From the IMG/VR virus record IMGVR_UViG_3300044693_000183: 64,000 bases of DNA. One strand, given 5' to 3'. The stretch is from an uncultured virus (IMG/VR IMGVR_UViG_3300044693_000183) (lineage: Duplodnaviria; Heunggongvirae; Uroviricota; Caudoviricetes). Every line of letters starts with the position of its first letter. Within the stretch, counting starts at the first letter, position 1. A program made the position numbers and the translations under genes. Positions 1 through 64,000 of this stretch are shown one piece after another. Below the pieces are notes generated by a model. That model was not told the origin of the DNA and ran no database searches. It saw only the letters and a list, made by a program, of their open reading frames with translations.

Positions 1-46
1 GCCGCGCCTTCCCGGGCGCGGCCCCACTGTCATTAGCGGCAACCGC

Positions 47-1135
47 CTACTGCCGAACGAAGCCATTAACGGCGGCGCCTGGCCAAAGCTGGGTTGCCTT
101 CGCGGACGTTCCGGCACAGCCGAGGACTTTCCCTGTGGTGTCCTGCGCGATCCACGTGTCCGGCGTTGGGGCCGGCGGGGCGAGTGTGTCCAGGTTGATC
201 GCGTGCGGATCCAGCATCGCCTGACCGCCGTTCGTGAACGACGCCAGCGCCAGCGGGTTCGGGGAGTCCTGCCACGCCTGGAAACCCACAATGTTCGGGT
301 ACTGCGCGTGCAGGCCCGCAGTCAACTGGGTGGCGTCCCACGACGCGGTTCCGTCCTGCTGGTTCGGCCCGGCCTCGAACAGCAGCACAGGCACCCCGGC
401 GGCGAGCAAGGTCTGGTAGTCGTCGTTGAACTTGTTGGGGAACAGCAGGTTGTCCGTGTACAGGGATGCGCCCGCGAGGTCGTACTGGCCAGCTGGCGGG
501 CGAGCGTAGTCCAGGCTCGTGTACCAGGACATGCCCGTGGACCATCCGATGAGGACACCGGGGCACTGTTGGCGGATGTAGCTGATGAGGTCTGCCCATA
601 GGGCGCGGTAGCCGGTGGCGGAGCGGGTTGGGTTGGTGTAGTCCATTGACCACCAGAACGTCAAATTGGATACCTCGTGTAGCGGCCTGAACACGATAGG
701 TGATCCCTTGGGGAGTGCTTGGAGAAACTGCGCCATGCTCGTCTTCATGGCCGCCCACCGAGACTTCGCAGTCGAGGCCGGCGCCGAAGGCAGCAGCAGC
801 GTCAAGTCATGCTTCGACCCGAACGCGTTCGACACCCACGCCGAGCTGATCGTCTGAGTCGAGCTCCACGGGTCCGGCGGGTGGATGTCCAACACCGCGA
901 TACCACCACTGTTGAGGTGCTGCGAGATCACCGCGATCTGCGAGGCACGATAGGCGGTGGTGTCCTGCGAGCCAACGAGGATCGTCGTCCCCAACATCGC
1001 CGGCACTTTCGGCAACGGCGCGATCAGCTCGGCATAGGAGTCGTTGGCGTCCTGATACTCCGGCAGGTGCTGGCCAGTCAGGATGCCCTGGCCCGTGATG
1101 GACTGCAGGTAGGGCACAACATCGGTTGATTGCAT
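47..1135 (-). CDS. Glycoside hydrolase family 26-like (beta-mannanase-like)
   Basis: IVFRPLHE..FWW acid/base motif, DLAGASLY, PVLLFEAG nucleophile motif, FQAW. Confidence 0.75.
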   Translation of the reverse strand: MQSTDVVPYLQSITGQGILTGQHLPEYQDANDSYAELIAPLPKVPAMLGTTILVGSQDTTAYRASQIAVISQHLNSGGIAVLDIHPPDPWSSTQTISSAWVSNAFGSKHDLTLLLPSAPASTAKSRWAAMKTSMAQFLQALPKGSPIVFRPLHEVSNLTFWWSMDYTNPTRSATGYRALWADLISYIRQQCPGVLIGWSTGMSWYTSLDYARPPAGQYDLAGASLYTDNLLFPNKFNDDYQTLLAAGVPVLLFEAGPNQQDGTASWDATQLTAGLHAQYPNIVGFQAWQDSPNPLALASFTNGGQAMLDPHAINLDTLAPPAPTPDTWIAQDTTGKVLGCAGTSAKATQLWPGAAVNGFVRQ

Positions 1136-1145
1136 AGGTACTCCG

Positions 1146-1180
1146 CGGTGTGGGGTCGGGCGCTACCTGGTCAGGGCAGC
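1146..1180 (-). promoter_or_regulatory. CUGACCA-loop hairpin plus CCCACACCG leader element
   Basis: GCTGCC-CTGACCA-GGTAGC then CCCACACCG just upstream of the GH26 start. Confidence 0.7.
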
Positions 1181-1242
1181 AGTGTGATTCAGCGTACGGC
1201 AGCCTTACGCTCGGCGTATTAGCCTGCGCCTTGGCAGCTCGC

Positions 1243-1273
1243 GAACGAGAAACGGCCCCCAGTTGGGGGCCGT
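1243..1273 (-). terminator. Intrinsic terminator
   Basis: 9-bp stem ACGGCCCCC/GGGGGCCGT followed by TTTCTCGTT on the minus strand. Confidence 0.65.
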
Positions 1274-1361
1274 CGGGCTAGGGCTACTGACCCTAGCGGG
1301 GATGCGGCAACTATACATCGGCGCAAGAGCACAGGCGACCGATGCGGTGCTCATCGCCAGG

Positions 1362-1679
1362 TCACGCCACCACCTCCGTCTCGACTGAACCGCCACCGAG
1401 CATCTGCCCCACCTCCAACAGTTGGGCAGCAAGCCCCCGCACCCTGGCAGCCAACGAGCCACCCATACACGGGCCGGGAATCCACCCCTCAGCCATGGCA
1501 ATAGCCACCGCGTGCACCGGATTCTCTGCGCCGATCTTGCGGCACAAGCGGCCCGACCTCTGCCGCACGCTCGCGTGCTCTATGAACAACTGCTTCGCGG
1601 CTTGCTGATACGTGTGGCCCGTCGACAGGAGTTGCAGCAGGGCCAGGTCACCCTGGGATAGGGGGCAGATGTCAGGCAC
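1362..1679 (-). CDS. LuxR-type HTH regulator
   Basis: LSQGDLALLQLLSTGHTYQQAAKQLFI...KIGAENPVHAVAIAMAEGWI; GTG start overlaps the WhiB stop. Confidence 0.8.
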   Translation of the reverse strand: MPDICPLSQGDLALLQLLSTGHTYQQAAKQLFIEHASVRQRSGRLCRKIGAENPVHAVAIAMAEGWIPGPCMGGSLAARVRGLAAQLLEVGQMLGGGSVETEVVA

Positions 1680-2118
1680 AGTCCACCGCCATCGCGTCGA
1701 GTTGCCGCCAGATCGACACGCACCGGCGCTGTGTGCAGCGCTCGCCCGCGGGAACATCGGCCGCCAGCATTGCTGTGTCTGGGTCTGCGGTCATGCCCGC
1801 GTTGCATACGCTGTCACAGGAGTCGGTGACCACGTGCCACTTGTGGATCTTTTTGCGGTGTTGGTGTGGGGCCATAGCGCGGGTGGTCTTCGGATCCACG
1901 GTGACGCCGATGGCCTGCTGAGAGCTCAACGCTTCCCGTTCGGCCTGGTCCAGGCCGCCCCAGATTCCCTGCTCCTTGCGGTCGATGCCGGCCCGTAGGC
2001 ACGGGTCCTTCAGGGGGCAGGTGGCACAGATGGAGCGTGCCCGCGTGATGTTGCCTGGATCTGTGGAGAACCACAGGTCCGGCTCGCTGCGGCAGGGAGC
2101 GTCCTCGGGTCTGCTCAC
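1672..2118 (-). CDS. whiB: WhiB-family regulator with extra C-terminal Cys/His domain
   Basis: C..PDLWF, CxxC, C, GIWGG motifs. Confidence 0.9.
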   Translation of the reverse strand: MSRPEDAPCRSEPDLWFSTDPGNITRARSICATCPLKDPCLRAGIDRKEQGIWGGLDQAEREALSSQQAIGVTVDPKTTRAMAPHQHRKKIHKWHVVTDSCDSVCNAGMTADPDTAMLAADVPAGERCTQRRCVSIWRQLDAMAVDCA

Positions 2119-2387
2119 GCCACCTCACCGCCCGGAACCGGCTCGCTCGTGGTGACGTTGCGGATCGTGCGGATGTCTTCCTCGCGGGCCTGGAGCTGCA
2201 GCGTCCAACAGCCGTCGATCATGCCGTGCATCCGAATGATCTTCGCGGAAGTGGTCTGCACCGCCACGAAAGCATCGAGCATCTGGTTGGAGGGCCACGT
2301 GACCTGGTGAGCCTGCACGTACTCCACGTGACCGCTCATCCATGTGATCTCGTAGGTCCTCAAAGGACCGTAGTCGGAGTCACTCAT
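2115..2387 (-). CDS. Hypothetical protein
   Basis: ORF coupled to the WhiB gene; upstream leader element and RBS. Confidence 0.75.
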   Translation of the reverse strand: MSDSDYGPLRTYEITWMSGHVEYVQAHQVTWPSNQMLDAFVAVQTTSAKIIRMHGMIDGCWTLQLQAREEDIRTIRNVTTSEPVPGGEVA

Positions 2388-2407
2388 GGGAAGGTCTCTT
2401 CCTGTTG

Positions 2408-2521
2408 CGGTGTGGGTGTGGTCGGTGCTGTCTGGTCAGGACAGCGGGGTTGGTCAGCGTAGGACTGGTCAGGTCTCTACGCATCCCAGGATGCGCTACA
2501 GATCAGGGCTGGTCGAGGCCC
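2408..2521 (-). promoter_or_regulatory. Cluster of CUGACCA-loop hairpins plus CCCACACCG
   Basis: GCTGTC-CTGACCA-GACAGC (2427-2445), GAC-CTGACCA-GTC (~2463-2476), GGGC-CTCGACCA-GCCC (~2506-2521), CCCACACCG (2408-2416). Confidence 0.7.
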
Positions 2522-2561
2522 AAGGGGATAACGGTCTAGAAAGCGGAGGTGCAGTGCCTCG

Positions 2562-2954
2562 CTAGCGTCCCTTCGCGAGCGTGCACGTGCAGGTGCCCTC
2601 CGTGAAGGGCTCGTACCCGTGCTCCCGCATCACGGCGGCATGGGCACGGCTGTAGATCGTGGGACCAGCACAGCGCTCATCGTGACCGGCCGCGCGGTGC
2701 CGGCGCCGCGACTCGTGAAAGACAGCGGTCGCCTTGCAGTGGATGTCCTCGTAGTTGCCCCGGAACCGCCCCATGTTCGCCGAGTCGTAGATCCGCATCT
2801 CGGCGTCCTCGAAAAGCTCTTCGTCGGTGAGGTCGCGGAGCTTGGCGATCCAGGTGTCGAGGTCGGCTTTGGTGGACGGGTGGGCCGCCTTGTACTCGGC
2901 CGCGCCGCCGTGGCCGATGAGGTCGATGAGTTGGGCGTCGGTCAGGGTCTTCAC
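2562..2954 (-). CDS. Hypothetical protein
   Basis: Protein-like ORF with GAAGGAG RBS. Confidence 0.75.
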   Translation of the reverse strand: MKTLTDAQLIDLIGHGGAAEYKAAHPSTKADLDTWIAKLRDLTDEELFEDAEMRIYDSANMGRFRGNYEDIHCKATAVFHESRRRHRAAGHDERCAGPTIYSRAHAAVMREHGYEPFTEGTCTCTLAKGR

Positions 2955-3012
2955 TGGTTCTCCTTCGTCTTCTTGGTCCGCTGGGTTACGGGCTGGTTCT
3001 GGTAGTGCTTCC

Positions 3013-3210
3013 TCAACACCCCGAGGCTTCCTGGCTCACCGCTTCGGCGATCTTCGTCAGGTCGTCGCTGGTGTAGGTGTGCGGGTGCTTCGCCAGCTCA
3101 CGCAGCACGGCGACCGTGGCTGCTATCGCCTTCCGCTTGGCGGCCGGGCCGTATGCGGCTCCCTGTGTCGCAAGGGCCGCGGACACCCACAGCTTGTTGA
3201 GGTCCTTCAC
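3013..3210 (-). CDS. Hypothetical protein
   Basis: GTGA overlap with upstream gene, GGAGG RBS. Confidence 0.7.
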   Translation of the reverse strand: MKDLNKLWVSAALATQGAAYGPAAKRKAIAATVAVLRELAKHPHTYTSDDLTKIAEAVSQEASGC

Positions 3211-3410
3211 TTTTCCTCCTTGGCTTTCTGTTGCCCGTAGCGCTTGCGCAGAGCCTCACCTGTCACTGCCACCTCACCCTTGGTTCGGTCGCGCAGCTCC
3301 ACGGAGATCCGGTTCCACGACAGACCCCTCTCCCGTTGGATGGCGATCCAGTCGGGGAGGGGCCGGCGGAGCCTTTTCGCCGCGAGGAGCTCGTTTGCGG
3401 TGGGGTTCAT
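3207..3410 (-). CDS. Small HTH-like DNA-binding protein (Cro/repressor-like), leaderless
   Basis: RERGLSWNRISVEL..VTGEALRK HTH-like pattern; ATG 7 nt after a TACAGT -10 box. Confidence 0.65.
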   Translation of the reverse strand: MNPTANELLAAKRLRRPLPDWIAIQRERGLSWNRISVELRDRTKGEVAVTGEALRKRYGQQKAKEEK

Positions 3411-3417
3411 GGCTCAA

Positions 3418-3465
3418 ACTGTAGTTGGCAACTGGGTTGCGGGCAAGTGGGTTGCGGCGTACTGT
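3418..3465. promoter_or_regulatory. Overlapping divergent promoters (candidate genetic switch)
   Basis: Leftward TTGCCC-17-TACAGT (3446-3418); rightward TTGCGG-17-TACTGT (3437-3465); direct repeat TGGGTTGCGG x2. Confidence 0.7.
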
Positions 3466-3485
3466 GGTGTTCGACCAAAGCACCA

Positions 3486-3519
3486 CCGGGCCTGACCAGC
3501 CCAGACCACACCCACACCG
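3486..3519 (+). promoter_or_regulatory. CUGACCA-loop hairpin plus CCCACACCG leader element
   Basis: CCGGGCCTGACCAGCCC then CCCACACCG then AGGAGG RBS. Confidence 0.75.
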
Positions 3520-3536
3520 AACACAGGAGGCACACA

Positions 3537-3704
3537 GTGCCCACCTACACGGCCTTACGCTCACCCCGAGCAATGAACACGCCGATCACGCGCCGTTCCT
3601 GCTACGTCGTGGCCGAACTCGCCAACAACAGGCTGTGGGTCATCGGCCTCACCACCGCCACCCTGTTCGCTGCCGCGGTGATCGGAGCCGGGCCGTGGAC
3701 CTGA
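3537..3704 (+). CDS. Small membrane protein
   Basis: AGGAGG RBS, C-terminal hydrophobic helix. Confidence 0.55.
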   Translation: MPTYTALRSPRAMNTPITRRSCYVVAELANNRLWVIGLTTATLFAAAVIGAGPWT

Positions 3705-3822
3705 ACCTGATGGAAGGCGTCGGGAGCATGGCGGCTGCCCTGTTCGCCGGCTGGCTGGAGTGGCGCATCGTGCACCAGGCGTGGAAGTTCGCCCGCAGCA
3801 AGAAGGCGCAGGAGGAAGCAAG

Positions 3823-4383
3823 GTGAGCGAACAACGCAACTGGCGTGACTGCCACACCTGCCGGCAGATCGCTGCCGAGCAACGCGCCAGCACCGACGCC
3901 CAGCAGCGGTGGATAACGAGCAGTGTGTGGGCCGCACTGGACGGGGCCGTGCCGCGTGAGGTGCTGCTGGCCATGAGCATGGCCGAGCTGCACGCTACCC
4001 ACCACGTCGAAGACCGCAACACCACGGACTCGATCATGATCACGGGCGTGCGGGAACTCGTCGCGCACTACACCACCAAGACGGTGCCGCGCGACGAAGC
4101 CAACGACCGAGCAACAAACCTGTGGAACTCGTGGCAGGCCGAGGTCAAGCAGATCCGCGAGACCGCAGACGCTGAGGCGCGAGCCCAGTACGAGGCTGAC
4201 CTGCGTGAGGCGCAGACCCGACTTTTGATCGTTGATGCCCTGCGCCACCAGGCCGGAACACGCAAGACCATGCAGGCCGCAGATGTTCGTGCCGCCCTGG
4301 ACTGGGTGCGTGGTGAGGAAGTTCCTGCATTCGCGGTCGAGCACTACCGGAAGATATCCGGCGTGCAGCGAGGCGCTGCGTGA
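3823..4383 (+). CDS. Hypothetical protein
   Basis: GGAGG RBS, N-terminal CxxC, helical protein. Confidence 0.75.
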   Translation: MSEQRNWRDCHTCRQIAAEQRASTDAQQRWITSSVWAALDGAVPREVLLAMSMAELHATHHVEDRNTTDSIMITGVRELVAHYTTKTVPRDEANDRATNLWNSWQAEVKQIRETADAEARAQYEADLREAQTRLLIVDALRHQAGTRKTMQAADVRAALDWVRGEEVPAFAVEHYRKISGVQRGAA

Positions 4384-4474
4384 CTTATCACCGCAGGTCA
4401 GCAAGGGTATACGGGCAGAATCGTTACCCCATAACACGTGACCACAGTAGACCGACCACATAGACTGAACACCT

Positions 4475-4565
4475 GGAGCTGACCACTCCGACCGGGCCTG
4501 ACCAGCCCTGAAACCAACCCAGTACCGCGAGGCGGGGACCACGCCGAGCGGGAACTGACCAGCCC
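4475..4565 (+). promoter_or_regulatory. Tandem CUGACCA-loop hairpins in the leader of the recombination operon
   Basis: GGAG-CTGACCA-CTCC (4475-4489), GGGC-CTGACCA-GCCC (4494-4508), third CTGACCAG at 4555-4562. Confidence 0.7.
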
Positions 4566-4591
4566 ACATCGCAAGCGATAGGACACCGACC

Positions 4592-6040
4592 ATGGCTAGT
4601 TTGAAGACACGAAAGCCCACAGGACGCGCGTCTTGGCCGCTGATTCTCCTCGCCGGGGAAGCGAAGACTGGCAAGACCTGGGCTGCCGCCGAGTTTACTG
4701 GTGACGAGCGCGTGGGCCGATGCTTCTGGATCGACCTTGGCGAGGGTTGCGCTGACGAGTATGGCGCCGTTCCCGGGGCTGACTACGAGATCGTTGAGCA
4801 CAACGGAACCTGGGTCGACATCATCGAGCAGGTCGAGGCCGTTCGCGACGTGGCCCGTGCCGAGCTGGAAGCGGGCAACAAGCCCGTCCTTCTGGTCATC
4901 GACTCGATGACTGCTGAGTGGGCAATGCTCACGGAGTGGACGAACAACCGGGCCAAGCGGTCGAAGTCCAACCGGGCTCTCCTTGCTGACGACCCGGACG
5001 CCGAGATCGACGTCACCTCAAACTACTGGAACGACGCGAATTCCCGACACAACCGGCTGATGAACATCCTCAAGACGTTCCCCGGGATCGTGGTTCTCAC
5101 CGCGCTGGAGACGGAGAAGACCCAGTTCGGCCCCGGCGGTAGGCCGTTGCAGAACGCCCCGAAGGTGGCGAAGCCGGATGGGCAGAAGCGTCTGACCGCT
5201 GACGTCAACATCTGGATCCGGCTGTCACTGACCGAGGAGCCGGTGGTCGTCAGCATGCGGACGGCGAAGCGTTCAATCCGGCCCGGCAAGGACAAGCCGG
5301 AGCCGTGGCCCGACTTCACCCTGGGCAAGCTCGTGTTCGAGTTTCTGGGCATCGACGCGGGTACGGCAGAGGTGCGAGCCATGCCGGTGTTAAACGCAGA
5401 CCAGGTGATGCCGGACGAGAAGCCCCAGCCGGACGAGCCCGACTTTGAGTTGATGGAGAAGCGCGCGAACGACGCCGCGCAGATCCTCGGCGATGCCCAG
5501 AAGGCCACGACACCAGCCGCGTTCAAGGAGCTGTGGGACGAGGCCAACGGCAAGCGGCTGATGGGCTGGCGGATCGGCGAGAAGACGCTGGAGAAGTTGC
5601 TGCGCGCCGAGGCCGACCGTATCAAGAAGGCCGACGCCAAGCCTGCTGCGCAGGTGGAGAAGCCGAAGCCGGCCGTGCAGGAGAAGCCCGCTGCCGCGGA
5701 GCCCGTGAAGCCCGCTCCTGTGGTGAACGCTGGCGGTTTCTTGACCGCAGTCGGTGCGGCCGTGCAGGCAAACCGTAAGGGCCTGATCACTCGGGACCAG
5801 TACACCCAGCTCGGGAAGCTGTACACGGGGAAGCTGCGACTGCCCAATCCGCAAACCCAGTTGCGTCTCGCCACGAGGCTGCTGGAGTTGCCGGCGCCGT
5901 TGACGGATCCGAAGCAGTTGACGGCCGACCAGGCGGTGAAGCTGCTGAAGGAACTGGAGAACATTGCTGAGGCTGGTGAAGCGGCTGACGCGTTGATCGC
6001 CGGGATCTTGCAGCGCACCGACGAGCCCGTTTCCGCCTGA
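4592..6040 (+). CDS. AAA ATPase, Sak4-like single-strand annealing/recombination protein
   Basis: Walker A GEAKTGKT, Walker B LLVIDS; lies upstream of ssb. Confidence 0.8.
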   Translation: MASLKTRKPTGRASWPLILLAGEAKTGKTWAAAEFTGDERVGRCFWIDLGEGCADEYGAVPGADYEIVEHNGTWVDIIEQVEAVRDVARAELEAGNKPVLLVIDSMTAEWAMLTEWTNNRAKRSKSNRALLADDPDAEIDVTSNYWNDANSRHNRLMNILKTFPGIVVLTALETEKTQFGPGGRPLQNAPKVAKPDGQKRLTADVNIWIRLSLTEEPVVVSMRTAKRSIRPGKDKPEPWPDFTLGKLVFEFLGIDAGTAEVRAMPVLNADQVMPDEKPQPDEPDFELMEKRANDAAQILGDAQKATTPAAFKELWDEANGKRLMGWRIGEKTLEKLLRAEADRIKKADAKPAAQVEKPKPAVQEKPAAAEPVKPAPVVNAGGFLTAVGAAVQANRKGLITRDQYTQLGKLYTGKLRLPNPQTQLRLATRLLELPAPLTDPKQLTADQAVKLLKELENIAEAGEAADALIAGILQRTDEPVSA

Positions 6041-6048
6041 TTCTCTCT

Positions 6049-6396
6049 GTGGGCCGCGTCACGACGCGACCGGCGCGGCCCGCAGACCCCAAACCTCCCT
6101 TGGAGTCTGTCATGGACTTGAACTCTGATCGGGACATCCTCGGCCAGTACCCGGATCACACGGTGACACCTGTGCCTGCGGATCGGCGGATGCGGTGGCA
6201 TCACCACACGTGCCCGGACGGCACGAAAGTCCGGGTGCTGGCCCAGCGGATCGCCGCCACGAACACGGTGATCCACAAGTGGGTGGTGGGCGGCGAGTAC
6301 GTGGGATCGAACCCGGTCCGCACGTCGGTGGATGTACCGCCGTCGTGGGTAGTGATCGATGCCGAATACCCGGCACAGGAAAGGAAGGCAGCCTGA
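6049..6396 (+). CDS. Hypothetical protein (start uncertain)
   Basis: Stop overlaps the ssb ATG. Confidence 0.65.
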
Positions 6397-6860
6397 TGGC
6401 ACAAGGCGATGTGACAGTAACGATCATCGGCAATCTCGTAGCTGACGGGGAGTTGCGTTACACCCAGTCGGGCGCTGCGGTGGCTTCGTTCACCGTGGCC
6501 TCCACTCCCCGCACATACGACAAGAACAGCGGCGAGTGGAAAGACGGCGAAGCCCTGTTCATGCGCTGCTCGCTGTGGCGGCAGCCGGCCGAGAATTTCG
6601 TTGAGAGCCTGAGCAAGGGCGCACGGGTGATCGTGGTCGGTCGCCTCAGGCAGCGTTCGTACGAGACCAAAGAGGGCGAGCGCCGTACGGTCGTGGAGCT
6701 CGACGTGGAAGAGGTCGGGCCCAGCCTGAAGTACGCGACGGCGAAGGTAAACAAGGTCGCCCGTAGTTCAAGTGGTGGTGGGTTTGGTGGTGGCAGCAGC
6801 TCGGCCGATGACGACCCGTGGTCGGGCCAGCAGTCCGACGCCGCGGCTCCACCTTTTTAG
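6396..6860 (+). CDS. ssb: Single-stranded DNA-binding protein
   Basis: [27 protein letters not shown]..; acidic C-terminus ending PPF. Confidence 0.97.
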
Positions 6861-6862
6861 CC

Positions 6863-7495
6863 ATGGCTATCCAGACGTGCCGCGTGTGCCAGGGACGGAT
6901 CATCCCCGTCCCTGGGCACCCGCCGCGTATCCACCCCATGTGCGCGCCGCCCGAGGAGTCCTGGCACTCCACACGAGAGTGGCAGCAGCTGGAGGAGCAG
7001 TTGGTGGCGACCGACCTCATGTCTACCGCCACGGTGGTGATCGCGTGCGGCGGCAGGGAGTACGGGGATGTGGTGCAGGTGCGCCGTGTCCTCGCCGACC
7101 TGAACCGGAAAGCCGTGTTGCGGCATGGCGGCGCGTCTGGGGCGGACGAGCTTGCGGGGCGGGTCTGGACGCAGCTGGGCGGCACGGTCGAGGTCTTTGA
7201 GGCGGACTGGGACGGCCCGTGCGGCCCGTCTTGTCCACGTGGGCATCGCCGGCCACGCCAGTCAGGCGGCACGTGGTGCCCGGCGGCCGGCCCGAAGCGG
7301 AATCGTCGCATGGCACGCCCCGAGAACGGCCTGCGGGCGGAGCTGGTGATCGCGTTCCCCGGTAGCCGTGGCACCGCGGACATGGTTGCCACGGCCCGTG
7401 CGGCAGGGATCCCGGTGCGGTTGGTACCGGAACGACTGGTGGCCCCGAAGCAGGCAACAAAGACAAAGACGAAGCCCAGAGGGAGGGCAGCGTGA
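6863..7495 (+). CDS. SLOG-family (YspA/DUF2493-like) protein
   Basis: IACGGREY, HGGASGAD, AGPKRNRRM, AFPGSRGTADM motifs. Confidence 0.85.
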   Translation: MAIQTCRVCQGRIIPVPGHPPRIHPMCAPPEESWHSTREWQQLEEQLVATDLMSTATVVIACGGREYGDVVQVRRVLADLNRKAVLRHGGASGADELAGRVWTQLGGTVEVFEADWDGPCGPSCPRGHRRPRQSGGTWCPAAGPKRNRRMARPENGLRAELVIAFPGSRGTADMVATARAAGIPVRLVPERLVAPKQATKTKTKPRGRAA

Positions 7496-7869
7496 GCACT
7501 AGTGAATCCCTGAAGCGCCTCGGCGACGTGTCCCGCACATACGAGGAGAAGGCCAACAAAGCGGCCAAGGTGTACGAGGCTGCAGCACGTGCGGAATCAG
7601 CGCACCGCTACGAGAAGGCCAAGGCCATGCTCCGCATCAAGAACGGGGCCGACTTCAAGATGTCCATAGCTGAGGCGGAGACCCGGGCGGACGCAGACGA
7701 CACGGTGGCTGAGCTGTTTCAGCAGCGTGTCGTCACCGCTGCGGCGGCGGATGCGTTGAGGGCGAAGCTGGCGCAGTTGCGGGAGCAGGTCGCTGTGGGT
7801 CGTACCGCAGTGGTGGATGAGCGGGCTGGGGACCAGTTCCACTCGCGCGGCTATGGAGGTTCGGCGTGA
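7492..7869 (+). CDS. Hypothetical helical protein
   Basis: Coupled ORF with RBS. Confidence 0.75.
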   Translation: MSTSESLKRLGDVSRTYEEKANKAAKVYEAAARAESAHRYEKAKAMLRIKNGADFKMSIAEAETRADADDTVAELFQQRVVTAAAADALRAKLAQLREQVAVGRTAVVDERAGDQFHSRGYGGSA

Positions 7870-8429
7870 TCGAGCAGCCGAGGCCGCGTAAACCATTGCA
7901 GCGCAGGACCCCACTGAAGCCGGGCGGTCCTCTGGCGCGTAAGCCGTTCCCGCAGCAGCAGCCGTGCGTGGGCAAGACGCGCGACCGCGAGCAGACGCCG
8001 AAGACACCGAAACGGCGGCCCGAAGGCTACTGGCCCAAGAGCAAAGGGAACCCGATCGTACTGACGCGGTCGCAGAACGAGTGCGAGCTGCGCTTGCCGT
8101 GGGCGTGCCTCGGCGGTCGGGGGCACTCAACGCACCACATCACGGACCGCTCGATCGATGACAGTGGTTGGCCCCCGTCCGGGCTCTTGAGGTCATGTGG
8201 CGACGGGACTACTGGCTGTCACGGATGGGTTACCGACAACCCGAAGGCCGCCCGCGAACTCGGCGGCTGGGTGCGTGGATCCTGCGACAACCGATACGAG
8301 ACCCCTGTCCTGCTGTGCTCGTACCTGTGGCCCGGACAACGCCGCTGGGTGGTACTCGACGACAAGGGCGACTTTGAGCAGACCGACCCGCCGAAGTGGG
8401 CACGGACGTGGACGGAGGAGGCGGCATGA
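7866..8429 (+). CDS. HNH-like endonuclease
   Basis: CE..C, HH, CGDGTTGCHGWV motif. Confidence 0.75.
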   Translation: MIEQPRPRKPLQRRTPLKPGGPLARKPFPQQQPCVGKTRDREQTPKTPKRRPEGYWPKSKGNPIVLTRSQNECELRLPWACLGGRGHSTHHITDRSIDDSGWPPSGLLRSCGDGTTGCHGWVTDNPKAARELGGWVRGSCDNRYETPVLLCSYLWPGQRRWVVLDDKGDFEQTDPPKWARTWTEEAA

Positions 8430-9115
8430 GATCAGCCACTGTTCCGGAAATCCCCACCTGCACGGCGCGTCTGCACCGCACCCACAACGCCAAGTACAAG
8501 TTCAACTGCGTGTGCCCAGCGGCTGAGAAGCACGCCAGCTACTACAACGAGCTTCGGCGCCGAGGGCAGCTTCCGCCCCGCATGGTCGACGGCACCGGGA
8601 CCCGCCGTCGCGTCCAGGGGCTGGTGGCCATTGGGTACACGGCGGTGCAGATTGCGGACGCCGCAGCACGGTCGCATGTGCGGGTGAAGCTACTGCTGAC
8701 CGAGGAACACACCCGGCAGGTCACTGCCGAGGTTGCGGAAGCTATCCGCTACACCGCCCAGGCGTTAGGGACTCGGCCCGCGCCCGCAGGGTGGGTGGCG
8801 GATCGGGCTCGCCGACACGCCGAGACGCGCGGCTGGTGGCCGCTGGACTTCTGGGACGACATCGACAACGACCCCGACCCCGAACCGGTCCCGGATGGGG
8901 TGGACGAGATCGCCGTCATGCACGCCCTCGCTGGGGACATGCACTGGCAGCAGTTGGGGCCGTTGGAGCGGCGCACGGTCGTGGCCGAGATGAGGCAGCG
9001 CGGCATCTCCATCTCGGACATTGCAGTGCGGTTGAGGGGTTCTCTCGGGTCGGTGAATGCCGCGTGTGACGCGATGCGGGCCCCCAGGGACAGGCGAAGG
9101 AGGAGAGTGTCGTGA
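8426..9115 (+). CDS. Phage DNA-binding protein (Zn motif plus HTH domains)
   Basis: H..CxC motif, RRRVQGLVAIGYT HTH, C-terminal HTH; paralog of next gene. Confidence 0.75.
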   Translation: MRSATVPEIPTCTARLHRTHNAKYKFNCVCPAAEKHASYYNELRRRGQLPPRMVDGTGTRRRVQGLVAIGYTAVQIADAAARSHVRVKLLLTEEHTRQVTAEVAEAIRYTAQALGTRPAPAGWVADRARRHAETRGWWPLDFWDDIDNDPDPEPVPDGVDEIAVMHALAGDMHWQQLGPLERRTVVAEMRQRGISISDIAVRLRGSLGSVNAACDAMRAPRDRRRRRVS

Positions 9116-9819
9116 CGGATGTGATTGACCGCTTGGGGTGTCCTGCGACGAAGCATGGCACGAGGCACTACCGGTGGGCTCACGGCTGTGTGTGCGAGGA
9201 CGCCAAGCGAGACGCGAACCGGTACTACAAGATGCGCCGGGCAGGGAAGACAAAGCCGGGCGTTGTGGATTCTCTGCCGACACGGCGCAGGATCCAAGCG
9301 TGGATGGCGGTCGAGTGGACTACGGCGGACATCGCCAGATGGCTTGGGTACCAGTCGCCCCAGGCGGTCACGTATCTCCTGTCGACGCCACGCGTCCTCG
9401 CGTCTACGGCGGAGAAAGTGACGAGGGAGTTTTCGGCGCGTTCGCTGCAGGTACCGCCAGACACGCCTAGGTCCCGTCGGTGCCGGTTGCTGGCACAGCG
9501 TAAAGGGTTCGCTCCCGAGCTCGCGTGGGACAACATCGATGACTTGAGTGAGCGGCCCTCGCTGGGCACGAGGTATGCGAAGCGTGGCGATGAGGTGGAT
9601 CAGGCGTGCGTATCAGAAGCTATGGCTGGTCGGCGCCCGTTCAAGGATCTGACGAGGGCTGAGGCCCGCTTGGTGGTGCGGCGGCTTGTGGAGCAGCGGT
9701 TTTGGTCGGATGCGCGGATCGCCGAGTGGCTGCGCACGACGGACCGCACGGTCCTTCGGACCAGGAAGGCGGCTGGTATCGAGGCGGTGCCGGTGACGCG
9801 GCAGCTGGACGCGGCATGA
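9112..9819 (+). CDS. Phage DNA-binding protein, paralog of 8426-9115
   Basis: HGT..GCVC, RRRIQAW..HTH, WSDARIAEWL..RTVLR. Confidence 0.75.
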   Translation: MTDVIDRLGCPATKHGTRHYRWAHGCVCEDAKRDANRYYKMRRAGKTKPGVVDSLPTRRRIQAWMAVEWTTADIARWLGYQSPQAVTYLLSTPRVLASTAEKVTREFSARSLQVPPDTPRSRRCRLLAQRKGFAPELAWDNIDDLSERPSLGTRYAKRGDEVDQACVSEAMAGRRPFKDLTRAEARLVVRRLVEQRFWSDARIAEWLRTTDRTVLRTRKAAGIEAVPVTRQLDAA

Positions 9820-10313
9820 AGCGGCGGAGTTTGTACCCGTCGTGGGATTCCTATCTGGATCGTCTGGTGCCGAGGCTGCTGGAGATCGCAGTGGCGGTGC
9901 ATGACGAGGGACCGGACGAGGTACGGCGGCTGGTGATGCAGGCCCGCCGGATGGCGGCGCCGCGCGGGGTGGACCCGGTGGAGGGCCTGGTCGTCGGGCT
10001 GGCCGCGCTGATCGACGTGACCAAGTCACCGGCGGAGTTGTTCGCGGAGGTTGACAAGTTGGTGCCAGTGGCGGGCGTGTGGAAGGGGCTGCGGCGGCCG
10101 CACAGGGCGGTGCCGGTCCGGTCGGAGGTAGTCCGGGCTGTTCTTGCGGGGGAGCAGCCGTATGAGGTGCTGCGGGGGCGAGAACGGGGCGTGGTGGTGC
10201 TGGCGTGGCAGCGTGCCCAGGTGCCGATGGAGGAGATCATGCGGCGTACGGGGCAGACGCGGCGGCAGAATCTGGAGCGGATGGTGGCGCGGGCGGCGGC
10301 GTGGGCGGCGTGA
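9816..10313 (+). CDS. Hypothetical protein
   Basis: ATGA overlap with upstream gene. Confidence 0.7.
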   Translation: MKRRSLYPSWDSYLDRLVPRLLEIAVAVHDEGPDEVRRLVMQARRMAAPRGVDPVEGLVVGLAALIDVTKSPAELFAEVDKLVPVAGVWKGLRRPHRAVPVRSEVVRAVLAGEQPYEVLRGRERGVVVLAWQRAQVPMEEIMRRTGQTRRQNLERMVARAAAWAA

Positions 10314-11500
10314 GACTTTCGGGCAGTGGTTCCCGTTTTTTGCGCATGGTTTTCAATGCCGAGCGGGTTGCCAGGTTCTTGTAAGGAAATTGACAGGATC
10401 CTCTGATGAAAAGCTTTCCCGCATGCGTATGGCACGCCCTCGTGCTCAAAAGCGACCATCACCAAGAAGCCCAAACGGGTGATGCTCGTTGCTATAGGTT
10501 GAATGGTTATGTAACGCTCGGTGGCGAGGTCGCGATACCTCAACTAGCCAGGAAGACCGGTGGACCACCGGCTCTACCAGGCGAAACCCACACCGCGGTA
10601 TTGAACACAGGGCAGGGAGGGAGCGCATGTTGACCACCGACGCTTCCCCCGACCCGACCCAGACGATGACATACTGTGACCGCGCAGATACTTCCTGCGG
10701 TACACACTCAGAATCGGGTCGGCGCTCGGCGTTAGCCGGACGAAACTGCGCGCAGCGTTTCTGACCAAAACACTGCGACCCTCCCCGCCCTGTGCCAGCA
10801 TCTACAGATGCGGACACGCCGATGACTGGTTTGCTTAACACATGGCAACTAGTTAGTGTGCCGTGTAGCAGAAGCGCCCCGGAGGCGGGCAGAGGCGAGG
10901 CAGGGGACCAACCCGTACTCGCGCCAGCGAGGAGTGACCCCCAACCTATCGTGGGGAGGCGGCGACCAAACCGCCGACCCCGGTTGGGGCACTTCCCGCT
11001 AGCCCCGCCGTCCGGAGCTAACCCTCTCCTGTGGCGCCGGGGGGTTGGACGCTTCCCACACCGCGGCCGGGCAGTCAGAAGCCCGGCACTTGATGAACGT
11101 CCATCCTCCCGAGTCGGCGGCAGTAGTCACGTCGACGACTGCGCCACGATCGAGGGCTGGGTACATCCTATGCGCTGGAGTCTCGGTCCTGTCACCAGCC
11201 TAGGTCTTTGCCCCAGTTGCGACACTTCTTAACCCCATCGCACCTGCGTGGTGTTTGCCGCGCAGGCGTTACAACGGTAACAGGCTGCTTGTCTTGGACG
11301 CTAGACGGCGGCGCGCGGTGGGGTGGGTGCTTGGTTTAGGACAGATGGGCCACAGTGACTGCTCCAGCGCGCCCGCCATGCCGTTGACCTGCGGAAACAT
11401 GGTTCTCTACAACGCTTGTAGAGATGCGGTAGACACGCCAAAGACATGTTATGGCCATGTCTCGGAAATCTTACGGAGAGAGCATCCCGGAAACGGAGAT
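10314..11500. ncRNA. Candidate large structured non-coding RNA or origin region
   Basis: No convincing long ORF; dense nested stems; class not recognised. Confidence 0.4.
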
Positions 11501-11796
11501 GACGTGACACGCCCGGTGTGGGCGACACGCCTGCACGAATGGCTCATCGATGGCCAATACACCCGCCTGGAACCGCCAGAGTGTGCTAGGCGGCGGGTGG
11601 GGGAACGGCCAGGGTGCCTGTCTGCGTTCTGGGTCCGCCGGGGTTAAGGCCCCGTGTTTTTCGGGCACGCCCTGCGCGGCGCGTGCTGCGCCGTCGACTG
11701 CCTGCCGGGGCCTGGGGTGGCGGCCCGCTTGGGCGGCCCGCTACAGCCGTATGGGCCCGGCTGGCGCCTGTCCGGGGCCGGCATGACACATCATGG

Positions 11797-11825
11797 TTGA
11801 CTCAAGCAACGCGCTGGCGTAAAGT
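11797..11825 (+). promoter_or_regulatory. Housekeeping-sigma-type promoter
   Basis: TTGACT-17-TAAAGT; shares GGCGTAAAGTAACT with the promoter at 21511. Confidence 0.75.
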
Positions 11826-11843
11826 AACTACCGACCGAAAGAC

Positions 11844-11875
11844 CCGGGCCTGACCAGCCCAGACCACCCACACCG
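11844..11875 (+). promoter_or_regulatory. CUGACCA-loop hairpin plus CCCACACCG leader element
   Basis: Near-identical to 3486-3519. Confidence 0.75.
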
Positions 11876-11897
11876 AACACCAAAGGACGTCGCCGCC

Positions 11898-12092
11898 ATG
11901 GCAGACAACCTCCGCGCACGCGGACTCAAACTCACGCGCCAGGTCGAGGACATCATCCTGCCCGTGCTCAACGAGCACCCTGAGGAAATCACCGGCACCG
12001 ACCTCCTCGCCCTCGCCGTCGCAGCGCAGACCTACGTGCTCGCCAGCGGTCTCAGCGGATCCGGCACCACGCCGCCCACCATCACCGACTGA
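11898..12092 (+). CDS. Hypothetical protein
   Basis: AAGGA RBS downstream of promoter. Confidence 0.7.
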   Translation: MADNLRARGLKLTRQVEDIILPVLNEHPEEITGTDLLALAVAAQTYVLASGLSGSGTTPPTITD

Positions 12093-12286
12093 CCTCCCGG
12101 GAGCACACAGTGAGCAAGCGCAAGAGCGACGACGAGGACTGGGCCACCCGCGAAGACGTGTTCGCCGACTGGATCACCAACGGGAACGACATTCAGCCGG
12201 ACCGGTGAACAGCCTGGCCACCTCGCGGGAAGCACGGCATCCCGCTGTTCTCCACGTTCCCCGCCACGCCCCGAGGAGATGACCCG

Positions 12287-12535
12287 ATGAGCGTTGAACT
12301 GGCCCGCATCGTCGGCCTGCACGGTGCCGATCCCGTCCCGACGGCGACCGTTGAGCAGATCCGGGACCGCTTCGCCAAGCTCGGCAAGGCCGATCCGGAG
12401 CGTGCGCATGGCGTCGAGGACAACATGCTCCGCGCCGCGTTGGAAGCGATCCGCAATGGACATCCGGATCCGGTCGGGTTGGCGCGGGATGTGCTGATCG
12501 TGGCGGATGCCGAGTTTCCGAGGTGGTACGCGTGA
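12287..12535 (+). CDS. Hypothetical protein
   Basis: GAGGAG RBS; ends FPRWYA. Confidence 0.75.
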   Translation: MSVELARIVGLHGADPVPTATVEQIRDRFAKLGKADPERAHGVEDNMLRAALEAIRNGHPDPVGLARDVLIVADAEFPRWYA

Positions 12536-13110
12536 CCGCCTCGGCGAGGAAACCTCTCCACCCCGAGTGGGCCTGGCAGCAGAGTGGTGTCTCGCCGGCT
12601 GCGGCCGGCGGGGCACCCGCCCCCACCATCGCCCCGGCCCAGATGCGCGCCACCATCGAGTACCTGGCCCACCTGCTCGGCTGCACCCTGGTTGAGATGC
12701 GTAGCCCCGGCGAGCCGGACCCGCGCGAGGAGCTGATCGGCCGCGTCGCCGAGGACCTGGAGCGCATCGCGGCGGCTGGGGACACGCCCTACCGGCAGCG
12801 CATCGCGGACGCGGTTGATGCGCTGCGTGGCGTCCAGGGCGATCCGGGCTCACCGTACGACACCCCGGACCCGCAGGACGTCACGTTTGACCGGCTCATG
12901 GCCCAGCGCGACGAGGCCCGCGTGTCCAGCGCCCAAGCCGCCAACGACCGACTCCGCGACCAGATCCAGAACCTGAACGCCGCCCACGACAGCACGATTC
13001 GGTTTATCGCTAACCGGCTCGCCGACATGCTCGACGCCGACCAGACCGACATCCACACACTGCTCGCCCTGACGGAGCAGCGCCTGGACCGGACCGAGGG
13101 CGGTGCGTGA
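12532..13110 (+). CDS. Hypothetical coiled-coil protein
   Basis: GTGA overlap with upstream gene. Confidence 0.7.
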   Translation: MTASARKPLHPEWAWQQSGVSPAAAGGAPAPTIAPAQMRATIEYLAHLLGCTLVEMRSPGEPDPREELIGRVAEDLERIAAAGDTPYRQRIADAVDALRGVQGDPGSPYDTPDPQDVTFDRLMAQRDEARVSSAQAANDRLRDQIQNLNAAHDSTIRFIANRLADMLDADQTDIHTLLALTEQRLDRTEGGA

Positions 13111-13265
13111 TGCCGGCCCTGGAGTCTCCGCGGGACGGCGAGCTCGGCGTCCGCCCGGACTGCCCCGAGTACGACCTGCCGGCCGGCCACGATCCTCCTG
13201 CCGCTGGCCCTGACCGGCCAGATCCAGCTCCCGCACCACTGAACAACAGCCAGAAAGGACACCTG

Positions 13266-13529
13266 ATGGATCTCACGACCGTGGGCGAGCTGATCGACTA
13301 CCTCGCCACCCAGCCCCGTGACCAGCTCATCGTCATGGCCTCAGACGCCGAGGGCAACGACTACTCGCCGCTCGCTGCCGCCGACGAGGCCATGTACGCC
13401 GCGGACGGCACCTGGTCTGGTGACGTCTACCTCACGCCCGAGCAGCGCGCCGCCAAGGCGGACCCGGACGACTGGACCGAGGCGCCTGACGACGCTGTGC
13501 GCGTGGTTCTCCTGGAACCGACCAACTGA
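13266..13529 (+). CDS. Hypothetical phage protein
   Basis: GAAAGGA RBS; TVGELI..DAEGNDYSPL motif. Confidence 0.8.
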   Translation: MDLTTVGELIDYLATQPRDQLIVMASDAEGNDYSPLAAADEAMYAADGTWSGDVYLTPEQRAAKADPDDWTEAPDDAVRVVLLEPTN

Positions 13530-13714
13530 CCCGCCGTAGCCGCTAACCCCCAGCTGTGCCGCCGGCCACGTGACCACGCAGACCGTGACCGGCGGCACCC
13601 ACCAACCGTCCAAGGAGGACACCATGTTCGCACCCGGAAAAGCATTGACGACCGTCACGATCGAAACGCCGGACGGCCCGATCGCGATGATTGCCGAGAC
13701 GGTGGTGGCGTGAC

Positions 13715-14818
13715 ATGACGCGCATCGAAAAGCTCACCGCCGAGCAGGAACACCAGCTCGCCACCGTCCGCGACGAATGGATCGCCCATGGCCTGTCCAC
13801 AGTGCCCGCGCACCGCGCACTGGCTGTCGCCGGCGTCAATGAGGCCTACCAAGCCGCCGGCCTTGAACCACCCCGCATCGTGATCTGGCTCGACTCGCCG
13901 ATGGCCGGTGCGATCGGCGCTGCCTACCTCAAGCACATCCTCACCGATCCGGCTCAGGTCGGGGATCAGGTCCGGGCTCAGGTCTGGGATCAGGTCTGGG
14001 ATCAGGTCCGGGCTCAGGTCGGAGCTCAGGTCGGGGATCAGGTCCGGGCTCAGGTCTGGGATCAGGTCCGGGCTCAGGTCCGGGCTCAGGTCGGAGCTCA
14101 GGTCGGGGATCAGGTCCGGGCTCAGGTCTGGGATCAGGTCCGGGATCAGGTCCGGGCTCAGGTCCACCGCGCCTGCTGGGGCCAGCACGACTACTGGCTG
14201 TGCTTCTACGACACGTTCAGGCGCTTCGGGTTGCCTGGCACCGACCGCGTCAACGGCCTCGTCCAGACCGCCCAGAACGCCGGCTGGTGGTGGCCCCACC
14301 GCGGTGCCGTTATCCTCACCGAACGCCCCGTGGAGATCCACCGCGACAACCAAGGCCGGCTACACTGCGAGACCGGGCCTGCGATGCGCTACCCCGACGG
14401 TTTCGCCATCTACGCCTGGCATGGCACCCGCGTGCCCGCAGACCTTGTCTCGCCTGGCTGGGACGCGAAGCGCGTGTTCGCTGAGGAGAACACGGAAATC
14501 CGCCGGTGTGCCGTGGAAAAGATCGCCGCCACTGACGGGTGGGATCGCATCGTCGCCGAGCTGGGCTGCCCCCAGGTCGGGTCCACCGTGGACGACCCCG
14601 GCAATCCGGGTCAGACGCTGCGCCTGTACCGGCTGGAAAATGTCTACGACGAGCCAGTCGGGCTGCTGCTGATGACGAACGGCACCGTCGAGCGTGATGG
14701 CACCCGTCGCGAGTTCGGCGAGACCGTGCCCGCTTCCATTTCTGATCCCGTGGCCGCCGCGGCGTGGCAGATCGGGATCTCCCCCGCCAACTACCGCCTC
14801 ACTGCACGACGCACGTGA
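13715..14818 (+). CDS. DUF6745-like protein with internal 4-aa repeats
   Basis: [40 protein letters not shown] motifs. Confidence 0.85.
13952..14164 (+). repeat. In-frame 12-bp tandem repeat, about 18 units
   Basis: Unit G(C/A)TCAGGTC(C/G/T)G(G/A) encoding (A/D)QV(R/G/W). Confidence 0.95.
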
Positions 14819-14841
14819 TCAACCACGAGAAGGAGAACATC

Positions 14842-15261
14842 ATGCAGCACCAGATCCTGTCCGAGCTGAACACCACCGGCGCTGATCTCGCGGCGCTGGC
14901 CGCGCAGCTTGATGTGCCCACCATCGCTGGCCTCCAGCACCAGGGCGATGTGTCGGTTGTGCCGGCCGGCATGGTCGACGACTACCGCACGCCGAAGCGC
15001 CTCGTGCCGTCGGCCGGTGTGCCAGTGGTGCGCGGTGAGTCCGGCGGCAACACGCACTTGCTGCTCGCCTCTGGCGATGTCCGCTTCGACCAGCGCGCCG
15101 CCACCGCCGAGGATTTGACGCTGGGCAGCCTGATTGTCGGCGACGGCGCGACGGCGTGGCTGGACCACCCAGAGCACGGCAATACGGGTATTGCCCCGGG
15201 CGAGTATGTGTTGCGCCGCAAGCGGGAACAGGCCGACGAGCTCCGCATGGTTGCCGACTGA
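14842..15261 (+). CDS. Conserved partner of the DUF6745-like protein
   Basis: HQGDV, GESGGNTH, HPEH, PGEY..RKRE motifs. Confidence 0.8.
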   Translation: MQHQILSELNTTGADLAALAAQLDVPTIAGLQHQGDVSVVPAGMVDDYRTPKRLVPSAGVPVVRGESGGNTHLLLASGDVRFDQRAATAEDLTLGSLIVGDGATAWLDHPEHGNTGIAPGEYVLRRKREQADELRMVAD

Positions 15262-15707
15262 TGACCGCCGTGGCGATACCGTGTTGGCCCCAGGATGGCC
15301 GCCCGATCCTGGTGGTGAATTTGCTGGTCGATGACGTGGCCGAGGTTCCCTCCCCGCGCCGAATCCAGCGCAAGCGCACAGCCGGCTGGCGTCTCCCGGA
15401 GAACACGGTGGTCGTGGACCGCACCTCACGGTTCGGGAACCCGTTCACCGTCGCCGACGCCATCGAGGCCGGGCACACCAACCCGGAGCGCGCCGTGGTT
15501 TCCCACTACACGGCGTGGCTCGACGACACCGGCACCCACTACCCGGACGTCATCCACACGGGAAAGCGGTCGTTCGACCGCAGGTGGGTGCTGGCGAACC
15601 TGCACCTGCTGCGCGGCAAAGACCTGTGCTGCCCATGCAAGGTGGGCCAGCCGTGCCACGCCGACGACTTGCGGATCCGAGCCAACTCCCCGGAGGTGTC
15701 CCGATGA
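15261..15707 (+). CDS. DUF4326-family protein
   Basis: RIQRKRTAGWR, SRFGNPF, LRGKDLCCPC..PCHAD. Confidence 0.9.
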   Translation: MTAVAIPCWPQDGRPILVVNLLVDDVAEVPSPRRIQRKRTAGWRLPENTVVVDRTSRFGNPFTVADAIEAGHTNPERAVVSHYTAWLDDTGTHYPDVIHTGKRSFDRRWVLANLHLLRGKDLCCPCKVGQPCHADDLRIRANSPEVSR

Positions 15708-16210
15708 CCGAGAACACGAACCCCGCCGCCACGGATGCTGGTTTGCGGGAGCGCATCCGCGATGCGCTAGTCAGCGTCGCGCGCCGACACGGGGACTGGC
15801 GTTTGCGGGATGCCCGGTCCGCGATGGCAGACGCCGTGATGCGCGTGCTCAACCTAGAGTGGCAGGGCCTGCGGATAGACAACGACAGGCTCCAGGCCGA
15901 GTTGGCCACCTACAAGGAGGCGCTGCGCGACACGCTGGTGGTGGACAGCGAGATCCGTTGCGTGGTCTACAAGACGCTCGGGCTGTCGCCGTCGTTCAGC
16001 GTTGCGGATCTGGGGCGAGCGCTGGAGCGGCTGGCGTCTCGCCCGGCCATCCCCGCCGACGCTGAGGACCTGGCGTGGTCCGCGTGCATGGATGACGACA
16101 AGTTCTTCAGTCTGAACAGCGGCGAGATCCTGGAAGTGATCCGGCGCACCTTGAAGGCGATTGCCTCAGCGGCTCCGGTCTCCGGCTCGGACTGCGAGGC
16201 AACACGATGA
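15704..16210 (+). CDS. Hypothetical protein
   Basis: ATGA overlap, GGAGG RBS. Confidence 0.7.
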   Translation: MTENTNPAATDAGLRERIRDALVSVARRHGDWRLRDARSAMADAVMRVLNLEWQGLRIDNDRLQAELATYKEALRDTLVVDSEIRCVVYKTLGLSPSFSVADLGRALERLASRPAIPADAEDLAWSACMDDDKFFSLNSGEILEVIRRTLKAIASAAPVSGSDCEATR

Positions 16211-16578
16211 ACACCCACCAGCCACTGCTCGACATGCTCCGCGTTGCTGTCCCACTGGAAATGGCCTCGGTGACCGAGGCCAGCATGTGCCTGTTCCTCG
16301 CGGACCGGGACCGCTATCTGCGGAGCCTGGATCGGGTCGACGCATTGCGGAAACAGGTCCGAGAGATCCACGCCGAGGCAAACAAGTCCAAGCGCGAGTT
16401 GACCCCAGCGGAACGGTCCGAGGTGGACCGGCTCAACGCGACGATCGGGCAGCTGTACGACCAGGTCGATACCCAGACGATGGTCACGGCCGAAGCGTTC
16501 CAAGAGGACCCGCGCAGCCGCTACTCGCATTACCGCTACCCCTGGATCACGACAACCACACAGGATGGAGAGGACTGA
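16207..16578 (+). CDS. Hypothetical protein
   Basis: Coupled ORF. Confidence 0.7.
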   Translation: MNTHQPLLDMLRVAVPLEMASVTEASMCLFLADRDRYLRSLDRVDALRKQVREIHAEANKSKRELTPAERSEVDRLNATIGQLYDQVDTQTMVTAEAFQEDPRSRYSHYRYPWITTTTQDGED

Positions 16579-17150
16579 TGGACTGGAGAGAACACGCGAT
16601 CTGCCGCGATGCCCCCGACCCGGACTTGTGGTTCCCCGTTGGTGATTCCGGCCCGGCCCTGCTTCAGGTCGCCGAAGCGAAAGAGATCTGCCGGCACTGC
16701 CCGGCAGCTGCGGCCTGTCTCGCGTACGCGCTGGAGACCAATCAGAGCGACGGTGTGTGGGGCGGAATGACCGTCGGCGAGCGGCACGCCCAGCAGCGCC
16801 GTAACGCCGGGACCCGCCAGCGTGCCCAGCAGCAACCCGGCCCCAAGCAGGACCCGCGGCGCCCGCTGGTTCAGGACGGCCGAGTGATGGCCGCCCCGCA
16901 CACGCACCTGGGCCGCTCCCACTGGGGCAACCGGCCCAAGGTGCACGTGGCTGGTGTGGACGGCCGATCGATGTGCGGCACCACGGCAGAGCTGAACCTG
17001 GGGCACGCACGCCCAGCCACAGAGGTCGGGGTGGGAGAGCAGTGCAGGAACGGTGGCTGCCGGAAGACGTTTGTGCGGGAGGTGCTTCGGGAGGCGCTTG
17101 TGGCTGCTGGTATCCGTGCCGCGCTGCCTGGCGAGATCAGCGGTGCGTGA
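16578..17150 (+). CDS. whiB: Second WhiB-family regulator with C-terminal Cys/His domain
   Basis: MDWREHAIC..PDLWFP..AKEICRHCP..C..GVWGGMT. Confidence 0.92.
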   Translation: MDWREHAICRDAPDPDLWFPVGDSGPALLQVAEAKEICRHCPAAAACLAYALETNQSDGVWGGMTVGERHAQQRRNAGTRQRAQQQPGPKQDPRRPLVQDGRVMAAPHTHLGRSHWGNRPKVHVAGVDGRSMCGTTAELNLGHARPATEVGVGEQCRNGGCRKTFVREVLREALVAAGIRAALPGEISGA

Positions 17151-17358
17151 GCCAAAGCGGATGCGCCGGTTCGCCGCCGCCGACGGTACCCAGTTCGACG
17201 AGCTTCCCTGCGGCCACCTACGCCGGCGTCTCCGCCGCGGCGACCCGCGCCCGATCCCCACACCCCAAACCCTCGCCGAGATCAAGGCCGTGTTCGGGGA
17301 GCTGCGGGAAATGACCCAGAACGAACTGACCATCGAGAGAGGATTCGCACGCCGATGA
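17143..17358 (+). CDS. Hypothetical protein
   Basis: ORF overlapping the WhiB end. Confidence 0.5.
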   Translation: MREPKRMRRFAAADGTQFDELPCGHLRRRLRRGDPRPIPTPQTLAEIKAVFGELREMTQNELTIERGFARR

Positions 17359-17434
17359 GCAAGACGATGCGCTACTGCCTATGCGGCGACATGACCAGCG
17401 CCCCGGCTTCTGCGCGGGAGAAGGGGTTGGGCCG

Positions 17435-17938
17435 ATGACCGCCATCGTCGACCGGTCCCGGATCGGCCGCTCCAACCGCAACCGCGGCGCCAAAGCCGAA
17501 CGCGACGTCGCCCGCTGGTTCCGCGACAACGGATGGACCAACGCCGAGCGGAAGTCCGACAACGGCTGGAAGACCGCCGACCGCGAGTCCGCCGACCGCG
17601 GCGACATCCGCGGCCTAGACCGGCTTGTCATCCAGGTCAAGTATCTCGCGGACATGACCGACCTCGCCGTGGCCAACGCCATGGCCGCCGCGGTCGAGCA
17701 GGCTGTTGCTGCGGGTGCCGACTACGGGATCCTCGTGCAGCGTCGCGTCGGCAAGGCCAGCCCCGGCCAGTGGTGGGCATGGATGTCCGCGTGGGACCTG
17801 CACACCCTCGTCGCTGGCCGGCACTGGCCGGTCCCGCCGAGCGTCGAGGCGCGGGTGCCGGTTCGGATGCAGTTGCAGCACCTGGTGCCGCTGCTGCACG
17901 CCGCCGGGTACGGCACGTCGACGGCGGTGGCGTCGTGA
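17435..17938 (+). CDS. PD-(D/E)XK Holliday junction resolvase-like nuclease
   Basis: NRGAKAERDVA, DRGDI, VIQVK motifs. Confidence 0.8.
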   Translation: MTAIVDRSRIGRSNRNRGAKAERDVARWFRDNGWTNAERKSDNGWKTADRESADRGDIRGLDRLVIQVKYLADMTDLAVANAMAAAVEQAVAAGADYGILVQRRVGKASPGQWWAWMSAWDLHTLVAGRHWPVPPSVEARVPVRMQLQHLVPLLHAAGYGTSTAVAS

Positions 17939-18120
17939 GCCTGTTGCGTGCGCTCGCCGCGATCCTCGCCGCCCACATCGCCCACGCCGACGACACCCCA
18001 CCGCCGGCCGACGAGCACGGCCCGCGCCAGCCACTGTGGACGTGCCCGCTGGACCCGTGCGTCCAATGCGGCATCGCACCTTGCCGCGCTGGTGCTGACT
18101 TCTGTGGCGACACCTGCTAG
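17935..18120 (+). CDS. Small Cys-rich protein
   Basis: GTGA overlap; CxxC..FCGDTC. Confidence 0.55.
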   Translation: MSLLRALAAILAAHIAHADDTPPPADEHGPRQPLWTCPLDPCVQCGIAPCRAGADFCGDTC

Positions 18121-18248
18121 GCCAGGTGGCTCGCGGCACACAACCACGTCATTCCTCTCGAAACCGCCCCGCCCACACTGCCCGACGGCAGCACCTTTTG
18201 GAGGACACTGTGACCGCCTAGTCTGTCTTGGACCAACGAGCTTCACCA

Positions 18249-18283
18249 CCGGGCCTGACCAGCCCACGACCGATCCCACACCG
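18249..18283 (+). promoter_or_regulatory. CUGACCA-loop hairpin plus CCCACACCG leader element
   Basis: Exact 17-mer CCGGGCCTGACCAGCCC, CCCACACCG, then AGGAG RBS. Confidence 0.75.
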
Positions 18284-18304
18284 CTACCGCATAGGAGACC
18301 TCCC

Positions 18305-18511
18305 GTGACACCGGAGGAAGACAGAGCCGCGTTCGCGTCGCTCATCGAGCGCAACGACTTCGATCCCGAAACGCACCGCCTCAACAGCTATTTCGACGAT
18401 CCCAACACCCCCGCCTACAAGCTCACCGAGCACGCTGCTTCGTGGCGGCTCCTGCTGGTCGTCGCCAGCGCGCTCGTGCTGTTCCTGCTCCTGCTCCAGT
18501 GGGGTGCGTAA
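18305..18511 (+). CDS. Small membrane protein
   Basis: RBS; C-terminal TM helix. Confidence 0.65.
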   Translation: MTPEEDRAAFASLIERNDFDPETHRLNSYFDDPNTPAYKLTEHAASWRLLLVVASALVLFLLLLQWGA

Positions 18512-18514
18512 CCC

Positions 18515-18748
18515 ATGGGCGCTGACTCTGAAACCCGGTACCCGAGACACGCTACGTCGCGGGTGACACAGCACGTGGTGGACCGGGCACGCGCCACGAT
18601 CCTCCGCAACGCAGCAGGCGACACCCACGCGGACAAAATTCGTGACGCCCGAGAACTGATGGACATGCTCGGGCTCACCAACCCCAAAAACCTGCTCAAG
18701 CCTGTCGTCGTGGGCGACTCGTCACGGATGGGGGACAACCACTCGTGA
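18515..18748 (+). CDS. Hypothetical protein
   Basis: Stop overlaps the thymidine kinase start. Confidence 0.65.
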   Translation: MGADSETRYPRHATSRVTQHVVDRARATILRNAAGDTHADKIRDARELMDMLGLTNPKNLLKPVVVGDSSRMGDNHS

Positions 18749-19359
18749 CCAGGAAGCTCCGCTGGTACTTCGGGCCGATGAACTGCGGCAAGTCCACGCT
18801 GGCCCTGCAGATCAACCACAACCAGGCCCGGCAAGGCAGACACGGGCTGCTGCTGGTGTGCCACGACCGGTCCGGCACGCCGATGGTGTCGAGCCGCATT
18901 GGGATCAGCCGAGAGGCGACCGAAGTGCGTGAAGACACCGACATGCACGAACTCATCGTGGCTAACCTACCGAAGCGCACCATGCTGAACTACATTGTCG
19001 TGGACGAGGCCCAGTTCCTCACACCGAAGCAGGTCGAAGCCCTCGCAGGTGTCACTGACGCGCTGATCGATGTGTACTGCTTCGGCATCGCCACGGATTT
19101 CCAATCCAACCTGTTCCCGGGCGCGCGTCGGCTGTTCGAGCTGGCCGACGAGTTGCACCCGATCCAGGTTGAGGTGTTGTGCTGGTGTGGTGAGCCGGGC
19201 AGGTTCAACGCCCGCGTCCAAGACGGTGTGGTGCAGCGCGACGGGGACCAGGTCGTGGTCGGGGACACGGACGAGGCAGACAGGACGCACTACAGGGTGC
19301 TGTGCAGGCGGCACTGGCGCACAGGCGACCTGGGGACAGCGAAAGGGGAAGCGGCGTGA
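18745..19359 (+). CDS. tdk: Thymidine kinase
   Basis: GPMNCGKST, SSRIG, VDEAQFL, FGIATDF, YRVLCRRH. Confidence 0.95.
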   Translation: MTRKLRWYFGPMNCGKSTLALQINHNQARQGRHGLLLVCHDRSGTPMVSSRIGISREATEVREDTDMHELIVANLPKRTMLNYIVVDEAQFLTPKQVEALAGVTDALIDVYCFGIATDFQSNLFPGARRLFELADELHPIQVEVLCWCGEPGRFNARVQDGVVQRDGDQVVVGDTDEADRTHYRVLCRRHWRTGDLGTAKGEAA

Positions 19360-19616
19360 TCAACTGCGTCAGTGCCGAGCACGCCCGGCCGATCGTGGCG
19401 GAGTTCCTGTGGCGGGACGCAGATTGCCGCCCACGCTTCTACTGCGGCGGCTGCGTCGGCTGGCACCTCCTCGGCGCCCTGTACGACGAGGGCACAATGC
19501 CACTCGGAGTGGACCTGCTGTCGGGCATGGAGAGCGACCACGCCACAACCCCAGGATGGGATGACTCTGCGGCGTGGACCAGTGAACCCTGGTGGGGAGA
19601 GGAAGACGCGGCATGA
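19356..19616 (+). CDS. Hypothetical protein
   Basis: Coupled ORF, YCGGCVGWHL. Confidence 0.65.
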   Translation: MINCVSAEHARPIVAEFLWRDADCRPRFYCGGCVGWHLLGALYDEGTMPLGVDLLSGMESDHATTPGWDDSAAWTSEPWWGEEDAA

Positions 19617-19906
19617 GTGGCATCGTGAACCGCGCCAGCAAAGCCTTGTTCTGCGTCACCTGCGGCGAACAGCTCCCCAGCAACAGCGCGTCCGATGACT
19701 GGTGCAGCGAGTCCTGCTACCGCGGCTGGGCGCAGGACGTGATCGGCGCGACCCTCGCCGACCATGACGCCACCGAGCCGCCCGAGTCTGAGGTGAAGCC
19801 AGCGACACAGGCAGAGGTGGAAGCGGCGGCGAGGTTGTCGTGGCGGGACGCGCTCACTGCGGCCGGCTTGCTCCTAGCAGAGTTTCTACGGCCGTGGAGG
19901 AAATAG
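19613..19906 (+). CDS. Hypothetical Zn-finger protein
   Basis: CxxC..WCSESC. Confidence 0.65.
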   Translation: MSGIVNRASKALFCVTCGEQLPSNSASDDWCSESCYRGWAQDVIGATLADHDATEPPESEVKPATQAEVEAAARLSWRDALTAAGLLLAEFLRPWRK

Positions 19907-19993
19907 GGTGTGCGGGGTGAAACACGGAGGGGGCGGGCACCGATATGCCGGTGTCCGCCTCCGACCGGGGGCCAAGCACAAGGGCCGCTGACC

Positions 19994-20482
19994 ATGGCTA
20001 ACGCCACTCCCGCACCGCCGTTCCCGCAACCCCAGGACACGCCACCCCGTAAGCCCCGCACCGGATTGAAAGTGCTTGGGGGCATCGTGGGTGGCGTGTT
20101 CGTGTTCTTCCTCGGTGTCGCCGCTGGGGGCGGTGGCGGTTCGACTGCGGCGTCTGCGACGAAAACCGTCACGGTCACCGTGCCGGGGGCGGGGCAAACC
20201 ATCACCGTGCAGCCCACCACCACCCAGCCGGCTGGCCCGAAAACCACGGTGTCGGATGGCACGTTCCACGTGGGCGACGACATCACCGCCGGGCGGTGGA
20301 AGACCGATGGGCCGTCAGCGGACAGCGTGACCCACTCCTGCTATTGGGAGCGGACCAAGGACGACTCCGGAAGCTTCTCGTCGATCATCGCGAATGACAA
20401 CATCTCGGGGCCGACGTCGCTTACCGTGAACGCGGGGGAGTTCGTGAAGTTCTCGGGTGGTTGTACCTGGAGTCACGCGTAG
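19994..20482 (+). CDS. Membrane-anchored extracytoplasmic protein
   Basis: TM helix, Thr-rich linker, DGTFHVGDDI..CYWER..IIAND..GCTW domain. Confidence 0.8.
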   Translation: MANATPAPPFPQPQDTPPRKPRTGLKVLGGIVGGVFVFFLGVAAGGGGGSTAASATKTVTVTVPGAGQTITVQPTTTQPAGPKTTVSDGTFHVGDDITAGRWKTDGPSADSVTHSCYWERTKDDSGSFSSIIANDNISGPTSLTVNAGEFVKFSGGCTWSHA

Positions 20483-20493
20483 TCGGACACGCA

Positions 20494-20529
20494 GAGAGGG
20501 GCTGGTGCCGATCGCGGCCCAGCCCCTCT
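20494..20529. terminator. Hairpin between convergent genes
   Basis: AGAGGGGCTGG...CCAGCCCCTCT. Confidence 0.7.
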
Positions 20530-20544
20530 CGCTACGTTTGCGGA

Positions 20545-21441
20545 CTACTCGACGCCGAACAGGCGACGCAACCGCTCCTCACCCACACCCGTCGCACGGC
20601 GGTATCCGGTGAGGGCCTGCCGGTAAGCGCGATCCGCCTCGCCGACCGGTCCCGCCTCCAGCAGCTCGGACAGTTCCGTCGGCTCCGCCGGGGCGAACAG
20701 GTCAGGCGGAACAACAGCCCAGCGTCCCGTGGTCGGAGACTTGTTCTCCACCGCCCACGCCACAGACTCTGGCCGGAACGCCACCATGTCCACAGTTGAG
20801 CCATCGGCGCCCATCACAGGTACGCCAGCCAGTCTGCCTGTGCGCCACACCTGGTTGACAGCAGACCGACCGATCCCCATGTAGTCGCTGGCTTCCGCGA
20901 CGCGGAGGAGTGGGGGAATGAGCTGGTCGGTCAACGGTTCGCCCACCTCGCGGGCGAGGCCAAACGTGTTGTTCTTGACGCACCAGAGGATCAACTCTCG
21001 ACGGAACACCACGTGACGGTGCCTGCGCTTCCCCGCTTGTTGCTCTTTGCCGGTACCGAGAAGGCGGCAGGGAAGACGCCCGACGGAGTAGAGGCGTTGG
21101 ATGTACTCCCGGTCGACGCCCCACAGCACGGCGGCACGAGCCGTATTGACCAATGGTGGCACGGACGGGTCTACCACAGCGCGCTCTGGTAGGAGCGCCT
21201 TCTCTTCGGGCGTGGTGCGCGGGTAGCAGATGCGGCATGTGTCGAAGTCGCGGCCGTCAGGCTGCCAGCGTTCCGCCTGGATCGTTTTGCCGCAGGCGGT
21301 GCGCACAGTCAGCGTGCCACCATCGGGGGTGGTGTCGTACTGGAGCAGTGCGACATGCCTTCTACCCCGATAGAAGGCGGCGGAGGTCGGGGCGTGCGGA
21401 AGCCAAACGACGTCGAACTGAACGGGCGTTGCTGTCGGCAT
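20545..21441 (-). CDS. DNA-binding protein with two excisionase/MerR-like HTH domains
   Basis: Two PPL..AA..G....GRL repeats; N-terminal H/C motif. Confidence 0.75.
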   Translation of the reverse strand: MPTATPVQFDVVWLPHAPTSAAFYRGRRHVALLQYDTTPDGGTLTVRTACGKTIQAERWQPDGRDFDTCRICYPRTTPEEKALLPERAVVDPSVPPLVNTARAAVLWGVDREYIQRLYSVGRLPCRLLGTGKEQQAGKRRHRHVVFRRELILWCVKNNTFGLAREVGEPLTDQLIPPLLRVAEASDYMGIGRSAVNQVWRTGRLAGVPVMGADGSTVDMVAFRPESVAWAVENKSPTTGRWAVVPPDLFAPAEPTELSELLEAGPVGEADRAYRQALTGYRRATGVGEERLRRLFGVE

Positions 21442-21510
21442 CCCTGACCTTTCGGTGCGCTGTTACTTCACGCCATGATAACGGTTGCGCAGGGTCAGCG
21501 ACAAGCGCGG

Positions 21511-21539
21511 TTGCGCGGGCGCTAGCTATGGCGTAAAGT
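21511..21539 (+). promoter_or_regulatory. Promoter divergent from the HTH gene
   Basis: TTGCGC-17-TAAAGT; CGGTTGCGC direct repeat. Confidence 0.7.
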
Positions 21540-21572
21540 AACTGTCAGAGCGAACGAGAGGGAGTGGCAACC

Positions 21573-21887
21573 ATGGCAGCCCGAGACGAATACCCCGAAC
21601 TGAAGCGCCTCGACGTTGCCTTCGCCGAACTCCGGGCCGAAGCGCCCGTCCCTTCCGCCCTGTCCGACCTGAGCGTCTACCGCGTCAAGTACCAGGCGTG
21701 GAAGGCCCGATTCGACGCCCTGCGCAGCGAGCTGGACAGCGTCATGGCCGAGGTCGGCGCCAACCTGTGCACCCGCTGCTCCGGCACCGGCCTCACCGTG
21801 CACAGCCGCCACAACGGCATGTGCTACCTCTGTCAGGGCGACGGCTGGTCCGCGAAGGGACGCCGCGCCGCACGCAAAGCCGCTTGA
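21573..21887 (+). CDS. Hypothetical protein with CxxCxGxG zinc ribbon
   Basis: CTRCSGTG..CYLCQGDG. Confidence 0.8.
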   Translation: MAARDEYPELKRLDVAFAELRAEAPVPSALSDLSVYRVKYQAWKARFDALRSELDSVMAEVGANLCTRCSGTGLTVHSRHNGMCYLCQGDGWSAKGRRAARKAA

Positions 21888-21920
21888 ACTTCATGGCCGC
21901 CCCGAGGAGGTCTTGCACTG

Positions 21921-22235
21921 ATGTCGAACCTGATCCCTGATGTGGCGATCGCCCACGACGAGGCACTGCGCATCCAGAACGCGTACACCGAGGGCGAGCT
22001 GTCGGCCCAGTCCAAAGCAGGGCGCCAGGACGGCGAGCTGATCCAACGCCTGTTCCGCTCTCTCGCGGCGAAGCACATCGAGGCCAACCGCAACGTGTTC
22101 CAGATCCAGCTTCGGGACGCGATCGCACGTGGAGACGTAGAGCATGTGCAGCGGTATGCCTGCCACGTTTGGCTGTGCATGTTGGAGTTGGAGCGCCGCA
22201 GGCAGGCCCAGGTGACCAACTCAGTCCAGAACTGA
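21921..22235 (+). CDS. Hypothetical protein
   Basis: GAGGAGG RBS. Confidence 0.7.
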   Translation: MSNLIPDVAIAHDEALRIQNAYTEGELSAQSKAGRQDGELIQRLFRSLAAKHIEANRNVFQIQLRDAIARGDVEHVQRYACHVWLCMLELERRRQAQVTNSVQN

Positions 22236-22240
22236 TCTCT

Positions 22241-22295
22241 GCCCCGACAGCTCCGATGGTCCACTCAGCGGGTTCGACTCCCGCTGGGGGCACAA
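22241..22295 (+). ncRNA. tRNA-like element lacking an anticodon arm
   Basis: Acceptor stem GCCCCGA/TGGGGGC, D-arm-like AGCTC..TGGT, T-arm GCGGG-TTCGACT-CCCGC, 3' ACAA. Confidence 0.65.
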
Positions 22296-22331
22296 CACTG
22301 CACATCCCACACCGAACAGAGGAGACCCGAG

Positions 22332-22553
22332 ATGGCCGTCAGCGTCTACAAGAACGAACTCACCGGCCACTGGATGTGCAACCCCCAGGGTGGCCGCAAC
22401 CACCGTCACAACCCCGACGCGTCCGGGTGGCGTACCTGGGCAGGTGCGATGGCGGAGGCCGGCCAGCACGCCCAGCGTCTGCGCGAGTCCGCTGCCCGCA
22501 TGAAGGCATGGCAGACGAACACCGCCGAGTACCACTGGCAGAGCGAGGACTGA
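22332..22553 (+). CDS. Hypothetical protein
   Basis: CCCACACCG and GAGGAG upstream. Confidence 0.75.
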   Translation: MAVSVYKNELTGHWMCNPQGGRNHRHNPDASGWRTWAGAMAEAGQHAQRLRESAARMKAWQTNTAEYHWQSED

Positions 22554-22556
22554 GCA

Positions 22557-22835
22557 GTGAGCGACCTGAAGTACACCGAGCTACGGCACCGAATGCTCGC
22601 GGCCATCGCAGACGGCAAGGTCGATCTGACCAGGATGCCCGGCGGCCGAATACGGTACATCGCCGACACCCCAATGTGCGGGGTGTCGCAGAATGCCATC
22701 AGATACCTCGTCAGCCACGGCGCGGCTGTGGTCGACCGTAACACGTGGACCTCCAGCGCCCCCATGACCTTGGGCATGATCGGCCGCAAGATCCTGGCGG
22801 CATGGGACGCCAAGCACGGGAAGGTGGACATCTGA
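22557..22835 (+). CDS. Hypothetical protein, paralog of 23253-23531
   Basis: Shared TELRH..LA and GR..L..WDA..GKV motifs. Confidence 0.75.
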   Translation: MSDLKYTELRHRMLAAIADGKVDLTRMPGGRIRYIADTPMCGVSQNAIRYLVSHGAAVVDRNTWTSSAPMTLGMIGRKILAAWDAKHGKVDI

Positions 22836-23098
22836 TGGCGGCCGTCGAACCGGAGCCATGCACCACACACAGCGGCAAACTGAAGCACCTGTCACGCAAC
22901 CTCAGCGCGAACCGGTACGGCCCCGGGCGCACCGGCCGTCCGCTGTGCGATCAGCAAACCAGGGCGGAGGTCTACGACCAGGCGGCGTACGACGGCGACC
23001 GCCTGAAGTGGAACCCGAAGTACGTATCCCAGCCCATCGATGGGCTGTCGCCGTGCAAGCGGTGTGACCGCATCGCAAAGAGAGAGGAGGGTCGGTAA
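22835..23098 (+). CDS. Hypothetical Cys/His protein
   Basis: TGATG coupling; H..C..CKRC. Confidence 0.7.
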   Translation: MAAVEPEPCTTHSGKLKHLSRNLSANRYGPGRTGRPLCDQQTRAEVYDQAAYDGDRLKWNPKYVSQPIDGLSPCKRCDRIAKREEGR

Positions 23099-23100
23099 CC

Positions 23101-23256
23101 ATGGCACGCCGCGAGTGGGTCCACGTGAACGAGGTGCAGCGCATCCTCGACGAGACCGAGGGCACGAGCTTCTACGTCGTGCGCATGCGCCTCCAGGACT
23201 TGATCCGGGAGCAGGTGGCTGGCACTGAGGACGACAGCGCGGAGGAGGAGTCGTGA
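23101..23256 (+). CDS. Small hypothetical protein
   Basis: GAGGAGG RBS; fills gap in operon. Confidence 0.6.
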   Translation: MARREWVHVNEVQRILDETEGTSFYVVRMRLQDLIREQVAGTEDDSAEEES

Positions 23257-23531
23257 GCACCTTGCGGCGCACCGAGCTGCGGCACAAGCTCCTCGCCGAA
23301 GTAGCGGCAGGCAACGTGGCCCAGTTCGGCGAAAAGTGGACGTGGGGCCACACATCCGAGCCAATGACGAGAGGCGAGGTGCGCGCCATGAACGAGCTGG
23401 ACTGGGACGGCCATACAAAGGTCGCCGTCAGCTTCCTGGATGCCTCGCCATGGCGTGCGGTCGAACTGTACGAGACTGGTCGCGCTCTCCTGTCGGAGTG
23501 GGACGCCCAGTACGGGAAGGTGGAAGTCTGA
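23253..23531 (+). CDS. Hypothetical protein, paralog of 22557-22835
   Basis: Shared motifs, strong RBS. Confidence 0.75.
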   Translation: MSTLRRTELRHKLLAEVAAGNVAQFGEKWTWGHTSEPMTRGEVRAMNELDWDGHTKVAVSFLDASPWRAVELYETGRALLSEWDAQYGKVEV

Positions 23532-23842
23532 TGCGGATCGCCGCGATTCTGCTGCTGCTCGTGGCCCTCGCCTCGTGCGGGAGCAGCCCCCAACCGTCCT
23601 CACCCCACCCGACCACGCCGGCGAGCAGCCTCCCGTCGTCCACCACCGTGGAGACAACGACACCCCAGCAGGCCCCGGCCACGTCCCAGCACCAGGAGTC
23701 GGCACCCACAACCACCACCCCGACGCCCGTACGCGACGTGACACCCGGGGCGTTCTGCTCACCCGAGGGCGCGACTGGGGTCACGAAGAAGGGCGTGACG
23801 GTGACATGCAAGGGGCCCGCGCCCCTCAGATGGAGGTCGTGA
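23531..23842 (+). CDS. Putative lipoprotein
   Basis: Lipobox LASC, Pro/Thr linker, VTPGAFCS..C..RWR domain. Confidence 0.8.
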   Translation: MRIAAILLLLVALASCGSSPQPSSPHPTTPASSLPSSTTVETTTPQQAPATSQHQESAPTTTTPTPVRDVTPGAFCSPEGATGVTKKGVTVTCKGPAPLRWRS

Positions 23843-23876
23843 TGGACACCGGATACGCAGACAACGAGGAGCAGCA

Positions 23877-25021
23877 GTGACCACTGTGCGGAAGTTGGCC
23901 GAGCTGATCGACCCCCAGGTGTGGCAGGCCCGAGAAGAGGACCAGAAGACGATCGGGGCCCAGTTCGACTTCCACGAACGGCGTCGCCAGTCCACGGAGG
24001 CGGCGAAGAGAGTAGCGGCATGGATGGAGGAGCAGCAGTGACCGCCTACGTTGTGCTGGAGTTCGACGACGACCTCGACGCAGCCGATCTCTACTACGAG
24101 ATGGCCGCAGACCCTAACCGTCCGATCAAGACGCCGATGGGGCACACCGTACGGGCACGGGTTGTGTATCACGGTGCCACCAACCCCATCCACGACGAGT
24201 GCGACGGAGGAGACCGGCCGTGAGCGGCGGAGTCATGCGTGACCACCTGATCCGCGTCGCGTTCCGGCTGCTGCGCGTCCCATGCGGGGACCACGGCGGC
24301 GGGGACGACTACGTGGGCAAGGGCCGGTGGTGCCTCAAACCGTTCGGGCACAGGGAGAGCCACGCCTACGACAACACCAGGCAGCCGCTGTGGCAGGTGC
24401 GCCGCCGATTCCAGGGATACGACGAGACCACCCGGAACGAGAGCGAAGGAGAACGCCAATGAGCGAACAGCCCGCCCCGCGCGAGTGGAAGCGGCAGCAC
24501 GTGGCCCGCATCATCGCGAACCACAGCAACCTGAGCCACGACTGGGAAGACTTCATCGACGCCGTCCGCGCGCTGGATCGGCATGGCCTGCTGGACCTGT
24601 CGACCTTGGACGCGCCTACCACCCCTCCTGCGCACTTCGTTGTGCACGAGGAACGCCCCCGAGACGACAAAGGAGACCGGCGGTGATCTCGACCCGCGAC
24701 TACCTTGTCCATCTCGTCCGTGAGCGCCTCGGCCGTGCCGACGAGCGCGACGAGCAGGTGATCGACGCCTTGTTCGCCGCCGGCCTCGGCCAGATCCGCG
24801 TGTCCCGCGGCCCCGTGACCGGGCGCCTGGAGGCCGAGCAGCCTGACGGTGACGACGTGTGGATCCAACACACGGCCTTCGCCGACCTGTCCCGGCCGAC
24901 CCTGGCCGAGGTGCTCGCGGACATGTCCGGCCGCACCATGCGGAAGACGACCTGCCCGACACACGGCCCGCAGCGAGGCTTCTGCTGCGTCGATGCTGTG
25001 CCTGTACCGCTGCCTGACTGA
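23877..25021 (+). CDS. Five coupled small ORFs (23877-24041, 24038-24223, 24220-24462, 24459-24686, 24683-25021)
   Basis: Each has a (G/A)TGA overlap or GGAG-type RBS. Confidence 0.65.
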
Positions 25022-25280
25022 CCTGTTGCACCGAGGGGCGGCCAGCTCCTGTGTGATCGCCGCCCAGCGGGTACGTCGACGGGAGATCGGCTCGTCGTCA
25101 GCCTGGCGACGAGCCGGCCGGGCCCAGTCGATGTCGTCGTCCGGGTGGCCGTGCCAGTCGCCAGCGGCGTCCTGGAACGCGTAGAGCAGCGGCATGACGC
25201 GAGGGTACGGGCGGTCGAACAGATGAGCGAGAAGGGGTTGGAAACTAGTCCACGGTGAAGTCGCCTTCTGGTACCATAGA

Positions 25281-25304
25281 CTCCGATAAGCTGACATATC
25301 GGAG
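25281..25304. promoter_or_regulatory. Candidate lox-like recombinase site
   Basis: CTCCGATA-AGCTGACA-TATCGGAG: 8-bp inverted arms with asymmetric 8-bp spacer, 17 nt before the recombinase ATG. Confidence 0.55.
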
Positions 25305-25321
25305 GGAATTAACCGGACATC

Positions 25322-26380
25322 ATGGACCCCACTCGTGACCTTGTTCCCGCCACACCCAGCGGCCAAGTAGTCGCCCCCAGTGAGGCGCTAGCCGCGCTCG
25401 ACGCAGCGGCCACGCAGTACCTCGAAGACAACCAAGAAGACAACACCAAACGGTCCTACGAGACGGACTGGAAGGTGTGGCGGCAGTACTGCGGCTTGAT
25501 CGGCATCCCCGAGACCGCGAACACCCTCGGCGCGCTGGTGGGGTTCGTCAAGTGGCTCCAGGACAAGCCCCCCACTGCCGAGGAGCTCACCCTCAACCCA
25601 GAGGCACTCCCCCGGCCGCAAGCACCGTCCACGATCGATCGTCGCCTTGCGGGTGCCGTCGTTGGCCTAGCCAGGCGCGGTTGCGAGCCGTCCAGTGAGG
25701 CCAAGAAGGCAGCGCGGGAAGCACTGAAGGTCTACCGCAAGGAGTTGACCAAGGCAGCCGTGAAACTCGGCCGGGGACGCGCCCCGGCCGCGAGGGTTGG
25801 CCATCTGCACCGCATCGCGGCCGTCTGCCCGGACACCCTGGCAGGCCGTAGGGACAAAGCGCTCGTCCTCCTCGGGTTCCGCATCGCCGCTCGTTCTGCG
25901 GAGCTTGCCAACCTGATCGTGTCGGACATCGAGGACGCCGACGGACATGGGATCGTCGTCAACATCCGATTCGGCAAGACAGGCGGCCGACGCGTCCCGG
26001 TGCCCTTCGGCAAAGACCCAGACATCTGCCCCGTGCTCGCGTGGCGCGAGTGGATAGCCGCAGCTGGCTACGGCGAAGGTCCCGCCTTCGCGCAGATCGC
26101 CAAGAACGACCAGCTACGCCGCGACCTAGACGGCAACCTGCGGCCTCTGGGGCCTCGTGGGGTACGCGGCGTTATCGACCGGGCGGCGGTACGGGCAGGC
26201 GTAAGTCTGCACCTGACAGGCCACTCCCTCCGCTCTGGGCTTGCTACTGAAGCCCGGCGAGCCGGCCACGACAACAAGACCATCGCGAAGATCACCGGCC
26301 ATACCCCCACATCTGCGGTGCTGTACGAGTATTTCCGCGAAGTCGATGAGTGGGTTGAAGCCCCCGACAACATCCTCTGA
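25322..26380 (+). CDS. Tyrosine recombinase, Cre-like subtype
   Basis: NTKRSYETDW N-domain, RDKAL..ARSAEL, GKT, GHSLRSG, TGH..Y catalytic motifs. Confidence 0.92.
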   Translation: MDPTRDLVPATPSGQVVAPSEALAALDAAATQYLEDNQEDNTKRSYETDWKVWRQYCGLIGIPETANTLGALVGFVKWLQDKPPTAEELTLNPEALPRPQAPSTIDRRLAGAVVGLARRGCEPSSEAKKAAREALKVYRKELTKAAVKLGRGRAPAARVGHLHRIAAVCPDTLAGRRDKALVLLGFRIAARSAELANLIVSDIEDADGHGIVVNIRFGKTGGRRVPVPFGKDPDICPVLAWREWIAAAGYGEGPAFAQIAKNDQLRRDLDGNLRPLGPRGVRGVIDRAAVRAGVSLHLTGHSLRSGLATEARRAGHDNKTIAKITGHTPTSAVLYEYFREVDEWVEAPDNIL

Positions 26381-26409
26381 CCTACAACCGCAGAGAGGTA
26401 GACCGAGAC

Positions 26410-27096
26410 ATGCCGTTGCGCGCCGCCGCCGACGAGGTTGGCAGAAAGATGATGGCCGACCCTGAGGGGGTCAAGCAGATCGAGTTCGCCCGAGAGCTCG
26501 CCCGGAACCCACACTGGAAGTGGCTCACCGACGCCTTCGGCCAGCCGTTCGGCGGCTGGAACGCTGGCCAGTACGCCTACCTGCACCAGCTCTACCAGTT
26601 CTGGGCGATAGGTGAGCTTGCGGTCACCCGCTTGCCCATCGGCTGCACGCCCTACGCCGATCGTCAGCGCGAACGGAACCAGGCCGCGCTGAATGCCCTT
26701 TCGGTTATTGAGGGGCCGGAGGACCCTGGCGTCACCGCTGGAGTCGACGCTGACCAAGACCTCTCTCCTTACGGTGATGGCTGGTTCACGTGGTCGAATG
26801 AGATCGTTCTCGGTATGCGGATCAAGGACGAGCCTGCGGCCGAGGCGTGGGCGTATGTCAACCCGCTCGGCCCGACGGGCGTGGTCCCGCTGGAGATCGG
26901 CTACACCGACACCCAGACGACCTATTGGCATCTCCTTCGAGGCTTCGGCCTGGCGCGCTGGCCGTACGGCTCCGAGTCCGTGATCCTGCTGGTGCCATCG
27001 ACCGCCGTGCGCGAGGCAGTGCGTGCCGACGATCCGACTATGCGCTGGAAGCCCAAGAAGATGTGGCATCCCTCAGATAACTTCCACGTCGCGTGA
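26410..27096 (+). CDS. Hypothetical protein
   Basis: 228-aa protein-like ORF with GAGG RBS. Confidence 0.75.
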   Translation: MPLRAAADEVGRKMMADPEGVKQIEFARELARNPHWKWLTDAFGQPFGGWNAGQYAYLHQLYQFWAIGELAVTRLPIGCTPYADRQRERNQAALNALSVIEGPEDPGVTAGVDADQDLSPYGDGWFTWSNEIVLGMRIKDEPAAEAWAYVNPLGPTGVVPLEIGYTDTQTTYWHLLRGFGLARWPYGSESVILLVPSTAVREAVRADDPTMRWKPKKMWHPSDNFHVA

Positions 27097-27161
27097 CCTC
27101 CCCCGCTGTCTTGGGTGGCGCTGGTGGTGGAGACAACCCGAGGTAGGAAGGAGGGGGTTTC

Positions 27162-27383
27162 GTGGACGACAATGTGATGATCTTCAGTCTCCTCAGCGAC
27201 CAGTTTCCCGACGAGCACATCACCAACTGCATCGATGCCCGGGTGGTCTCACGTAGCCACACCAGTGTGGATGACCCGGGTGATCCGGCCAAGTCGCTTC
27301 ACACGGTCACGGTTTTGCTGGAGTGTCCGCACCTGAGGTTCGAGGTCAGTTTGCTGGGGTCTGTTCAGGGGCCTCCTGGGTGA
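27162..27383 (+). CDS. Hypothetical protein
   Basis: AAGGAGG RBS. Confidence 0.55.
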   Translation: MDDNVMIFSLLSDQFPDEHITNCIDARVVSRSHTSVDDPGDPAKSLHTVTVLLECPHLRFEVSLLGSVQGPPG

Positions 27384-27442
27384 TCTGGGCTGGTCTGCGC
27401 GGTGGTGCCGCCGGTCTCATCCCTAGTGTCACCCGATCGGAC

Positions 27443-27481
27443 GTCTAGCGGTCTAGAACTAGACTGGTCTATATTTAGACC
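27443..27481 (+). promoter_or_regulatory. Leaderless promoter with GTCTA/TAGAC operator array
   Basis: Five GTCTA/TAGAC half-sites around a TATATT -10 box, 6 nt before GTG. Confidence 0.6.
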
Positions 27482-27946
27482 GTGACCGAGAACGTCAGCA
27501 TCGACCCCAAGGCCGCCGCCCTCGGCCGGCTTGCACAGTGGGCCCACAACAACGCACAGCGCGACCCGCTCGTGTGCGACGCCCGCCGCGCTGGGGCCAC
27601 CCAGGCGGAGATCATCGCCACGTCCAAGCTCGCCAAGCAGACCGTCGTCAACATCCTCAGGGCAGCGGGGCTCACCAACGATGTCCTCAAACAACAGGAG
27701 GCCCCTATGACCAGTGCTGTCACAGGCGTCCGCCAGATCCCCGCCGAGGCGGTCCAGTTCGGACAGGCAGTGAGCATCCGAGGTAACTGGCACAGGATCA
27801 AGCGCATCGACCACACGGACGACGGCAGGCTCGTGCTGGCCGGACCCGGGGTCTACTCCCGTGCAGAACGGGAGCTGGTCGTTGAGCCTGATCGTCTGGT
27901 CACCATCAACGACAACCACACCAACCGTCAGACTAAGGACATCTGA
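27482..27946 (+). CDS. HTH protein with probable internal in-frame start at 27707
   Basis: ARRAGATQAEIIATSKLAKQTVVNIL HTH; internal CAGGAGG-ATG. Confidence 0.7.
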   Translation: MTENVSIDPKAAALGRLAQWAHNNAQRDPLVCDARRAGATQAEIIATSKLAKQTVVNILRAAGLTNDVLKQQEAPMTSAVTGVRQIPAEAVQFGQAVSIRGNWHRIKRIDHTDDGRLVLAGPGVYSRAERELVVEPDRLVTINDNHTNRQTKDI

Positions 27947-28134
27947 TGGGCACCTGTAAGCACGTCGAGAAGGTCAAGACCCACACCTACTTCAGCCAGC
28001 AGGCCTTGCGCCGCGGGGACAGTGCTGGTGTGGAGGCCAATGTGGAGTTGGGTCTTGCGGTGATAGCTGAGTGCCGTCAGGTGTGCGGCGAGCAATCTCC
28101 TTACCAGGAGTCCCTGAAGTTCGACCCGCACTGA
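27946..28134 (+). CDS. Hypothetical protein
   Basis: TGATG coupling. Confidence 0.55.
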   Translation: MGTCKHVEKVKTHTYFSQQALRRGDSAGVEANVELGLAVIAECRQVCGEQSPYQESLKFDPH

Positions 28135-28147
28135 CCCCTGAACGCAC

Positions 28148-28193
28148 GAAAGCGCCCCCACCCTGACCGTGTAGGCCAGGATGGGGGCGCTTC
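28148..28193. terminator. Terminator at the convergence of early and late transcription
   Basis: AAGCGCCCCCA...TGGGGGCGCTT stem. Confidence 0.75.
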
Positions 28194-28224
28194 GCTTGCG
28201 TATTGAACGAGAACAGCATGGAGT

Positions 28225-28590
28225 CTAGTCGGACGGGGGCCACCCGTCATCGTCGGCGCGTTGCTGCGCAGACGTGTCGTCGTCGCAGTCCTCACCAGCT
28301 GGTGGTGCTGTCAACTGCTCCAGCGCCTGGACGCAGTCGTCACAGATCCGGCCAAGCCGATGCCCGAACTGGCCGACGGCCCGCAGCATCCCCGTCAGGC
28401 GCTCCACGTCATCCGGGCTCGCCCCAACCGAAAGCGGCATTTTCGGCCTCCCAACAGATGCGGCGTCGGTACGGTGCGCCTCCACAGCGCACTCCGGACA
28501 CAGGTGCGGGCCACCACAGTCGAACCGCGGCGGGACAGGCCGTTCAGGCACACCACGGCCGACCCACCAGCCATGCGAAGTCCACACCAA
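28225..28590 (-). CDS. Hypothetical protein
   Basis: WTSHGW..CGGPHLCPEC motif. Confidence 0.65.
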   Translation of the reverse strand: MVWTSHGWWVGRGVPERPVPPRFDCGGPHLCPECAVEAHRTDAASVGRPKMPLSVGASPDDVERLTGMLRAVGQFGHRLGRICDDCVQALEQLTAPPAGEDCDDDTSAQQRADDDGWPPSD

Positions 28591-28616
28591 AACCCCAGCC
28601 CCCCAACCCTCGGGCT

Positions 28617-29021
28617 CTACCGGCCAGGCATCTCCGGACAGTTCCCCCGCTTATCCAGCTCAGCCGTCAAATACTTCACCTGGCCACGCAAAACCCTGAT
28701 CTCGGCCTGCGCGTTGGTCAACTGCTCTGCGACCTGATCATGAGCGTGCTGCAGAGTCTCGGCACGCGTGTTCGCCGTCGTCAACTTCTGCTCCAGATCA
28801 TCAGCGCGCTGGTTCGCGTTCTTCAACTGCTGCTCCAGCATCCCAGCTCGCTCTTCCACCTGCTTGACCAGCTGGATCGCGGAGTTCGTGACCATCCCCG
28901 CCTGATCGATCGACAGCTTGCGTCGCTTACGGATCGAGTCGATCGCCGCATACACCCCGCCCAACAAACCCCCGCCGCCACCGAGGATCCCGAACCACAC
29001 ACCAACATCTTGCAGGGACAC
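28617..29021 (-). CDS. Lysis-cassette membrane/coiled-coil protein
   Basis: N-terminal TM, long heptad region. Confidence 0.75.
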   Translation of the reverse strand: MSLQDVGVWFGILGGGGGLLGGVYAAIDSIRKRRKLSIDQAGMVTNSAIQLVKQVEERAGMLEQQLKNANQRADDLEQKLTTANTRAETLQHAHDQVAEQLTNAQAEIRVLRGQVKYLTAELDKRGNCPEMPGR

Positions 29022-29468
29022 CTATTCACCTCCAGGTCCCTCGGTTCTTGACTGCTCCACCGCCTCCGCCCGTTTCAGATCACGCCCGATTTGCAGGAAC
29101 CTGCCGACGCACGCCGCGGCGAACGCCGCCAGGAACAACGCCGAGAACGTGCCGCGCGGCGCATCGACAAACACCAGCCCGCTGTAGAGCATGGTGAACC
29201 CGGCGAGCATCGCGAGCCCGACACGCTCAATCAGCAAGCTGCCCACGCCACGTGTCAGCACACCCACGATCGACACGGTGGCGCCGGCCACTAGGGCGCT
29301 GTACCAGGCCATGACCGCCCAGCCGGGCAGACTTCGTGCGACCACAGCGGACTCACTGGCTGGCGCGAACAGCCCGGCGAGCCCGGACAGGACGCACGCG
29401 GCGAGCAGGTACAGCTGGAACGGGTTTCGGCCGGAGCGGAGCACCGCCCCGGACCGTAGGACTATCAC
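29022..29468 (-). CDS. Lysis-cassette multi-TM protein
   Basis: Four hydrophobic helices. Confidence 0.75.
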   Translation of the reverse strand: MIVLRSGAVLRSGRNPFQLYLLAACVLSGLAGLFAPASESAVVARSLPGWAVMAWYSALVAGATVSIVGVLTRGVGSLLIERVGLAMLAGFTMLYSGLVFVDAPRGTFSALFLAAFAAACVGRFLQIGRDLKRAEAVEQSRTEGPGGE

Positions 29469-29505
29469 GACAGGTCGCCCCCCGGACGGTCGCGGATGGA
29501 TGCGG

Positions 29506-29730
29506 TCAAGAAGTCGGCGGGGTCGGGGTTCTCGGGGCAGCCACTGTTGCCGGGGTCGCGAGGCTGGTCAGCACAGACAGCAGAGCCGCGAGGCCAGCGG
29601 TGCCCAGGGCAGTGCCCCACGGGGCGGTGCCCAGGGTCAGGCCGGACACGCCGAGGACGGCGATCAGGGACTGGGCGAACGTCTTGACGGCGCGCTCGAA
29701 CGCGCCTTGCCAAAAGGCTAGGGTGAACAC
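29506..29730 (-). CDS. Holin (r1t-like)
   Basis: FW...ERAVKTFAQ..LSVLTS signature. Confidence 0.9.
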   Translation of the reverse strand: MFTLAFWQGAFERAVKTFAQSLIAVLGVSGLTLGTAPWGTALGTAGLAALLSVLTSLATPATVAAPRTPTPPTS

Positions 29731-29764
29731 GGGTTCTCCTTGCTGGGTAACAGGAACTGGGTGG

Positions 29765-30532
29765 TCAGAGGCCGGTCTCGGCGAGCCAGGCGTGGAGCTC
29801 GCCGGTGAGGCGTCGATCGGCGCGGGAGTGGTGTGGGCCGGCGTTCAGCCACGTCCGAGCAGCCACCGCCAAAGCCTGGTCAGGGTTGACCACAGGCGGG
29901 CCAGGAGGGGCGGGCGCGGGGGCTGGTGGGGGTCCGGGGATGGGATTGGGATTGGGGCGGCGAAACGGGTTGGGCTCGCCAGTCAACGCCGAAAAGTCCT
30001 CACCCAACGCAAAGGCCACTAGCCCTCCAGGCGTAGAGCCGTTGGCCTCGATCCAGTCCTGCGTTATCGGAGCCCACACCTCAGTGACGTAGGTCTGCGC
30101 CCACGCGAACGTGATCAGCTGCACAGCGCCCCACGTGGTGGCACCGAACAACTTCTTGTCTGCGTCATACGCCCCAAGATGGATGGCGTGCCCACCCTCG
30201 ATGCCGCCGTCGTTGGCCACCACATCCCAGGGCTGCCCGTTGGCAAACTGCTCCTGCGCGATGGCCGGGAGCTGCACACCTACAGCGACCGCGCCGAACA
30301 GGTCGATCGCCGCCTGGATGTGGTCAAGCTTCGTGTGGTCGACACGGGCATAGGCCACGATCTTGTGGCCGCCGACGCCGGTCTTCCGCCAATACGCTAA
30401 CCAGTCCGCCAGCGGCGCCGCGGTCGGCGCCACCGCGGTCGGGTCGAGGTGTGCAGACAGCAGCAGGTGCGGCCGCGAGAAGTCTGGGGCCTTAGCCCCG
30501 AGCTGGCCCGGCAGACGCAGGTAGTTCGACAC
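29765..30532 (-). CDS. Papain-like peptidase homolog, apparently internally deleted (no Cys)
   Basis: YWRKTG, GGHAI..YD..TWG motifs; protein contains no cysteine. Confidence 0.6.
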   Translation of the reverse strand: MSNYLRLPGQLGAKAPDFSRPHLLLSAHLDPTAVAPTAAPLADWLAYWRKTGVGGHKIVAYARVDHTKLDHIQAAIDLFGAVAVGVQLPAIAQEQFANGQPWDVVANDGGIEGGHAIHLGAYDADKKLFGATTWGAVQLITFAWAQTYVTEVWAPITQDWIEANGSTPGGLVAFALGEDFSALTGEPNPFRRPNPNPIPGPPPAPAPAPPGPPVVNPDQALAVAARTWLNAGPHHSRADRRLTGELHAWLAETGL

Positions 30533-30561
30533 GCAGGAACTCCTCAATGGGTGTGGGGGAA

Positions 30562-31548
30562 TCAGGCGGCGGCGGCCTTGCTGAGCACGGCCAGCAGTGC
30601 CGCCACGACCTGCTGCGGCAGACCAGCGTCCGACAGCGCCTTCGCCACCGCGGCCGCGTCCACACTCGCCACAGGCTGGGCCTTGATCGCCGCCAGGAGG
30701 TCCGTCTCCTGCTGCGTCAACGCGCCCTGGATCGCGGTCACCTGCGTGACCAGGCCGTTGAGGGCGGTGAGAATCTGCTGCCGCTCCCCCTCCTCGCGCT
30801 TGAACTGATCCCCGTCGAAGTTCTCGCCCTCCACGCCCTGAGACATGGACAGAACCCGGTCGAAGATGCGCTGCTGCTGCCAGTCGGCGAGTGCCATGAG
30901 AAAGTCCTCTCCAATCGTGAGATCGGCGAGTCCCCACCCGCCTACGGTGACGGACCTGTCTGTCACGCCCGTAGCGCCTGGTGTTGGCGCGTTGTCGGTG
31001 TACTGGTGGATCGCCAGTCGCGGGTGGGACCAGCCGAGCTGGCCGGGTTGCCCCGTGTACTGGGCCGCGCACAACACCACGCCGCTGTCCGCCCACGTCG
31101 CTGGGGTGAGGAACCCGTTGGCGAACCACGACTCCGAGCCGTACACGCACAGCAGCTGCTGCCCGGTGGCCGCCCGCAGCGCGTCCCGGAACGCTGGGAT
31201 GAACGCGTTTGCTCCTTGGGCTGACCATGTGATGCCGTCGCCGGGCGAGTTCTCCATGTCCAACATGGGCACGAACGACCCCGGCTGGAATGCTCCTTGC
31301 GCGCCGGCAACCGCCACGAAGTGCTGCACGTTCGTCGCCACTGACACCCGCGGGTCCGGAAAGTGGTAGGCGCCCATGGCGAGACCAGCCGCACGGCCAG
31401 ACGCCATCTGCAACGCGAACAGCGGGTTCACGTAACCATCGGCTTGGGTGGCTTTCGCCCACGCCCAGCTGTTCCCCGCACCCTTAACCGCCGACCAGTC
31501 CGTGATCGTGTTGAAGGAGCTGACATCGATCCCGAAGTCACCGCTCAC
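30562..31548 (-). CDS. Endolysin, GH25 muramidase
   Basis: FGIDVS, AKATQ, GAYHF, LDME, HQYTD. Confidence 0.92.
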   Translation of the reverse strand: MSGDFGIDVSSFNTITDWSAVKGAGNSWAWAKATQADGYVNPLFALQMASGRAAGLAMGAYHFPDPRVSVATNVQHFVAVAGAQGAFQPGSFVPMLDMENSPGDGITWSAQGANAFIPAFRDALRAATGQQLLCVYGSESWFANGFLTPATWADSGVVLCAAQYTGQPGQLGWSHPRLAIHQYTDNAPTPGATGVTDRSVTVGGWGLADLTIGEDFLMALADWQQQRIFDRVLSMSQGVEGENFDGDQFKREEGERQQILTALNGLVTQVTAIQGALTQQETDLLAAIKAQPVASVDAAAVAKALSDAGLPQQVVAALLAVLSKAAAA

Positions 31549-31976
31549 GTGATCAGCCCCTTTACCCACTTGCTGGCCTCGTAGTCGGCTGCGGCTGCGG
31601 TGTGGACGCCGCCGTGCCCACGGTGATGAAACGCGCACAGCCACTGGAAATTCGGGGCGGTCTCGATCCACTCCCCCACCTGCTCGGGGTCAGAGATCCC
31701 CGGGTACAGGTGCTCCAGTCGGGCCAAGTCGACACCGTTCTGCAGAGAGAACTCGACGTGCGTGTGGTGCAGCTCCAGGCCACCGTGGCACTCGGAATCG
31801 TCACCACACTCGACAGCGAACTGGCAGCGTGCAGTGTCCTTGGTTCGGCGCCGATACGCCTCGAAGTCCCGGTAATGCGGGTCCTCAGCCCTAGGAGGAT
31901 GGGGTGGGAAGTGCGTTACATAGTGGTGAGTGGTGGCCTGCGTGTGCGCGGGCACCACTGGTGGCTCATCAGCCAT
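31545..31976 (-). CDS. His/Cys-rich HNH-like protein
   Basis: C..C..LELHH..NFQWLCAFHHRG..GVH. Confidence 0.6.
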   Translation of the reverse strand: MADEPPVVPAHTQATTHHYVTHFPPHPPRAEDPHYRDFEAYRRRTKDTARCQFAVECGDDSECHGGLELHHTHVEFSLQNGVDLARLEHLYPGISDPEQVGEWIETAPNFQWLCAFHHRGHGGVHTAAAADYEASKWVKGLIT

Positions 31977-32030
31977 GGGTGGCCCTCTCGGGTATCAGGG
32001 GCCGGGCGGCGGTCGGCCAAAAGACAGGAG

Positions 32031-32546
32031 CTAGCTTGCGGCTTCAGTCGCGTAGACCGGGTAGGCCACGATCGTGCCCGTGCCGGACAGCATCTGGCTG
32101 TAGCACTGCAACACAACGGTGTGCCCGTACCACGAGGACGGGACCTGATAGGCCGTGTCGATGACGCCAGTCAAGGTGCCGGCGAGAGCGGCGGACAGGA
32201 CACCCGCACCCGGGGTGGTGCCGGTGATGGTGAGCAGCGTCGACACCGCGAGGGTTTCCGCATCAACCGCCTGCACGGTCAGTTGCGCGGCCGCCGCGCC
32301 ACCAGAGGCTGTGAGTGTCACATACCAGCCGACGTGGATCGCGGGCACGCTTGCGGAGAACGTGTAGCCGCCGATCGCGAGCTGCTTCGCCGTGGTGGTG
32401 GTGTTGCTGTAGTCGTTGTTCGCGGCAGTCGCCAGTAGCGGGATCCGCTGGTACTGCGTGTACCTGGTGCGGGACAGGACGTCCAGCTGGCGGCTGACAG
32501 CCTTCAGCCGGTCGGTCAAACCGTCTTGGCGTGGTGTCGCAACCAT
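32031..32546 (-). CDS. Minor tail protein
   Basis: Position at end of tail block; beta-rich. Confidence 0.6.
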   Translation of the reverse strand: MVATPRQDGLTDRLKAVSRQLDVLSRTRYTQYQRIPLLATAANNDYSNTTTTAKQLAIGGYTFSASVPAIHVGWYVTLTASGGAAAAQLTVQAVDAETLAVSTLLTITGTTPGAGVLSAALAGTLTGVIDTAYQVPSSWYGHTVVLQCYSQMLSGTGTIVAYPVYATEAAS

Positions 32547-32547
32547 C

Positions 32548-33714
32548 TCAGAGCATCCCCTGTACCGCTTGGAGGATCACGGCCATGTTGTCCTGGGTCG
32601 TGCCCTGACTGAAGCCCAGGATGCGCTGCTGGTACTGGCCGGGCGGTTCCCACCAGTGCTGGCTGACGGTGAACGTCGCATACGTGCCCGGATCGTACGA
32701 GGAGATGTCCGGGGCGTTCGCGTCGATCCGCACCAGCGACGTCCACGTCTCCACGTTGTACGAGTACAACGCGAGATCCCCATCAGCCCAGCCCTGCATC
32801 GTCACCGGGTCGGCACTGTCATTGTGGCTGGAGTCGACCATGTCCAGCGCCGGGTAGCCGCCAGCGGTGAGGGTCGTGGACTGCGACATGACCGCCGTCG
32901 GGGCGTTCGTCGACGAGGTGCCCTTGAGGATCACGTCGGTGGCGAGGTTCGCGCCGTTCACGTCCACACCGAACGTCTCAAACGACGAGAGCTGGTCGAA
33001 GAACAGCTGCGCACCAGCCTGTTGCAGGATCGGGTTTCCGATCCTCATCGACCACCGAATGTAGCCGGGGTTCGCGGGATCGAAATAGGGTTTGAAATCG
33101 ATGTCGGGGCCGCCGACTTCCTGCGTCAGGTCCGCCAGGCGAGCCCCGACCATCGCTAGGTCTGCGAGAGCGTACGTGCGGGTCTGGGTGCCGCCCACAT
33201 CGGTGGGGATGTCGATCGGCAGCTGGTAGGCGGTGCCGCGGGACATGTTGTCGGAGACGAGGTGCGCGGCGATGTCGTGCAACGCCATGCGCGTGTACGT
33301 CGTGTCCCCCGCAGCCGACAGCGCCAGGGTGGCCCCGCCCGTGGTTGGGGACAGCGTGTAGGTGGGGTTCACCAACACGCGCTTGTCCGTGAACAGTCCC
33401 CAGATGCCTTTGGCCTGCACGTTCACCTGTGGCGTGGCATTGTCCGGGACCTGAACATCCACGATCGGGCCTGCTTGGACGATCGTGTTGCCGCGGTAGA
33501 CGGCGAGCCCGAACCGCCACGGGGCGAGCATTCCCCGCAACGTCGTCTGCGGTGGCACGCCAGGGTCTTGGGGCTGGATCGTGACGGAGATAGCGCCCTC
33601 GTTGTTGATCTGCCGCGTGAACGTGGGGATCCCGGTGATGGGCATGTCGTCGTGTTGGATCCGGCCGGTGCGCACATCGAACACGGCGATCTTCCAGCGG
33701 GCGGGTAGACCCAC
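32548..33714 (-). CDS. Minor tail/hub protein
   Basis: Position; GPIV, GGPDIDF, GYPALD patterns typical of actinophage tail proteins. Confidence 0.75.
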   Translation of the reverse strand: MGLPARWKIAVFDVRTGRIQHDDMPITGIPTFTRQINNEGAISVTIQPQDPGVPPQTTLRGMLAPWRFGLAVYRGNTIVQAGPIVDVQVPDNATPQVNVQAKGIWGLFTDKRVLVNPTYTLSPTTGGATLALSAAGDTTYTRMALHDIAAHLVSDNMSRGTAYQLPIDIPTDVGGTQTRTYALADLAMVGARLADLTQEVGGPDIDFKPYFDPANPGYIRWSMRIGNPILQQAGAQLFFDQLSSFETFGVDVNGANLATDVILKGTSSTNAPTAVMSQSTTLTAGGYPALDMVDSSHNDSADPVTMQGWADGDLALYSYNVETWTSLVRIDANAPDISSYDPGTYATFTVSQHWWEPPGQYQQRILGFSQGTTQDNMAVILQAVQGML

Positions 33715-33731
33715 GACAACCTCCCCTCACA

Positions 33732-34919
33732 TCACTTGGGGCCGACCCAGCGGAACGTCACACAGTTCTTGCCTGGCGCGGACACGTCCGTCGAGTAGGT
33801 CGCGGTGTTGGCGTCCCACTTGGTGTACGTGCACGACAGTGTGTCGCCGACGTTGAACGCGTCCGTCATGACCACAGACCCTTGGGTTTCGCCGTTCGCG
33901 CCGTTCGTGCCGTCCAGGATTTTCCGGATGTCGTTGCGGTACACGGTGGTCAGCGCGGCATCACGCAGGTTAAACGCGAACCAGCCCGCGGCCTGCGTGG
34001 ACAGGGCGTTGCACGAGGAATGGAACTTGATCTCCCACACGCCGGCCCGGTTGAACGTGAAGTCGGTGTAGGCGCTGTACCCGGACCCGACAGCGGCGGT
34101 GATGTCCGGTGTCGTGGTCGACCCCGAGTCGAACTGAAACTTCAACTCGGAGTTGTTGGTGGTGATCGAGCGGCTAACGGCCGCGACGTACTTCGCGAAC
34201 CCCAGCCCTGGGCTGAGCCACATGTCGTTCCACTTGCCGCCTACCCACGCCCGGTAGTTCCCGGTCGTGCCACCAGCACCCTCCACCCAGGAGCCCTCGC
34301 CGTCAATGTAGGCGGTCGGGCTCGTCGAGGACGCGTTGTCACCGGGCAGCATGGGGCGGAAGCCGCCCCGCAGACCGGCGGAGTTACGCACATCAGTGAT
34401 GTTGGACTGGGTGATGCCGGTAGCGTTCGCGTTGACCCGCACCTGCGCTAGTGGGATCGCGACAGTACCGCCCCCCGTGTTCGTCGGCAGTGCTGGCGCG
34501 ACTGGCGAGCTCGCCGGGGTGCCAGTGACTGCTTCGATCGTGGCCTGCGTGGACCCGTCAGACAGGACCCCGTCGTACACGCGCATGATGACCAAATCGA
34601 TGCGGGGGTTCGTCGGGTCCGCCGTCGACAGTGTCACTGTCACCGTTGAGCTGGAGATCGCCAGATAGGGGCCTTGACCGGCGCGGTTGATGACACCCGC
34701 CCCAGCGAACACATCCACGCTCAGGTTCGTGCCCGACCCGTGCTGCCCCACCCACAGGTCAACGTAGGTGCCGTTGTTCGATGTGGAGCACAGCACCCCG
34801 GATCTCGCGCTGTTTGACAGGGCGCTCGTGCCGGTGCCGAGGAACGCGACATCGTGGTATCGGCCGATCTTGGCGGTGTTCGTTGATTGGAGCGACCATG
34901 CCCCATCGATCGCGACCAT
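33732..34919 (-). CDS. Minor tail protein
   Basis: ADPTNPRIDLV..GTPASSPVAP..LAQVRV..ITDVR. Confidence 0.8.
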   Translation of the reverse strand: MVAIDGAWSLQSTNTAKIGRYHDVAFLGTGTSALSNSARSGVLCSTSNNGTYVDLWVGQHGSGTNLSVDVFAGAGVINRAGQGPYLAISSSTVTVTLSTADPTNPRIDLVIMRVYDGVLSDGSTQATIEAVTGTPASSPVAPALPTNTGGGTVAIPLAQVRVNANATGITQSNITDVRNSAGLRGGFRPMLPGDNASSTSPTAYIDGEGSWVEGAGGTTGNYRAWVGGKWNDMWLSPGLGFAKYVAAVSRSITTNNSELKFQFDSGSTTTPDITAAVGSGYSAYTDFTFNRAGVWEIKFHSSCNALSTQAAGWFAFNLRDAALTTVYRNDIRKILDGTNGANGETQGSVVMTDAFNVGDTLSCTYTKWDANTATYSTDVSAPGKNCVTFRWVGPK

Positions 34920-34931
34920 GGGTCAGCTCCT

Positions 34932-35852
34932 CTAGTGGTAGGCGGGGTACCAGGACACGGCGAGGCTGGCGGTGGACGAGTAGGAGCTGGCGGAGAACGC
35001 GAGTACATAGGCGGTGGCGGCGGAGAACGAAAACCACTGGGATGTCGTCAGGAACGGGCGCCGATCCGAGCCGTTGACCTGCACGTACCGGTTGAACGGG
35101 CTCGTGGAGATCACCAGCTGGTCTCCGCTGTTCAGGGTGGACGCGTACTGCAGAACCTGGCCTGTTGTGGAGCAGGTGATCGTGGGGTTCGTGATGCCCG
35201 TGCCGGCGTTGACGGTGAACGTGGGCCACGTCGGCGCGGTGCCGCCGTTGAGGACGGCGACTGTGCCGTTCGACACCGTGGTGCCCCAGTTCAGGCCACC
35301 CCCCGTGGACCAGTCCAGGCCACCCCCGGTGGACCAGTCCAGGCCGCCAGTAGCGGACGGCAGGAACGTGGACGCCTGCTGCAAGGTCGAGGAGTACTTC
35401 GTCGGATCCGGTGCCGCCAACTGGATCGTCCACGCGCATGTCAGATACGCGATGGGGGTCATGAGGATCTGGGCGTCCAGCTCGACCTGCGCGGTGAGGG
35501 TGCCGGTTTCCTCCGCGCACGACAGTGTGTACAGCTGAGCCGGGTCCCCGCACACCGCAGCCAGCTGGTGTTGGGCGGTGCGTAGCGCGGTGATGGTGGG
35601 GGCGGTCATCGTCCCCTCCAGGGAGATGATTCGTTCTCCCCGGAAGTTCTGCGACCGGTACGAGCCGGTGGCGCCGGCCTTGTTGGTTCGCGCCGGCTTC
35701 GGCGGGGCCGACGCGAACCACCCGGTCTCTTTGGTGAGGATCCAGTCGACGCCATTCGCATCGGTCGTGTTGATCGTCACCTGTGGGGTGCCGGACGAGT
35801 CGCTGATCGTGTACTGCGGCCCGTACAGCACCTGGTTGTAGACGAACGACAT
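34932..35852 (-). CDS. Distal tail protein
   Basis: Follows TMP; IQLAAPDPTKY, NGGTAPTWP; GGLDWST repeats. Confidence 0.8.
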   Translation of the reverse strand: MSFVYNQVLYGPQYTISDSSGTPQVTINTTDANGVDWILTKETGWFASAPPKPARTNKAGATGSYRSQNFRGERIISLEGTMTAPTITALRTAQHQLAAVCGDPAQLYTLSCAEETGTLTAQVELDAQILMTPIAYLTCAWTIQLAAPDPTKYSSTLQQASTFLPSATGGLDWSTGGGLDWSTGGGLNWGTTVSNGTVAVLNGGTAPTWPTFTVNAGTGITNPTITCSTTGQVLQYASTLNSGDQLVISTSPFNRYVQVNGSDRRPFLTTSQWFSFSAATAYVLAFSASSYSSTASLAVSWYPAYH

Positions 35853-35864
35853 CGAGCCACACTC

Positions 35865-38800
35865 CTATCTGCGTAGCTCGTGCCCGATCCGTGCCGCCAC
35901 CTCGTGGGCGATCGACATCTCCGACTGTGCCTCACGCGGATACACGTGAACGTGCACGTCGCCGCGGGGGCTGTTCGCGATGGAGTGCAGGTTCGCCGTC
36001 TGCTGCGGCGTCAACACCGCCTCCGGCCGGCCCGTGGCGTTGAACACGGTGTGCACGCCCGGCATCAGGTAGCCGCCGGAGTCGTACCCCTTGGGGGGAA
36101 GGTTCGCGTTGGCCTGCTGAACGTTCGTGATGTTGCCGTAGCGGGCGCCGATGTAGTTGATCGCCGCCGCGACGTTCGCCACTGGGTCCACGAGGGAGTT
36201 GGGTAGCGACTTGTTGCGGTACGTCGCGAACGTCGGCCCAATGACCTGCGCCAACCCCGTGGAGGGGGTGCCGGCTTTGGCGTTGGAGTCCCAGTTGTTG
36301 ACTGCGCTCGCGTTCCACCCGGACTCGCGGCTGATCAGCGTGTTCAGGCCGGCTTCCCACACCGCCCAGGCATCCTTGGGGATCCCGTCCGCCGACAGGG
36401 CTGCGTCGATGATCGCTAGGTGCTGCCCTGCGGGGATCGTCCCACCCAACGCGGGGGCGGTGGCGTCCTTCTGGCCCAGGAAGTTCAGCAGGTCCGTCTC
36501 GACCTTCTGGGTCATGCCCGTCAACGCCCTCTTAGCAACATTGTCCGGGCTTCCCGGGATCTGCCCAACCAAAGGGTTGACGACCCCGGTGAAGAACCCC
36601 TGCGCGGCGGCTCGTAGGCCGCCGAGCACAACGTTCTTCAGCCCGCTCCACGCGGCGGAGGCTTCCGCTCCGATGCCGTTGAGAACGTCAGAGACGAAAC
36701 CACCCAGGCCGTACCCGGGCAGGCCGCCAGTCATGGTGGGGCCGGTCCCACCAGACCCGTACAGGGAGTTGATCGCGGCGATCCCTCTCGCCCCACCCAA
36801 CGCCGCAGTGGCCTGCGGCACCAGCACACCCTCACCTGGGGACAGCAGGGCGTGCACCGTGTCCTGACCGGGCGCGTACCCGGGCACGACACCACCAGTG
36901 GCGAACGTCGGCAGGTTTGGGTCCGGGATGTTCGGGATCCCGCTGATACCGACCTGCTTGAGAACCCAGTTGATGCCCTTGATGATCCCGTCGTTCAGGA
37001 CCGTGCGGATCACGAACTCGACCGGCGTGCCGAACAGTTTCTTCAATCCATCCCAGATGTCACCGATCTTGGAGACGCCATCATGGAACCCGGACACCAA
37101 CGCATCGAGAGCAGCCTTGATGCCGTGCTCCCACACGGTCTGGACGAAGAAATCTACGATCGGTTGCAGGACGTCGTCCCGCAGGATCTTGCACTCTTCA
37201 TCGAAGACCTGACGCAGCCACTTCCACTTGTCCGAGATCCAGTTGACTGCGGCTAGGATGCCGTTCTCCCACACGGTGTGCACGAAGAAGTCGGCGAGCG
37301 GCTGGAGGACGTTGTCACGCAGGAACTTCCACTCCTGGTCGAAGACCTGACGCAGCCATGTCCACTTGTCGGAGATCCAGTTTGCCGCTGCTAGGATACC
37401 GTTTTCCCACACCGTGTGGACGAAGAAGTCCGCGAGCGGCTGGAGGATGTAGTCACGCAGGAACTTCCACTCGATCTCAAATGCCAGCCGCATTTCCTGG
37501 AATCTTCGACCGATCCATTCGAGGACGGGTCTGACGGCGCTGTCGTAAAGCCATAAGAAGAATTTACCCAACGTGCTAACGACAGCAGTGGCCCCGTTGA
37601 ATGCTGGCTGTAGGATATTTTGGAACACCCAGATCGCTGCGGAGCCGATGGCCCCAAGAGCCGGCTTGATGGCGTTTGTCCACAACCAGCTGAAAATTAT
37701 GGCCAAGCCCTTGATGGCAAGCACGAACGGTGCGATCCAAATCGCTATAATGACCTTGGCGACGATGATCGCAGCCTGCGCGATGAAGTTGAACACCGGC
37801 TGTAAAACGTTCTGCCAAAGCCACGCCGCCGCAGAACCAACCGCTTTCACGGCGGTCACGACCGCGTCGAACGCCGGCTTCAGTGCGTTCTGGTACAGCC
37901 ACACGCCCGCGGCACCCACCGCTTTCACGGCCGACACGATCGCATCGAACGCCGGCTTCAACGCATTCTGGTACAGCCACACGCCCGCCGCACCGACCGC
38001 CTTCGCGGCCGCGACCACGGCGTTGAAGCCGACCTCGATACCATGGACCGCCGCCAGGAAACCAACCTTGATGGCGGTTCCGATAGCGTTGACGATGTTG
38101 CGGAACGACTCAAAGTGGAAATAAGCGTAGACAAGCCCAGCAACTACAGCCATGATCGCTGTCGCGATCAGCATGATCGGGTTGGCCCTCATTACCAAGT
38201 TCAGGGCAACTTGGGCTATCTCGACAGCTTTCGTTGCCGCAGCCCACACCGACATCGCAGCCTTGACCGCCAAGATCGGCGTCACCAGGCCGCCAATGAC
38301 GGCCGCGAACAACCCGATCCAGTTGATGTTTTGCTTCAGCCACGTTCCCAGGCCGGTCAAGCCGTGGGTGAAGTCGGTAACCCAGCCCAAGGCCGCTGTC
38401 GCGGCAGGAAGCAGCTTCTCACCGATCGCAGTAATGAACGCCTCAGAGCTTGCCTTCGCCTCAGCCAGCTTCTGATTGAACGTGCCCTGAATGTCCGACC
38501 AGCCCTTGACATTACGCCCAGCCTCGTTGGTCGCGCCAGAGATTTCGTTGATGTTCGACAAGGTCGAACCAGCGTTCTCGCCCGTCAACATCAAAGCAAC
38601 GTTCATCGACGTCGAGTTACCCGTGGCCTTAGCCAACGCCTGCGTGTACGTCTGCGCCGCAGTGCTACCCGACTTCAACGCCTGCGAGAACCCGTCAGCG
38701 TTGTTCCGCATATTGACCCACTGCGTCAACAACGCAGCCTGATCGGCGGGCAGGTTCTTCAAACCCTGCCGCCAATCGTTCATCGAGATCTTACCCTGAT

Positions 38801-40133
38801 CAAACTGAGTCGCGATCTTCTGTAAGTTCGGCGGCAAACCCTGGAACATCTTCTGCGCGTCTTCAGCGGCGATCTTGCTCTGGTTGAACGTACTCATCAG
38901 CACAGTGCCCGAAGGCCCCATGTGCTGCATGATCGCGTCGCTGATCGACATCAACGCGCCCGAAACACCAGTCTTGCCCAGGTTCTGTGACACCTGATCC
39001 GAGCGGATCCCCAGCTGCGCCAGCTCCTGCGTCATCACGTTCGTCGGGTTGCTCAACGACCGGACCGTGTTCGCCAGGTTCTGCGCCGCCTGATCCGCAG
39101 ACACACCATGCGCGGTCATCTCCGCCAAATCACCCAAAATGTCCGTGAGTGACACGTGCGACGCCGACGCCACCGGGGCAATCGACGACATCGCCCCCGA
39201 CAGGTCCTCGAAGTTCGTCTTGCCCAACGAGACCGCGGTAACCAGCTTCGACGTCACATCCGCCGCCTGCTGCGCCGGCAGATGGTAGTCCGTCAGGATG
39301 TCCGTAACCGCATTCGCCACCGTCGACAGCTGCGCGTTCTCTTCCTTCGCGCCCTGGGCCGCCGCCTGCAACACCGTCAAACCATCAGCACCGTGATAGC
39401 CGGCTGATTCGACCGTGTACATGCCGCTGGTCAGCTCAGACGTCGAGGTACCGACATCCCCAGCCATCTGGAGAATGCCGTCACCCACCATCTTCAGGTT
39501 CGACGTCGACTCACCCGCAGACGTCGCCAGACGCGTCAACTGGGTTTGAAAATCCGCCGCCGACTTGACCGCGATACCACCAAGAGCGACACCCGCCGCC
39601 ACCGTGCCCGCGGCGAGAACACCGATCCCCTTAGTAAGGCCGGCGCTAGTGACAGTGTTGGCCTCTTGCGCGTCCTTCAACCTCTGCGCCGACAGAGCCT
39701 GCTTGTCTTGGGCGTCGGTCAGGGTGCTCTCGGCGAGCGCGGTCTTGGCCGCCTGCAGCTCGGCGTCACGCTTCGCCTGCGATAGCCGCTGCTCGGCAGC
39801 CATCACCTGGCTGGAGTCAGACGCGTACTTTTGACGTGCCTCAGCGAGTTTCGTCTCCGCCAGCTGTACCTTGTCGGCGGCGGCAGCAGCCTTCGAGTGC
39901 GCGTCAGCGACCTGCGTCGACGCGCGTTCCGTGGCCAATGCCGCCGACGACAGGTTGGACTTCAGCGCCTCGATGTTCGACTTCGAACCCGCCGTCAGGG
40001 CATCGCCGAACTCTTTGCCCGCCTGCTGGCCGATCTTCTTGACGTCGTTGACCGTGCCCGCGCTGAGCAGCGACGCGAACTTGTCCAGCGACGGAACGAT
40101 CTCCAGGAACACGGCCCCCACAGACGTCGCCAC
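35865..40133 (-). CDS. Tape measure protein with C-terminal lytic transglycosylase
   Basis: 1422 aa, Ala-rich, aromatic periodic repeats; RESGWN..NNWDSNA..GLAQVI..AAINY. Confidence 0.95.
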   Translation of the reverse strand: MATSVGAVFLEIVPSLDKFASLLSAGTVNDVKKIGQQAGKEFGDALTAGSKSNIEALKSNLSSAALATERASTQVADAHSKAAAAADKVQLAETKLAEARQKYASDSSQVMAAEQRLSQAKRDAELQAAKTALAESTLTDAQDKQALSAQRLKDAQEANTVTSAGLTKGIGVLAAGTVAAGVALGGIAVKSAADFQTQLTRLATSAGESTSNLKMVGDGILQMAGDVGTSTSELTSGMYTVESAGYHGADGLTVLQAAAQGAKEENAQLSTVANAVTDILTDYHLPAQQAADVTSKLVTAVSLGKTNFEDLSGAMSSIAPVASASHVSLTDILGDLAEMTAHGVSADQAAQNLANTVRSLSNPTNVMTQELAQLGIRSDQVSQNLGKTGVSGALMSISDAIMQHMGPSGTVLMSTFNQSKIAAEDAQKMFQGLPPNLQKIATQFDQGKISMNDWRQGLKNLPADQAALLTQWVNMRNNADGFSQALKSGSTAAQTYTQALAKATGNSTSMNVALMLTGENAGSTLSNINEISGATNEAGRNVKGWSDIQGTFNQKLAEAKASSEAFITAIGEKLLPAATAALGWVTDFTHGLTGLGTWLKQNINWIGLFAAVIGGLVTPILAVKAAMSVWAAATKAVEIAQVALNLVMRANPIMLIATAIMAVVAGLVYAYFHFESFRNIVNAIGTAIKVGFLAAVHGIEVGFNAVVAAAKAVGAAGVWLYQNALKPAFDAIVSAVKAVGAAGVWLYQNALKPAFDAVVTAVKAVGSAAAWLWQNVLQPVFNFIAQAAIIVAKVIIAIWIAPFVLAIKGLAIIFSWLWTNAIKPALGAIGSAAIWVFQNILQPAFNGATAVVSTLGKFFLWLYDSAVRPVLEWIGRRFQEMRLAFEIEWKFLRDYILQPLADFFVHTVWENGILAAANWISDKWTWLRQVFDQEWKFLRDNVLQPLADFFVHTVWENGILAAVNWISDKWKWLRQVFDEECKILRDDVLQPIVDFFVQTVWEHGIKAALDALVSGFHDGVSKIGDIWDGLKKLFGTPVEFVIRTVLNDGIIKGINWVLKQVGISGIPNIPDPNLPTFATGGVVPGYAPGQDTVHALLSPGEGVLVPQATAALGGARGIAAINSLYGSGGTGPTMTGGLPGYGLGGFVSDVLNGIGAEASAAWSGLKNVVLGGLRAAAQGFFTGVVNPLVGQIPGSPDNVAKRALTGMTQKVETDLLNFLGQKDATAPALGGTIPAGQHLAIIDAALSADGIPKDAWAVWEAGLNTLISRESGWNASAVNNWDSNAKAGTPSTGLAQVIGPTFATYRNKSLPNSLVDPVANVAAAINYIGARYGNITNVQQANANLPPKGYDSGGYLMPGVHTVFNATGRPEAVLTPQQTANLHSIANSPRGDVHVHVYPREAQSEMSIAHEVAARIGHELRR

Positions 40134-40158
40134 AGGGAATCACCCCCGCGGCACGCGC

Positions 40159-40646
40159 CTAGAACACTTCGGTCTGTGGAACTTGCGGCATCTCGCGGAA
40201 CAACCGCTCCCGAGCATCAACCAGCTCAGGATCCTGCGCGGGCTGCATCATGCTCAGCAGTGCGTCGTGGACGTTGCGGGACTGCTCCCGCTCCTGTGAA
40301 ACCGACATCTCCGACGGGCGCGGAATCAACGGCAGTTTCGCGTCAGACCCGTTGGCCTTGATAAACTCCATACGATACACACGCAGCTCGTTGAACAAGC
40401 TCACGAGCATGTGCAGGGACGCCGGCCACGGGTCATCAGCCATTGCACGCTTCGTCGCCGACTCATCCGGAAGGTGCTTCACCAGCAGGATCAGGCGCCG
40501 TGACGACAGCGTGCCACGCCACCAGTCCCCCACGTCGATGCCCCGGTACGCGAGATCAGCTTCGATCTCCTCGGGAAACTCCCGCAGTAGTCCGGCGGCT
40601 TCAGCCAGCGCTTTTCTGGTCGCCTCGGTCCTCCAGGTCCCGCTTC
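40159..40646 (-). CDS. Tail assembly chaperone frameshifted extension (gpT-like)
   Basis: Frame open across the TAC stop: ALAEAAGLLREFPEEIEADLAYRGIDV..LVKHLP. Confidence 0.7.
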
Positions 40647-40921
40647 ATCACAGCCCACGCGAGGATCACGTCCTTGCTGGTGCCACCATGCTTGATCAGC
40701 CGGGCGTAGTCCTTGGCGCCCAGGATCAGCTTCGCCGCCTCGACGGTCTTGTTCTCGCCGACCAGTTCCTCTGCCCCGTCTGGGGCGAGCAGCGGCGACG
40801 GCACAGACACGATCTCGCCGTTCTCCAGCTCGATGTCCAGGCCGGGCTCGACGCCCAACGCTTCGGACGCCTGCTGGCGCATCTCGGCGAGCCGCATCCG
40901 GCGACGGTTCGGTGAGGTCAT
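40601..40921 (-). CDS. Tail assembly chaperone (gpG-like)
   Basis: Position between major tail and TMP. Confidence 0.75.
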   Translation of the reverse strand: MTSPNRRRMRLAEMRQQASEALGVEPGLDIELENGEIVSVPSPLLAPDGAEELVGENKTVEAAKLILGAKDYARLIKHGGTSKDVILAWAVMKRDLEDRGDQKSAG

Positions 40922-40977
40922 GGTGGTAGATCCAATCTGGCGGCACACTGGCGGCAGCGTGCGAGAGGAAGGGAATA

Positions 40978-41403
40978 GTGATGCGGACGATCAAGCAGAT
41001 GCTCGAAGACCGCGAACAGCGGACCGGGAAGAGCAGCTGGTTGCTGAGGCAGGCCCGCGCTGGTGAGGCCGCCGAGCTCGGCGAGAAGCAGCCGTGGACA
41101 CTGGACTACACGCTCGACGAGCAAGGGTTGAGAACCAGCGACGGTCGTGTCCTGGACGTACAAGGTGCGACTGCGAGGATCGAGACTGAGGGGGAACTGC
41201 GGAAACGAGTCACGGCGACCCGCCTCGTTGCCCTCGGCCTGTTCGCCCTCGCGGCTCGAAAGAAGGTCGACTCCCGCACCGTGTACTTGACGATCGACGG
41301 GCCGAACGTCGCGGAGGTACGGGAGTATCAGGCGGCAAAGCTCGACCACGTAGCCTTGCGGCAGTTTGTGGCTAGCATCAACAGCCTCGCCCAACGCGGG
41401 TGA
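40978..41403 (+). CDS. Moron-like gene antisense to the tail operon
   Basis: GAGGAAGGG RBS; KRVTATRLVALGLFALAARKK motif. Confidence 0.75.
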   Translation: MMRTIKQMLEDREQRTGKSSWLLRQARAGEAAELGEKQPWTLDYTLDEQGLRTSDGRVLDVQGATARIETEGELRKRVTATRLVALGLFALAARKKVDSRTVYLTIDGPNVAEVREYQAAKLDHVALRQFVASINSLAQRG

Positions 41404-41455
41404 GGCCGGTGGGTGCGGCAGCCGCCAGATTGCCGCACCCACCGGGGTTTAGGGG

Positions 41456-42406
41456 TTAGTTCGGGGTCGCGATCACGGTGCTGGTCGCGCCGGAACCGTT
41501 GGCGTTGTTGGCCCTCACCGTGAACGTGTACGGCTGGCCACTCGTCAAGCCCGTGACGTTCTTCGTGGTCGTGCCCGAGGCAACAGTGAACGGCGAACCA
41601 GTGGCCGCGGTGTTCGTGGAGATCTGCGTCGCGGTCACCGTGTAGTTCGTCAACGCTGGAGCACCCGTACCCACCGTGGCCGCAGTCCAGGACAGCGACA
41701 CCGAACCAGTAGCCGGGGTCGCGGTGATCGTGCCAACACCAGACGGGACACCCAGAGCACGCCATGCGGGGCCCTCGCGGAACAGTTTCCGCGCATAGCC
41801 GGAGACACCGTCCGGGTATGCCTGAACGGTGATCTTGTACTGGGTCTCGGTCTTGGCCTGCCAATCCTGCTTGTCGATCTTCACCACACTGCACTTGGGG
41901 TACAGCTTCGCCATGAACGTGGGATTACTGGTCGTGCCATCCACGCCCAGGAACAGCACCGACCGGTACACCAACTGCGGCACCTGCGGATGCACCACGC
42001 TGTACCCAGTCGAACCCTCGGTGCCCGCATTCGCCAGCGGCTGACCGTCATACAGCATGTCCACAGTCGGATTCGACTGCAGCAGCGTGAACATCGCCTG
42101 CTCAGTATCCACGGTGACATCGCTGCGGAGCGGCTGGCGCGTCTGCCAACCGTTCGTGTCGGCCATCGTCCACGATGGCGAGAACTCCACGCCATCCTCG
42201 GACAAATAGCCCAGGTCAGTCCACCCGTCACTGGTCAGCAGTGTGTTGTTCAACAGACCGGTGCTGGAGTCGAACGGGCTGTACGTGGCGAACGTGTTGC
42301 TCGTCGAGTAGTCCTGGATGAGGACACTGCCGTACAGTCCCTTAAAAATCTGGCCCGGCTGTGCAGGCCCGCTGTTGAACAACGAGAGCCAAGTTGCGCC
42401 GCTCAT
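41456..42406 (-). CDS. Major tail protein with C-terminal FN3 domain
   Basis: WTDLGYLSEDG, GWQ; FN3 VSLSW..Y..GLTSGQPYTFTVRA.N..G. Confidence 0.9.
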   Translation of the reverse strand: MSGATWLSLFNSGPAQPGQIFKGLYGSVLIQDYSTSNTFATYSPFDSSTGLLNNTLLTSDGWTDLGYLSEDGVEFSPSWTMADTNGWQTRQPLRSDVTVDTEQAMFTLLQSNPTVDMLYDGQPLANAGTEGSTGYSVVHPQVPQLVYRSVLFLGVDGTTSNPTFMAKLYPKCSVVKIDKQDWQAKTETQYKITVQAYPDGVSGYARKLFREGPAWRALGVPSGVGTITATPATGSVSLSWTAATVGTGAPALTNYTVTATQISTNTAATGSPFTVASGTTTKNVTGLTSGQPYTFTVRANNANGSGATSTVIATPN

Positions 42407-42519
42407 GAACGCTTCTCCTTATGAGTCGAGCGGTTAGTCAGAGGAAAAGGCCATGCCGAACCGCGCAAGGCAGAAGCGGAGCGGGTCACAGGCCACGACG
42501 GGGCCTTTGGCCGACAGAA

Positions 42520-42921
42520 CTAGCTAGCGGCAACGCTCAGCGGAATGCCGAGACGGGTAGTGATGGTGTACGACGCCACATACCTCTTCAGGTGCTCGTC
42601 GCCGTAGTCCACCCAGCGTGGGGCCATGAGGACATCCACGTCGTCAATGACGCACCCGTTCACGGCGGTGCCGCGGAGCGCCATCATGCGCTGGTGCATC
42701 AAGATCGCCGTGGCCAGCGAGGTGGCCCGGGTGGTGTTGAGTACGTCCACGTCGACCGTGGCCATATCGTTGATGTAGTCCGATGGGCCGCCGACGCGTG
42801 TCACCTGCGCGAAGGGCAAGAGCCCGAGGACGTTCTCTGGGGTTTCGACCGCGACGCCCTGGAAGCCGCACGTGCCGGTCAGGTAGGCGACGACGACCTG
42901 TTCGGGGGGCAGGTAGGTCAC
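42520..42921 (-). CDS. Tail terminator
   Basis: LPFAQVTRVGG..VDVD..RYVASY; position. Confidence 0.8.
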   Translation of the reverse strand: MTYLPPEQVVVAYLTGTCGFQGVAVETPENVLGLLPFAQVTRVGGPSDYINDMATVDVDVLNTTRATSLATAILMHQRMMALRGTAVNGCVIDDVDVLMAPRWVDYGDEHLKRYVASYTITTRLGIPLSVAAS

Positions 42922-43241
42922 AGCAGCCCCCGAAGGTAATCCAGGGTTCGGCGCAGAACCGCATATTTCGGCATCTTTTTAGCGCCAAATTCAATCCAGT
43001 TCGCCTTTTGATCCTTCGCGCCAATACGCAAAGACATTCGCGATTTGCCCTGGTAGATTTGCGCATTGATGGAGTCCCGGTACGCGCCCGGGTGCGGGTC
43101 GCGCCCCCCGCCGACAGGGGCAATGCTCTGGGCGTACTGGACACCCTTCTTGCCCAGATTCTCCAGGTATGCGCGCAGTTCTGGCGAGGTACGGAGCCAG
43201 ATACCTGCCATCTCGTAGTCGAGCTGCATGTCCTTGGCCAT
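42918..43241 (-). CDS. Neck protein (HK97 gp10-like)
   Basis: APV..GAYRDSI..A.WIEFG. Confidence 0.8.
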   Translation of the reverse strand: MAKDMQLDYEMAGIWLRTSPELRAYLENLGKKGVQYAQSIAPVGGGRDPHPGAYRDSINAQIYQGKSRMSLRIGAKDQKANWIEFGAKKMPKYAVLRRTLDYLRGLL

Positions 43242-43576
43242 CAGCCGGTCGCCCTCCTCAACATAACCTCCTGGTGCGAGACACGCCCGAAGTAGTCGGT
43301 CCACACCTGCGGGTCGCCGTCGACCTCGTAGCGCAGCCCATCCCAGGGGGTGATGATCGCCGCTATCGCAGTCAGGTCCACCGTGGTAGGGGCGAACAGT
43401 TTCCAGTGGCTGGTGACCTGATCCACGTCCCCGAGGGTTTCGATCGTGGTCAGCGGCTGAAACGAGCACCCCGTGATCGGGGTCTGCGTCTCCACCTTCT
43501 GCGCCACACCTAGGTTGTCGGGGGTGCCGTACGTGACGAGGACAGCGGTCACAGTTTGCCGACCGATGGGAGCCAC
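43241..43576 (-). CDS. Head closure/stopper protein
   Basis: GCSFQP..YEVDGDP..W..L.R.TG. Confidence 0.8.
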   Translation of the reverse strand: MAPIGRQTVTAVLVTYGTPDNLGVAQKVETQTPITGCSFQPLTTIETLGDVDQVTSHWKLFAPTTVDLTAIAAIITPWDGLRYEVDGDPQVWTDYFGRVSHQEVMLRRATG

Positions 43577-43584
43577 AGCACCCC

Positions 43585-44172
43585 CTAGGCGTTGCCGGGC
43601 ATGAAGAACCGGTCCAACGATGCCTTCTCGCCAGCCGTGAACAGGTCGTCGCCATGCCCACGGAACGTCACCTGCACGCCCCCGGTTCGCGCCGACTGCA
43701 GCCACTGCGGGTTGTTCACCAGCCGCGCCGCGGCCTGCAAGCACACCGAGTACAGAGGGCCGGGAATGGTGGTGTAGCCGTGGGTGTAGGTGACGCGGAT
43801 CGTGTCCAGATCAGTCGGCCACGATGTCGGGTTGAAGCCCGCGTTCGGCACGATGTAGACGAGACCGTTTGACTTCCACCGGTACTGGCTGGCGGGGATG
43901 GTGTTCCAGCCGGTGCCGTTGCGGTCGTCGTAGTACTCCAGCAGCGACACATTCGTCACTGGCAACTCGGGCACGAACACGGCGAAGCCCGGGAGCGGGT
44001 CGACCACGATCACGTCGTTGGTGACTGGGAAGAGGTTCTGGCCGGTGTAGCCCTGGATCTCCGTTGTCACCTGGAACAAGACCTGCAGCGCCTGGCCCTC
44101 GTCCAGGGTTTCCCCCACGAGGGTGGCCAGGTCGGATGGCGGGGCGAGGGTTTGGATGGTGGGTGAGGTCAC
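43585..44172 (-). CDS. Head-tail adaptor
   Basis: IRVTYTHGY..IP..AAARLVNNP. Confidence 0.85.
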   Translation of the reverse strand: MTSPTIQTLAPPSDLATLVGETLDEGQALQVLFQVTTEIQGYTGQNLFPVTNDVIVVDPLPGFAVFVPELPVTNVSLLEYYDDRNGTGWNTIPASQYRWKSNGLVYIVPNAGFNPTSWPTDLDTIRVTYTHGYTTIPGPLYSVCLQAAARLVNNPQWLQSARTGGVQVTFRGHGDDLFTAGEKASLDRFFMPGNA

Positions 44173-44185
44173 GAGCGCACCTCAC

Positions 44186-44392
44186 TCACTTGGTCTCGGC
44201 GTTCCTCGAACGCTTCGGCTTCGCTGGCTGCTCGGGGTCGGGTTGCACAACCTTGGCGGTCACCTCAGGCTGCACCGTCACGTTCAGGACCTCATCCCCG
44301 TTGCCCAAAGCTGGGTCATAAGAGCCATCCTCAGGCGGATAGTGCCCGTACACCTGGAAATAGGTGTACCGGTCGCAGTACTCCGTGGTCAT
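44186..44392 (-). CDS. Small post-capsid protein
   Basis: GGAGG RBS; Lys/Pro-rich tail. Confidence 0.6.
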   Translation of the reverse strand: MTTEYCDRYTYFQVYGHYPPEDGSYDPALGNGDEVLNVTVQPEVTAKVVQPDPEQPAKPKRSRNAETK

Positions 44393-44394
44393 AG

Positions 44395-44886
44395 TCACCT
44401 CCCCCACAGGGAGAAGTTCACCGTCGCAGACGGGGAACCAGTGCCACCGAGGGTCCAGCGGATCCGGCCGTTCGCAGTGAGGGTCGCGCCCGCGAGCATC
44501 GTGCCGCCCGCGTTGGACACGCTGATCACGCCCGCATACACGCCGGTCGCGGTGATCGCCGCGCCAGAGATGGACGTCGAGTTCGAGGTGGTCACCCAGT
44601 TCCCGTTGCCATCTTTCACGTCCACGAACACCGCCAACGTCGGGGACGTGCCGGAGATCGCGGTGACCTGGACGACGAGTAGACCGTTCGACACCTGCGA
44701 CAAGTCGATCGCACCCGCTACGCCAGTGATGGCGTTGACAGTGCCCGCGGTGACCGTGTCCGAACTGGAGGAGATGACCACCCCGGACGCCCGGAACAGT
44801 TCGCCCGTGACGGCACCAGATGCGCCTTCGTTGATGCTGCCCACAGTCGCCTCCTGAAAGGTGTAGGTGCGGCGTGGGCTCGGCAC
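44395..44886 (-). CDS. Putative capsid decoration protein (start uncertain)
   Basis: Beta-rich; VTAISGTSPTL..IRWTLGG; follows MCP. Confidence 0.55.
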   Translation of the reverse strand: MPSPRRTYTFQEATVGSINEGASGAVTGELFRASGVVISSSSDTVTAGTVNAITGVAGAIDLSQVSNGLLVVQVTAISGTSPTLAVFVDVKDGNGNWVTTSNSTSISGAAITATGVYAGVISVSNAGGTMLAGATLTANGRIRWTLGGTGSPSATVNFSLWGR

Positions 44887-44921
44887 GGTGCCACATGCCG
44901 AGCCCACGACCACAGTGGAGA

Positions 44922-46331
44922 TCAGGAGGTGGAGGTAGACAGCTTGACCAGCTCGAACGCCTGCGGCCTGTACACCGCGAGCGCCAGACGCGACGTGGCA
45001 CGCACAGACACCAAGCCCTGCTCGAAGTCTGTGCCGTTGGTGTTGACCATCTCCACGGTGATGCCCTTGCTGCGGAACAGCTGCCCGTTTTCCTTGAACG
45101 CACCCACAAGGATGTAGCCCTGCGGGATCACCGGGGTCACGACAACCTTCTTGCCCCACAGGGACTCGCCGGCGTTCTGCGGCTGACCGTAGTCGGCGCC
45201 GAAGAACGACCCACCGAGGTACTGGTTCTGGTTGTCCTTGCCCAGGCGGATGGTCTGCCAGTCAAACGGGTTGACCACGAAAGCATCCGGCTCGCAGAAC
45301 GCGGTGAACCGAATGTCGGTGATCGCACCGAACAGGCCGTCAGCGATCTGCAGCGCGGTCGCGGGGGTGTTCGGGGTGCCGGCCTCACGACCGTAGGAGA
45401 TGGTGGACACGGTCGAGCTGGACTCGCCAGCGCCAGCGGTGCCGGACGCCGGGAACGCGAGACCACCCGTGATGGCGGTGCCACCAGCGGCAACACCAGG
45501 GGCGACGGTGAAGCCGGAAGTGCGGGCCAGGAGGCCGTTGACGCCCGGGTAGCCGCTGCCGGCGAGGATCTGAACCTCTTCCTGACGCTGCACACCAAAG
45601 ACGAGCCGGTTGTTGAGGAAGCTCACGTACTGCGAGGCGTCCTGCAGCATTTCATCGGTGATCTTGTGAACGTTGGTGACCTTGCCGACCTGCTCCTGAA
45701 CGCGGGCAATCGCGTCAGTCGAGTACGGCATGGTCGCGCCTTCACCAGTGGCCGCGCTGGAGTTCGTCCACGCGGTCTCCTTCAGGTAGGAGATGACCGG
45801 CGAGTCGGTGGCGCCCGCAGCGAACAGGTCAGCGATCGTCAGCGGAAAAAACCGCTGCTCCACGATGCCCGGCAGGAAGTTCGGCAGGATCGCCGGACCC
45901 GCAGTACCAGCCAGGAAGTAGCCGCTGAGCGCGGAACCGGCGGTGGTACCCGAGGTCGACTCACCCATCATGTTGGTGGCGCCCTGGGTCTTCATGCCGA
46001 CCTCGGTCATGTACGAGTAGCGACCGCCCTTGGAGCGGACCGCCATCTTGTACGCCTCCGAGGCGAGGGCTTCCTCGCCGAGAGACCGGTACACCGGGCC
46101 CGCAGCAGAGCCCTGCTCAGTGTGGCTGTCTTCAGCGGCGCCGATGCCGGACATCAACGAGCGAGCGCGCTCCAGGTTCTTCAGCTCGGCGCCGATACGC
46201 TCGGACTCCTCCTGGAGCTTGTCGAGCTTCGCGCCCTTCTCGCTGACGGACATCTCGGCGTCGTTGATGACGCCCTGGATCTGCTCGCCGAGGCTCCTGG
46301 CCGCAGACTTGAGCTCAATTTCGGTAGCCAT
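44922..46331 (-). CDS. Major capsid protein, HK97 fold
   Basis: Coiled delta domain, EG..P, ITDEMLQD, QIL.G.G, KDNQNQY, VYRPQAF. Confidence 0.95.
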   Translation of the reverse strand: MATEIELKSAARSLGEQIQGVINDAEMSVSEKGAKLDKLQEESERIGAELKNLERARSLMSGIGAAEDSHTEQGSAAGPVYRSLGEEALASEAYKMAVRSKGGRYSYMTEVGMKTQGATNMMGESTSGTTAGSALSGYFLAGTAGPAILPNFLPGIVEQRFFPLTIADLFAAGATDSPVISYLKETAWTNSSAATGEGATMPYSTDAIARVQEQVGKVTNVHKITDEMLQDASQYVSFLNNRLVFGVQRQEEVQILAGSGYPGVNGLLARTSGFTVAPGVAAGGTAITGGLAFPASGTAGAGESSSTVSTISYGREAGTPNTPATALQIADGLFGAITDIRFTAFCEPDAFVVNPFDWQTIRLGKDNQNQYLGGSFFGADYGQPQNAGESLWGKKVVVTPVIPQGYILVGAFKENGQLFRSKGITVEMVNTNGTDFEQGLVSVRATSRLALAVYRPQAFELVKLSTSTS

Positions 46332-46403
46332 GAGAGGCTTTTCCTTTGCGAATGAGGACGCTCGTTGGGTTGCGGCACACCAAAACGAGCAGTGGGAACG
46401 GGG

Positions 46404-47927
46404 TTACAGAGACAGCGCCTGCGCTCGGAGCGCCAAAGCGCGAGCCCGCACCGCGATCTCCTCATCAGCGGAACCGGCACCGGCGGACTTAACGTCGGCG
46501 GATGCGGGGTCGGCGGACTTCTGAGAGTCGTCCTTCGGGCTTTCACCAGCCAGCTCAAGCAACGAGTCCGGAGCGTCGTCACCGATCTGCCTGTACAAGG
46601 CCAGCAGCTTCCGGGCCGCGGCCTTCTTCTCATCCGTGGGGGCGTCGACACCCCCACGTCCACCCGCGAGAGCCGCCGCGGCAGCGTGCACAGCGTTGCT
46701 GTTCACGTCCCCGTTCGGCTCCTTCACGGGAAGCTTGTAGTCGTCCTTCGAGTCAGACTCAGTGGCCGGTCCGATGAGGCACGACGCGCGCCACTGCTCG
46801 ATCGTGAACCGGGAGGCCGAGCCGTCCCACGGGGTGTTCACAACCGACTTTGCCTCAACACTGCTCGGCTCGACAGCCTTCTGGTCGTCATCGTTGGAGC
46901 CGTCACCCTCGGGCACAACCGTGGTGATGATCGTGACGTCGGTGACCTTGTCTCCTAGCATGACCTGCGAACCATCGTCCTCGAACGTGCGGGACATCGA
47001 GTCGCCATTCAGGCAGTACACGACCGTGCCCGACTTGCCGCCCTCATCGAGGAACGTGGCCTGCACATATACCCACGCGCTCGGGTTGCCACGCTCGTAG
47101 ATGTCGCACAGGGCATCGGAGATGCGGGCCTGTAGATCCTCCACAGAGTTCGCGAGAGCCTTCGCGACATACAGGGTTGCGGTCTTCTCGGCCGGCTTCG
47201 CCTGCGGCAGCACCATCAAGCGGCCGACGTGAAGCGGGTTGCGCTCCACGGCCTCAGCGAACGCCTTCGACAAGGACTCGACATCAATCGATCCGGTGAC
47301 GTCAACGACAAACGGCGACGGGGCCTTGTTCGCCCCATCCATCTCGCCCGTGTCAGCATTCTGCGCCTCAGCGCACGACGCACCCAGAGCCGCAGCGTGA
47401 TCATGGATCGCCTGGATCGACTTCTTGTCGGCCGCGTTGTTCCGCGCGCCCGCCTTCGTCTCGATGTCCACGCCGATCCCCTTGCTGTCCAACACAACCG
47501 CGTCCCGATTGCTGGGAACCGCAACAAACGCGCCGTTCAGAAGCTCCCGCTTCACAACGGACTTGCCGTCCTTCTCCGTCTTCGTCGACATGAACGTGAC
47601 CGACGTGTTCCGGACGTGCTTCTCCTTCACCAGCGTCCGAACCAGCTGCCCCAGCGCCGTGGACGCGTAGGTGCCGCGCACATGCAGGCACCCGTCGTCC
47701 TCGATCGTCGGGACACCCGAGCCGACCGTCTTCTCCACCGACATGGCGTGATCGATGTCGAAGTTGATCCAGTCCGGGAGGTCTTCCCACTCGTCGTGCC
47801 GCAGCACGTCCCCGTCGCGGTCCTTTGACTCTGCGGACAGGATCACGTGGAAACTGCCGTAAGGGGTGTCGGCGTCGTCCTCGCCTGGCTCGATCGAGGC
47901 GAGCGCCTTAGAGATGATGTCCATCAT
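46404..47927 (-). CDS. Prohead protease with long C-terminal extension
   Basis: KDRDGD, DH, TSVTF, ELLNGAFVAVPSNRDA; lies between portal and capsid. Confidence 0.85.
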   Translation of the reverse strand: MMDIISKALASIEPGEDDADTPYGSFHVILSAESKDRDGDVLRHDEWEDLPDWINFDIDHAMSVEKTVGSGVPTIEDDGCLHVRGTYASTALGQLVRTLVKEKHVRNTSVTFMSTKTEKDGKSVVKRELLNGAFVAVPSNRDAVVLDSKGIGVDIETKAGARNNAADKKSIQAIHDHAAALGASCAEAQNADTGEMDGANKAPSPFVVDVTGSIDVESLSKAFAEAVERNPLHVGRLMVLPQAKPAEKTATLYVAKALANSVEDLQARISDALCDIYERGNPSAWVYVQATFLDEGGKSGTVVYCLNGDSMSRTFEDDGSQVMLGDKVTDVTIITTVVPEGDGSNDDDQKAVEPSSVEAKSVVNTPWDGSASRFTIEQWRASCLIGPATESDSKDDYKLPVKEPNGDVNSNAVHAAAAALAGGRGGVDAPTDEKKAAARKLLALYRQIGDDAPDSLLELAGESPKDDSQKSADPASADVKSAGAGSADEEIAVRARALALRAQALSL

Positions 47928-49480
47928 TTCCTCGATTCGGCGAGCGCCAGATCGGCCAACAGTTCGGCTCGCTCGGTGTCATCAACAGTCCCGAGCAAGT
48001 CCTCGGCGACCTTGTCAAGGGATTGACCGCGACCAAGACGGCCCATCACTGACCGGAAGTACTTGCCCGGCTTGGGCTTCTCGGGTGTGGGCGGTGGCGC
48101 GGCGGGAGAAGGCGGCGTGGGAGGTGGAGAAGCCCCGGCAGGCTCGGCGGGAGCTGGCGGCTCCGGCGGATCCTGGGCGTCCTCGAAGTCCTGTGGAACC
48201 AGTTGGGCCGTCGGCCCAGACACGGCAATGGACTCCTTGATGGACCCCAACGGCTGCATCGCGCTGTTCGCGTACAACTCGTTCGTCTCAGGCCCAGCAT
48301 CGTTGAGGTCAAACCACGGCCTCACTTCGGCGGGCTTCGCGATGCCGTTCGTCACCAGGGAAACGGCGGTGGTGGCGCGGGTCTCGATGTTGCCGCGCAG
48401 CACCTCGTCCACGGCGAACCGGGCGAACAGGTTCCCCGCGAACTCGGTTTTCAGGTCGGTGTCGAGCAGGGACTCCAGGTCCTCGATGAGGGGGGCCATG
48501 GAGTCTCGGTAAAAGGACCGCATCTGCTCGGTGATGTTGGAGAACGTCGCGTTGTCGGTGATCTGTAGGACGGGCGGGGGCATGTCGAAGACGCCCGCGA
48601 CCTCTTCCCGGTTGATCTTCCGGGTCTCGATGTAGCTGAGTTCCTCAGCCGTCAGCTGGAACGGCATCGCCGTCATGCCTTGCGGCAGCACGATCGTCGA
48701 CCCAGCGTTGTCCGAACCGGCGTGGATCGCGTCGAACTCCTGCTTGATCCGCTTCCCGATCTCCGGTTTCAACGCCTTATCGACAGACAGCGCCAGCGAG
48801 GGGCGGCCCATGTTGCGGAACATCGCCGCCTGCGCCCTACGCGCCGAATCCTCCGACATGATCGTCGACCGCAACGGCTCCAGCAGAGACCAGCCACGCA
48901 TCTCCGTGTCAGGGTTGTACCGCTTCCACGCCATCACGTCCGTCACATCAGCCGTGAGGAACCCATACGTCGCGGTGCCCAGAGTGAAGATGTAGCGCAG
49001 ATCCCCCGACTTCGCGCCCTTCCACTCACCATCGTTCGCGGCGCGCTGGATGAACGTCCGCGACGGGTGCATCGGCAGCAGATGCGTGACCTGCTTCGTC
49101 TTCGGGTCCCTCAGCTTGTAGGCGAACGCCTCACCATAGATGTCGTACGTCGACACATACCAGCGCCAAAACGCGTACGGAGACATGAACGGGCACGGCT
49201 GCCGCAACAGCTGCGCGTACGACGACCCAGTGTCCAGGTTCTTCCCGTTGTTCGGGGCGTTGTCCCACACACACAGCGACAACCTCGCGACAGCGTTCGC
49301 CCGCTTGTTCACCGCCGCAGCGATCCACGGCTGCGCCTTGTACAGCTCCGCGTAGTAGGCGAACCGCCTCTCCAGCCACATCCCATCTTGCGGGTAGAAG
49401 TAGCCAGTCGCCATCACGGGCGATGTCTCACCCAGGGCCTGCGGCGCGAGAGGAATCACTTGACCGCCGTTGAGGAGCAT
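47924..49480 (-). CDS. Portal protein, HK97 family
   Basis: YGEAF, PMHPSR, GSDNAG..VL..GM, EEVAGVF.MPP, ATFSNITEQ. Confidence 0.95.
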   Translation of the reverse strand: MLLNGGQVIPLAPQALGETSPVMATGYFYPQDGMWLERRFAYYAELYKAQPWIAAAVNKRANAVARLSLCVWDNAPNNGKNLDTGSSYAQLLRQPCPFMSPYAFWRWYVSTYDIYGEAFAYKLRDPKTKQVTHLLPMHPSRTFIQRAANDGEWKGAKSGDLRYIFTLGTATYGFLTADVTDVMAWKRYNPDTEMRGWSLLEPLRSTIMSEDSARRAQAAMFRNMGRPSLALSVDKALKPEIGKRIKQEFDAIHAGSDNAGSTIVLPQGMTAMPFQLTAEELSYIETRKINREEVAGVFDMPPPVLQITDNATFSNITEQMRSFYRDSMAPLIEDLESLLDTDLKTEFAGNLFARFAVDEVLRGNIETRATTAVSLVTNGIAKPAEVRPWFDLNDAGPETNELYANSAMQPLGSIKESIAVSGPTAQLVPQDFEDAQDPPEPPAPAEPAGASPPPTPPSPAAPPPTPEKPKPGKYFRSVMGRLGRGQSLDKVAEDLLGTVDDTERAELLADLALAESRK

Positions 49481-49483
49481 CGG

Positions 49484-49717
49484 TCACTCCTTCGCGGCCG
49501 TAGCCACCCGTTGCATGTAGGCCACGTTCGCCCTGTCGATCCACAACTCGCCCGGCGCCGACCGTGACCCGTTCGAGTCGATCACGTTGATGTCGGCGAA
49601 GTGGAACGACTTCGCGCAGGCGTCCAGCAGGATGCCGCTGAAGATCACCCCATCTTTGGGGGTCACCACCATGCGCTCCCGCACACACTTGCGGATGATC
49701 CGATCACGCCCAAACAC
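49484..49717 (-). CDS. Small conserved protein between terminase and portal
   Basis: FSGIL..GELWIDRANVAYMQ. Confidence 0.7.
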   Translation of the reverse strand: MFGRDRIIRKCVRERMVVTPKDGVIFSGILLDACAKSFHFADINVIDSNGSRSAPGELWIDRANVAYMQRVATAAKE

Positions 49718-49770
49718 GGGGGCTCCCCTCCGGGGCGAAGGAACACGCCAACCAGAGGGGTTGCGTGTAG

Positions 49771-51477
49771 CTAATACGTGGCGAAGCCGTCGAACTCGAA
49801 CTCTTCCTCCATGTCGGCGGCGCGCATCGCGCCATCCACCGCCATGACCAGAGACACCACGCCATCGATCTTGTAGCCGTTTTTGGCCGCTGCATTGCGG
49901 TCCGGCTTCACGTTTCCCGCCGGATCCATCATCACCGGGAACCCATCCACCTGCCAACGAATCGCGGCGTTCCCGCCATGGCGGAGCTTCGGCTCGCCAT
50001 CGTTCGCCGACCGGATGACGGTCTGGAGTTCCTTCAACGGTGGCGACATCGACGCATAGCCCTGACGGATCTCAATCAGCGGCACACCATCCGCGTACAG
50101 CTGCGACACCAGGTGACTGGAGTTCCACGGGTCGAACCCGATGCTCTCCACCTCGTACAGGTCGCACGCCTTACGGATCGCCGCGGCGATGAACGAGTAG
50201 TCCGCAACGTTCCCCGGCGTCACCGTGATCAAGCCCTGCTCGATCCACACCGACGCCATGTTCGCCGTCAGCTTGTCTAGGCGCGGCACGTTCGCCTCAG
50301 GCGTCCACAGCTGCCACGTGGCGTCGTAGCCGCCCTGGCCGTCCGGGAACAACAAACACAGCGAGCACAAGTCCGATGTGGCCGCCAAGTCCAGGCCGCC
50401 ATAGCAGGTGCGGCCCTCCAGCGCCTTCATGTCGACGGGGGCGTTGTTGCGGTCCCACTCCTCCATCAGCAGGTAACGGGCCGTCTGCTTCGTGCGGATC
50501 CCCAAGTGCAGGCGCTGAAACTCGGCCAAGTCGGCCGGGGAGTTCTTCGCCTTTGTCGCCTCGTTCCGCAGGAACTCCAGCGACGGCGACACCCCGAACC
50601 CCGGGTTAGCTTTCCGCCACGTCTCCTCGATGAACGGGTCATCGTCCTCAGTGGCAGCCCACACCACGCCGTAGTACGACGGGTCCTCGATCACGCCCGA
50701 CGCCAGGCCCTCCACGAGCTTGCGGCGCTGCGCATACACCGACTCGGTCTTGCCGTCGTCCGCAGTCGTGATGACCACGACGAGCGGCTGCCGGCGGGAA
50801 CCCGTACCAGACTCCAGAGCCTTCAACAGGTCCGGGGACTTGTGGACGTGCAACTCGTCGATGATCGCCGCGTGCACGTTGCACCCATGCAGACCATCAG
50901 CGTCGTTTGCCTCGACCTTGAAGTAAGAGCCCGATCGCGGGTGCAGGATCTTCCCCTGCAATGGCCGCAGGTTCCCCTTCAGCGCCGGCGAGTTCTGCAC
51001 CAGCTGCTTGATCGGGTCGAACAGCTTCGACGCCTGATCCTTCTTCGACGCCGCCGCGTACACCTGCGCGCCCGGTTCCCCATCCGCCGCCGTCAAGTAC
51101 AAGGCGAGGCCGCCGCAAATCGTGGTCTTTCCGTTCCGGCGAGGAACCTCGACGTACAAGTTCCGCACCACACGGACCAGCTCGGCGTCCTCGTTCGGCG
51201 CGCACCACCCAAACACGGGGGCGATGATGTACGCCACCTGCCACGGGTCCGGGTCCAGCGGGCGCCCCGACCACTTGCCCTGCGTGTGCCGCAGCACATG
51301 GAACGACGCCAACACCCTGTCCACGCGCTCCGACATGAACATCGCGCCCGGCGCGTCACCCGGTGACGGCGTGATGAACCGCGGCGGGATTGTCGGCAAC
51401 GACAAGCCCCGGCTCTGCATGTACTCAGCGACCGTCGGATCCAGCTTCAGAGCGTCCAAGTCCGCCACCCTGGACAC
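49771..51477 (-). CDS. terL: Terminase large subunit
   Basis: VPRRNGKT, IIDELH, ITTA, GLDLA, FDPW, KIDG. Confidence 0.97.
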   Translation of the reverse strand: MSRVADLDALKLDPTVAEYMQSRGLSLPTIPPRFITPSPGDAPGAMFMSERVDRVLASFHVLRHTQGKWSGRPLDPDPWQVAYIIAPVFGWCAPNEDAELVRVVRNLYVEVPRRNGKTTICGGLALYLTAADGEPGAQVYAAASKKDQASKLFDPIKQLVQNSPALKGNLRPLQGKILHPRSGSYFKVEANDADGLHGCNVHAAIIDELHVHKSPDLLKALESGTGSRRQPLVVVITTADDGKTESVYAQRRKLVEGLASGVIEDPSYYGVVWAATEDDDPFIEETWRKANPGFGVSPSLEFLRNEATKAKNSPADLAEFQRLHLGIRTKQTARYLLMEEWDRNNAPVDMKALEGRTCYGGLDLAATSDLCSLCLLFPDGQGGYDATWQLWTPEANVPRLDKLTANMASVWIEQGLITVTPGNVADYSFIAAAIRKACDLYEVESIGFDPWNSSHLVSQLYADGVPLIEIRQGYASMSPPLKELQTVIRSANDGEPKLRHGGNAAIRWQVDGFPVMMDPAGNVKPDRNAAAKNGYKIDGVVSLVMAVDGAMRAADMEEEFEFDGFATY

Positions 51478-51487
51478 CCCCTAGCGG

Positions 51488-51964
51488 TCAGCCGCTATCC
51501 GCGAACGGATTCCACTCCTGCTCGGCCGGCTTCTTCCCCCCCGCTATGCCGATCGCGCCCTCACTCGACAAGGTCAAGCCAAACTCGCGCAGCAAGAACC
51601 GCACCTGATCGGCGGCCTTCTCCTCGACGATCACCCAGCCGGCCTTGACGTCCTTGTTCTGGATGCCCTTGTCGAGCAGACCGCGATCCTTGCGAATCTC
51701 CACAGCCATACGCCACCGAGAGTAGGTCTCGCACAAGACACGCAGCGCGAACTCGTCGATCTCCCGCAGCAGATCCACCCCAGCGAGACAGGCCGTGACC
51801 TTGGCCCACATGTCCTGCCCGAAGTCGTCCAGGTCATCAGGCATGGGGGGTGGTTTGCGCTCGAACTCCGGCGTAGTCTCAATGGGCCGCCCACCACTGT
51901 CGAAGCCCTCGCGGCGTCCGCTGATGGCCTTCAGGTGGGGCGGGAGCTTCGTCGGACCCGACAT
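51488..51964 (-). CDS. terS: Terminase small subunit (P27-like)
   Basis: GP..P..LK, PP.PDDL..W, LCETY, EFGLT. Confidence 0.9.
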   Translation of the reverse strand: MSGPTKLPPHLKAISGRREGFDSGGRPIETTPEFERKPPPMPDDLDDFGQDMWAKVTACLAGVDLLREIDEFALRVLCETYSRWRMAVEIRKDRGLLDKGIQNKDVKAGWVIVEEKAADQVRFLLREFGLTLSSEGAIGIAGGKKPAEQEWNPFADSG

Positions 51965-51989
51965 GTTGACCACCACCCGGGGCGAAAGT

Positions 51990-52210
51990 CGAAAATTCTA
52001 ACCTGAGCTTGTGTGTGGGGGATTACCAAGGCGGTTCGCGAGCGGTGTTGATCTAGAGATTTCCGAGCACCCCTCGGGTACGTTTCCGCAGGTCAGACGG
52101 GGTGCGACTGATCTAGGGTTCTGTTTCCGCAGGTCAGAGGCTTGCCGGATCGGGTCTGGGCGCGTCGGCAAGGCGAGGCCCAGTCAAGATCATCCCGGGC
52201 GGGGCGGGTC
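51990..52210. other. Candidate cos/packaging region
   Basis: Non-coding stretch upstream of terS with GTTTCCGCAGGTCAGA x2 and TGATCTAG x2. Confidence 0.5.
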
Positions 52211-52309
52211 AATAGGCCGATTGAGGTAATCTCTGTGCTGCTGCGCTGCTGCCTCTGCGTGCCTGTCTGACGCCATGTCGCAGTCTGCGGTGTGCCGTGT
52301 CGGTCATGT

Positions 52310-52552
52310 TCACCTCGGCCATGGCCAGTAGCGGCGGACCCACATCATCCCGCCGACCAAGCCTTGGTGCGGCGGCTGGTACGTCGCACGCCAGCGCCGA
52401 CGGCACTCGATGCAGCGGATGATCCACCCGCTGTCTGTGCGGTTCAGGTTTTCAGGCAGCGCGCATCTATGCTTCCCGCTGGCCGACGGCTTGCGCAACA
52501 CCTCGATGTTCGAGCCGGTCAGGAGGTATGGTGGCTTCTCGTCGCCGCTCAT
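52310..52552 (-). CDS. Hypothetical Zn-ribbon protein
   Basis: HRC..CIEC; coupled. Confidence 0.6.
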   Translation of the reverse strand: MSGDEKPPYLLTGSNIEVLRKPSASGKHRCALPENLNRTDSGWIIRCIECRRRWRATYQPPHQGLVGGMMWVRRYWPWPR

Positions 52553-52803
52553 GGCGCACACTCCCCGCAGTCGCAAACCGCCGGACAGTCGCAGTCCTGG
52601 TACACATTGTTCAGGGTGACCTCTAGCCTGGTGCGCTCCCGGGAGCGTTGCAAATGGGCACACTCCGCGGCGAGGTGCGGGCCGCAAGCCCAGCTGACGA
52701 CAGCGTCGCCGTAGCGTTCGATGCGCCAAGGCGCCTTCCCGTTGCACACCGTGCAGTGGAAGGCGAGCGCGTGGCCCTGCTGGATGCGTTGTACATCAGT
52801 CAC
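52549..52803 (-). CDS. Hypothetical Cys-rich protein
   Basis: CTVC..W..ERYGDAVVSWAC..HL. Confidence 0.65.
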   Translation of the reverse strand: MTDVQRIQQGHALAFHCTVCNGKAPWRIERYGDAVVSWACGPHLAAECAHLQRSRERTRLEVTLNNVYQDCDCPAVCDCGECAP

Positions 52804-53211
52804 GGTGCACCATCCACGGTGATGCCGTAGCCGTCGGCCAACAGGATCAGCGTCCAACACGGTCCGTCTTCCTCAGTGCCCCACAGCCCACCAACCGTGC
52901 TGTTGAGCACGGGAATGGGACAGCGGTGAACCTTCTCGTGCGCTTCGAGGATGCGGCGGTCTGCTGCGCAGCGGCGCAGGACAGTGTGCGGGTCGTTGCG
53001 GACAATGTGGTCGCCGATCTGACGCCCGCGTCGTGGCAGCTGTTCAAGCACGCCCCCATGCCTTCTCGCCAGCGAAGCCGCTGTAGATCACATTGTCCGT
53101 GGCGAGCAGAGTCCAATACAGACCATCGAACTCGCCAATGGCCTTGCGTGCGTCGTCCTCAGTCTCTTCGATCTCGGCGAGGATGCGGGCAGGCAGGTCT
53201 AACGCGCTCAC
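52800..53211 (-). pseudogene. DUF6221-like gene split by a frameshift at a G5 run
   Basis: 53211-53044 and 53051-52800 join in frame if one G is removed at 53053-53057; HIVRNDP..VLR...RRIL..PC.TL.LLA..Y. Confidence 0.6.
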
Positions 53212-53593
53212 TCGTCATCACCTACAGGAGTCGAGCTCCTCAGCCACTGGCCCCACGCCGCAAGGGAGTCAACAACCTCATCCATGGTCACCGTGTAAGC
53301 GCGGAAGCGTTCCGCGATGACTTCCGGGGAGTCCATGTCATCGACGCGGAAGCCGAGGATGCTGAACTTGCCTGCTGTGCTCATGCGACAAGCTTCCACA
53401 GCGCAACCAACCCGATCAAGCCAGCGGCGGTGATGAACAGCAGAAGCACGACGATCATGGTCATACCGAGGGCCTTGGCGTGCTTGTCAGGCTGCGCTGG
53501 TTGGATGGTGGTTTCGAGTACGGCTAGGCGTTCCTCGACTGCGGCTAGGCGGTCGCCGATCGAGGTGAGCAGCGGATCTGATGCTGGCGGCAT
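53208..53593 (-). CDS. Two small coupled ORFs (53381-53593 membrane protein; 53208-53384)
   Basis: ATGA/GTGA overlaps; TM helix in the first. Confidence 0.6.
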
Positions 53594-53646
53594 CCTGCTG
53601 TCCTAACTTGGGCTCTGAATCGAGTACTTGCTCGGCATTTTCGGCA

Positions 53647-54003
53647 CTAGTGGTCCTGCCCGAACCGGTGTCCCGGCTGCGCGACGCTAGTCCAGGTGTC
53701 ATGGCATGGCTTGCACAATCCACGCCCGTACTGTGGGTCGTTCGGGTCCAGCCCCAACGCCACCAGCTCGCGCCGGGAACGCGGGTAGTGGTCCGCCACT
53801 GTGGCTCGTCGTTTGCCGCACTTGCACCACGGGTCACGAGCCAGGACCACAGCACGGAACTTGGTGCGGTGCTCCTGGTCGTAGCCGCGGTCGCTGTTCG
53901 AGCCCCGTTTGGCGTCGGCGCGCTGACGAAACTGCCGTAGGCACGACTTGCACCTACCCGACGTCGGTTTGCCGCAGCGGCCGCAACGGCGAGGAGGCTT
54001 CAC
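53647..54003 (-). CDS. Packaging-associated HNH endonuclease
   Basis: RGYD..R..VLARDPWC..ATVADH..GLCKPCH; upstream of terS. Confidence 0.88.
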   Translation of the reverse strand: MKPPRRCGRCGKPTSGRCKSCLRQFRQRADAKRGSNSDRGYDQEHRTKFRAVVLARDPWCKCGKRRATVADHYPRSRRELVALGLDPNDPQYGRGLCKPCHDTWTSVAQPGHRFGQDH

Positions 54004-54023
54004 GGGAATCGTGGGCCTCCATG

Positions 54024-55036
54024 CTATGACGCGGGCTTCCGGTCAATGACCCACTGGGACATGGCCTCGACGGGGCCGCCGGCGAACCTGCGGTATGACA
54101 TCAGCAGCTCTACCGCGCCAGCAGGTGCGTCCGGTGAGTGCACGTCCAAAATGAGCGTGTAGTTCTCGACCCGGGCGCCGGTGACGGTGATCGTCGAGTT
54201 GAGGTGCAGCTGCTGCCTCAGGAACGCGAGCGGCACGCGCAGGATGGGGCTGTGGGGTGTGGGCTCGGGGCTCGTGGCGACCGGTTCCTGAACGCCCTCG
54301 GCAGGTAGGTCCACGGTTTGTGGTCGTGGGCGTGGCTGCGGCTGGCGGGGGCGGCGCTGCTGCGTCATGACTGACTCCCTGGCGGTGGAGCGAAAAACCC
54401 GGACCGGTCGGCCTCGATCACGGCCTGCGGGGCTGGAGGGTCGGACTCGTCTGGGTCGTGGACGTCGCCGATGTCGTCGCGCAGGGCGGTAATGGCGGTG
54501 ACCATGCGGCGCATCAGCCACCACGCGGCGAGAGCGAGCAGAGCGGCCATGGTGAGGACCGATACGGCGGCGATGAGGATGGCGGCGAGCATGGCGGCTG
54601 CTCCTACGGTCCGGTTTCTCGCGCTGCCATGCGGGCCGACAGCTCGTCCAGGAACCGGTCAATGATGCTGGTGGCGCGCTCAGCCAGGACGTCTTCGCCG
54701 AGCTCGCGGTACTCGGCCCGGTACGCCGAGGCGCGCATCAACAGGTGCCGCAGCTCGGTGTCGTCAACCTGGGACACGTCCTCGTACTCGCGGATGGTGT
54801 GCTCAGCCATGGCGACCATGCCGTGTGGTGAGGTGGGTGCAGTACCAGTCATCGGCCACGCTCGCTCCAATATGTCAGGGGTGGGCGGCCAGAACGTCGA
54901 CCAGAAGGACCAGGCCAGCAAGCACCACGGCTGCGACGTCGAGCACGCGGACAACAGTGGGCTGCGGCAGTGACCGGGCGAGCGCGACGAGGAACACGGC
55001 GAGCGCGAGCAGGATGCCGAGTAAAGCCGGGCTCAT
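54024..55036 (-). CDS. Four small ORFs (54875-55036 TM, 54604-54852, 54365-54592 TM, 54024-54368)
   Basis: RBSs and overlaps; hydrophobic helices in two. Confidence 0.6.
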
Positions 55037-55070
55037 GACAACCTCCAGACCAGTGGATGGCGTAGCAAGA

Positions 55071-55745
55071 TCAGCTGGGCTTCCTCACCGGGACTGAGGT
55101 CTCATCAAACGGGAGCGTGTCCTGCATGAGACGCCTGGCGGCGACCTCGCAGTACTTCTCCTCAAGCTCGACACCGATGGCGCGACGACCAAGGATCTTC
55201 GCCGCCACCAGCGTCGAACCCGACCCAGCGAACGGATCTGCTACCACGCCATCTGGGCACTTCCCAAGCAGTGTTGTCAGCACTGAGAGTGGCTTCTCTG
55301 TGGGGTGGTGGCGTCCTTGCGACTTCGCTGGCGGAGGAGCAAGGTGCCGAAGGATGCTGCTGCCCCGCTTGCCTGTGAAGCCTTTACCGAGAACGTAGAT
55401 CTCCTCGAAATCCGGCTTCCATGGGAGGTTCAAGTCACCCATGCCAGTGTGCTCGCCCTTGTCCCAGATAAGGAGTGCGCGAGTTGCCGTTGGACGGGGC
55501 ACGGACCACCTGCCGAAGACAAGGGCCGGCTTCTGCCCCCAGGCCGACAACGCAGCGTTCCGCACTGACACGTCACGGTCTCCGGCGATCTCCAGATCGG
55601 CGAAGTCCCCCCCCCACCTGGAACGAAGCGACATCCCATATGGCGGGTCGGTAACGAGCACGTCAGCCGACAGCCAAGCGTCGATCTCGCGACAGTCGCC
55701 TTGGTAAAGCTGGACGTGCTCGTCGACGTAGTAGGGCTCGACCAC
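55071..55745 (-). CDS. DNA methyltransferase (N6-A/N4-C, beta class)
   Basis: GDC, TDPPYG, HPTEKP, DPFAGSGST, GVELEEKYC. Confidence 0.93.
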   Translation of the reverse strand: MVEPYYVDEHVQLYQGDCREIDAWLSADVLVTDPPYGMSLRSRWGGDFADLEIAGDRDVSVRNAALSAWGQKPALVFGRWSVPRPTATRALLIWDKGEHTGMGDLNLPWKPDFEEIYVLGKGFTGKRGSSILRHLAPPPAKSQGRHHPTEKPLSVLTTLLGKCPDGVVADPFAGSGSTLVAAKILGRRAIGVELEEKYCEVAARRLMQDTLPFDETSVPVRKPS

Positions 55746-56078
55746 AGGCGCCTCGCTATCGTCATGCCGATTCCGCGAGGTAAGGGGCCCCAGCCCGGCC
55801 AAGCGGACCAGGCAGCAGGCTGGGGCGGCTGCGCGCCGGGGCCCAGAGCGGTAGGCCGCACGCGGCGCGCAAGAGAAGGTGCCGACCGTCGATCCACGCC
55901 CAAAGAGATGTCGTGATGATGGAGACGGGCGCGGCCGGCAAGTGTGGATGGCCCGTTACTTATGTCCCCTCAAGGGTGCCGCGACGGCGCCAAGCGCGGC
56001 TATGACTCGCAGCCTCGGGAGCTGGAGTGTTTGTGCACCAACCCTGAGCCGCTGCCGCGGTCAGGGCTGGAGTCCATT

Positions 56079-56384
56079 TTAGAACACTGTGAGTGTGTCC
56101 AGGGACCTCAGCACCGGGATTTCCAGATTGTCGGTGATCTTCACCCACACTTGGTGTCGGCCAGTGCCCAAAGTTCCTATGGTTGAGCCGGGGCCTACCA
56201 GGATTTTCGCGTAGTACACGCCCGCATCGTTCTCCCACACTGCTGGTACCCACGTGGATGGTTGGGCACCGGCTGGCGTGATGGCGATCTGCACGACGTC
56301 CGCTGTCGGGTCTTTGCCGCCAGCTACTGTCACACCGATCTTGATGTATTCCTCGGACAGTTGGCTGATCTGCACATCCGCCAC
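56079..56384 (-). CDS. Small beta-sandwich protein, putative virion accessory
   Basis: W..A.W..AKILVGP..VWVKITDN.EIPV. Confidence 0.7.
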   Translation of the reverse strand: MADVQISQLSEEYIKIGVTVAGGKDPTADVVQIAITPAGAQPSTWVPAVWENDAGVYYAKILVGPGSTIGTLGTGRHQVWVKITDNLEIPVLRSLDTLTVF

Positions 56385-56425
56385 GGCAAGACCACCCCAC
56401 GCTTCCAGCGGGCCTCAGGCTATCG

Positions 56426-56752
56426 CTACGCGACCTCGCTCCACGATGGCAGCTGAGGGTCGTTCGTGCTGGGAATGAGACCAACACACATCACCGTGTT
56501 CGTGGGGCTGCCCCCGTACAGGCAGACACCCAAGTACGGCCTGGCCGCAGTCAGTGGGCGGTTCGTTTCGGCGAGGACAACATCCACGGTGATCGAGCCG
56601 TCCTCGGCTTGGGTGAGGGTGGCGGTGCCGATCGGGGCGCTGGTGTCGTAGTTGACAGTGAACGGCACGGTCGCTGGCACCGACCACGCGGTGGGGTTGA
56701 TGCCATAGATGGCGCCAAACGCGGCGCGGAACGCAGTGCCCTGGATGTGCAT
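56426..56752 (-). CDS. Hypothetical protein
   Basis: Abuts the repeat protein stop. Confidence 0.65.
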   Translation of the reverse strand: MHIQGTAFRAAFGAIYGINPTAWSVPATVPFTVNYDTSAPIGTATLTQAEDGSITVDVVLAETNRPLTAARPYLGVCLYGGSPTNTVMCVGLIPSTNDPQLPSWSEVA

Positions 56753-58726
56753 CTATGTCACCACGCTTCCCGCTGACCAACTGGAGGGTTGAAGAGATGC
56801 AGCCCAGTTTGTGGATATGCCGCCCACGGTGAAGTCCTTCGGCGGTGGTAGTACCACTACGTCGGTGGCGGCTGCCGTGTCCATGCAGGTACGCAGCAGC
56901 GTCATGCTGGTACGGGACGCGGCGTCCGCAGCTGCGGCGGTGTCGGGGATGATGTGAACTAGTTGGATGCTGCGTGTCACGCTGTCGCTCACCGCGGCCG
57001 TGTCTGTGCACGAGCGCGCAGAGCTGTGTGTCCGCGACGTGGCATCCGATGCCGCAGCGGTGTCGGTGGTGGCACGAGCAAGCAAGACAGGAGTCCTGCC
57101 GGCCGTGTCGGTGGCGGCTGCCGTGTCCGAGACAGCCCTGTGTTCCGTGTTGGCTGAGGTGACCGTGTCTGCGGCTGGCGCGGTGTCACTGGCGGTACGC
57201 GCCAGTGGCATAGTGCGCGTCACGCCATCAGTAGCAGGGGCACTATCAGCAGTGGGCCGTGAGGAGACGACCACGCGCTGCACGCTGTCCGTAGCTGGTG
57301 CTGTGTTCGCCGCGCCCCGGGCGAAGCTCGCGACGCGCACCACCGCATCCGACGCGGCAGTAGTGTCCGTGACCGCACGACCACCCGCGAGCAGCCGCAC
57401 AACCGAATCCGTGGCGGGCGTGGTGTCGGGGACGGAGCGGCTAGCCGACTCGACCGATGCCGCCGAGTCCAGCGCTGGCGCAGCATCGGCGATGGCGAGA
57501 GTGACGCGGGTCGTGCGGGTAACACTGTCCCCAGCTGGGGCTGTGTCAACCACAGACCCGGCGTGGGCGGTGGACCACGCGACCATGTCCGTAGCCGCAG
57601 CGGTGTCGCTCGTGGTCCTCGACAGGGACAACGGTGGCCGGGTAACCGTGTCTGTGGCGGGCGCCGCATCGCTGGTAGCTCGCGGCGAGGACGTTGACCG
57701 TGTGACTGCGTCGCTGGCGGCAGCAGTGTCCGCGGCTGATCGGGTGGTCGTGATCGTGTGCACCGCAGCGTCGGTTGCTGCGGCAGTGTCGCTCGCCGCC
57801 CGAACGTGGGCGGTCGTGGCTGTGACGCTGTCCGTGGCGGGTGCCGCATCACTGGCAGCGCGGGCGGCAGTGGTGGCGCGAGCAACAGTGTCCAGCGCTG
57901 GTGCCGTGTCGCTGGTTGTACGCGTCAACGGCATGGCACGCGCAACAGCATCGGCGGCCGGGGCCGTGTCGGCTGCTGTCCTAGTCCCCGAAGTGGTCGA
58001 AACGACCGTGTCCGTGGCCGCAGCGGTATCGGGGATTGTGCGCGTCAGCGAAAAGGAACGCACCACGCCATCGGCAGCGGGTGTCGTGTCGGTGGCGGAC
58101 CTGTTGCCGGATACAGCCGAGGCGACCGTGTCCGCGGCTGGGGCTGTGTCGGCTGCTGTCTGGTGGAGATTGATGGCGCGCGCCACCGTGTCCACAGCAG
58201 CAGCGGTATCGGCAACTGCGTGCACCAGGGCGATGGAGCGGGTTACCGCATCCGTAGCCCCAGCAGTGTCAGAGACAGTGCGGGCGGCGGTGATGGTGCT
58301 GGTGATCGCGTCGCTAGCTGGGGTGGTGTCCGCAGTCGACCGAGCAGCGAGCCCCAGAGTGCGGCTCACCGTGTCCGATGCGGCAGCAGTGTCCGGGCAC
58401 GCTCTGTTGGAGCTGGCGGACCGGCTCACCGCATCGGTTGCCGCGGCGGTATCCGATGCTGTCCGGCTAGCGCTGATCGAGCTGGCGACACTATCTGCGG
58501 AGGGTGCCGTGTCTGAGATGGACCGGGCGGCCGCCACTGCCCTGCTGACACTGTCGACGGCGGCTGCGGTGTCTGACACGCCCTGCGTGAGTGCCGCAGC
58601 ACGGGACACAGCGTCAGTAGCCGACGCAGTATCCGCCGCGGTAGCCACATACAGCACGCCCGGTTTAGGGCCAGCTATGAGGACATGCTTGCCGGGGTAG
58701 GAACGGCCGAGGCGTGCCATCGGCAC
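56753..58726 (-). CDS. Thr/Ala/Asp-rich tandem-repeat protein, putative fibre
   Basis: About 26 repeats of 23-24 aa, consensus R..DTA.A.D.V.R; GGAGG RBS. Confidence 0.85.
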   Translation of the reverse strand: MPMARLGRSYPGKHVLIAGPKPGVLYVATAADTASATDAVSRAAALTQGVSDTAAAVDSVSRAVAAARSISDTAPSADSVASSISASRTASDTAAATDAVSRSASSNRACPDTAAASDTVSRTLGLAARSTADTTPASDAITSTITAARTVSDTAGATDAVTRSIALVHAVADTAAAVDTVARAINLHQTAADTAPAADTVASAVSGNRSATDTTPAADGVVRSFSLTRTIPDTAAATDTVVSTTSGTRTAADTAPAADAVARAMPLTRTTSDTAPALDTVARATTAARAASDAAPATDSVTATTAHVRAASDTAAATDAAVHTITTTRSAADTAAASDAVTRSTSSPRATSDAAPATDTVTRPPLSLSRTTSDTAAATDMVAWSTAHAGSVVDTAPAGDSVTRTTRVTLAIADAAPALDSAASVESASRSVPDTTPATDSVVRLLAGGRAVTDTTAASDAVVRVASFARGAANTAPATDSVQRVVVSSRPTADSAPATDGVTRTMPLARTASDTAPAADTVTSANTEHRAVSDTAAATDTAGRTPVLLARATTDTAAASDATSRTHSSARSCTDTAAVSDSVTRSIQLVHIIPDTAAAADAASRTSMTLLRTCMDTAAATDVVVLPPPKDFTVGGISTNWAASLQPSSWSAGSVVT

Positions 58727-58767
58727 CTCCTAGCGCGTTCTGACCGGCAAGGTTAAAGCAAGCTTTG

Positions 58768-59265
58768 CTACTCCTCCCAGGTCACAAACGTCCAGCACCC
58801 GACCGAAGCGGCCGCCGTGACCCTGACCCGCAAAAACTTACTCACAGGCAGCTGTGCCTCCCGGCCTAACGGCCACTGCTTGACATACAACCCCGTAGGG
58901 GCCAGCAGCTGGGCATCGAACGTCCTGGTCGTGGTGATCGACCCCTCGGCCGTGGCCGTGTAGCCCGTCGCGGAAGCGCCTAAGGTGACCGTGGAAGCTG
59001 GCGCGTTCGGGTCGTCGTAGGGCTGCACCCCGCTGGCGACATGCGCTGTAACAGTGGCGGCAACGTCCGTCTGGATCAGCTCGACCTGGATCGGCGTAGC
59101 GGCAGCCGAGCCGTCGAAGCTGATACCCCACTCGACAATCTTCAACGGTCGAGTCGCCGAGGATGCGATCTGCAGCATGGTCTTGATGGACGTGCCGGTG
59201 GCGACCTTCGCGAGAGCGGAGGTGGTGGCCATCGGCCCGTTCGCGGCCCAGTACAGGGTAGCCAT
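58768..59265 (-). CDS. Hypothetical beta-rich protein, putative virion accessory
   Basis: EWGISFDG..PI.VEL..LRVRVT..WEE; GGGAGG RBS. Confidence 0.75.
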   Translation of the reverse strand: MATLYWAANGPMATTSALAKVATGTSIKTMLQIASSATRPLKIVEWGISFDGSAAATPIQVELIQTDVAATVTAHVASGVQPYDDPNAPASTVTLGASATGYTATAEGSITTTRTFDAQLLAPTGLYVKQWPLGREAQLPVSKFLRVRVTAAASVGCWTFVTWEE

Positions 59266-59324
59266 CGCCGCCCCTCCCTATCGGTCAGCGCAGAAGTCAA
59301 GAGAAAGGCGAATATGAATAAAGC

Positions 59325-59942
59325 TCACATGCTTACCGTCTGTGTGATCGTCAGGGCATCCCCAGACGCGGACAGAGTCGCGGTGGCGGACAGCAGCGTC
59401 TCGTGCAGCATCTGCCCCGAGGTGATGCTGTTGAACGTGCCGATCTTCGCAACCGTCACCGGCAGGCTGTCTGAGCCGTTCGCGGTGAACGTTCCCGTCA
59501 GCGTGTACGCGTTCGTACCGGCAGTGTGGGCATACGTCGCGAGCTTCCGCACCAGGCCACCACCGCTCGTGGTGATCTCCCCTGTCAGGGCCGTGTCCGT
59601 CGCCGCCGGGGCCGTCGAGTTCGCCGTCAGCGCCATGTACCACACCGGGGCACCGCCCGGCAGGATCACATACGCGCCAGTGGCGGGGGTGGATGCCGCA
59701 GCACCGCCCGGAGACGCAGGCGTATACCAGCGGTCCACAGTGAGCGCCGTCGCCGTGTTCGACACGACCACGCCATACACGCTGCCCGTCGCCACCAAGT
59801 GACCGGTCCAAGCGTTCGTCGTCCACGACTTGCCGGAGTCAGTCAAGGTCGTGGCGGTCGTGCCGGTCGAGGTGCCAGTGTCGCCAGCGAGGTCTCCGCC
59901 GAGGTTGCGGGCCTCGATGTCGTTGCCGCTGTTGGTCTTCAC
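59325..59942 (-). CDS. Putative virion structural protein
   Basis: TLTDSGKSWTTNAW, ALT..TAPAATDTALTGEI, GDALTIT.T. Confidence 0.75.
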   Translation of the reverse strand: MKTNSGNDIEARNLGGDLAGDTGTSTGTTATTLTDSGKSWTTNAWTGHLVATGSVYGVVVSNTATALTVDRWYTPASPGGAAASTPATGAYVILPGGAPVWYMALTANSTAPAATDTALTGEITTSGGGLVRKLATYAHTAGTNAYTLTGTFTANGSDSLPVTVAKIGTFNSITSGQMLHETLLSATATLSASGDALTITQTVSM

Positions 59943-60202
59943 GGGGTGTCGTCCTCCCAGTCATCGGGTCGTCCGACGGCGATCCCGTAGTGAGCTGCTA
60001 TCCGAGCGGCGAAGTCTGGGTCGTCTGCCTCGACCCAGTCGGGTGCGGGTGCTGTGCTGTGGTTCGCCCACACCCCATCAAGGCCAGTGATGGCGAGGAA
60101 CTCCTCATCAGGTGTGAGGCCATCAGGGATGATGGCTGTAGTGATCCGCGCAGCCGGCTCGGGTAGGCCCCGCGGGCTGCTGTTGCCGAGTAGAACTCGC
60201 AT
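59939..60202 (-). CDS. Hypothetical protein
   Basis: GVWANHS..PDWVE.DD; overlaps next gene. Confidence 0.7.
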   Translation of the reverse strand: MRVLLGNSSPRGLPEPAARITTAIIPDGLTPDEEFLAITGLDGVWANHSTAPAPDWVEADDPDFAARIAAHYGIAVGRPDDWEDDTP

Positions 60203-60223
60203 GTGCCGGGGTTTCCCGTCTAG

Positions 60224-60922
60224 CTAGTAGGTGGCGGCGCGGCGCACGGCCTGCCGGACGATCACGGGCTGCGGGAAGATGGCGGCGGCGGGGAGCACTT
60301 CCATGGCGGCGATCTCGTACGTGTCCGAGTTGCCCGTGGTGAACCCGAACGTCGTCGCGCCCGGCGAGCTCGTGGCCGCCGCGCCTTTGAACGAGCTGTA
60401 CGTCTCCACCTCGGACGTGTCCTGAAACCAGGAGATCACCGAGGTGTTCGCGTTGGCGGTCAGCTGGGCCTGCGCGGTCGCGTTATCGCCGAGCACCCCA
60501 TACACCCAGGAACCGGCCTGGGTGGTCGTCACACTCACGGTGGGGGTGACGCCGCTGGTGGACCCTGTCGCACCGGTCTGCGTGGGAGAGCAGCCCGTGA
60601 GGACCCGGACGGTGAGGAGCTGGCCGGCGCCACCGTTGGTGGGGGTCGCGGTGACAGTGATCGACCCGGGCGCGCTAGCCAGGTACGTCCACCAGACCTC
60701 TGAGGTGGGGACACCGGTAGCGTTCTGGCGTTTCCCGAGTGTCCACGTGTGACTGCCCGAGTCAGACAGGGCGAGGGTGCAGGTGCCCGAGGCGGGGCCG
60801 AAGGATGCCAACGCGACTAGCAGGCTGCCAGCCGGTGGGGAGAACGACGCGGTAGTCAGTGCCGAGCTGGACGCCGCGGCGGTGACTGTCGCGGGGCTGG
60901 AGGCGTCCTCAGCGATAGCCAT
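60224..60922 (-). CDS. Ser/Thr-rich beta protein, putative virion accessory
   Basis: TTASFSPPAGSLLVA..WT..; tail VRQAVRRAATY. Confidence 0.75.
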   Translation of the reverse strand: MAIAEDASSPATVTAAASSSALTTASFSPPAGSLLVALASFGPASGTCTLALSDSGSHTWTLGKRQNATGVPTSEVWWTYLASAPGSITVTATPTNGGAGQLLTVRVLTGCSPTQTGATGSTSGVTPTVSVTTTQAGSWVYGVLGDNATAQAQLTANANTSVISWFQDTSEVETYSSFKGAAATSSPGATTFGFTTGNSDTYEIAAMEVLPAAAIFPQPVIVRQAVRRAATY

Positions 60923-60949
60923 GCTCCGCCCCTTCTTGCCGTGGCGGGG

Positions 60950-61170
60950 TTTGTGGCTGGCCGGACCGGTGTGGGATGCCCGGCCAGCCACGATGGGACC
61001 CGGTTGGCTTCAGTTGGCCCTGAAGTTACAGCGAGTACATTACCTATCACCGTGGGTTCAGGGAGCACTGAAGGTGGCCAACCGCGCACCACTGGTCAGG
61101 CAGCACGCGACAGTCCACAACAGCGACAGAAGGAAGGGCCTGCCTGCCCAGCGCCGCTACTGGGCAGGCA
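60950..61170 (-). promoter_or_regulatory. Structured late leader: stacked hairpins including CUGACCA and CCCACACCG loops
   Basis: Stems at 61143-61168, 61083-61109, 61002-61083, 60953-60991. Confidence 0.6.
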
Positions 61171-61176
61171 GGAGTC

Positions 61177-61649
61177 TCAACAGGACACCGACTCCAGGAC
61201 TGCGCGGTCATCGAGGCGGGCCACCATGTGACTCGGGCCCGCGTCGAGTACCTCCCGGAGGTGGGCGCACAGCCAGTCCCCCTCAGCCACGAACGCCTTG
61301 CATGGGATGCAGTAGCCGACCGCGTGCCGGCTGGGCTGCGGAAGGCGCTTGCCTTTCATCGCCTGCTCGGCGGCGGTCACCGTCAAGACGTGCTCGCTGC
61401 TCAACCGTCCTCCTCCATGCGCTCGTGCCTGGTGGCGTCCTGTCGGCGGACGGTGTCGTGGAGGCCGGAGATCATGCGCTTCAGCTCGGCGTGGCCCTGC
61501 GCCAGCTCGGCGTGGCGGCGCTTGTGGACCCGATGCCACACCCACGCCAAGAGCGCAACGGCCGGGGACCAGATGAGACTCGCGACGAGGTTCGGGTAGA
61601 CGCTGTCCCAGCCGGGCCAGATCGCGGCCCACAAACCGGGCCAGTCCAT
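61177..61649 (-). CDS. Two small ORFs (61401-61649 membrane protein; 61177-61404)
   Basis: GGGAGG RBS; YPNLVASLIW TM segment; TTGA overlap. Confidence 0.6.
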
Positions 61650-61685
61650 TCCGGCCTCCCAGCGTCATCATGGGGTCAGGAAACA

Positions 61686-61721
61686 CCTCAGCCCCCGGGA
61701 AGTAGACACCGGGGGCTGAGG
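61686..61721 (-). terminator. Strong hairpin/terminator
   Basis: CCTCAGCCCCCGG...CCGGGGGCTGAGG. Confidence 0.65.
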
Positions 61722-61766
61722 TGAAAAACAGGATTTGGGCGCGCGGGAACAACCCGCGACTGGATC

Positions 61767-62660
61767 TTACGCGACGGATTCGACCCCACGCAACAGTGCC
61801 TGCCGCTTCTCGTGCACCCGGATAGCGGAGTGCTTCGCGCGCTCCACAATGTCCCCGAGCCGATACAGCGGGGTGCCCTCCGCCGTGTGCCCAGCCACCT
61901 CCAGCCGGGGCTGATTGGCCCGCGGGTAGTTGGCCCACGAGCGGATAGTCTTCACGTTCAGCTCCCTGCCCAGCAGTGCGGGAATGGCGCGGGACGCCTC
62001 AGCGGCGGTGAGGACATACGCCCGCGCTTTCTCTAGGAGCCATTCGCGGCGCTCCCACGCGTCATACTCGGCCTGGCAGTCGGCGCACCTCGCGACGGAC
62101 TTGTCTAGCCAGCCCCACACCTGGCCACCACAGTCGGGGTGGCACGGCCCGCAGTAGCGGCGCTCCGCAGGGCGGTCGATCACGCGCTCTACGGCGGTGA
62201 CTGCGGCGAGGATGGCGGCTACGGCCTGCCCGGCTATCTCCATGGACGCGATGGACCACACGTGGTCTGTCAGCCACTCCGCCGCGTCCGCCAGGCCGGG
62301 GAACAGGGTGGTGAGGGTGAGGTTGTGGTAGCCGGCGGTCGTGATCACCCAGTCCACGAGGGTCGCGTGCAGCTGCTCTTTCACGGTGGCGGCGAACTCG
62401 TTCCACGGCAAGCCCAGCTCCCCGCCTGATGCGCCTGGTAGGCCGGTGTTGCGGGACCGGATCCTGGCTTGTCCGGTGATGGTGGCTTCAAGCTCGTCCA
62501 AAAGGGACCTGCCCCGTTCCCCTGAGCTACTGGGGGCGTTGGTTGCGGTCAGCTTCCACAGGGCGTGACGCAGCTTGCTGATGCAGTTAAGGCAGATGTA
62601 GGCGTCGTCGGGTCTGGGTGCCGTGCATGAGACGCAAAGTTGATCTATGGCGGTGGGCAT
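61767..62660 (-). CDS. Putative late-gene transcriptional regulator
   Basis: N-terminal CxxC pairs, IDRP..GPC..C..CxxC, C-terminal TIRSWA..LYRLGD HTH; directly upstream of late genes. Confidence 0.7.
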   Translation of the reverse strand: MPTAIDQLCVSCTAPRPDDAYICLNCISKLRHALWKLTATNAPSSSGERGRSLLDELEATITGQARIRSRNTGLPGASGGELGLPWNEFAATVKEQLHATLVDWVITTAGYHNLTLTTLFPGLADAAEWLTDHVWSIASMEIAGQAVAAILAAVTAVERVIDRPAERRYCGPCHPDCGGQVWGWLDKSVARCADCQAEYDAWERREWLLEKARAYVLTAAEASRAIPALLGRELNVKTIRSWANYPRANQPRLEVAGHTAEGTPLYRLGDIVERAKHSAIRVHEKRQALLRGVESVA

Positions 62661-62761
62661 GGTCAGGGCCCTCCCGAAGGGGTTACGCGGTGTGGGTGTT
62701 GTGCTGGTCAACACCGAGCGTAACCCCTCGGGTGGTCCGATAGGGGAAGCAACCCGCCAAA

Positions 62762-63223
62762 TCAGCGGGATGACCGCTTCCACCTCAGGTTCTCCGATAT
62801 CCCATGGTGGTACCAGACCTGCTGGTAGTGGTTTTGACACAGCCCTCGCACGCGGACTGGTTCCTCGCATTCGGGCCGACGGCACACCACCCGATCAGCA
62901 TCGGCGTACCGCTTGTAGTGTGCGACGCAGTAACCGCGGGCACGGTGCGGTTTCCCACAGTCGGGAACCTGGCAGGTCGTGGTGCCGTATGTGGAGGTTG
63001 CCTCGCCGGGGTCACCAGTGCGACGCCACCGGTGGTAGTGCATGGAGCAGAGTTTGCGTGCGTGCACGTGCTCCTCGCAGCCCGGGACCCGGCATTCATG
63101 GTCGTGCCGTGGTATCCGGCCGGAGCGGCGCCACTTCTCGTAGTGGCGTTTGCACAGTCCGCGTGCGACCACCGGATCCGGGCATTCCTCGACCGAGCAG
63201 TCTTCCGTGGTGTTGCGGCTCAC
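62762..63223 (-). CDS. Protein made of four C-x4-C-x9-C-x2-HY zinc-finger repeats
   Basis: ARGLCKRHY, ARKLCSMHY, ARGYCVAHY, VRGLCQNHY. Confidence 0.8.
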   Translation of the reverse strand: MSRNTTEDCSVEECPDPVVARGLCKRHYEKWRRSGRIPRHDHECRVPGCEEHVHARKLCSMHYHRWRRTGDPGEATSTYGTTTCQVPDCGKPHRARGYCVAHYKRYADADRVVCRRPECEEPVRVRGLCQNHYQQVWYHHGISENLRWKRSSR

Positions 63224-63504
63224 GGCTGGCGCGCCCGCATGAGGAGCTGCTGCACTCGCGGCTTGGTGAGTCCGATGTGGTCGGCGGCCTGCTGGTAGGA
63301 CAGGCCGGTGTTGCACAGCTGTTGTACCGCTGCGGCCCGGAGCTGGCCGAGCTGGTCGACGACGGCGGTGTGGAGGGCCTGCATCTTGGTGGCCTGGATG
63401 TACATCAAGGTGGGGTCGGCGAGGTCGTCGGTGTCGAACAGCCCGTCGAGGATGGCTTTGACGTCGCGCGGGTCGGGTTCGTAGCCGTCGATGATGGTGG
63501 TCAC
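63220..63504 (-). CDS. HTH protein
   Basis: GLSYQQAADHIGLTKPRVQQL. Confidence 0.8.
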   Translation of the reverse strand: MTTIIDGYEPDPRDVKAILDGLFDTDDLADPTLMYIQATKMQALHTAVVDQLGQLRAAAVQQLCNTGLSYQQAADHIGLTKPRVQQLLMRARQP

Positions 63505-63899
63505 AGGGCACCGTCCACATCGAAGCCGAGGTAGTCGACGACCTCGCGCGGCAACTCGGTGCGCAGCGAGGCTGCGGCCTGGTAGGTGTCGCCGTCGTAC
63601 TCGCGGCGGACAGTGTTCCAGTCGATGCCGTACAGCTCGCACAGGTCGGAGATCTCGACCCGGGGAATGGGGACCTCGATGCCCTCGCGGTTCCACAGGC
63701 GGTCGACGGCGGCAATGCGGTGGGAGCCGGTGAGGGCCTGCTCGCCGTCGACGACGATCGGCACCCCCTGCCAGCCGGTGGCCTCCATGCTGTCCATGAG
63801 CGCGGCAACCTTGGTGGGGTCGTATATCTCGTGCAACTGGTCGACGCCGAAGCTGCGGGTTTCGGTGATGGACTCGATGGCCTCTTCGATGGTCTGCAC
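63501..63899 (-). CDS. ParB/Srx-like N-terminal domain protein
   Basis: KVAALMDSM..GWQGVPIVV..LTGSHRIAA. Confidence 0.75.
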   Translation of the reverse strand: MQTIEEAIESITETRSFGVDQLHEIYDPTKVAALMDSMEATGWQGVPIVVDGEQALTGSHRIAAVDRLWNREGIEVPIPRVEISDLCELYGIDWNTVRREYDGDTYQAAASLRTELPREVVDYLGFDVDGAL

Positions 63900-63914
63900 T
63901 GCAACCTCCCATGT

Positions 63915-63967
63915 CGTATAGGCCCACTATACGGCAAGGAGATGAGCGCGTCTAGCCCCTCTATACG
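63915..63967 (-). promoter_or_regulatory. Promoter with CGTATAG operator repeats
   Basis: TAGACG-17-TATAGT (63954-63926); CGTATAG/CTATACG at 63915, 63927, 63961. Confidence 0.7.
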
Positions 63968-64000
63968 ATCGGTGCCGTGGCAACCCCGACTGTAACCGAC

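Follow-up and report, generated by a model that had tools for sequence, protein, structure and literature searches.

C4 of phages P1 and P7 and CI of phage P4 are small phage RNAs with two separate complementary stretches that pair with structured leader targets; C4 of P1 and CI of P4 each shut off one operon. C4 is included in a published listing of RNA families, which cites the P1/P7 paper and also includes a GUCCY-hairpin motif without an Rfam family (PMC2864571). A relationship between the latter motif and the antisense loop described below is possible. The SAS/ESAS repeats of Cluster K mycobacteriophages and Cluster EF Microbacterium phages are conserved sequences at the ribosome-binding sites (RBSs) of many non-structural genes, and their function is given as unknown (PMC3203893, PMC7302621). 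Csr/Rsm regulation combines one hairpin-loop site with one Shine-Dalgarno site, includes multi-loop arrays, and has GGA as an essential part of its sites (PMC3856055). The Aca2 and Aca1 motifs are hairpins located in the 5' UTR right behind the transcription start; they regulate translation in several phage operons (PMC13551039). ANTAR target RNAs consist of two hairpins with hexaloops carrying A1 and G4 (PMC8164766).

The window analysed here is a 64,000-nucleotide stretch from an uncultured actinobacterial phage, in which the same hairpin loop lies ahead of many early genes. The initial annotation had described a CUGACCA-loop hairpin with covarying stems plus a CCCACACCG box, and all the hairpins and boxes that it listed were found in place. 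The element is real. CUGACCA was the 7-mer with the highest stem enrichment in the window, and its reverse complement ranked second among all 7-mers. At least four contiguous pairs were closed by 10 of the 26 CTGACCA copies, where the background rate was 2.4% (Bonferroni-corrected 4e-6). As had been claimed, all 10 strict hairpins lay in intergenic DNA, which makes up only 13.5% of the window by the gene calls made in this analysis, and followed the local direction of transcription. Two copies had been noted about 20 nt after predicted -10 boxes; in this analysis, seven of the 10 lay 12-31 nt past a TANNNT hexamer, as do 3% of random positions, the transcription starts being predicted. The box occurred 14 times where Markov models gave 1.7-2.7 (10 intergenic-sense, three antisense within the tape-measure gene and one intergenic-antisense), and its distance from the loop was 10-16 nt wherever both were present. 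GACCA in intergenic DNA was likewise biased (39 sense versus 10 antisense). The loop is of the U-turn type. A covariance model of the hairpin copies recovered mainly its training copies; its additions at 2460, 62654 and 13204 had E values of 0.017-0.055, comparable to those of the best control matches (0.044 and 0.062).

On the leftward strand, the GH26 gene 47-1135 has in its leader a 7-pair hairpin (1162..1180), 16 nt downstream of a TANNNT hexamer, and a box (1146..1154) that adjoins the Shine-Dalgarno sequence. Gene 2115-2387 is preceded by a box (2408..2416), where another GACC separates the Shine-Dalgarno sequence from the start, and by a 6-pair hairpin (2427..2445), a bulged 9-pair hairpin (2457..2482) and a variant with an 8-nt loop ending in GACCA (2506..2521). 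At the place of 2457..2482, the close relative has one hairpin only, with a different stem of five pairs. On the rightward strand, a hairpin (3488..3502) stands 26 nt past the -10 of an early promoter, followed by a box (3511..3519) ahead of gene 3537-3704. The Sak4-like ATPase gene 4592-6040 has two tandem hairpins (4474..4508) in its leader and a further GACC immediately 5' of its AUG. A hairpin with box (11846..11875) in the leader of gene 11898-12092 lies 24 nt past a full sigma-70-type promoter (11797-11825), a variant hairpin with G at the loop end and a variant box (13204..13237) precede gene 13266, and another hairpin with box (18251..18283) stands 30 nt past a TANNNT hexamer, upstream of gene 18305, where GACC separates the Shine-Dalgarno sequence from GUG. 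A box without hairpin (22306..22314) is found 3' of a tRNA-half-like element and 5' of gene 22332. Contrary to the statement that a box precedes an RBS at 10587, no called gene follows there, and none follows the orphan box at 11055..11063 on the plus strand.

The box and the GACC at early starts of the window agree with the SAS/ESAS description, and the Cluster EF consensus likewise has GACC directly past the Shine-Dalgarno sequence. In contrast, the 17-bp inverted repeats of ESAS are reported as not supporting RNA pairing, whereas the window element has pairing stems of another sequence; no CUGACCA hairpin was found at the SAS sites of AnnaSerena (34.7 of 56.7 kb examined). The Csr/Rsm arrangement of one loop site and one Shine-Dalgarno site is shared, but GGA in the loop is replaced by CUGACCA/GACC, and no CsrA-family protein was found in the window or its relative, with a weak, doubtful candidate in the enterobacterial prophages. 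The promoter-proximal hairpins are placed as the Aca motifs are described to be; no acr-aca operon or Aca protein was identified. The 7-nt loop starting C-U-G-A departs from the ANTAR hexaloops. Lambdoid nut sites, phi21 boxB especially, share a short stem and a CURACC-type loop soon past early promoters. The boxB of nut sites has a GNRA-like penta- or hexaloop. The element differs in its loop, which resembles the phi21 CUAACC but has 7 nt, in its many copies and in its lack of a boxA, the box having no likeness to the lambda boxA region. The resemblance to the C4 antisense RNA (Rfam RF01695; targets RF03163) lies in a two-stretch complementarity predicted in four gammaproteobacterial phages, while the loop sequence differs from C4/CI and the targets belong to many different early genes. 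Rfam searches of the window gave no match for the element at the gathering threshold or at E ≤ 5, consistent with the annotator's failure to recognise a described motif. The C4 and c4-a1b1 models likewise had no match in the window at either level, nor on the enterobacterial and Aeromonas leaders; a C4 match in an E. coli prophage lay at a different place from the CUGACCA element. In the literature searched, with subscription papers mostly outside it, no description of the loop sequence together with phage or hairpin was found, and nothing relevant on actinophage antitermination hairpins or CMfinder phage motifs.

The CUGACCA hairpin is also present, without the box, in N-less lambdoid prophages of E. 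coli, Pectobacterium, Stenotrophomonas and Aeromonas, which shows that the box is not an obligatory partner. One version occurs in 478 of 5,426 complete E. coli genomes (about 9%), and the cultured phages ZF40, where the hairpins are located in the early operons, BUCT708 and phiARM81mr carry others. A CUAACCA loop variant exists. An orthologous enterobacterial site, chosen by flanking anchors and not by pairing, allowed a fair test of the covariation that the initial annotation had asserted: 91.2% of cells were paired, five cells had changes on both sides, and none of 500 shuffles scored as high. By comparison, the covariation count over paralogous copies is inflated because the copies were picked for pairing, and the enterobacterial counts overstate independence because the sequences are related. 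The examined stretches of lambda, HK022 and Rac had no hairpin, and the E. coli K-12 host chromosome no excess (5 of 38 paired, 4.75 expected). Beyond the window and one close relative, the hairpin with box stayed at chance level in actinobacteria: a pattern search of 401 genomes gave six matches against three for the reversed control, and a smaller search 0 of 5. A metagenome scan for the combination gave none. In a loose collection scan, a stem of at least four pairs was seen in just six of 120 loop-plus-box matches; in a genome-collection scan with a loose pattern, the matches listed were mostly coding chance matches. The pattern and metagenome searches thus leave the combination known just from the window and that relative.

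A second site lies at the start codons. GACC was found in the last 13 nt before 9 of 28 early starts in the window, 0 of 27 late starts and 28 of 299 starts in 23 control actinophage loci (p=0.0017); two of the nine early cases are the hairpins themselves. Elsewhere, the proportion was 10/15 in the Aeromonas locus, 0/20 in lambda, 0/17 in HK022 and 0/28 in Rac, and a gammaproteobacterial locus with two hairpins (L350) had 0/18. In the gammaproteobacterial versions, the second GACC stands between Shine-Dalgarno and start codon, and the distance from the loop site to the start-proximal site was 19-32 nt in 75 of 79 distinct enterobacterial sites.

Comparative sequence evidence points to control of the translation start, most simply via a complementary antisense RNA. 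C4/CI-like antisense control of early-gene translation is the best reading, albeit one that we place a little short of probable. The hairpin would be the target tag for an antisense RNA made by the phage. A short mRNA stem would present the C-U-G-A-C-C-A loop, and a second single-stranded stretch near the RBS would be formed by the GACC between Shine-Dalgarno and start codon, here also by the CCCACACCG box. Its antisense partner would be a small RNA expressed from the other strand, with UUGGUC loops plus a sequence complementary to the second stretch. Loop-loop contact would initiate pairing, the second helix would then mask the start of translation, and a group of early genes would be shut off jointly. 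The same loop in unrelated phages with no shared regulator counts for this reading. Four predicted candidates in the gammaproteobacterial phages, on the opposite strand, had fold z-scores of -4.5 to -8.8, and each had a terminator hairpin with U-tail at its end. Pairing was best with the start sites of the candidate's own phage type, with median perfect duplexes of 12, 11.5, 7.5 and 13 nt against other cross-phage medians of 5-9; the E. coli and BUCT708 candidates cross-match through one site sequence common to both. The BUCT708 candidate had the better z-score on the sense strand, and the anti-RBS stretch of the candidate RNA is partly inside a predicted stem. In the 8-nt hairpin type, internal G-U pairs numbered 16 on the antisense strand versus 0 on the sense strand (15 distinct sequences). 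The 60 enterobacterial 7-nt sequences chose no strand (19 versus 16 G-U pairs), the antisense being more stable in 41.

In the window, the copies without genes cluster in one 500-nt stretch, together with the 8-nt type and the sole minus-preferring hairpin. The region 10446..11170 may encode the equivalent antisense RNA on the minus strand. Its features are UGGUC loops, two anti-box stretches, a TANNNT facing leftward at 11170 and, near 10446-10490, a hairpin that resembles a terminator and has a U-tail. Folding z-scores show no consistent strand preference, plus being better in five of eight segments and minus in two, with one tie. The variant hairpin and box at 10557..10595 (plus), with no called gene downstream, read on the minus strand as anti-box and anti-loop. 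The hairpin at 10958..10975 displays an 8-nt loop, UUUGGUCG on the minus strand, and belongs to the hairpin type found on the antisense strand in enterobacterial prophages. The hairpin at 10751..10777 is more stable on the minus strand (-13.3 vs -9.9 kcal/mol), where it displays UGGUCAG and its C-A mismatch becomes G-U. This contradicts the assertion that G-U pairs work on the transcribed strand only, which holds clearly at the CUGACCA hairpin 61084..61108 (minus; four internal G-U pairs, -13.8 vs -3.6 kcal/mol, the strongest strand evidence) and weakly at 1162-1180. Complementarity was short (7 nt to the loop and 10-12 nt to the boxes, where unrelated leaders also reach 11 nt) and cannot prove pairing, because it is the repeat viewed from the opposite strand.

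Alternatively, a GACC-specific RNA-binding protein might read the loop site and the site beside the Shine-Dalgarno sequence and repress translation by a CsrA- or Aca2-like logic, with the arrays as operators or sponges. We consider this rather unlikely overall; for the window itself, a protein reader is conceivable. The 19-32 nt spacing is compatible with the two-site CsrA model (PMC3856055), and hairpins directly past predicted transcription starts recall the Aca motifs (PMC13551039). A 60-aa protein of five strands and a short helix was encoded in 55 of 72 loci with at least two hairpins and in none of 11 with one (the loci overlap). Its kinship with CsrA is weak, however (PF02599 E 0.26; hhalign 2.7%; no fold match), the element was in none of 26 upstream regions of its gene, ZF40 being the sole exception, and the protein was not found in the window, the relative of the window phage or the Aeromonas prophages, so that it was rejected as universal reader. 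Gene 2115-2387, downstream of three hairpins and with a weak Sm/Hfq-like model (Z 4.2), was ruled out by co-occurrence, two hairpins being found in 0 of 36 other loci of its family. The lack of excess in the K-12 chromosome also argues against a protein, and no relevant protein or regulator shared by the actinophage and gammaproteobacterial loop phages was found. Anticodon mimicry was dropped because 6-9 nt loops and single-stranded sites occur.

The repeated hairpin and its covarying stems stood up, but the nut-like, protein-read site that the initial annotation had preferred did not hold as the leading reading. That the hairpin brings an antiterminator to RNA polymerase right after early promoters is improbable, in spite of the promoter-proximal copies, the likeness to phi21 boxB (PMC12550061) and the enterobacterial arrays, which are flanked by terminator-like hairpins and have leaders without an annotated N gene. 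The window has at least 10 copies instead of a pair, many at internal gene starts, and downstream terminators have the longer U-tail on the opposite strand. GACC beside start codons and AUG-holding hairpins are left unexplained, and neither the N family, of which a small divergent member could be missed, nor another RNA-binding family had a match among the 113 window ORFs (about 7 kb of the contig lies outside). It is quite improbable that a phage repressor uses the box as a stoperator-like DNA site and that the hairpin acts separately as a signal for stabilising or processing the 5' end. In favour of this are the asymmetry of the box, its intergenic placement and orientation along transcription, its occurrence without hairpin at 11055, 22306 and 60967, and its lack of enrichment in enterobacterial loci, where 10 distinct copies were counted in 1.41 Mb. 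However, its 10-16 nt spacing to the loop and its position in a predicted loop at 60967 do not suit a DNA site, another repeat (11816, 21474, 21530) has the look of the DNA operator, and the conserved loop would be unexplained.

Returning to antisense control, it is conceivable, though on the doubtful side, that a single RNA-RNA code is shared by temperate phages from two phyla. Early mRNAs would display a GACC U-turn loop and a small RNA of the phage a UGGUC loop; together with a phage-specific second helix at the RBS (the box in the window; AGGAAA, AGGCAA or AGGACCC in gammaproteobacterial phages), these would run a genome-wide antisense regulon. If true, about 9% of complete E. coli genomes harbour a regulon absent from RNA catalogues. 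To our knowledge, the start-associated repeats of actinophages have been without a mechanism since their description, and we know of no account of how N-less lambda-like prophages coordinate their early genes. The loop, its complement and a second helix varying between phages offer a concrete, cheap test, and the element is open to laboratory study although the phage of the window is uncultured, because it occurs in E. coli genomes and cultured phages.

Three copies add to the initial annotation: the bulged hairpin at 2457-2482 and two that contain a start codon and could primarily be RBSs. One of the latter (19983..19999, plus) is weak, contains the AUG of gene 19994-20482 and is a doubtful member. 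In the other (62655..62671, minus), the 9-nt loop includes the AUG of the phrog_908 HTH gene 61767-62660. In the late leader, a box (60967..60975, minus) is mostly exposed in the loop of a long stem. The HTH gene, probably a late regulator judging by its position, has a further variant hairpin and box on its 5' side (62688..62715, minus).

The hairpin with a CUGACCA loop that tags early leaders is a non-random RNA element, common to two phyla and with a second, start-proximal site. All the hairpin and box copies listed in the initial annotation were present in the window, where CTGACCA was the top stem-enriched 7-mer, with 10 of its 26 copies closing at least 4 pairs against a background of 2.4% (Bonferroni 4e-6). 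By our own gene calls, which define gene starts and gene or intergenic classes throughout, each of these 10 paired copies was intergenic and sense. Seven of the hairpins lay 12-31 nt downstream of a TANNNT hexamer, compared with 3% of random positions. The box occurred 14 times, with 1.7-2.7 occurrences expected, and 10 of these were intergenic and sense; the sole intergenic-antisense box was that of a hairpin at 11510-11524, which on the plus strand carries in its loop GGUGU, a sequence complementary to the box. The G-U pairs earlier said to fix the strand did so strongly at 61084-61108 alone, and the hairpin at 10751-10777 favored the opposite strand. A close relative, represented by two pieces (G002 and G003), had this loop on another stem at site 2439/2472, and more copies on yet other stems. 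The initial annotation did not recognize the motif as a described one, and a search of Rfam 15 gave no match to the element. No description of it was found in the literature searched, though supplementary lists of GUCCY-hairpin and Aca motifs, and those of large phage RNA screens, may contain it.

Scanning for a single exact hairpin yielded 21 stretches, eight of which were one lambda-like enterobacterial prophage with 3-5 CUGACCA hairpins on differing stems; its leader was found in 478 of 5,426 complete E. coli genomes. The hairpins were also seen in the cultured phages ZF40, BUCT708 and phiARM81mr, and the loop varied across phages as N-U-(G/A/C)-A-C-C-A. At least two hairpins were found in 11 of the 119 loci examined following a tandem-loop scan, and in 72 of the 83 loci longer than 4 kb among the 155 of a third scan (loci overlap). 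The E. coli K-12 chromosome had no excess of paired loops (5/38, our own count). Single long-stemmed CUGACCA hairpins were noted in intergenic DNA of unrelated phages of 45-65% G+C (L277, L278, L280, L288 and L524), several directly before a ribosome-binding site; these may reflect a wider range of the element, or chance. Other hairpin loops were enriched in two actinophage loci, L427 and L432, namely GACGA (11/84) and CCCTCAC (5/6).

The covariation in homologs that the initial annotation called for was found at an orthologous enterobacterial leader site, picked by flanking anchors. Across its 17 distinct sequences 91.2% of cells were paired, and the closing pair was C-G in 11, G-C in two, A-U in one, U-G in one and broken in two. 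The count of both-side changes was reached by none of 500 shuffles, in related sequences whose kinship was not controlled.

In gammaproteobacterial phages the hairpin was followed by the Shine-Dalgarno sequence, GACC and AUG, with a spacing of 19-32 nt in 75 of 79 distinct sites. In the window, too, 9 of 28 early genes and none of 27 late ones had GACC no more than 13 nt from the start; among 23 control actinophage loci the figure was 28/299 (p=0.0017). Two of the nine early starts were the hairpins at 19983 and 62655, and GACCA in window intergenic DNA was sense in 39 cases versus 10 antisense. The GACC at start codons points to action at the translation start rather than on RNA polymerase. 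Nut-like antitermination, one of the roles put forward in the initial annotation, appears improbable. The element resembles nut in loop shape (PMC12550061); no N-like gene was evident in the lambda-like prophage, and the hairpin was absent from the stretches read of lambda, HK022 and Rac. A start-associated sequence of Cluster EF (L644, AnnaSerena) also has GACC downstream of the Shine-Dalgarno sequence, without hairpins.

We tentatively favor antisense control of translation via the element, a reading that for the window would hold by analogy. Hairpins of a second type, with loops of 8 nt, had 16 internal G-U pairs antisense and none sense (15 distinct sequences), and read antisense they present UUUGGUC(A/G). 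In four phages a candidate antisense unit contained, in order, the complement of the phage's own ribosome-binding site, one or two UUGGUC loops, and a terminator with a U-tail; folding z-scores were -4.5 to -8.8, and a TATACT hexamer stood upstream of the E. coli prophage unit. The candidate RNAs paired best with start sites of their own type (medians 12, 11.5, 7.5 and 13 nt, versus 5-9 across types), those of E. coli and BUCT708 representing one type. Because this complementarity is the repeat seen from the other strand, the case for an antisense RNA depends wholly on the strand evidence. The G-U pairs of the 7-nt target hairpins gave no strand signal (19 versus 16).

The corresponding candidate in the window is at 10446-11170 (-), where gene-less copies at 10557-10595, 10751-10777 and 11055 cluster with a hairpin of the 8-nt type at 10958-10975. 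Its minus strand runs from a TANNNT hexamer at 11170 to a terminator-like hairpin near 10446-10490, and presents several UGGUC loops and two anti-box stretches. The stretch was 99.1% identical in the relative, so there was no covariation to read. The z-scores favored the plus strand in five of eight folding windows. Box leaders were matched perfectly over 10-12 nt, lengths that unrelated leaders reach too; for these reasons the antisense reading of the window stands by analogy. The surrounding 1.6 kb (10313-11898) has no called gene and an AT-richer left end, with 10400-11320 99% conserved in the relative, and may also hold a replication origin.

C4 and CI, antisense RNAs of phages P1/P7 and P4, act by pairing, and U-turns follow the YUNR rule. 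Stoperators are mentioned in PMC3203893. The element would work most like C4/CI, although their Rfam models were not matched. It resembles start-associated sequences in placement (PMC3203893, PMC7302621) and the Csr system in two-site layout (PMC3856055); further background came from PMC8450108, PMC8164766, PMC13551039 and PMC2864571. It did not show the full set of defining features of C4/CI, start-associated sequences, nut or Csr.

That the element is an operator read by a protein seems rather unlikely, though less so than antitermination. A 60-aa enterobacterial protein (L276:13380-13562), encoded downstream of recombination genes, co-occurred with hairpins in 55 of 72 loci. It is predicted to have five strands and a short helix and faintly resembles CsrA (Atlas CsrA cluster 0.87; PF02599 E 0.26; hhalign 2.7%; no fold match), a doubtful kinship. 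It was not found in the window, the relative and five other prophages, and its own leaders carried the element in 0/26, ZF40 excepted. No relevant protein common to the window actinophage and the other hairpin-bearing phages was found. Gene 2115-2387 (-), encoding 90 aa with a predicted, weakly Sm/Hfq-like fold (Z 4.2-4.6), was rejected as reader since, in its actinophage family of 42 homologs, none of 36 other loci carried two hairpins. Least probable is that the box acts as DNA and the hairpin is separate from it. Among scanned sequences, hairpin and box occurred together in the window and the relative alone. The gammaproteobacterial versions lack the box as a component: it was seen at 10 distinct places in 1.41 Mb, one of them adjoining GACC in ZF40.

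The window (65% G+C) covers the greater part of a novel temperate actinophage, its terminase 56% identical to that of Arthrobacter phage RootBeer. Its early arms diverge at 3410/3537, and the structural genes lie on the minus strand. Each early arm has a WhiB-family gene, at 1672-2118 (-) and 16578-17150 (+), and a LuxR-type HTH gene lies at 1362-1679. The phage also carries a GH26 glycoside hydrolase (47-1135, -), which has both a promoter and an element to itself and matches the relative at 100% identity, and a DUF6745 gene whose 12-bp coding repeats (13951-14164, +) differ in copy number there. A 200-nt late leader at 60915-61115 (-) folds strongly (-96.8 kcal/mol); the HTH gene block lies on one side of it and gene 60922 on the other. 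A tRNA-half-like element at 22240-22295 (+), with an acceptor-like stem and a 7-bp T-arm, adjoins the box at 22306; it contains GGUC and is kept in the relative despite differing neighbor genes. Similar T-arm or tRNA-like pieces occur in left leaders of E. coli, ZF40 and Aeromonas prophages. Finally, the 13-nt repeat GGCGT(A/G)AAGTAAC, at 11816 (+), 21474 (-) and 21530 (+), overlaps -10 regions and is probably a DNA operator; two of its copies lie around the divergent HTH gene (20545-21441), the other at the promoter of 11898.

Follow-up and report, generated by a model that had tools for sequence, protein, structure and literature searches.

In an uncultured actinobacterial-type phage, the predicted fold of an uncatalogued large RNA points to a molecule that is probably a functional transcript, and this RNA is tied to the leaders of the early genes by two elements that both share, a CUGACCA hairpin and a CCCACACCG box. 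Both elements are early-leader signals across the genome, which is a new observation. Because the RNA carries several motif copies with no real gene behind them, its most likely role is that of a decoy or scaffold for a putative leader-binding factor, a reading of the model that we prefer only tentatively; transcription, the factor, its binding, and the regulatory outcome are all steps that we infer. The large, structured RNAs described from phages, GOLLD and ROOL among them, lack an assigned function in the available part of their description (PMC12286853), and actinophage start-associated repeats have been described without a known reader (available part of PMC3203893). One genome here joins the two puzzles, with the open loops of a large RNA matching early-gene leaders. 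The window, to which coordinates refer unless a sister segment is named, is the whole 64,000-nt stretch of DNA that was analyzed.

Genome context and the non-coding gap

The window covers most of the genome of a temperate, actinobacterial-type siphophage, of which about 7 kb probably lies outside it, judging from a 71,199-nt record that carries a window protein. Terminase, portal, capsid, and tail genes are encoded on the - strand, and the + strand carries Sak4-like, SSB, HNH, WhiB-like, RusA, and thymidine kinase genes; a tyrosine recombinase is encoded at 25322-26380, and the phage has two WhiB-like genes. The non-coding gap spans 10314-11897 (1584 nt) and is the largest in the window, which bears out the description of this stretch in an earlier note, made from the sequence, as the largest gene-poor one. 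It lies between four DNA-binding or uncharacterized genes on its 5' side and a small early-gene run on its 3' side. A codon model built from 19 clear genes gave negative scores to 30 of the 31 gap open frames of 30 or more codons, the one exception reaching +1.4. Pfam searches at E 0.1 returned no match for 13 gap open frames, and no protein relatives of two long ones came up when their translations were scanned against contigs from viruses, metagenomes, and genomes, so the decayed protein genes that the earlier note had named as a refuting outcome are not borne out in the frames tested. An apparently larger gap at 56958-58767 proved on inspection to be a repeat-rich gene. The Ala/Thr/Asp/Ser repeat gene at ~56750-58720 (- strand) was overlooked by the codon model, and another repeat-rich gene at 13715-14818 (+ strand) encodes a protein with short QV-rich tandem repeats.

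Relatives of the gene upstream of the gap (9816-10313) were found at 29-50% identity, at six of six loci, in genomes of the presumed host family, and we take the genera concerned to belong to Pseudonocardiaceae; this host assignment is based on distant relatives of one gene, is uncertain, and may be wrong. In a sister phage record the counterpart of the upstream gene (L001 6705-7202) encodes a protein ~48% identical, and the flanks are ~99% identical. On the sequence, the allele swap is recent and ends at the edge of the non-coding region. The gene family comprises at least 40 clusters with no name attached. A fixed pairing of the region with this family was rejected, as relatives with downstream DNA have genes there.

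Folding strength and family searches

Modelled as + strand RNA, the core at 10545-11375 was far more stable than its shuffles (z -9.56; none of 20 equally stable), compared with z -3.55 for the - strand RNA and -6.34 for DNA (20 shuffles each), and the comparison with shuffles that the earlier note had proposed thus came out in favor of structure. For the shorter interval 10540-11300 the two strands were nearly equal (z -5.93 for + and -5.56 for -), so the strand bias stems mostly from the 3' part. The 600-nt tile at 10545 folded 63.8 kcal/mol below its own shuffles (5 shuffles), against a mean of -2.9, a standard deviation of 9.8, and a lowest value of -24.1 kcal/mol in 70 control tile-strands (5 shuffles each). 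Tiles of 250 nt at 10751 and 11251 ranked second and third among 255. Confident pairs numbered 329 on the + strand (26 G-U) and 217 on the - strand (12 G-U). Pairs with p>0.7 per 800-nt window gave no separation (210, 205, and 208 on the + strand of the region; controls reached 237).

The earlier note had extended the structured region over 10314-11500. The core of that extent is folded, but the first 230 nt (10314-10545) showed no structure beyond chance, and the structure probably reaches 11639-11660. All 11 stem pairs that it had named were recovered at or near their places; GGCTGG/CCAGCC is present but does not form a confident helix in the longer fold, and GCAGT/ACTGC is present but overlaps GCGCCAC by 2 nt.

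That the gap holds no functional RNA, but rather clustered control sites that act as DNA, a signal in single-stranded DNA, or an element in decay, is the least probable of the readings weighed here. Stoperator-like boxes, WhiA-type GACAC sites, and palindromic operators were considered as candidate sites. The strand does fold well as DNA (the z of -6.34 above), and the gap holds 4 of the 11 GACACGCC copies in a phage with two WhiB-like genes. Like stoperators (part of PMC9283540), the boxes lack symmetry, have an orientation, and lie between genes, and GACAC is the WhiA motif (part of PMC10243135). However, a folding outlier of 6 standard deviations is not predicted by double-stranded sites, and neither are the + strand advantage in pairs or the compensating stems around a fixed loop that are described below; the Pfam and relative searches of the open frames argue against a decayed gene. 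For 11380-11530 the DNA-site reading may well be true.

At gathering score, the Rfam 15 covariance models, which we take to include GOLLD, ROOL, OLE, Csr/Rsm, tmRNA, RNase P, intron, and ribozyme models, gave no match in the window, and a relaxed search of 10200-11900 gave only two (E 3.3 and 6.1). ARAGORN found no tRNA or tmRNA in the region. These searches agree with the earlier note, which had recognized no tmRNA, RNase P, intron, or ribozyme core, and the RNA belongs to none of the families tested. Readings of the HDV, hammerhead, group I/II, or TIGR kind were dropped after comparison by eye with consensus features. The single ARAGORN call, a tRNA-Leu at 35214-35288, lies antisense within a minor tail gene 24 kb off and is probably false.

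Predicted anatomy of the RNA

The predicted domains are listed with the other features in Table 1. The 5' end of the RNA is an early-leader element with no credible gene behind it. Besides the CUGACCA hairpin, domain D1 contains a long rod, an internal loop of which includes GACCA (10632). Its 45-codon frame is the only ORF preceded by an RBS-like run, which sits in the 15-bp helix; no homologues of the frame were found, and its GC by codon position (0.51/0.67/0.67) compares with third-position values of 0.86-0.95 in four short genes. The RNA also has one run of six G and six of four or five. The 3' extension includes palindromes at 11404-11424 and 11442-11462, three GACACGCC repeats, and an antisense box copy at 11514-11522, and could represent DNA sites instead of RNA. 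No convincing promoter for the large RNA was found, the sole upstream TANNNT (10495) having no -35 and being changed in the sister; the RNA may be transcribed by read-through from upstream, past the weak hairpin at 10320-10341. The structured RNA proposed in the earlier note is thus supported by the folding excess, the + bias, the non-coding content, the 5' leader element, and the 3' terminator, but not by a clear promoter.

Table 1. Features of the large RNA, its surroundings, and the early-gene leaders, in order of position.
Feature	Coordinates	Strand	Remark
Early-leader element, 7-bp stem	1140..1186	-	
Early leader, two CUGACCA hairpins and box	2402..2480	-	
Early leader: CUGACCA hairpin, box, then RBS	3480..3525	+	
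Leader of Sak4-like gene: three CUGACCA (two in hairpins), one-mismatch box	4470..4571	+	
Weak terminator-like hairpin, 4 bp and T run, after upstream gene	10320..10341	+	By eye; under scanner threshold
Structured RNA core, domains D0-D5	10545..11375	+	z -9.56 vs. -3.55; outlier against 70 control tile-strands
D0 hairpin (10547-10582) and single-stranded CCCACACCG box (10587-10595)	10547..10601	+	Early-leader copy at 5' end
D1, closed by 15-bp helix burying a Shine-Dalgarno-like purine run	10606..10794	+	Predicted fold
45-codon open frame within D1, stop codon in CUGACCA loop	10627..10764	+	Probably not a gene
CUGACCA hairpin with 7-nt loop, loop identical to early-gene leaders	10752..10776	+	Predicted fold
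D2, long hairpin with several G-U pairs	10808..10866	+	Predicted fold
D3, three-way junction: GACCAA loop (10906-10911); nested rod capped by CGACCAAA loop (10963-10970)	10879..11015	+	
D4, multibranch: second CCCACACCG box (11055-11063) in internal loop; AGUCAGAA loop (11073-11080)	11022..11156	+	
D5, 9-bp closing helix; four-way junction (11232-11324), G-U-containing hairpins	11172..11370	+	Predicted fold
3' extension, weaker folding excess	11375..11634	+	UGACCU-loop hairpin 11381-11394
Intrinsic-terminator-like hairpin and U run	11639..11660	+	Likely RNA 3' end
Sigma-A-like promoter of next operon (TTGACT-17-TAAAGT; 11797-11825) and leader element	11797..11881	+	Separate from RNA
Degenerate leader element before gene 13266	13198..13244	+	Model R1 E 0.0038, untrained copy
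Early-leader element	18243..18289	+	
Early-leader element, one-mismatch box	19976..20023	+	
Second structured leader, ~45 nt before gene 60922	60925..61110	-	CUGACCA loop on 12-pair stem, rod
Early-leader element, UUGACCA variant	62682..62723	-	

Leader signals across the genome

CCCACACCG occurs 14 times in the window, against 1.94 expected. The two boxes that the earlier note had seen are present at 10587 and 11055, but they are not peculiar to the region: seven copies lie 9-27 nt before a start codon, an eighth lies ~45 nt before one, three are in or beside the region (one antisense), and three are antisense inside the tape-measure gene. Before early genes, the box precedes a separate RBS. 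The CUGACCA hairpin listed in the note is also there, its identity with the early leaders having been missed.

Ten of the 26 CTGACCA sites in the window have a closing stem of 4 or more bp, compared with 2.3% of random 7-mers, and by the window gene list all ten are intergenic and on the sense strand. The 7-nt CUGACCA loop sits on stems that differ between copies and compensate, usually with CCCACACCG and then the RBS on its 3' side. From this constant loop on an exchangeable stem, we infer that the element is recognized as RNA. In an alignment of ten leader copies, 81.6% of cells were paired and two-sided changes occurred at all six pairs; the paired fraction was reached in none of 500 shuffles, and slid partners gave 26-43%. 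The alignment overstates the support, because the copies were partly chosen for their stems and three lie in one duplicated cassette. A strict 4-bp stem was present at none of the seven CTGACCA sites in an extra segment of the sister, two of them box-bearing. Elsewhere, two of ten sites were stem-closed in a further segment of the sister, and one of 13 was in a provirus that shares only the capsid module. A model of the leader element (R1) matched 10562-10601 (E 0.0045), a copy outside its training set, and also recovered further untrained copies in sister segments.

Wider scans with these patterns were set aside. In viral contigs, a leader-pattern scan gave 29 loci, of which the 25 that did not belong to the sister record resembled chance matches. 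In genomes, the pattern gave scattered matches in 147 of 401 and model R1 matched 24 of 150 (both tallies include genomes flagged unpublished), and both were uninformative; 10 of the 13 R1 loci examined, from 15 fetched with L158 and L163 left out, fell within ORFs.

In the structured leader at 60925-61110, each motif has its own hairpin loop, the box lying in the loop of the long hairpin. The interval 60925-61400 folded with z -4.82, and the leader itself is the top 250-nt tile of 255. It precedes a long leftward gene run into the virion genes and is 98.5% identical in the sister. A glycosyl hydrolase family 26 gene (47-1135, - strand) has an early-type leader as well. Sister segment L007 contains identical promoter-leader cassettes at 4330-4415 and 5480-5560, each before a small gene and with an inverted repeat over the -35. 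A TGACCTGCGGAAAC-type word occurs in the window at 11385 (+) and 52096 (-), recurring upstream of the small terminase gene. Beyond the window (loci L059, L070, and L071 included), the same type of word was observed beside tRNA-like fragments in two host-family genomes and near the right end of phage Brujita, ~70-100 bp away from it.

The SAS/ESAS repeats of Cluster K mycobacteriophages are likewise asymmetric and oriented before non-structural genes, and the 13-bp SAS consensus includes the Shine-Dalgarno sequence, 3-7 bp from the start; the available part of that account mentions no large RNA (PMC3203893). In contrast, the leader element described here differs in sequence and forms, on the 5' side of the RBS, a hairpin with a fixed loop and a varying stem.

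Leader motifs displayed in the large RNA

Among the 5-mers of the predicted fold, GACCA ranks first in fully unpaired copies, with four of its five open against an unpaired rate of 4.6% for all 5-mers in the RNA, and none of 20 words of the same composition was unpaired. A 5-mer of any kind with four unpaired copies arose in 6 of 317 shuffles and in none of 25 genomic windows. GACC occupies 4 of the 14 hairpin loops, and any 4-mer in four loops was seen in 7 of 317 shuffles. Both sense CCCACACCG boxes are mostly unpaired in the fold.

In the mechanism that we favor, a + strand non-coding RNA would be made in the early program, with a length of ~830 nt, or ~1115 nt if it ends at the terminator. 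It would fold into five or six compact domains that keep the GACC(A) loops and CCCACACCG boxes open. A putative RNA-binding factor, from phage or host, would read the loop and box in early leaders before the RBS and so control translation or antitermination, and the large RNA would titrate or organize this factor, thereby timing early expression. Against a decoy stand the low site density for a sponge, the degenerate loops, and the lack of strict stems in the sister's extra segment. The exact 7-mer is found in one loop only, the others being degenerate (GACCAA, CGACCAAA, UGACCU), and all five GACCA copies lie within the first 456 nt, with none over the next 660; the decoy reading therefore leaves most of the RNA unexplained. 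A search with one candidate small binding protein matched only unnamed clusters.

CsrB/RsmZ sponges, which present GGA in hairpin loops, are likewise non-coding RNAs that repeat in loops a motif of target mRNAs near the RBS. The motifs here are GACC(A) and CCCACACCG instead, GGA being present in 1 of 14 loops, and the RNA is far longer, has few sites, is phage-encoded, and has no Rfam match. Repetition of the leader motif in unpaired loops, as in the CsrB/RsmZ type, was seen in the predicted fold only. CsrB binds CsrA, according to the available part of PMC5109040.

A wider reading, doubtful but worth stating, is that of an undescribed actinobacterial-phage system in which a leader code before ~12 early genes is coupled to a ~1-kb ornate, multivalent decoy or scaffold RNA. 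In such a system, the RNA would switch the early program or the lysis-lysogeny decision. If true, the start-associated repeats of actinophages would gain a mechanism, and a large phage RNA would gain a function open to testing.

An ornate RNA of GOLLD/ROOL type, forming a compact particle, perhaps a multimer, held together by loop-loop and A-minor contacts, is an unlikely explanation, in which the repeated loops would serve RNA-RNA contacts and not protein sites. The length (830-1115 nt), the multi-junction fold, and the phage location fit this class, in which GOLLD often exceeds 800 nt (as described in part of PMC12286853). One loop pair, 10759-10765 and 11074-11080, is complementary over 7 bp when flanking stem bases are counted. 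The best complement within the loops is 5 nt, however, which 41 of 150 shuffles equalled, so that this candidate kissing loop did not reach significance; there is also no Rfam match at any threshold and no tRNA cluster nearby, and the match between loops and leaders is left without explanation.

A cis-acting attenuator or antitermination module (put- or nut-like) within a long rightward early transcript is very unlikely. It would switch read-through at 11639-11660, and translation of the 45-codon frame may be linked to this switch. In its favor, the 5' arm and loop of the terminator have a perfect 9-nt complement at 11228-11236, and the duplex is calculated at -21.7 kcal/mol against -10.0 for the hairpin. 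An attenuation switch requires far less than an 830-nt core, however. The downstream operon also has its own sigma-A-like promoter and leader, and 11232-11241 is already paired in D5 (p 0.98). Lambdoid nut (boxA/boxB) and HK022 put combine a hairpin loop and a single-stranded box after early promoters, as does the leader element, but the sequences differ, the leader element is repeated before single genes by the RBS, and no N-like protein was identified. The resemblance of a hairpin and single-stranded box after early promoters to boxB/boxA (part of PMC2724277) counts for the attenuator.

Homologues and the sister phage

The sister record carries the region at 98.6% identity and was the sole homologue found. 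It differs at six positions in 10545-11660: two changes turn G-C into G-U, one would add a pair (it faces a C mismatch), one breaks a pair, and two are unpaired, so that, of the four changes that lie in a helix or opposite one, three preserve or add a pair and one disrupts one. Those at 10928 and 10930 (D3) keep or gain pairs on the + strand, and that at 11652, in the terminator, retains its pair as G-U. In the predicted fold, the changes fit a + strand RNA and are too few to be covariation. The BLASTn comparison with related phages suggested in the earlier note has thus yielded a near-identical sister, but no diverged homologue for covariation.

No other homologue appeared by blastn of the region against phages and plasmids, by a 21-nt pattern scan of viral contigs, or by BLAST against 26 viral records, 5 genomes, and 5 capsid-related records. 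BLAST against 401 genomes of the presumed host family (the family of G031), with only two candidates scored per genome, gave seven short matches of 26-46 nt. In a complete provirus with a capsid 84% identical, no folded gap was present among the three largest of eight gaps. A literature search found no publication on the large RNA or the leader motif. A published set of viral candidate RNA models numbers 10,006 (PMC10690425); those from IMG/VR are 29-151 nt long, and a sub-domain of the large RNA could be among them. In Rhodococcus phage WC1, non-coding regions are the most-transcribed loci (part of PMC10986025).

The replication-origin alternative

The earlier note had offered a replication origin as its second reading. 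In that case, the folded transcript would form an R-loop and prime DNA synthesis of an extrachromosomal prophage (ColE1-like or non-RepA cluster A-like), with the leader signals controlling only synthesis of the primer RNA. We regard this as somewhat unlikely. There is precedent, as non-RepA cluster A prophages replicate from ~600 bp, a sufficient length, that expresses a non-coding RNA beside parABS (described in part of PMC7157519). The RedRock, Alma, and Gladiator origins are likewise structured non-coding regions in temperate actinophages (same source); these three fold well too (z -3.2 to -3.9 for the RNA strand), and TGACCTG and GACACGCC words are common to cluster A origins and the present region. 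The G6 run and the six shorter G runs would also suit an origin RNA, and the tyrosine recombinase is nearest, among phages, to that of the plasmid-phage pZL12 (42.5%; plasmid recombinases 39-43%), with a perfect 8-8-8 inverted repeat just upstream (25281-25304).

The parABS context and the sequence likeness were not found, however. ParA was absent from three related records (0/1, 0/2; AAA_31) and from the window ORFs scanned, and the genes flanking the region, which lies within early genes, are neither parA nor parB, ~7 kb of the genome probably being outside the window. The three origins are dissimilar to the region, with best E values of 0.36 (BLAST) and 2.7 (profile); this comparison covered three of five published origins, which are 41-71% identical among themselves. 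Elsewhere, the sister record carries DnaB genes and what is likely a fragment of an initiator. The cumulative G-C peak at 11736 is a terminus-type sign, confounded by gene composition. If the region nevertheless encoded an origin RNA, RNA-primed prophage replication would no longer be confined to cluster A, and actinobacterial genetics would gain a new replicon.

Some minor observations concern the same parts of the two phages. The cumulative G-C curve is highest where the region ends and lowest at 51820, near the terminase genes, for which gene composition may account. Sister segment L007 carries, at 629-3460, a DnaB gene followed by a PLD-nuclease-DnaB fusion. Upstream of the recombinase, the inverted repeat resembles a lox/res-type site, a hint of a phage-plasmid lifestyle.
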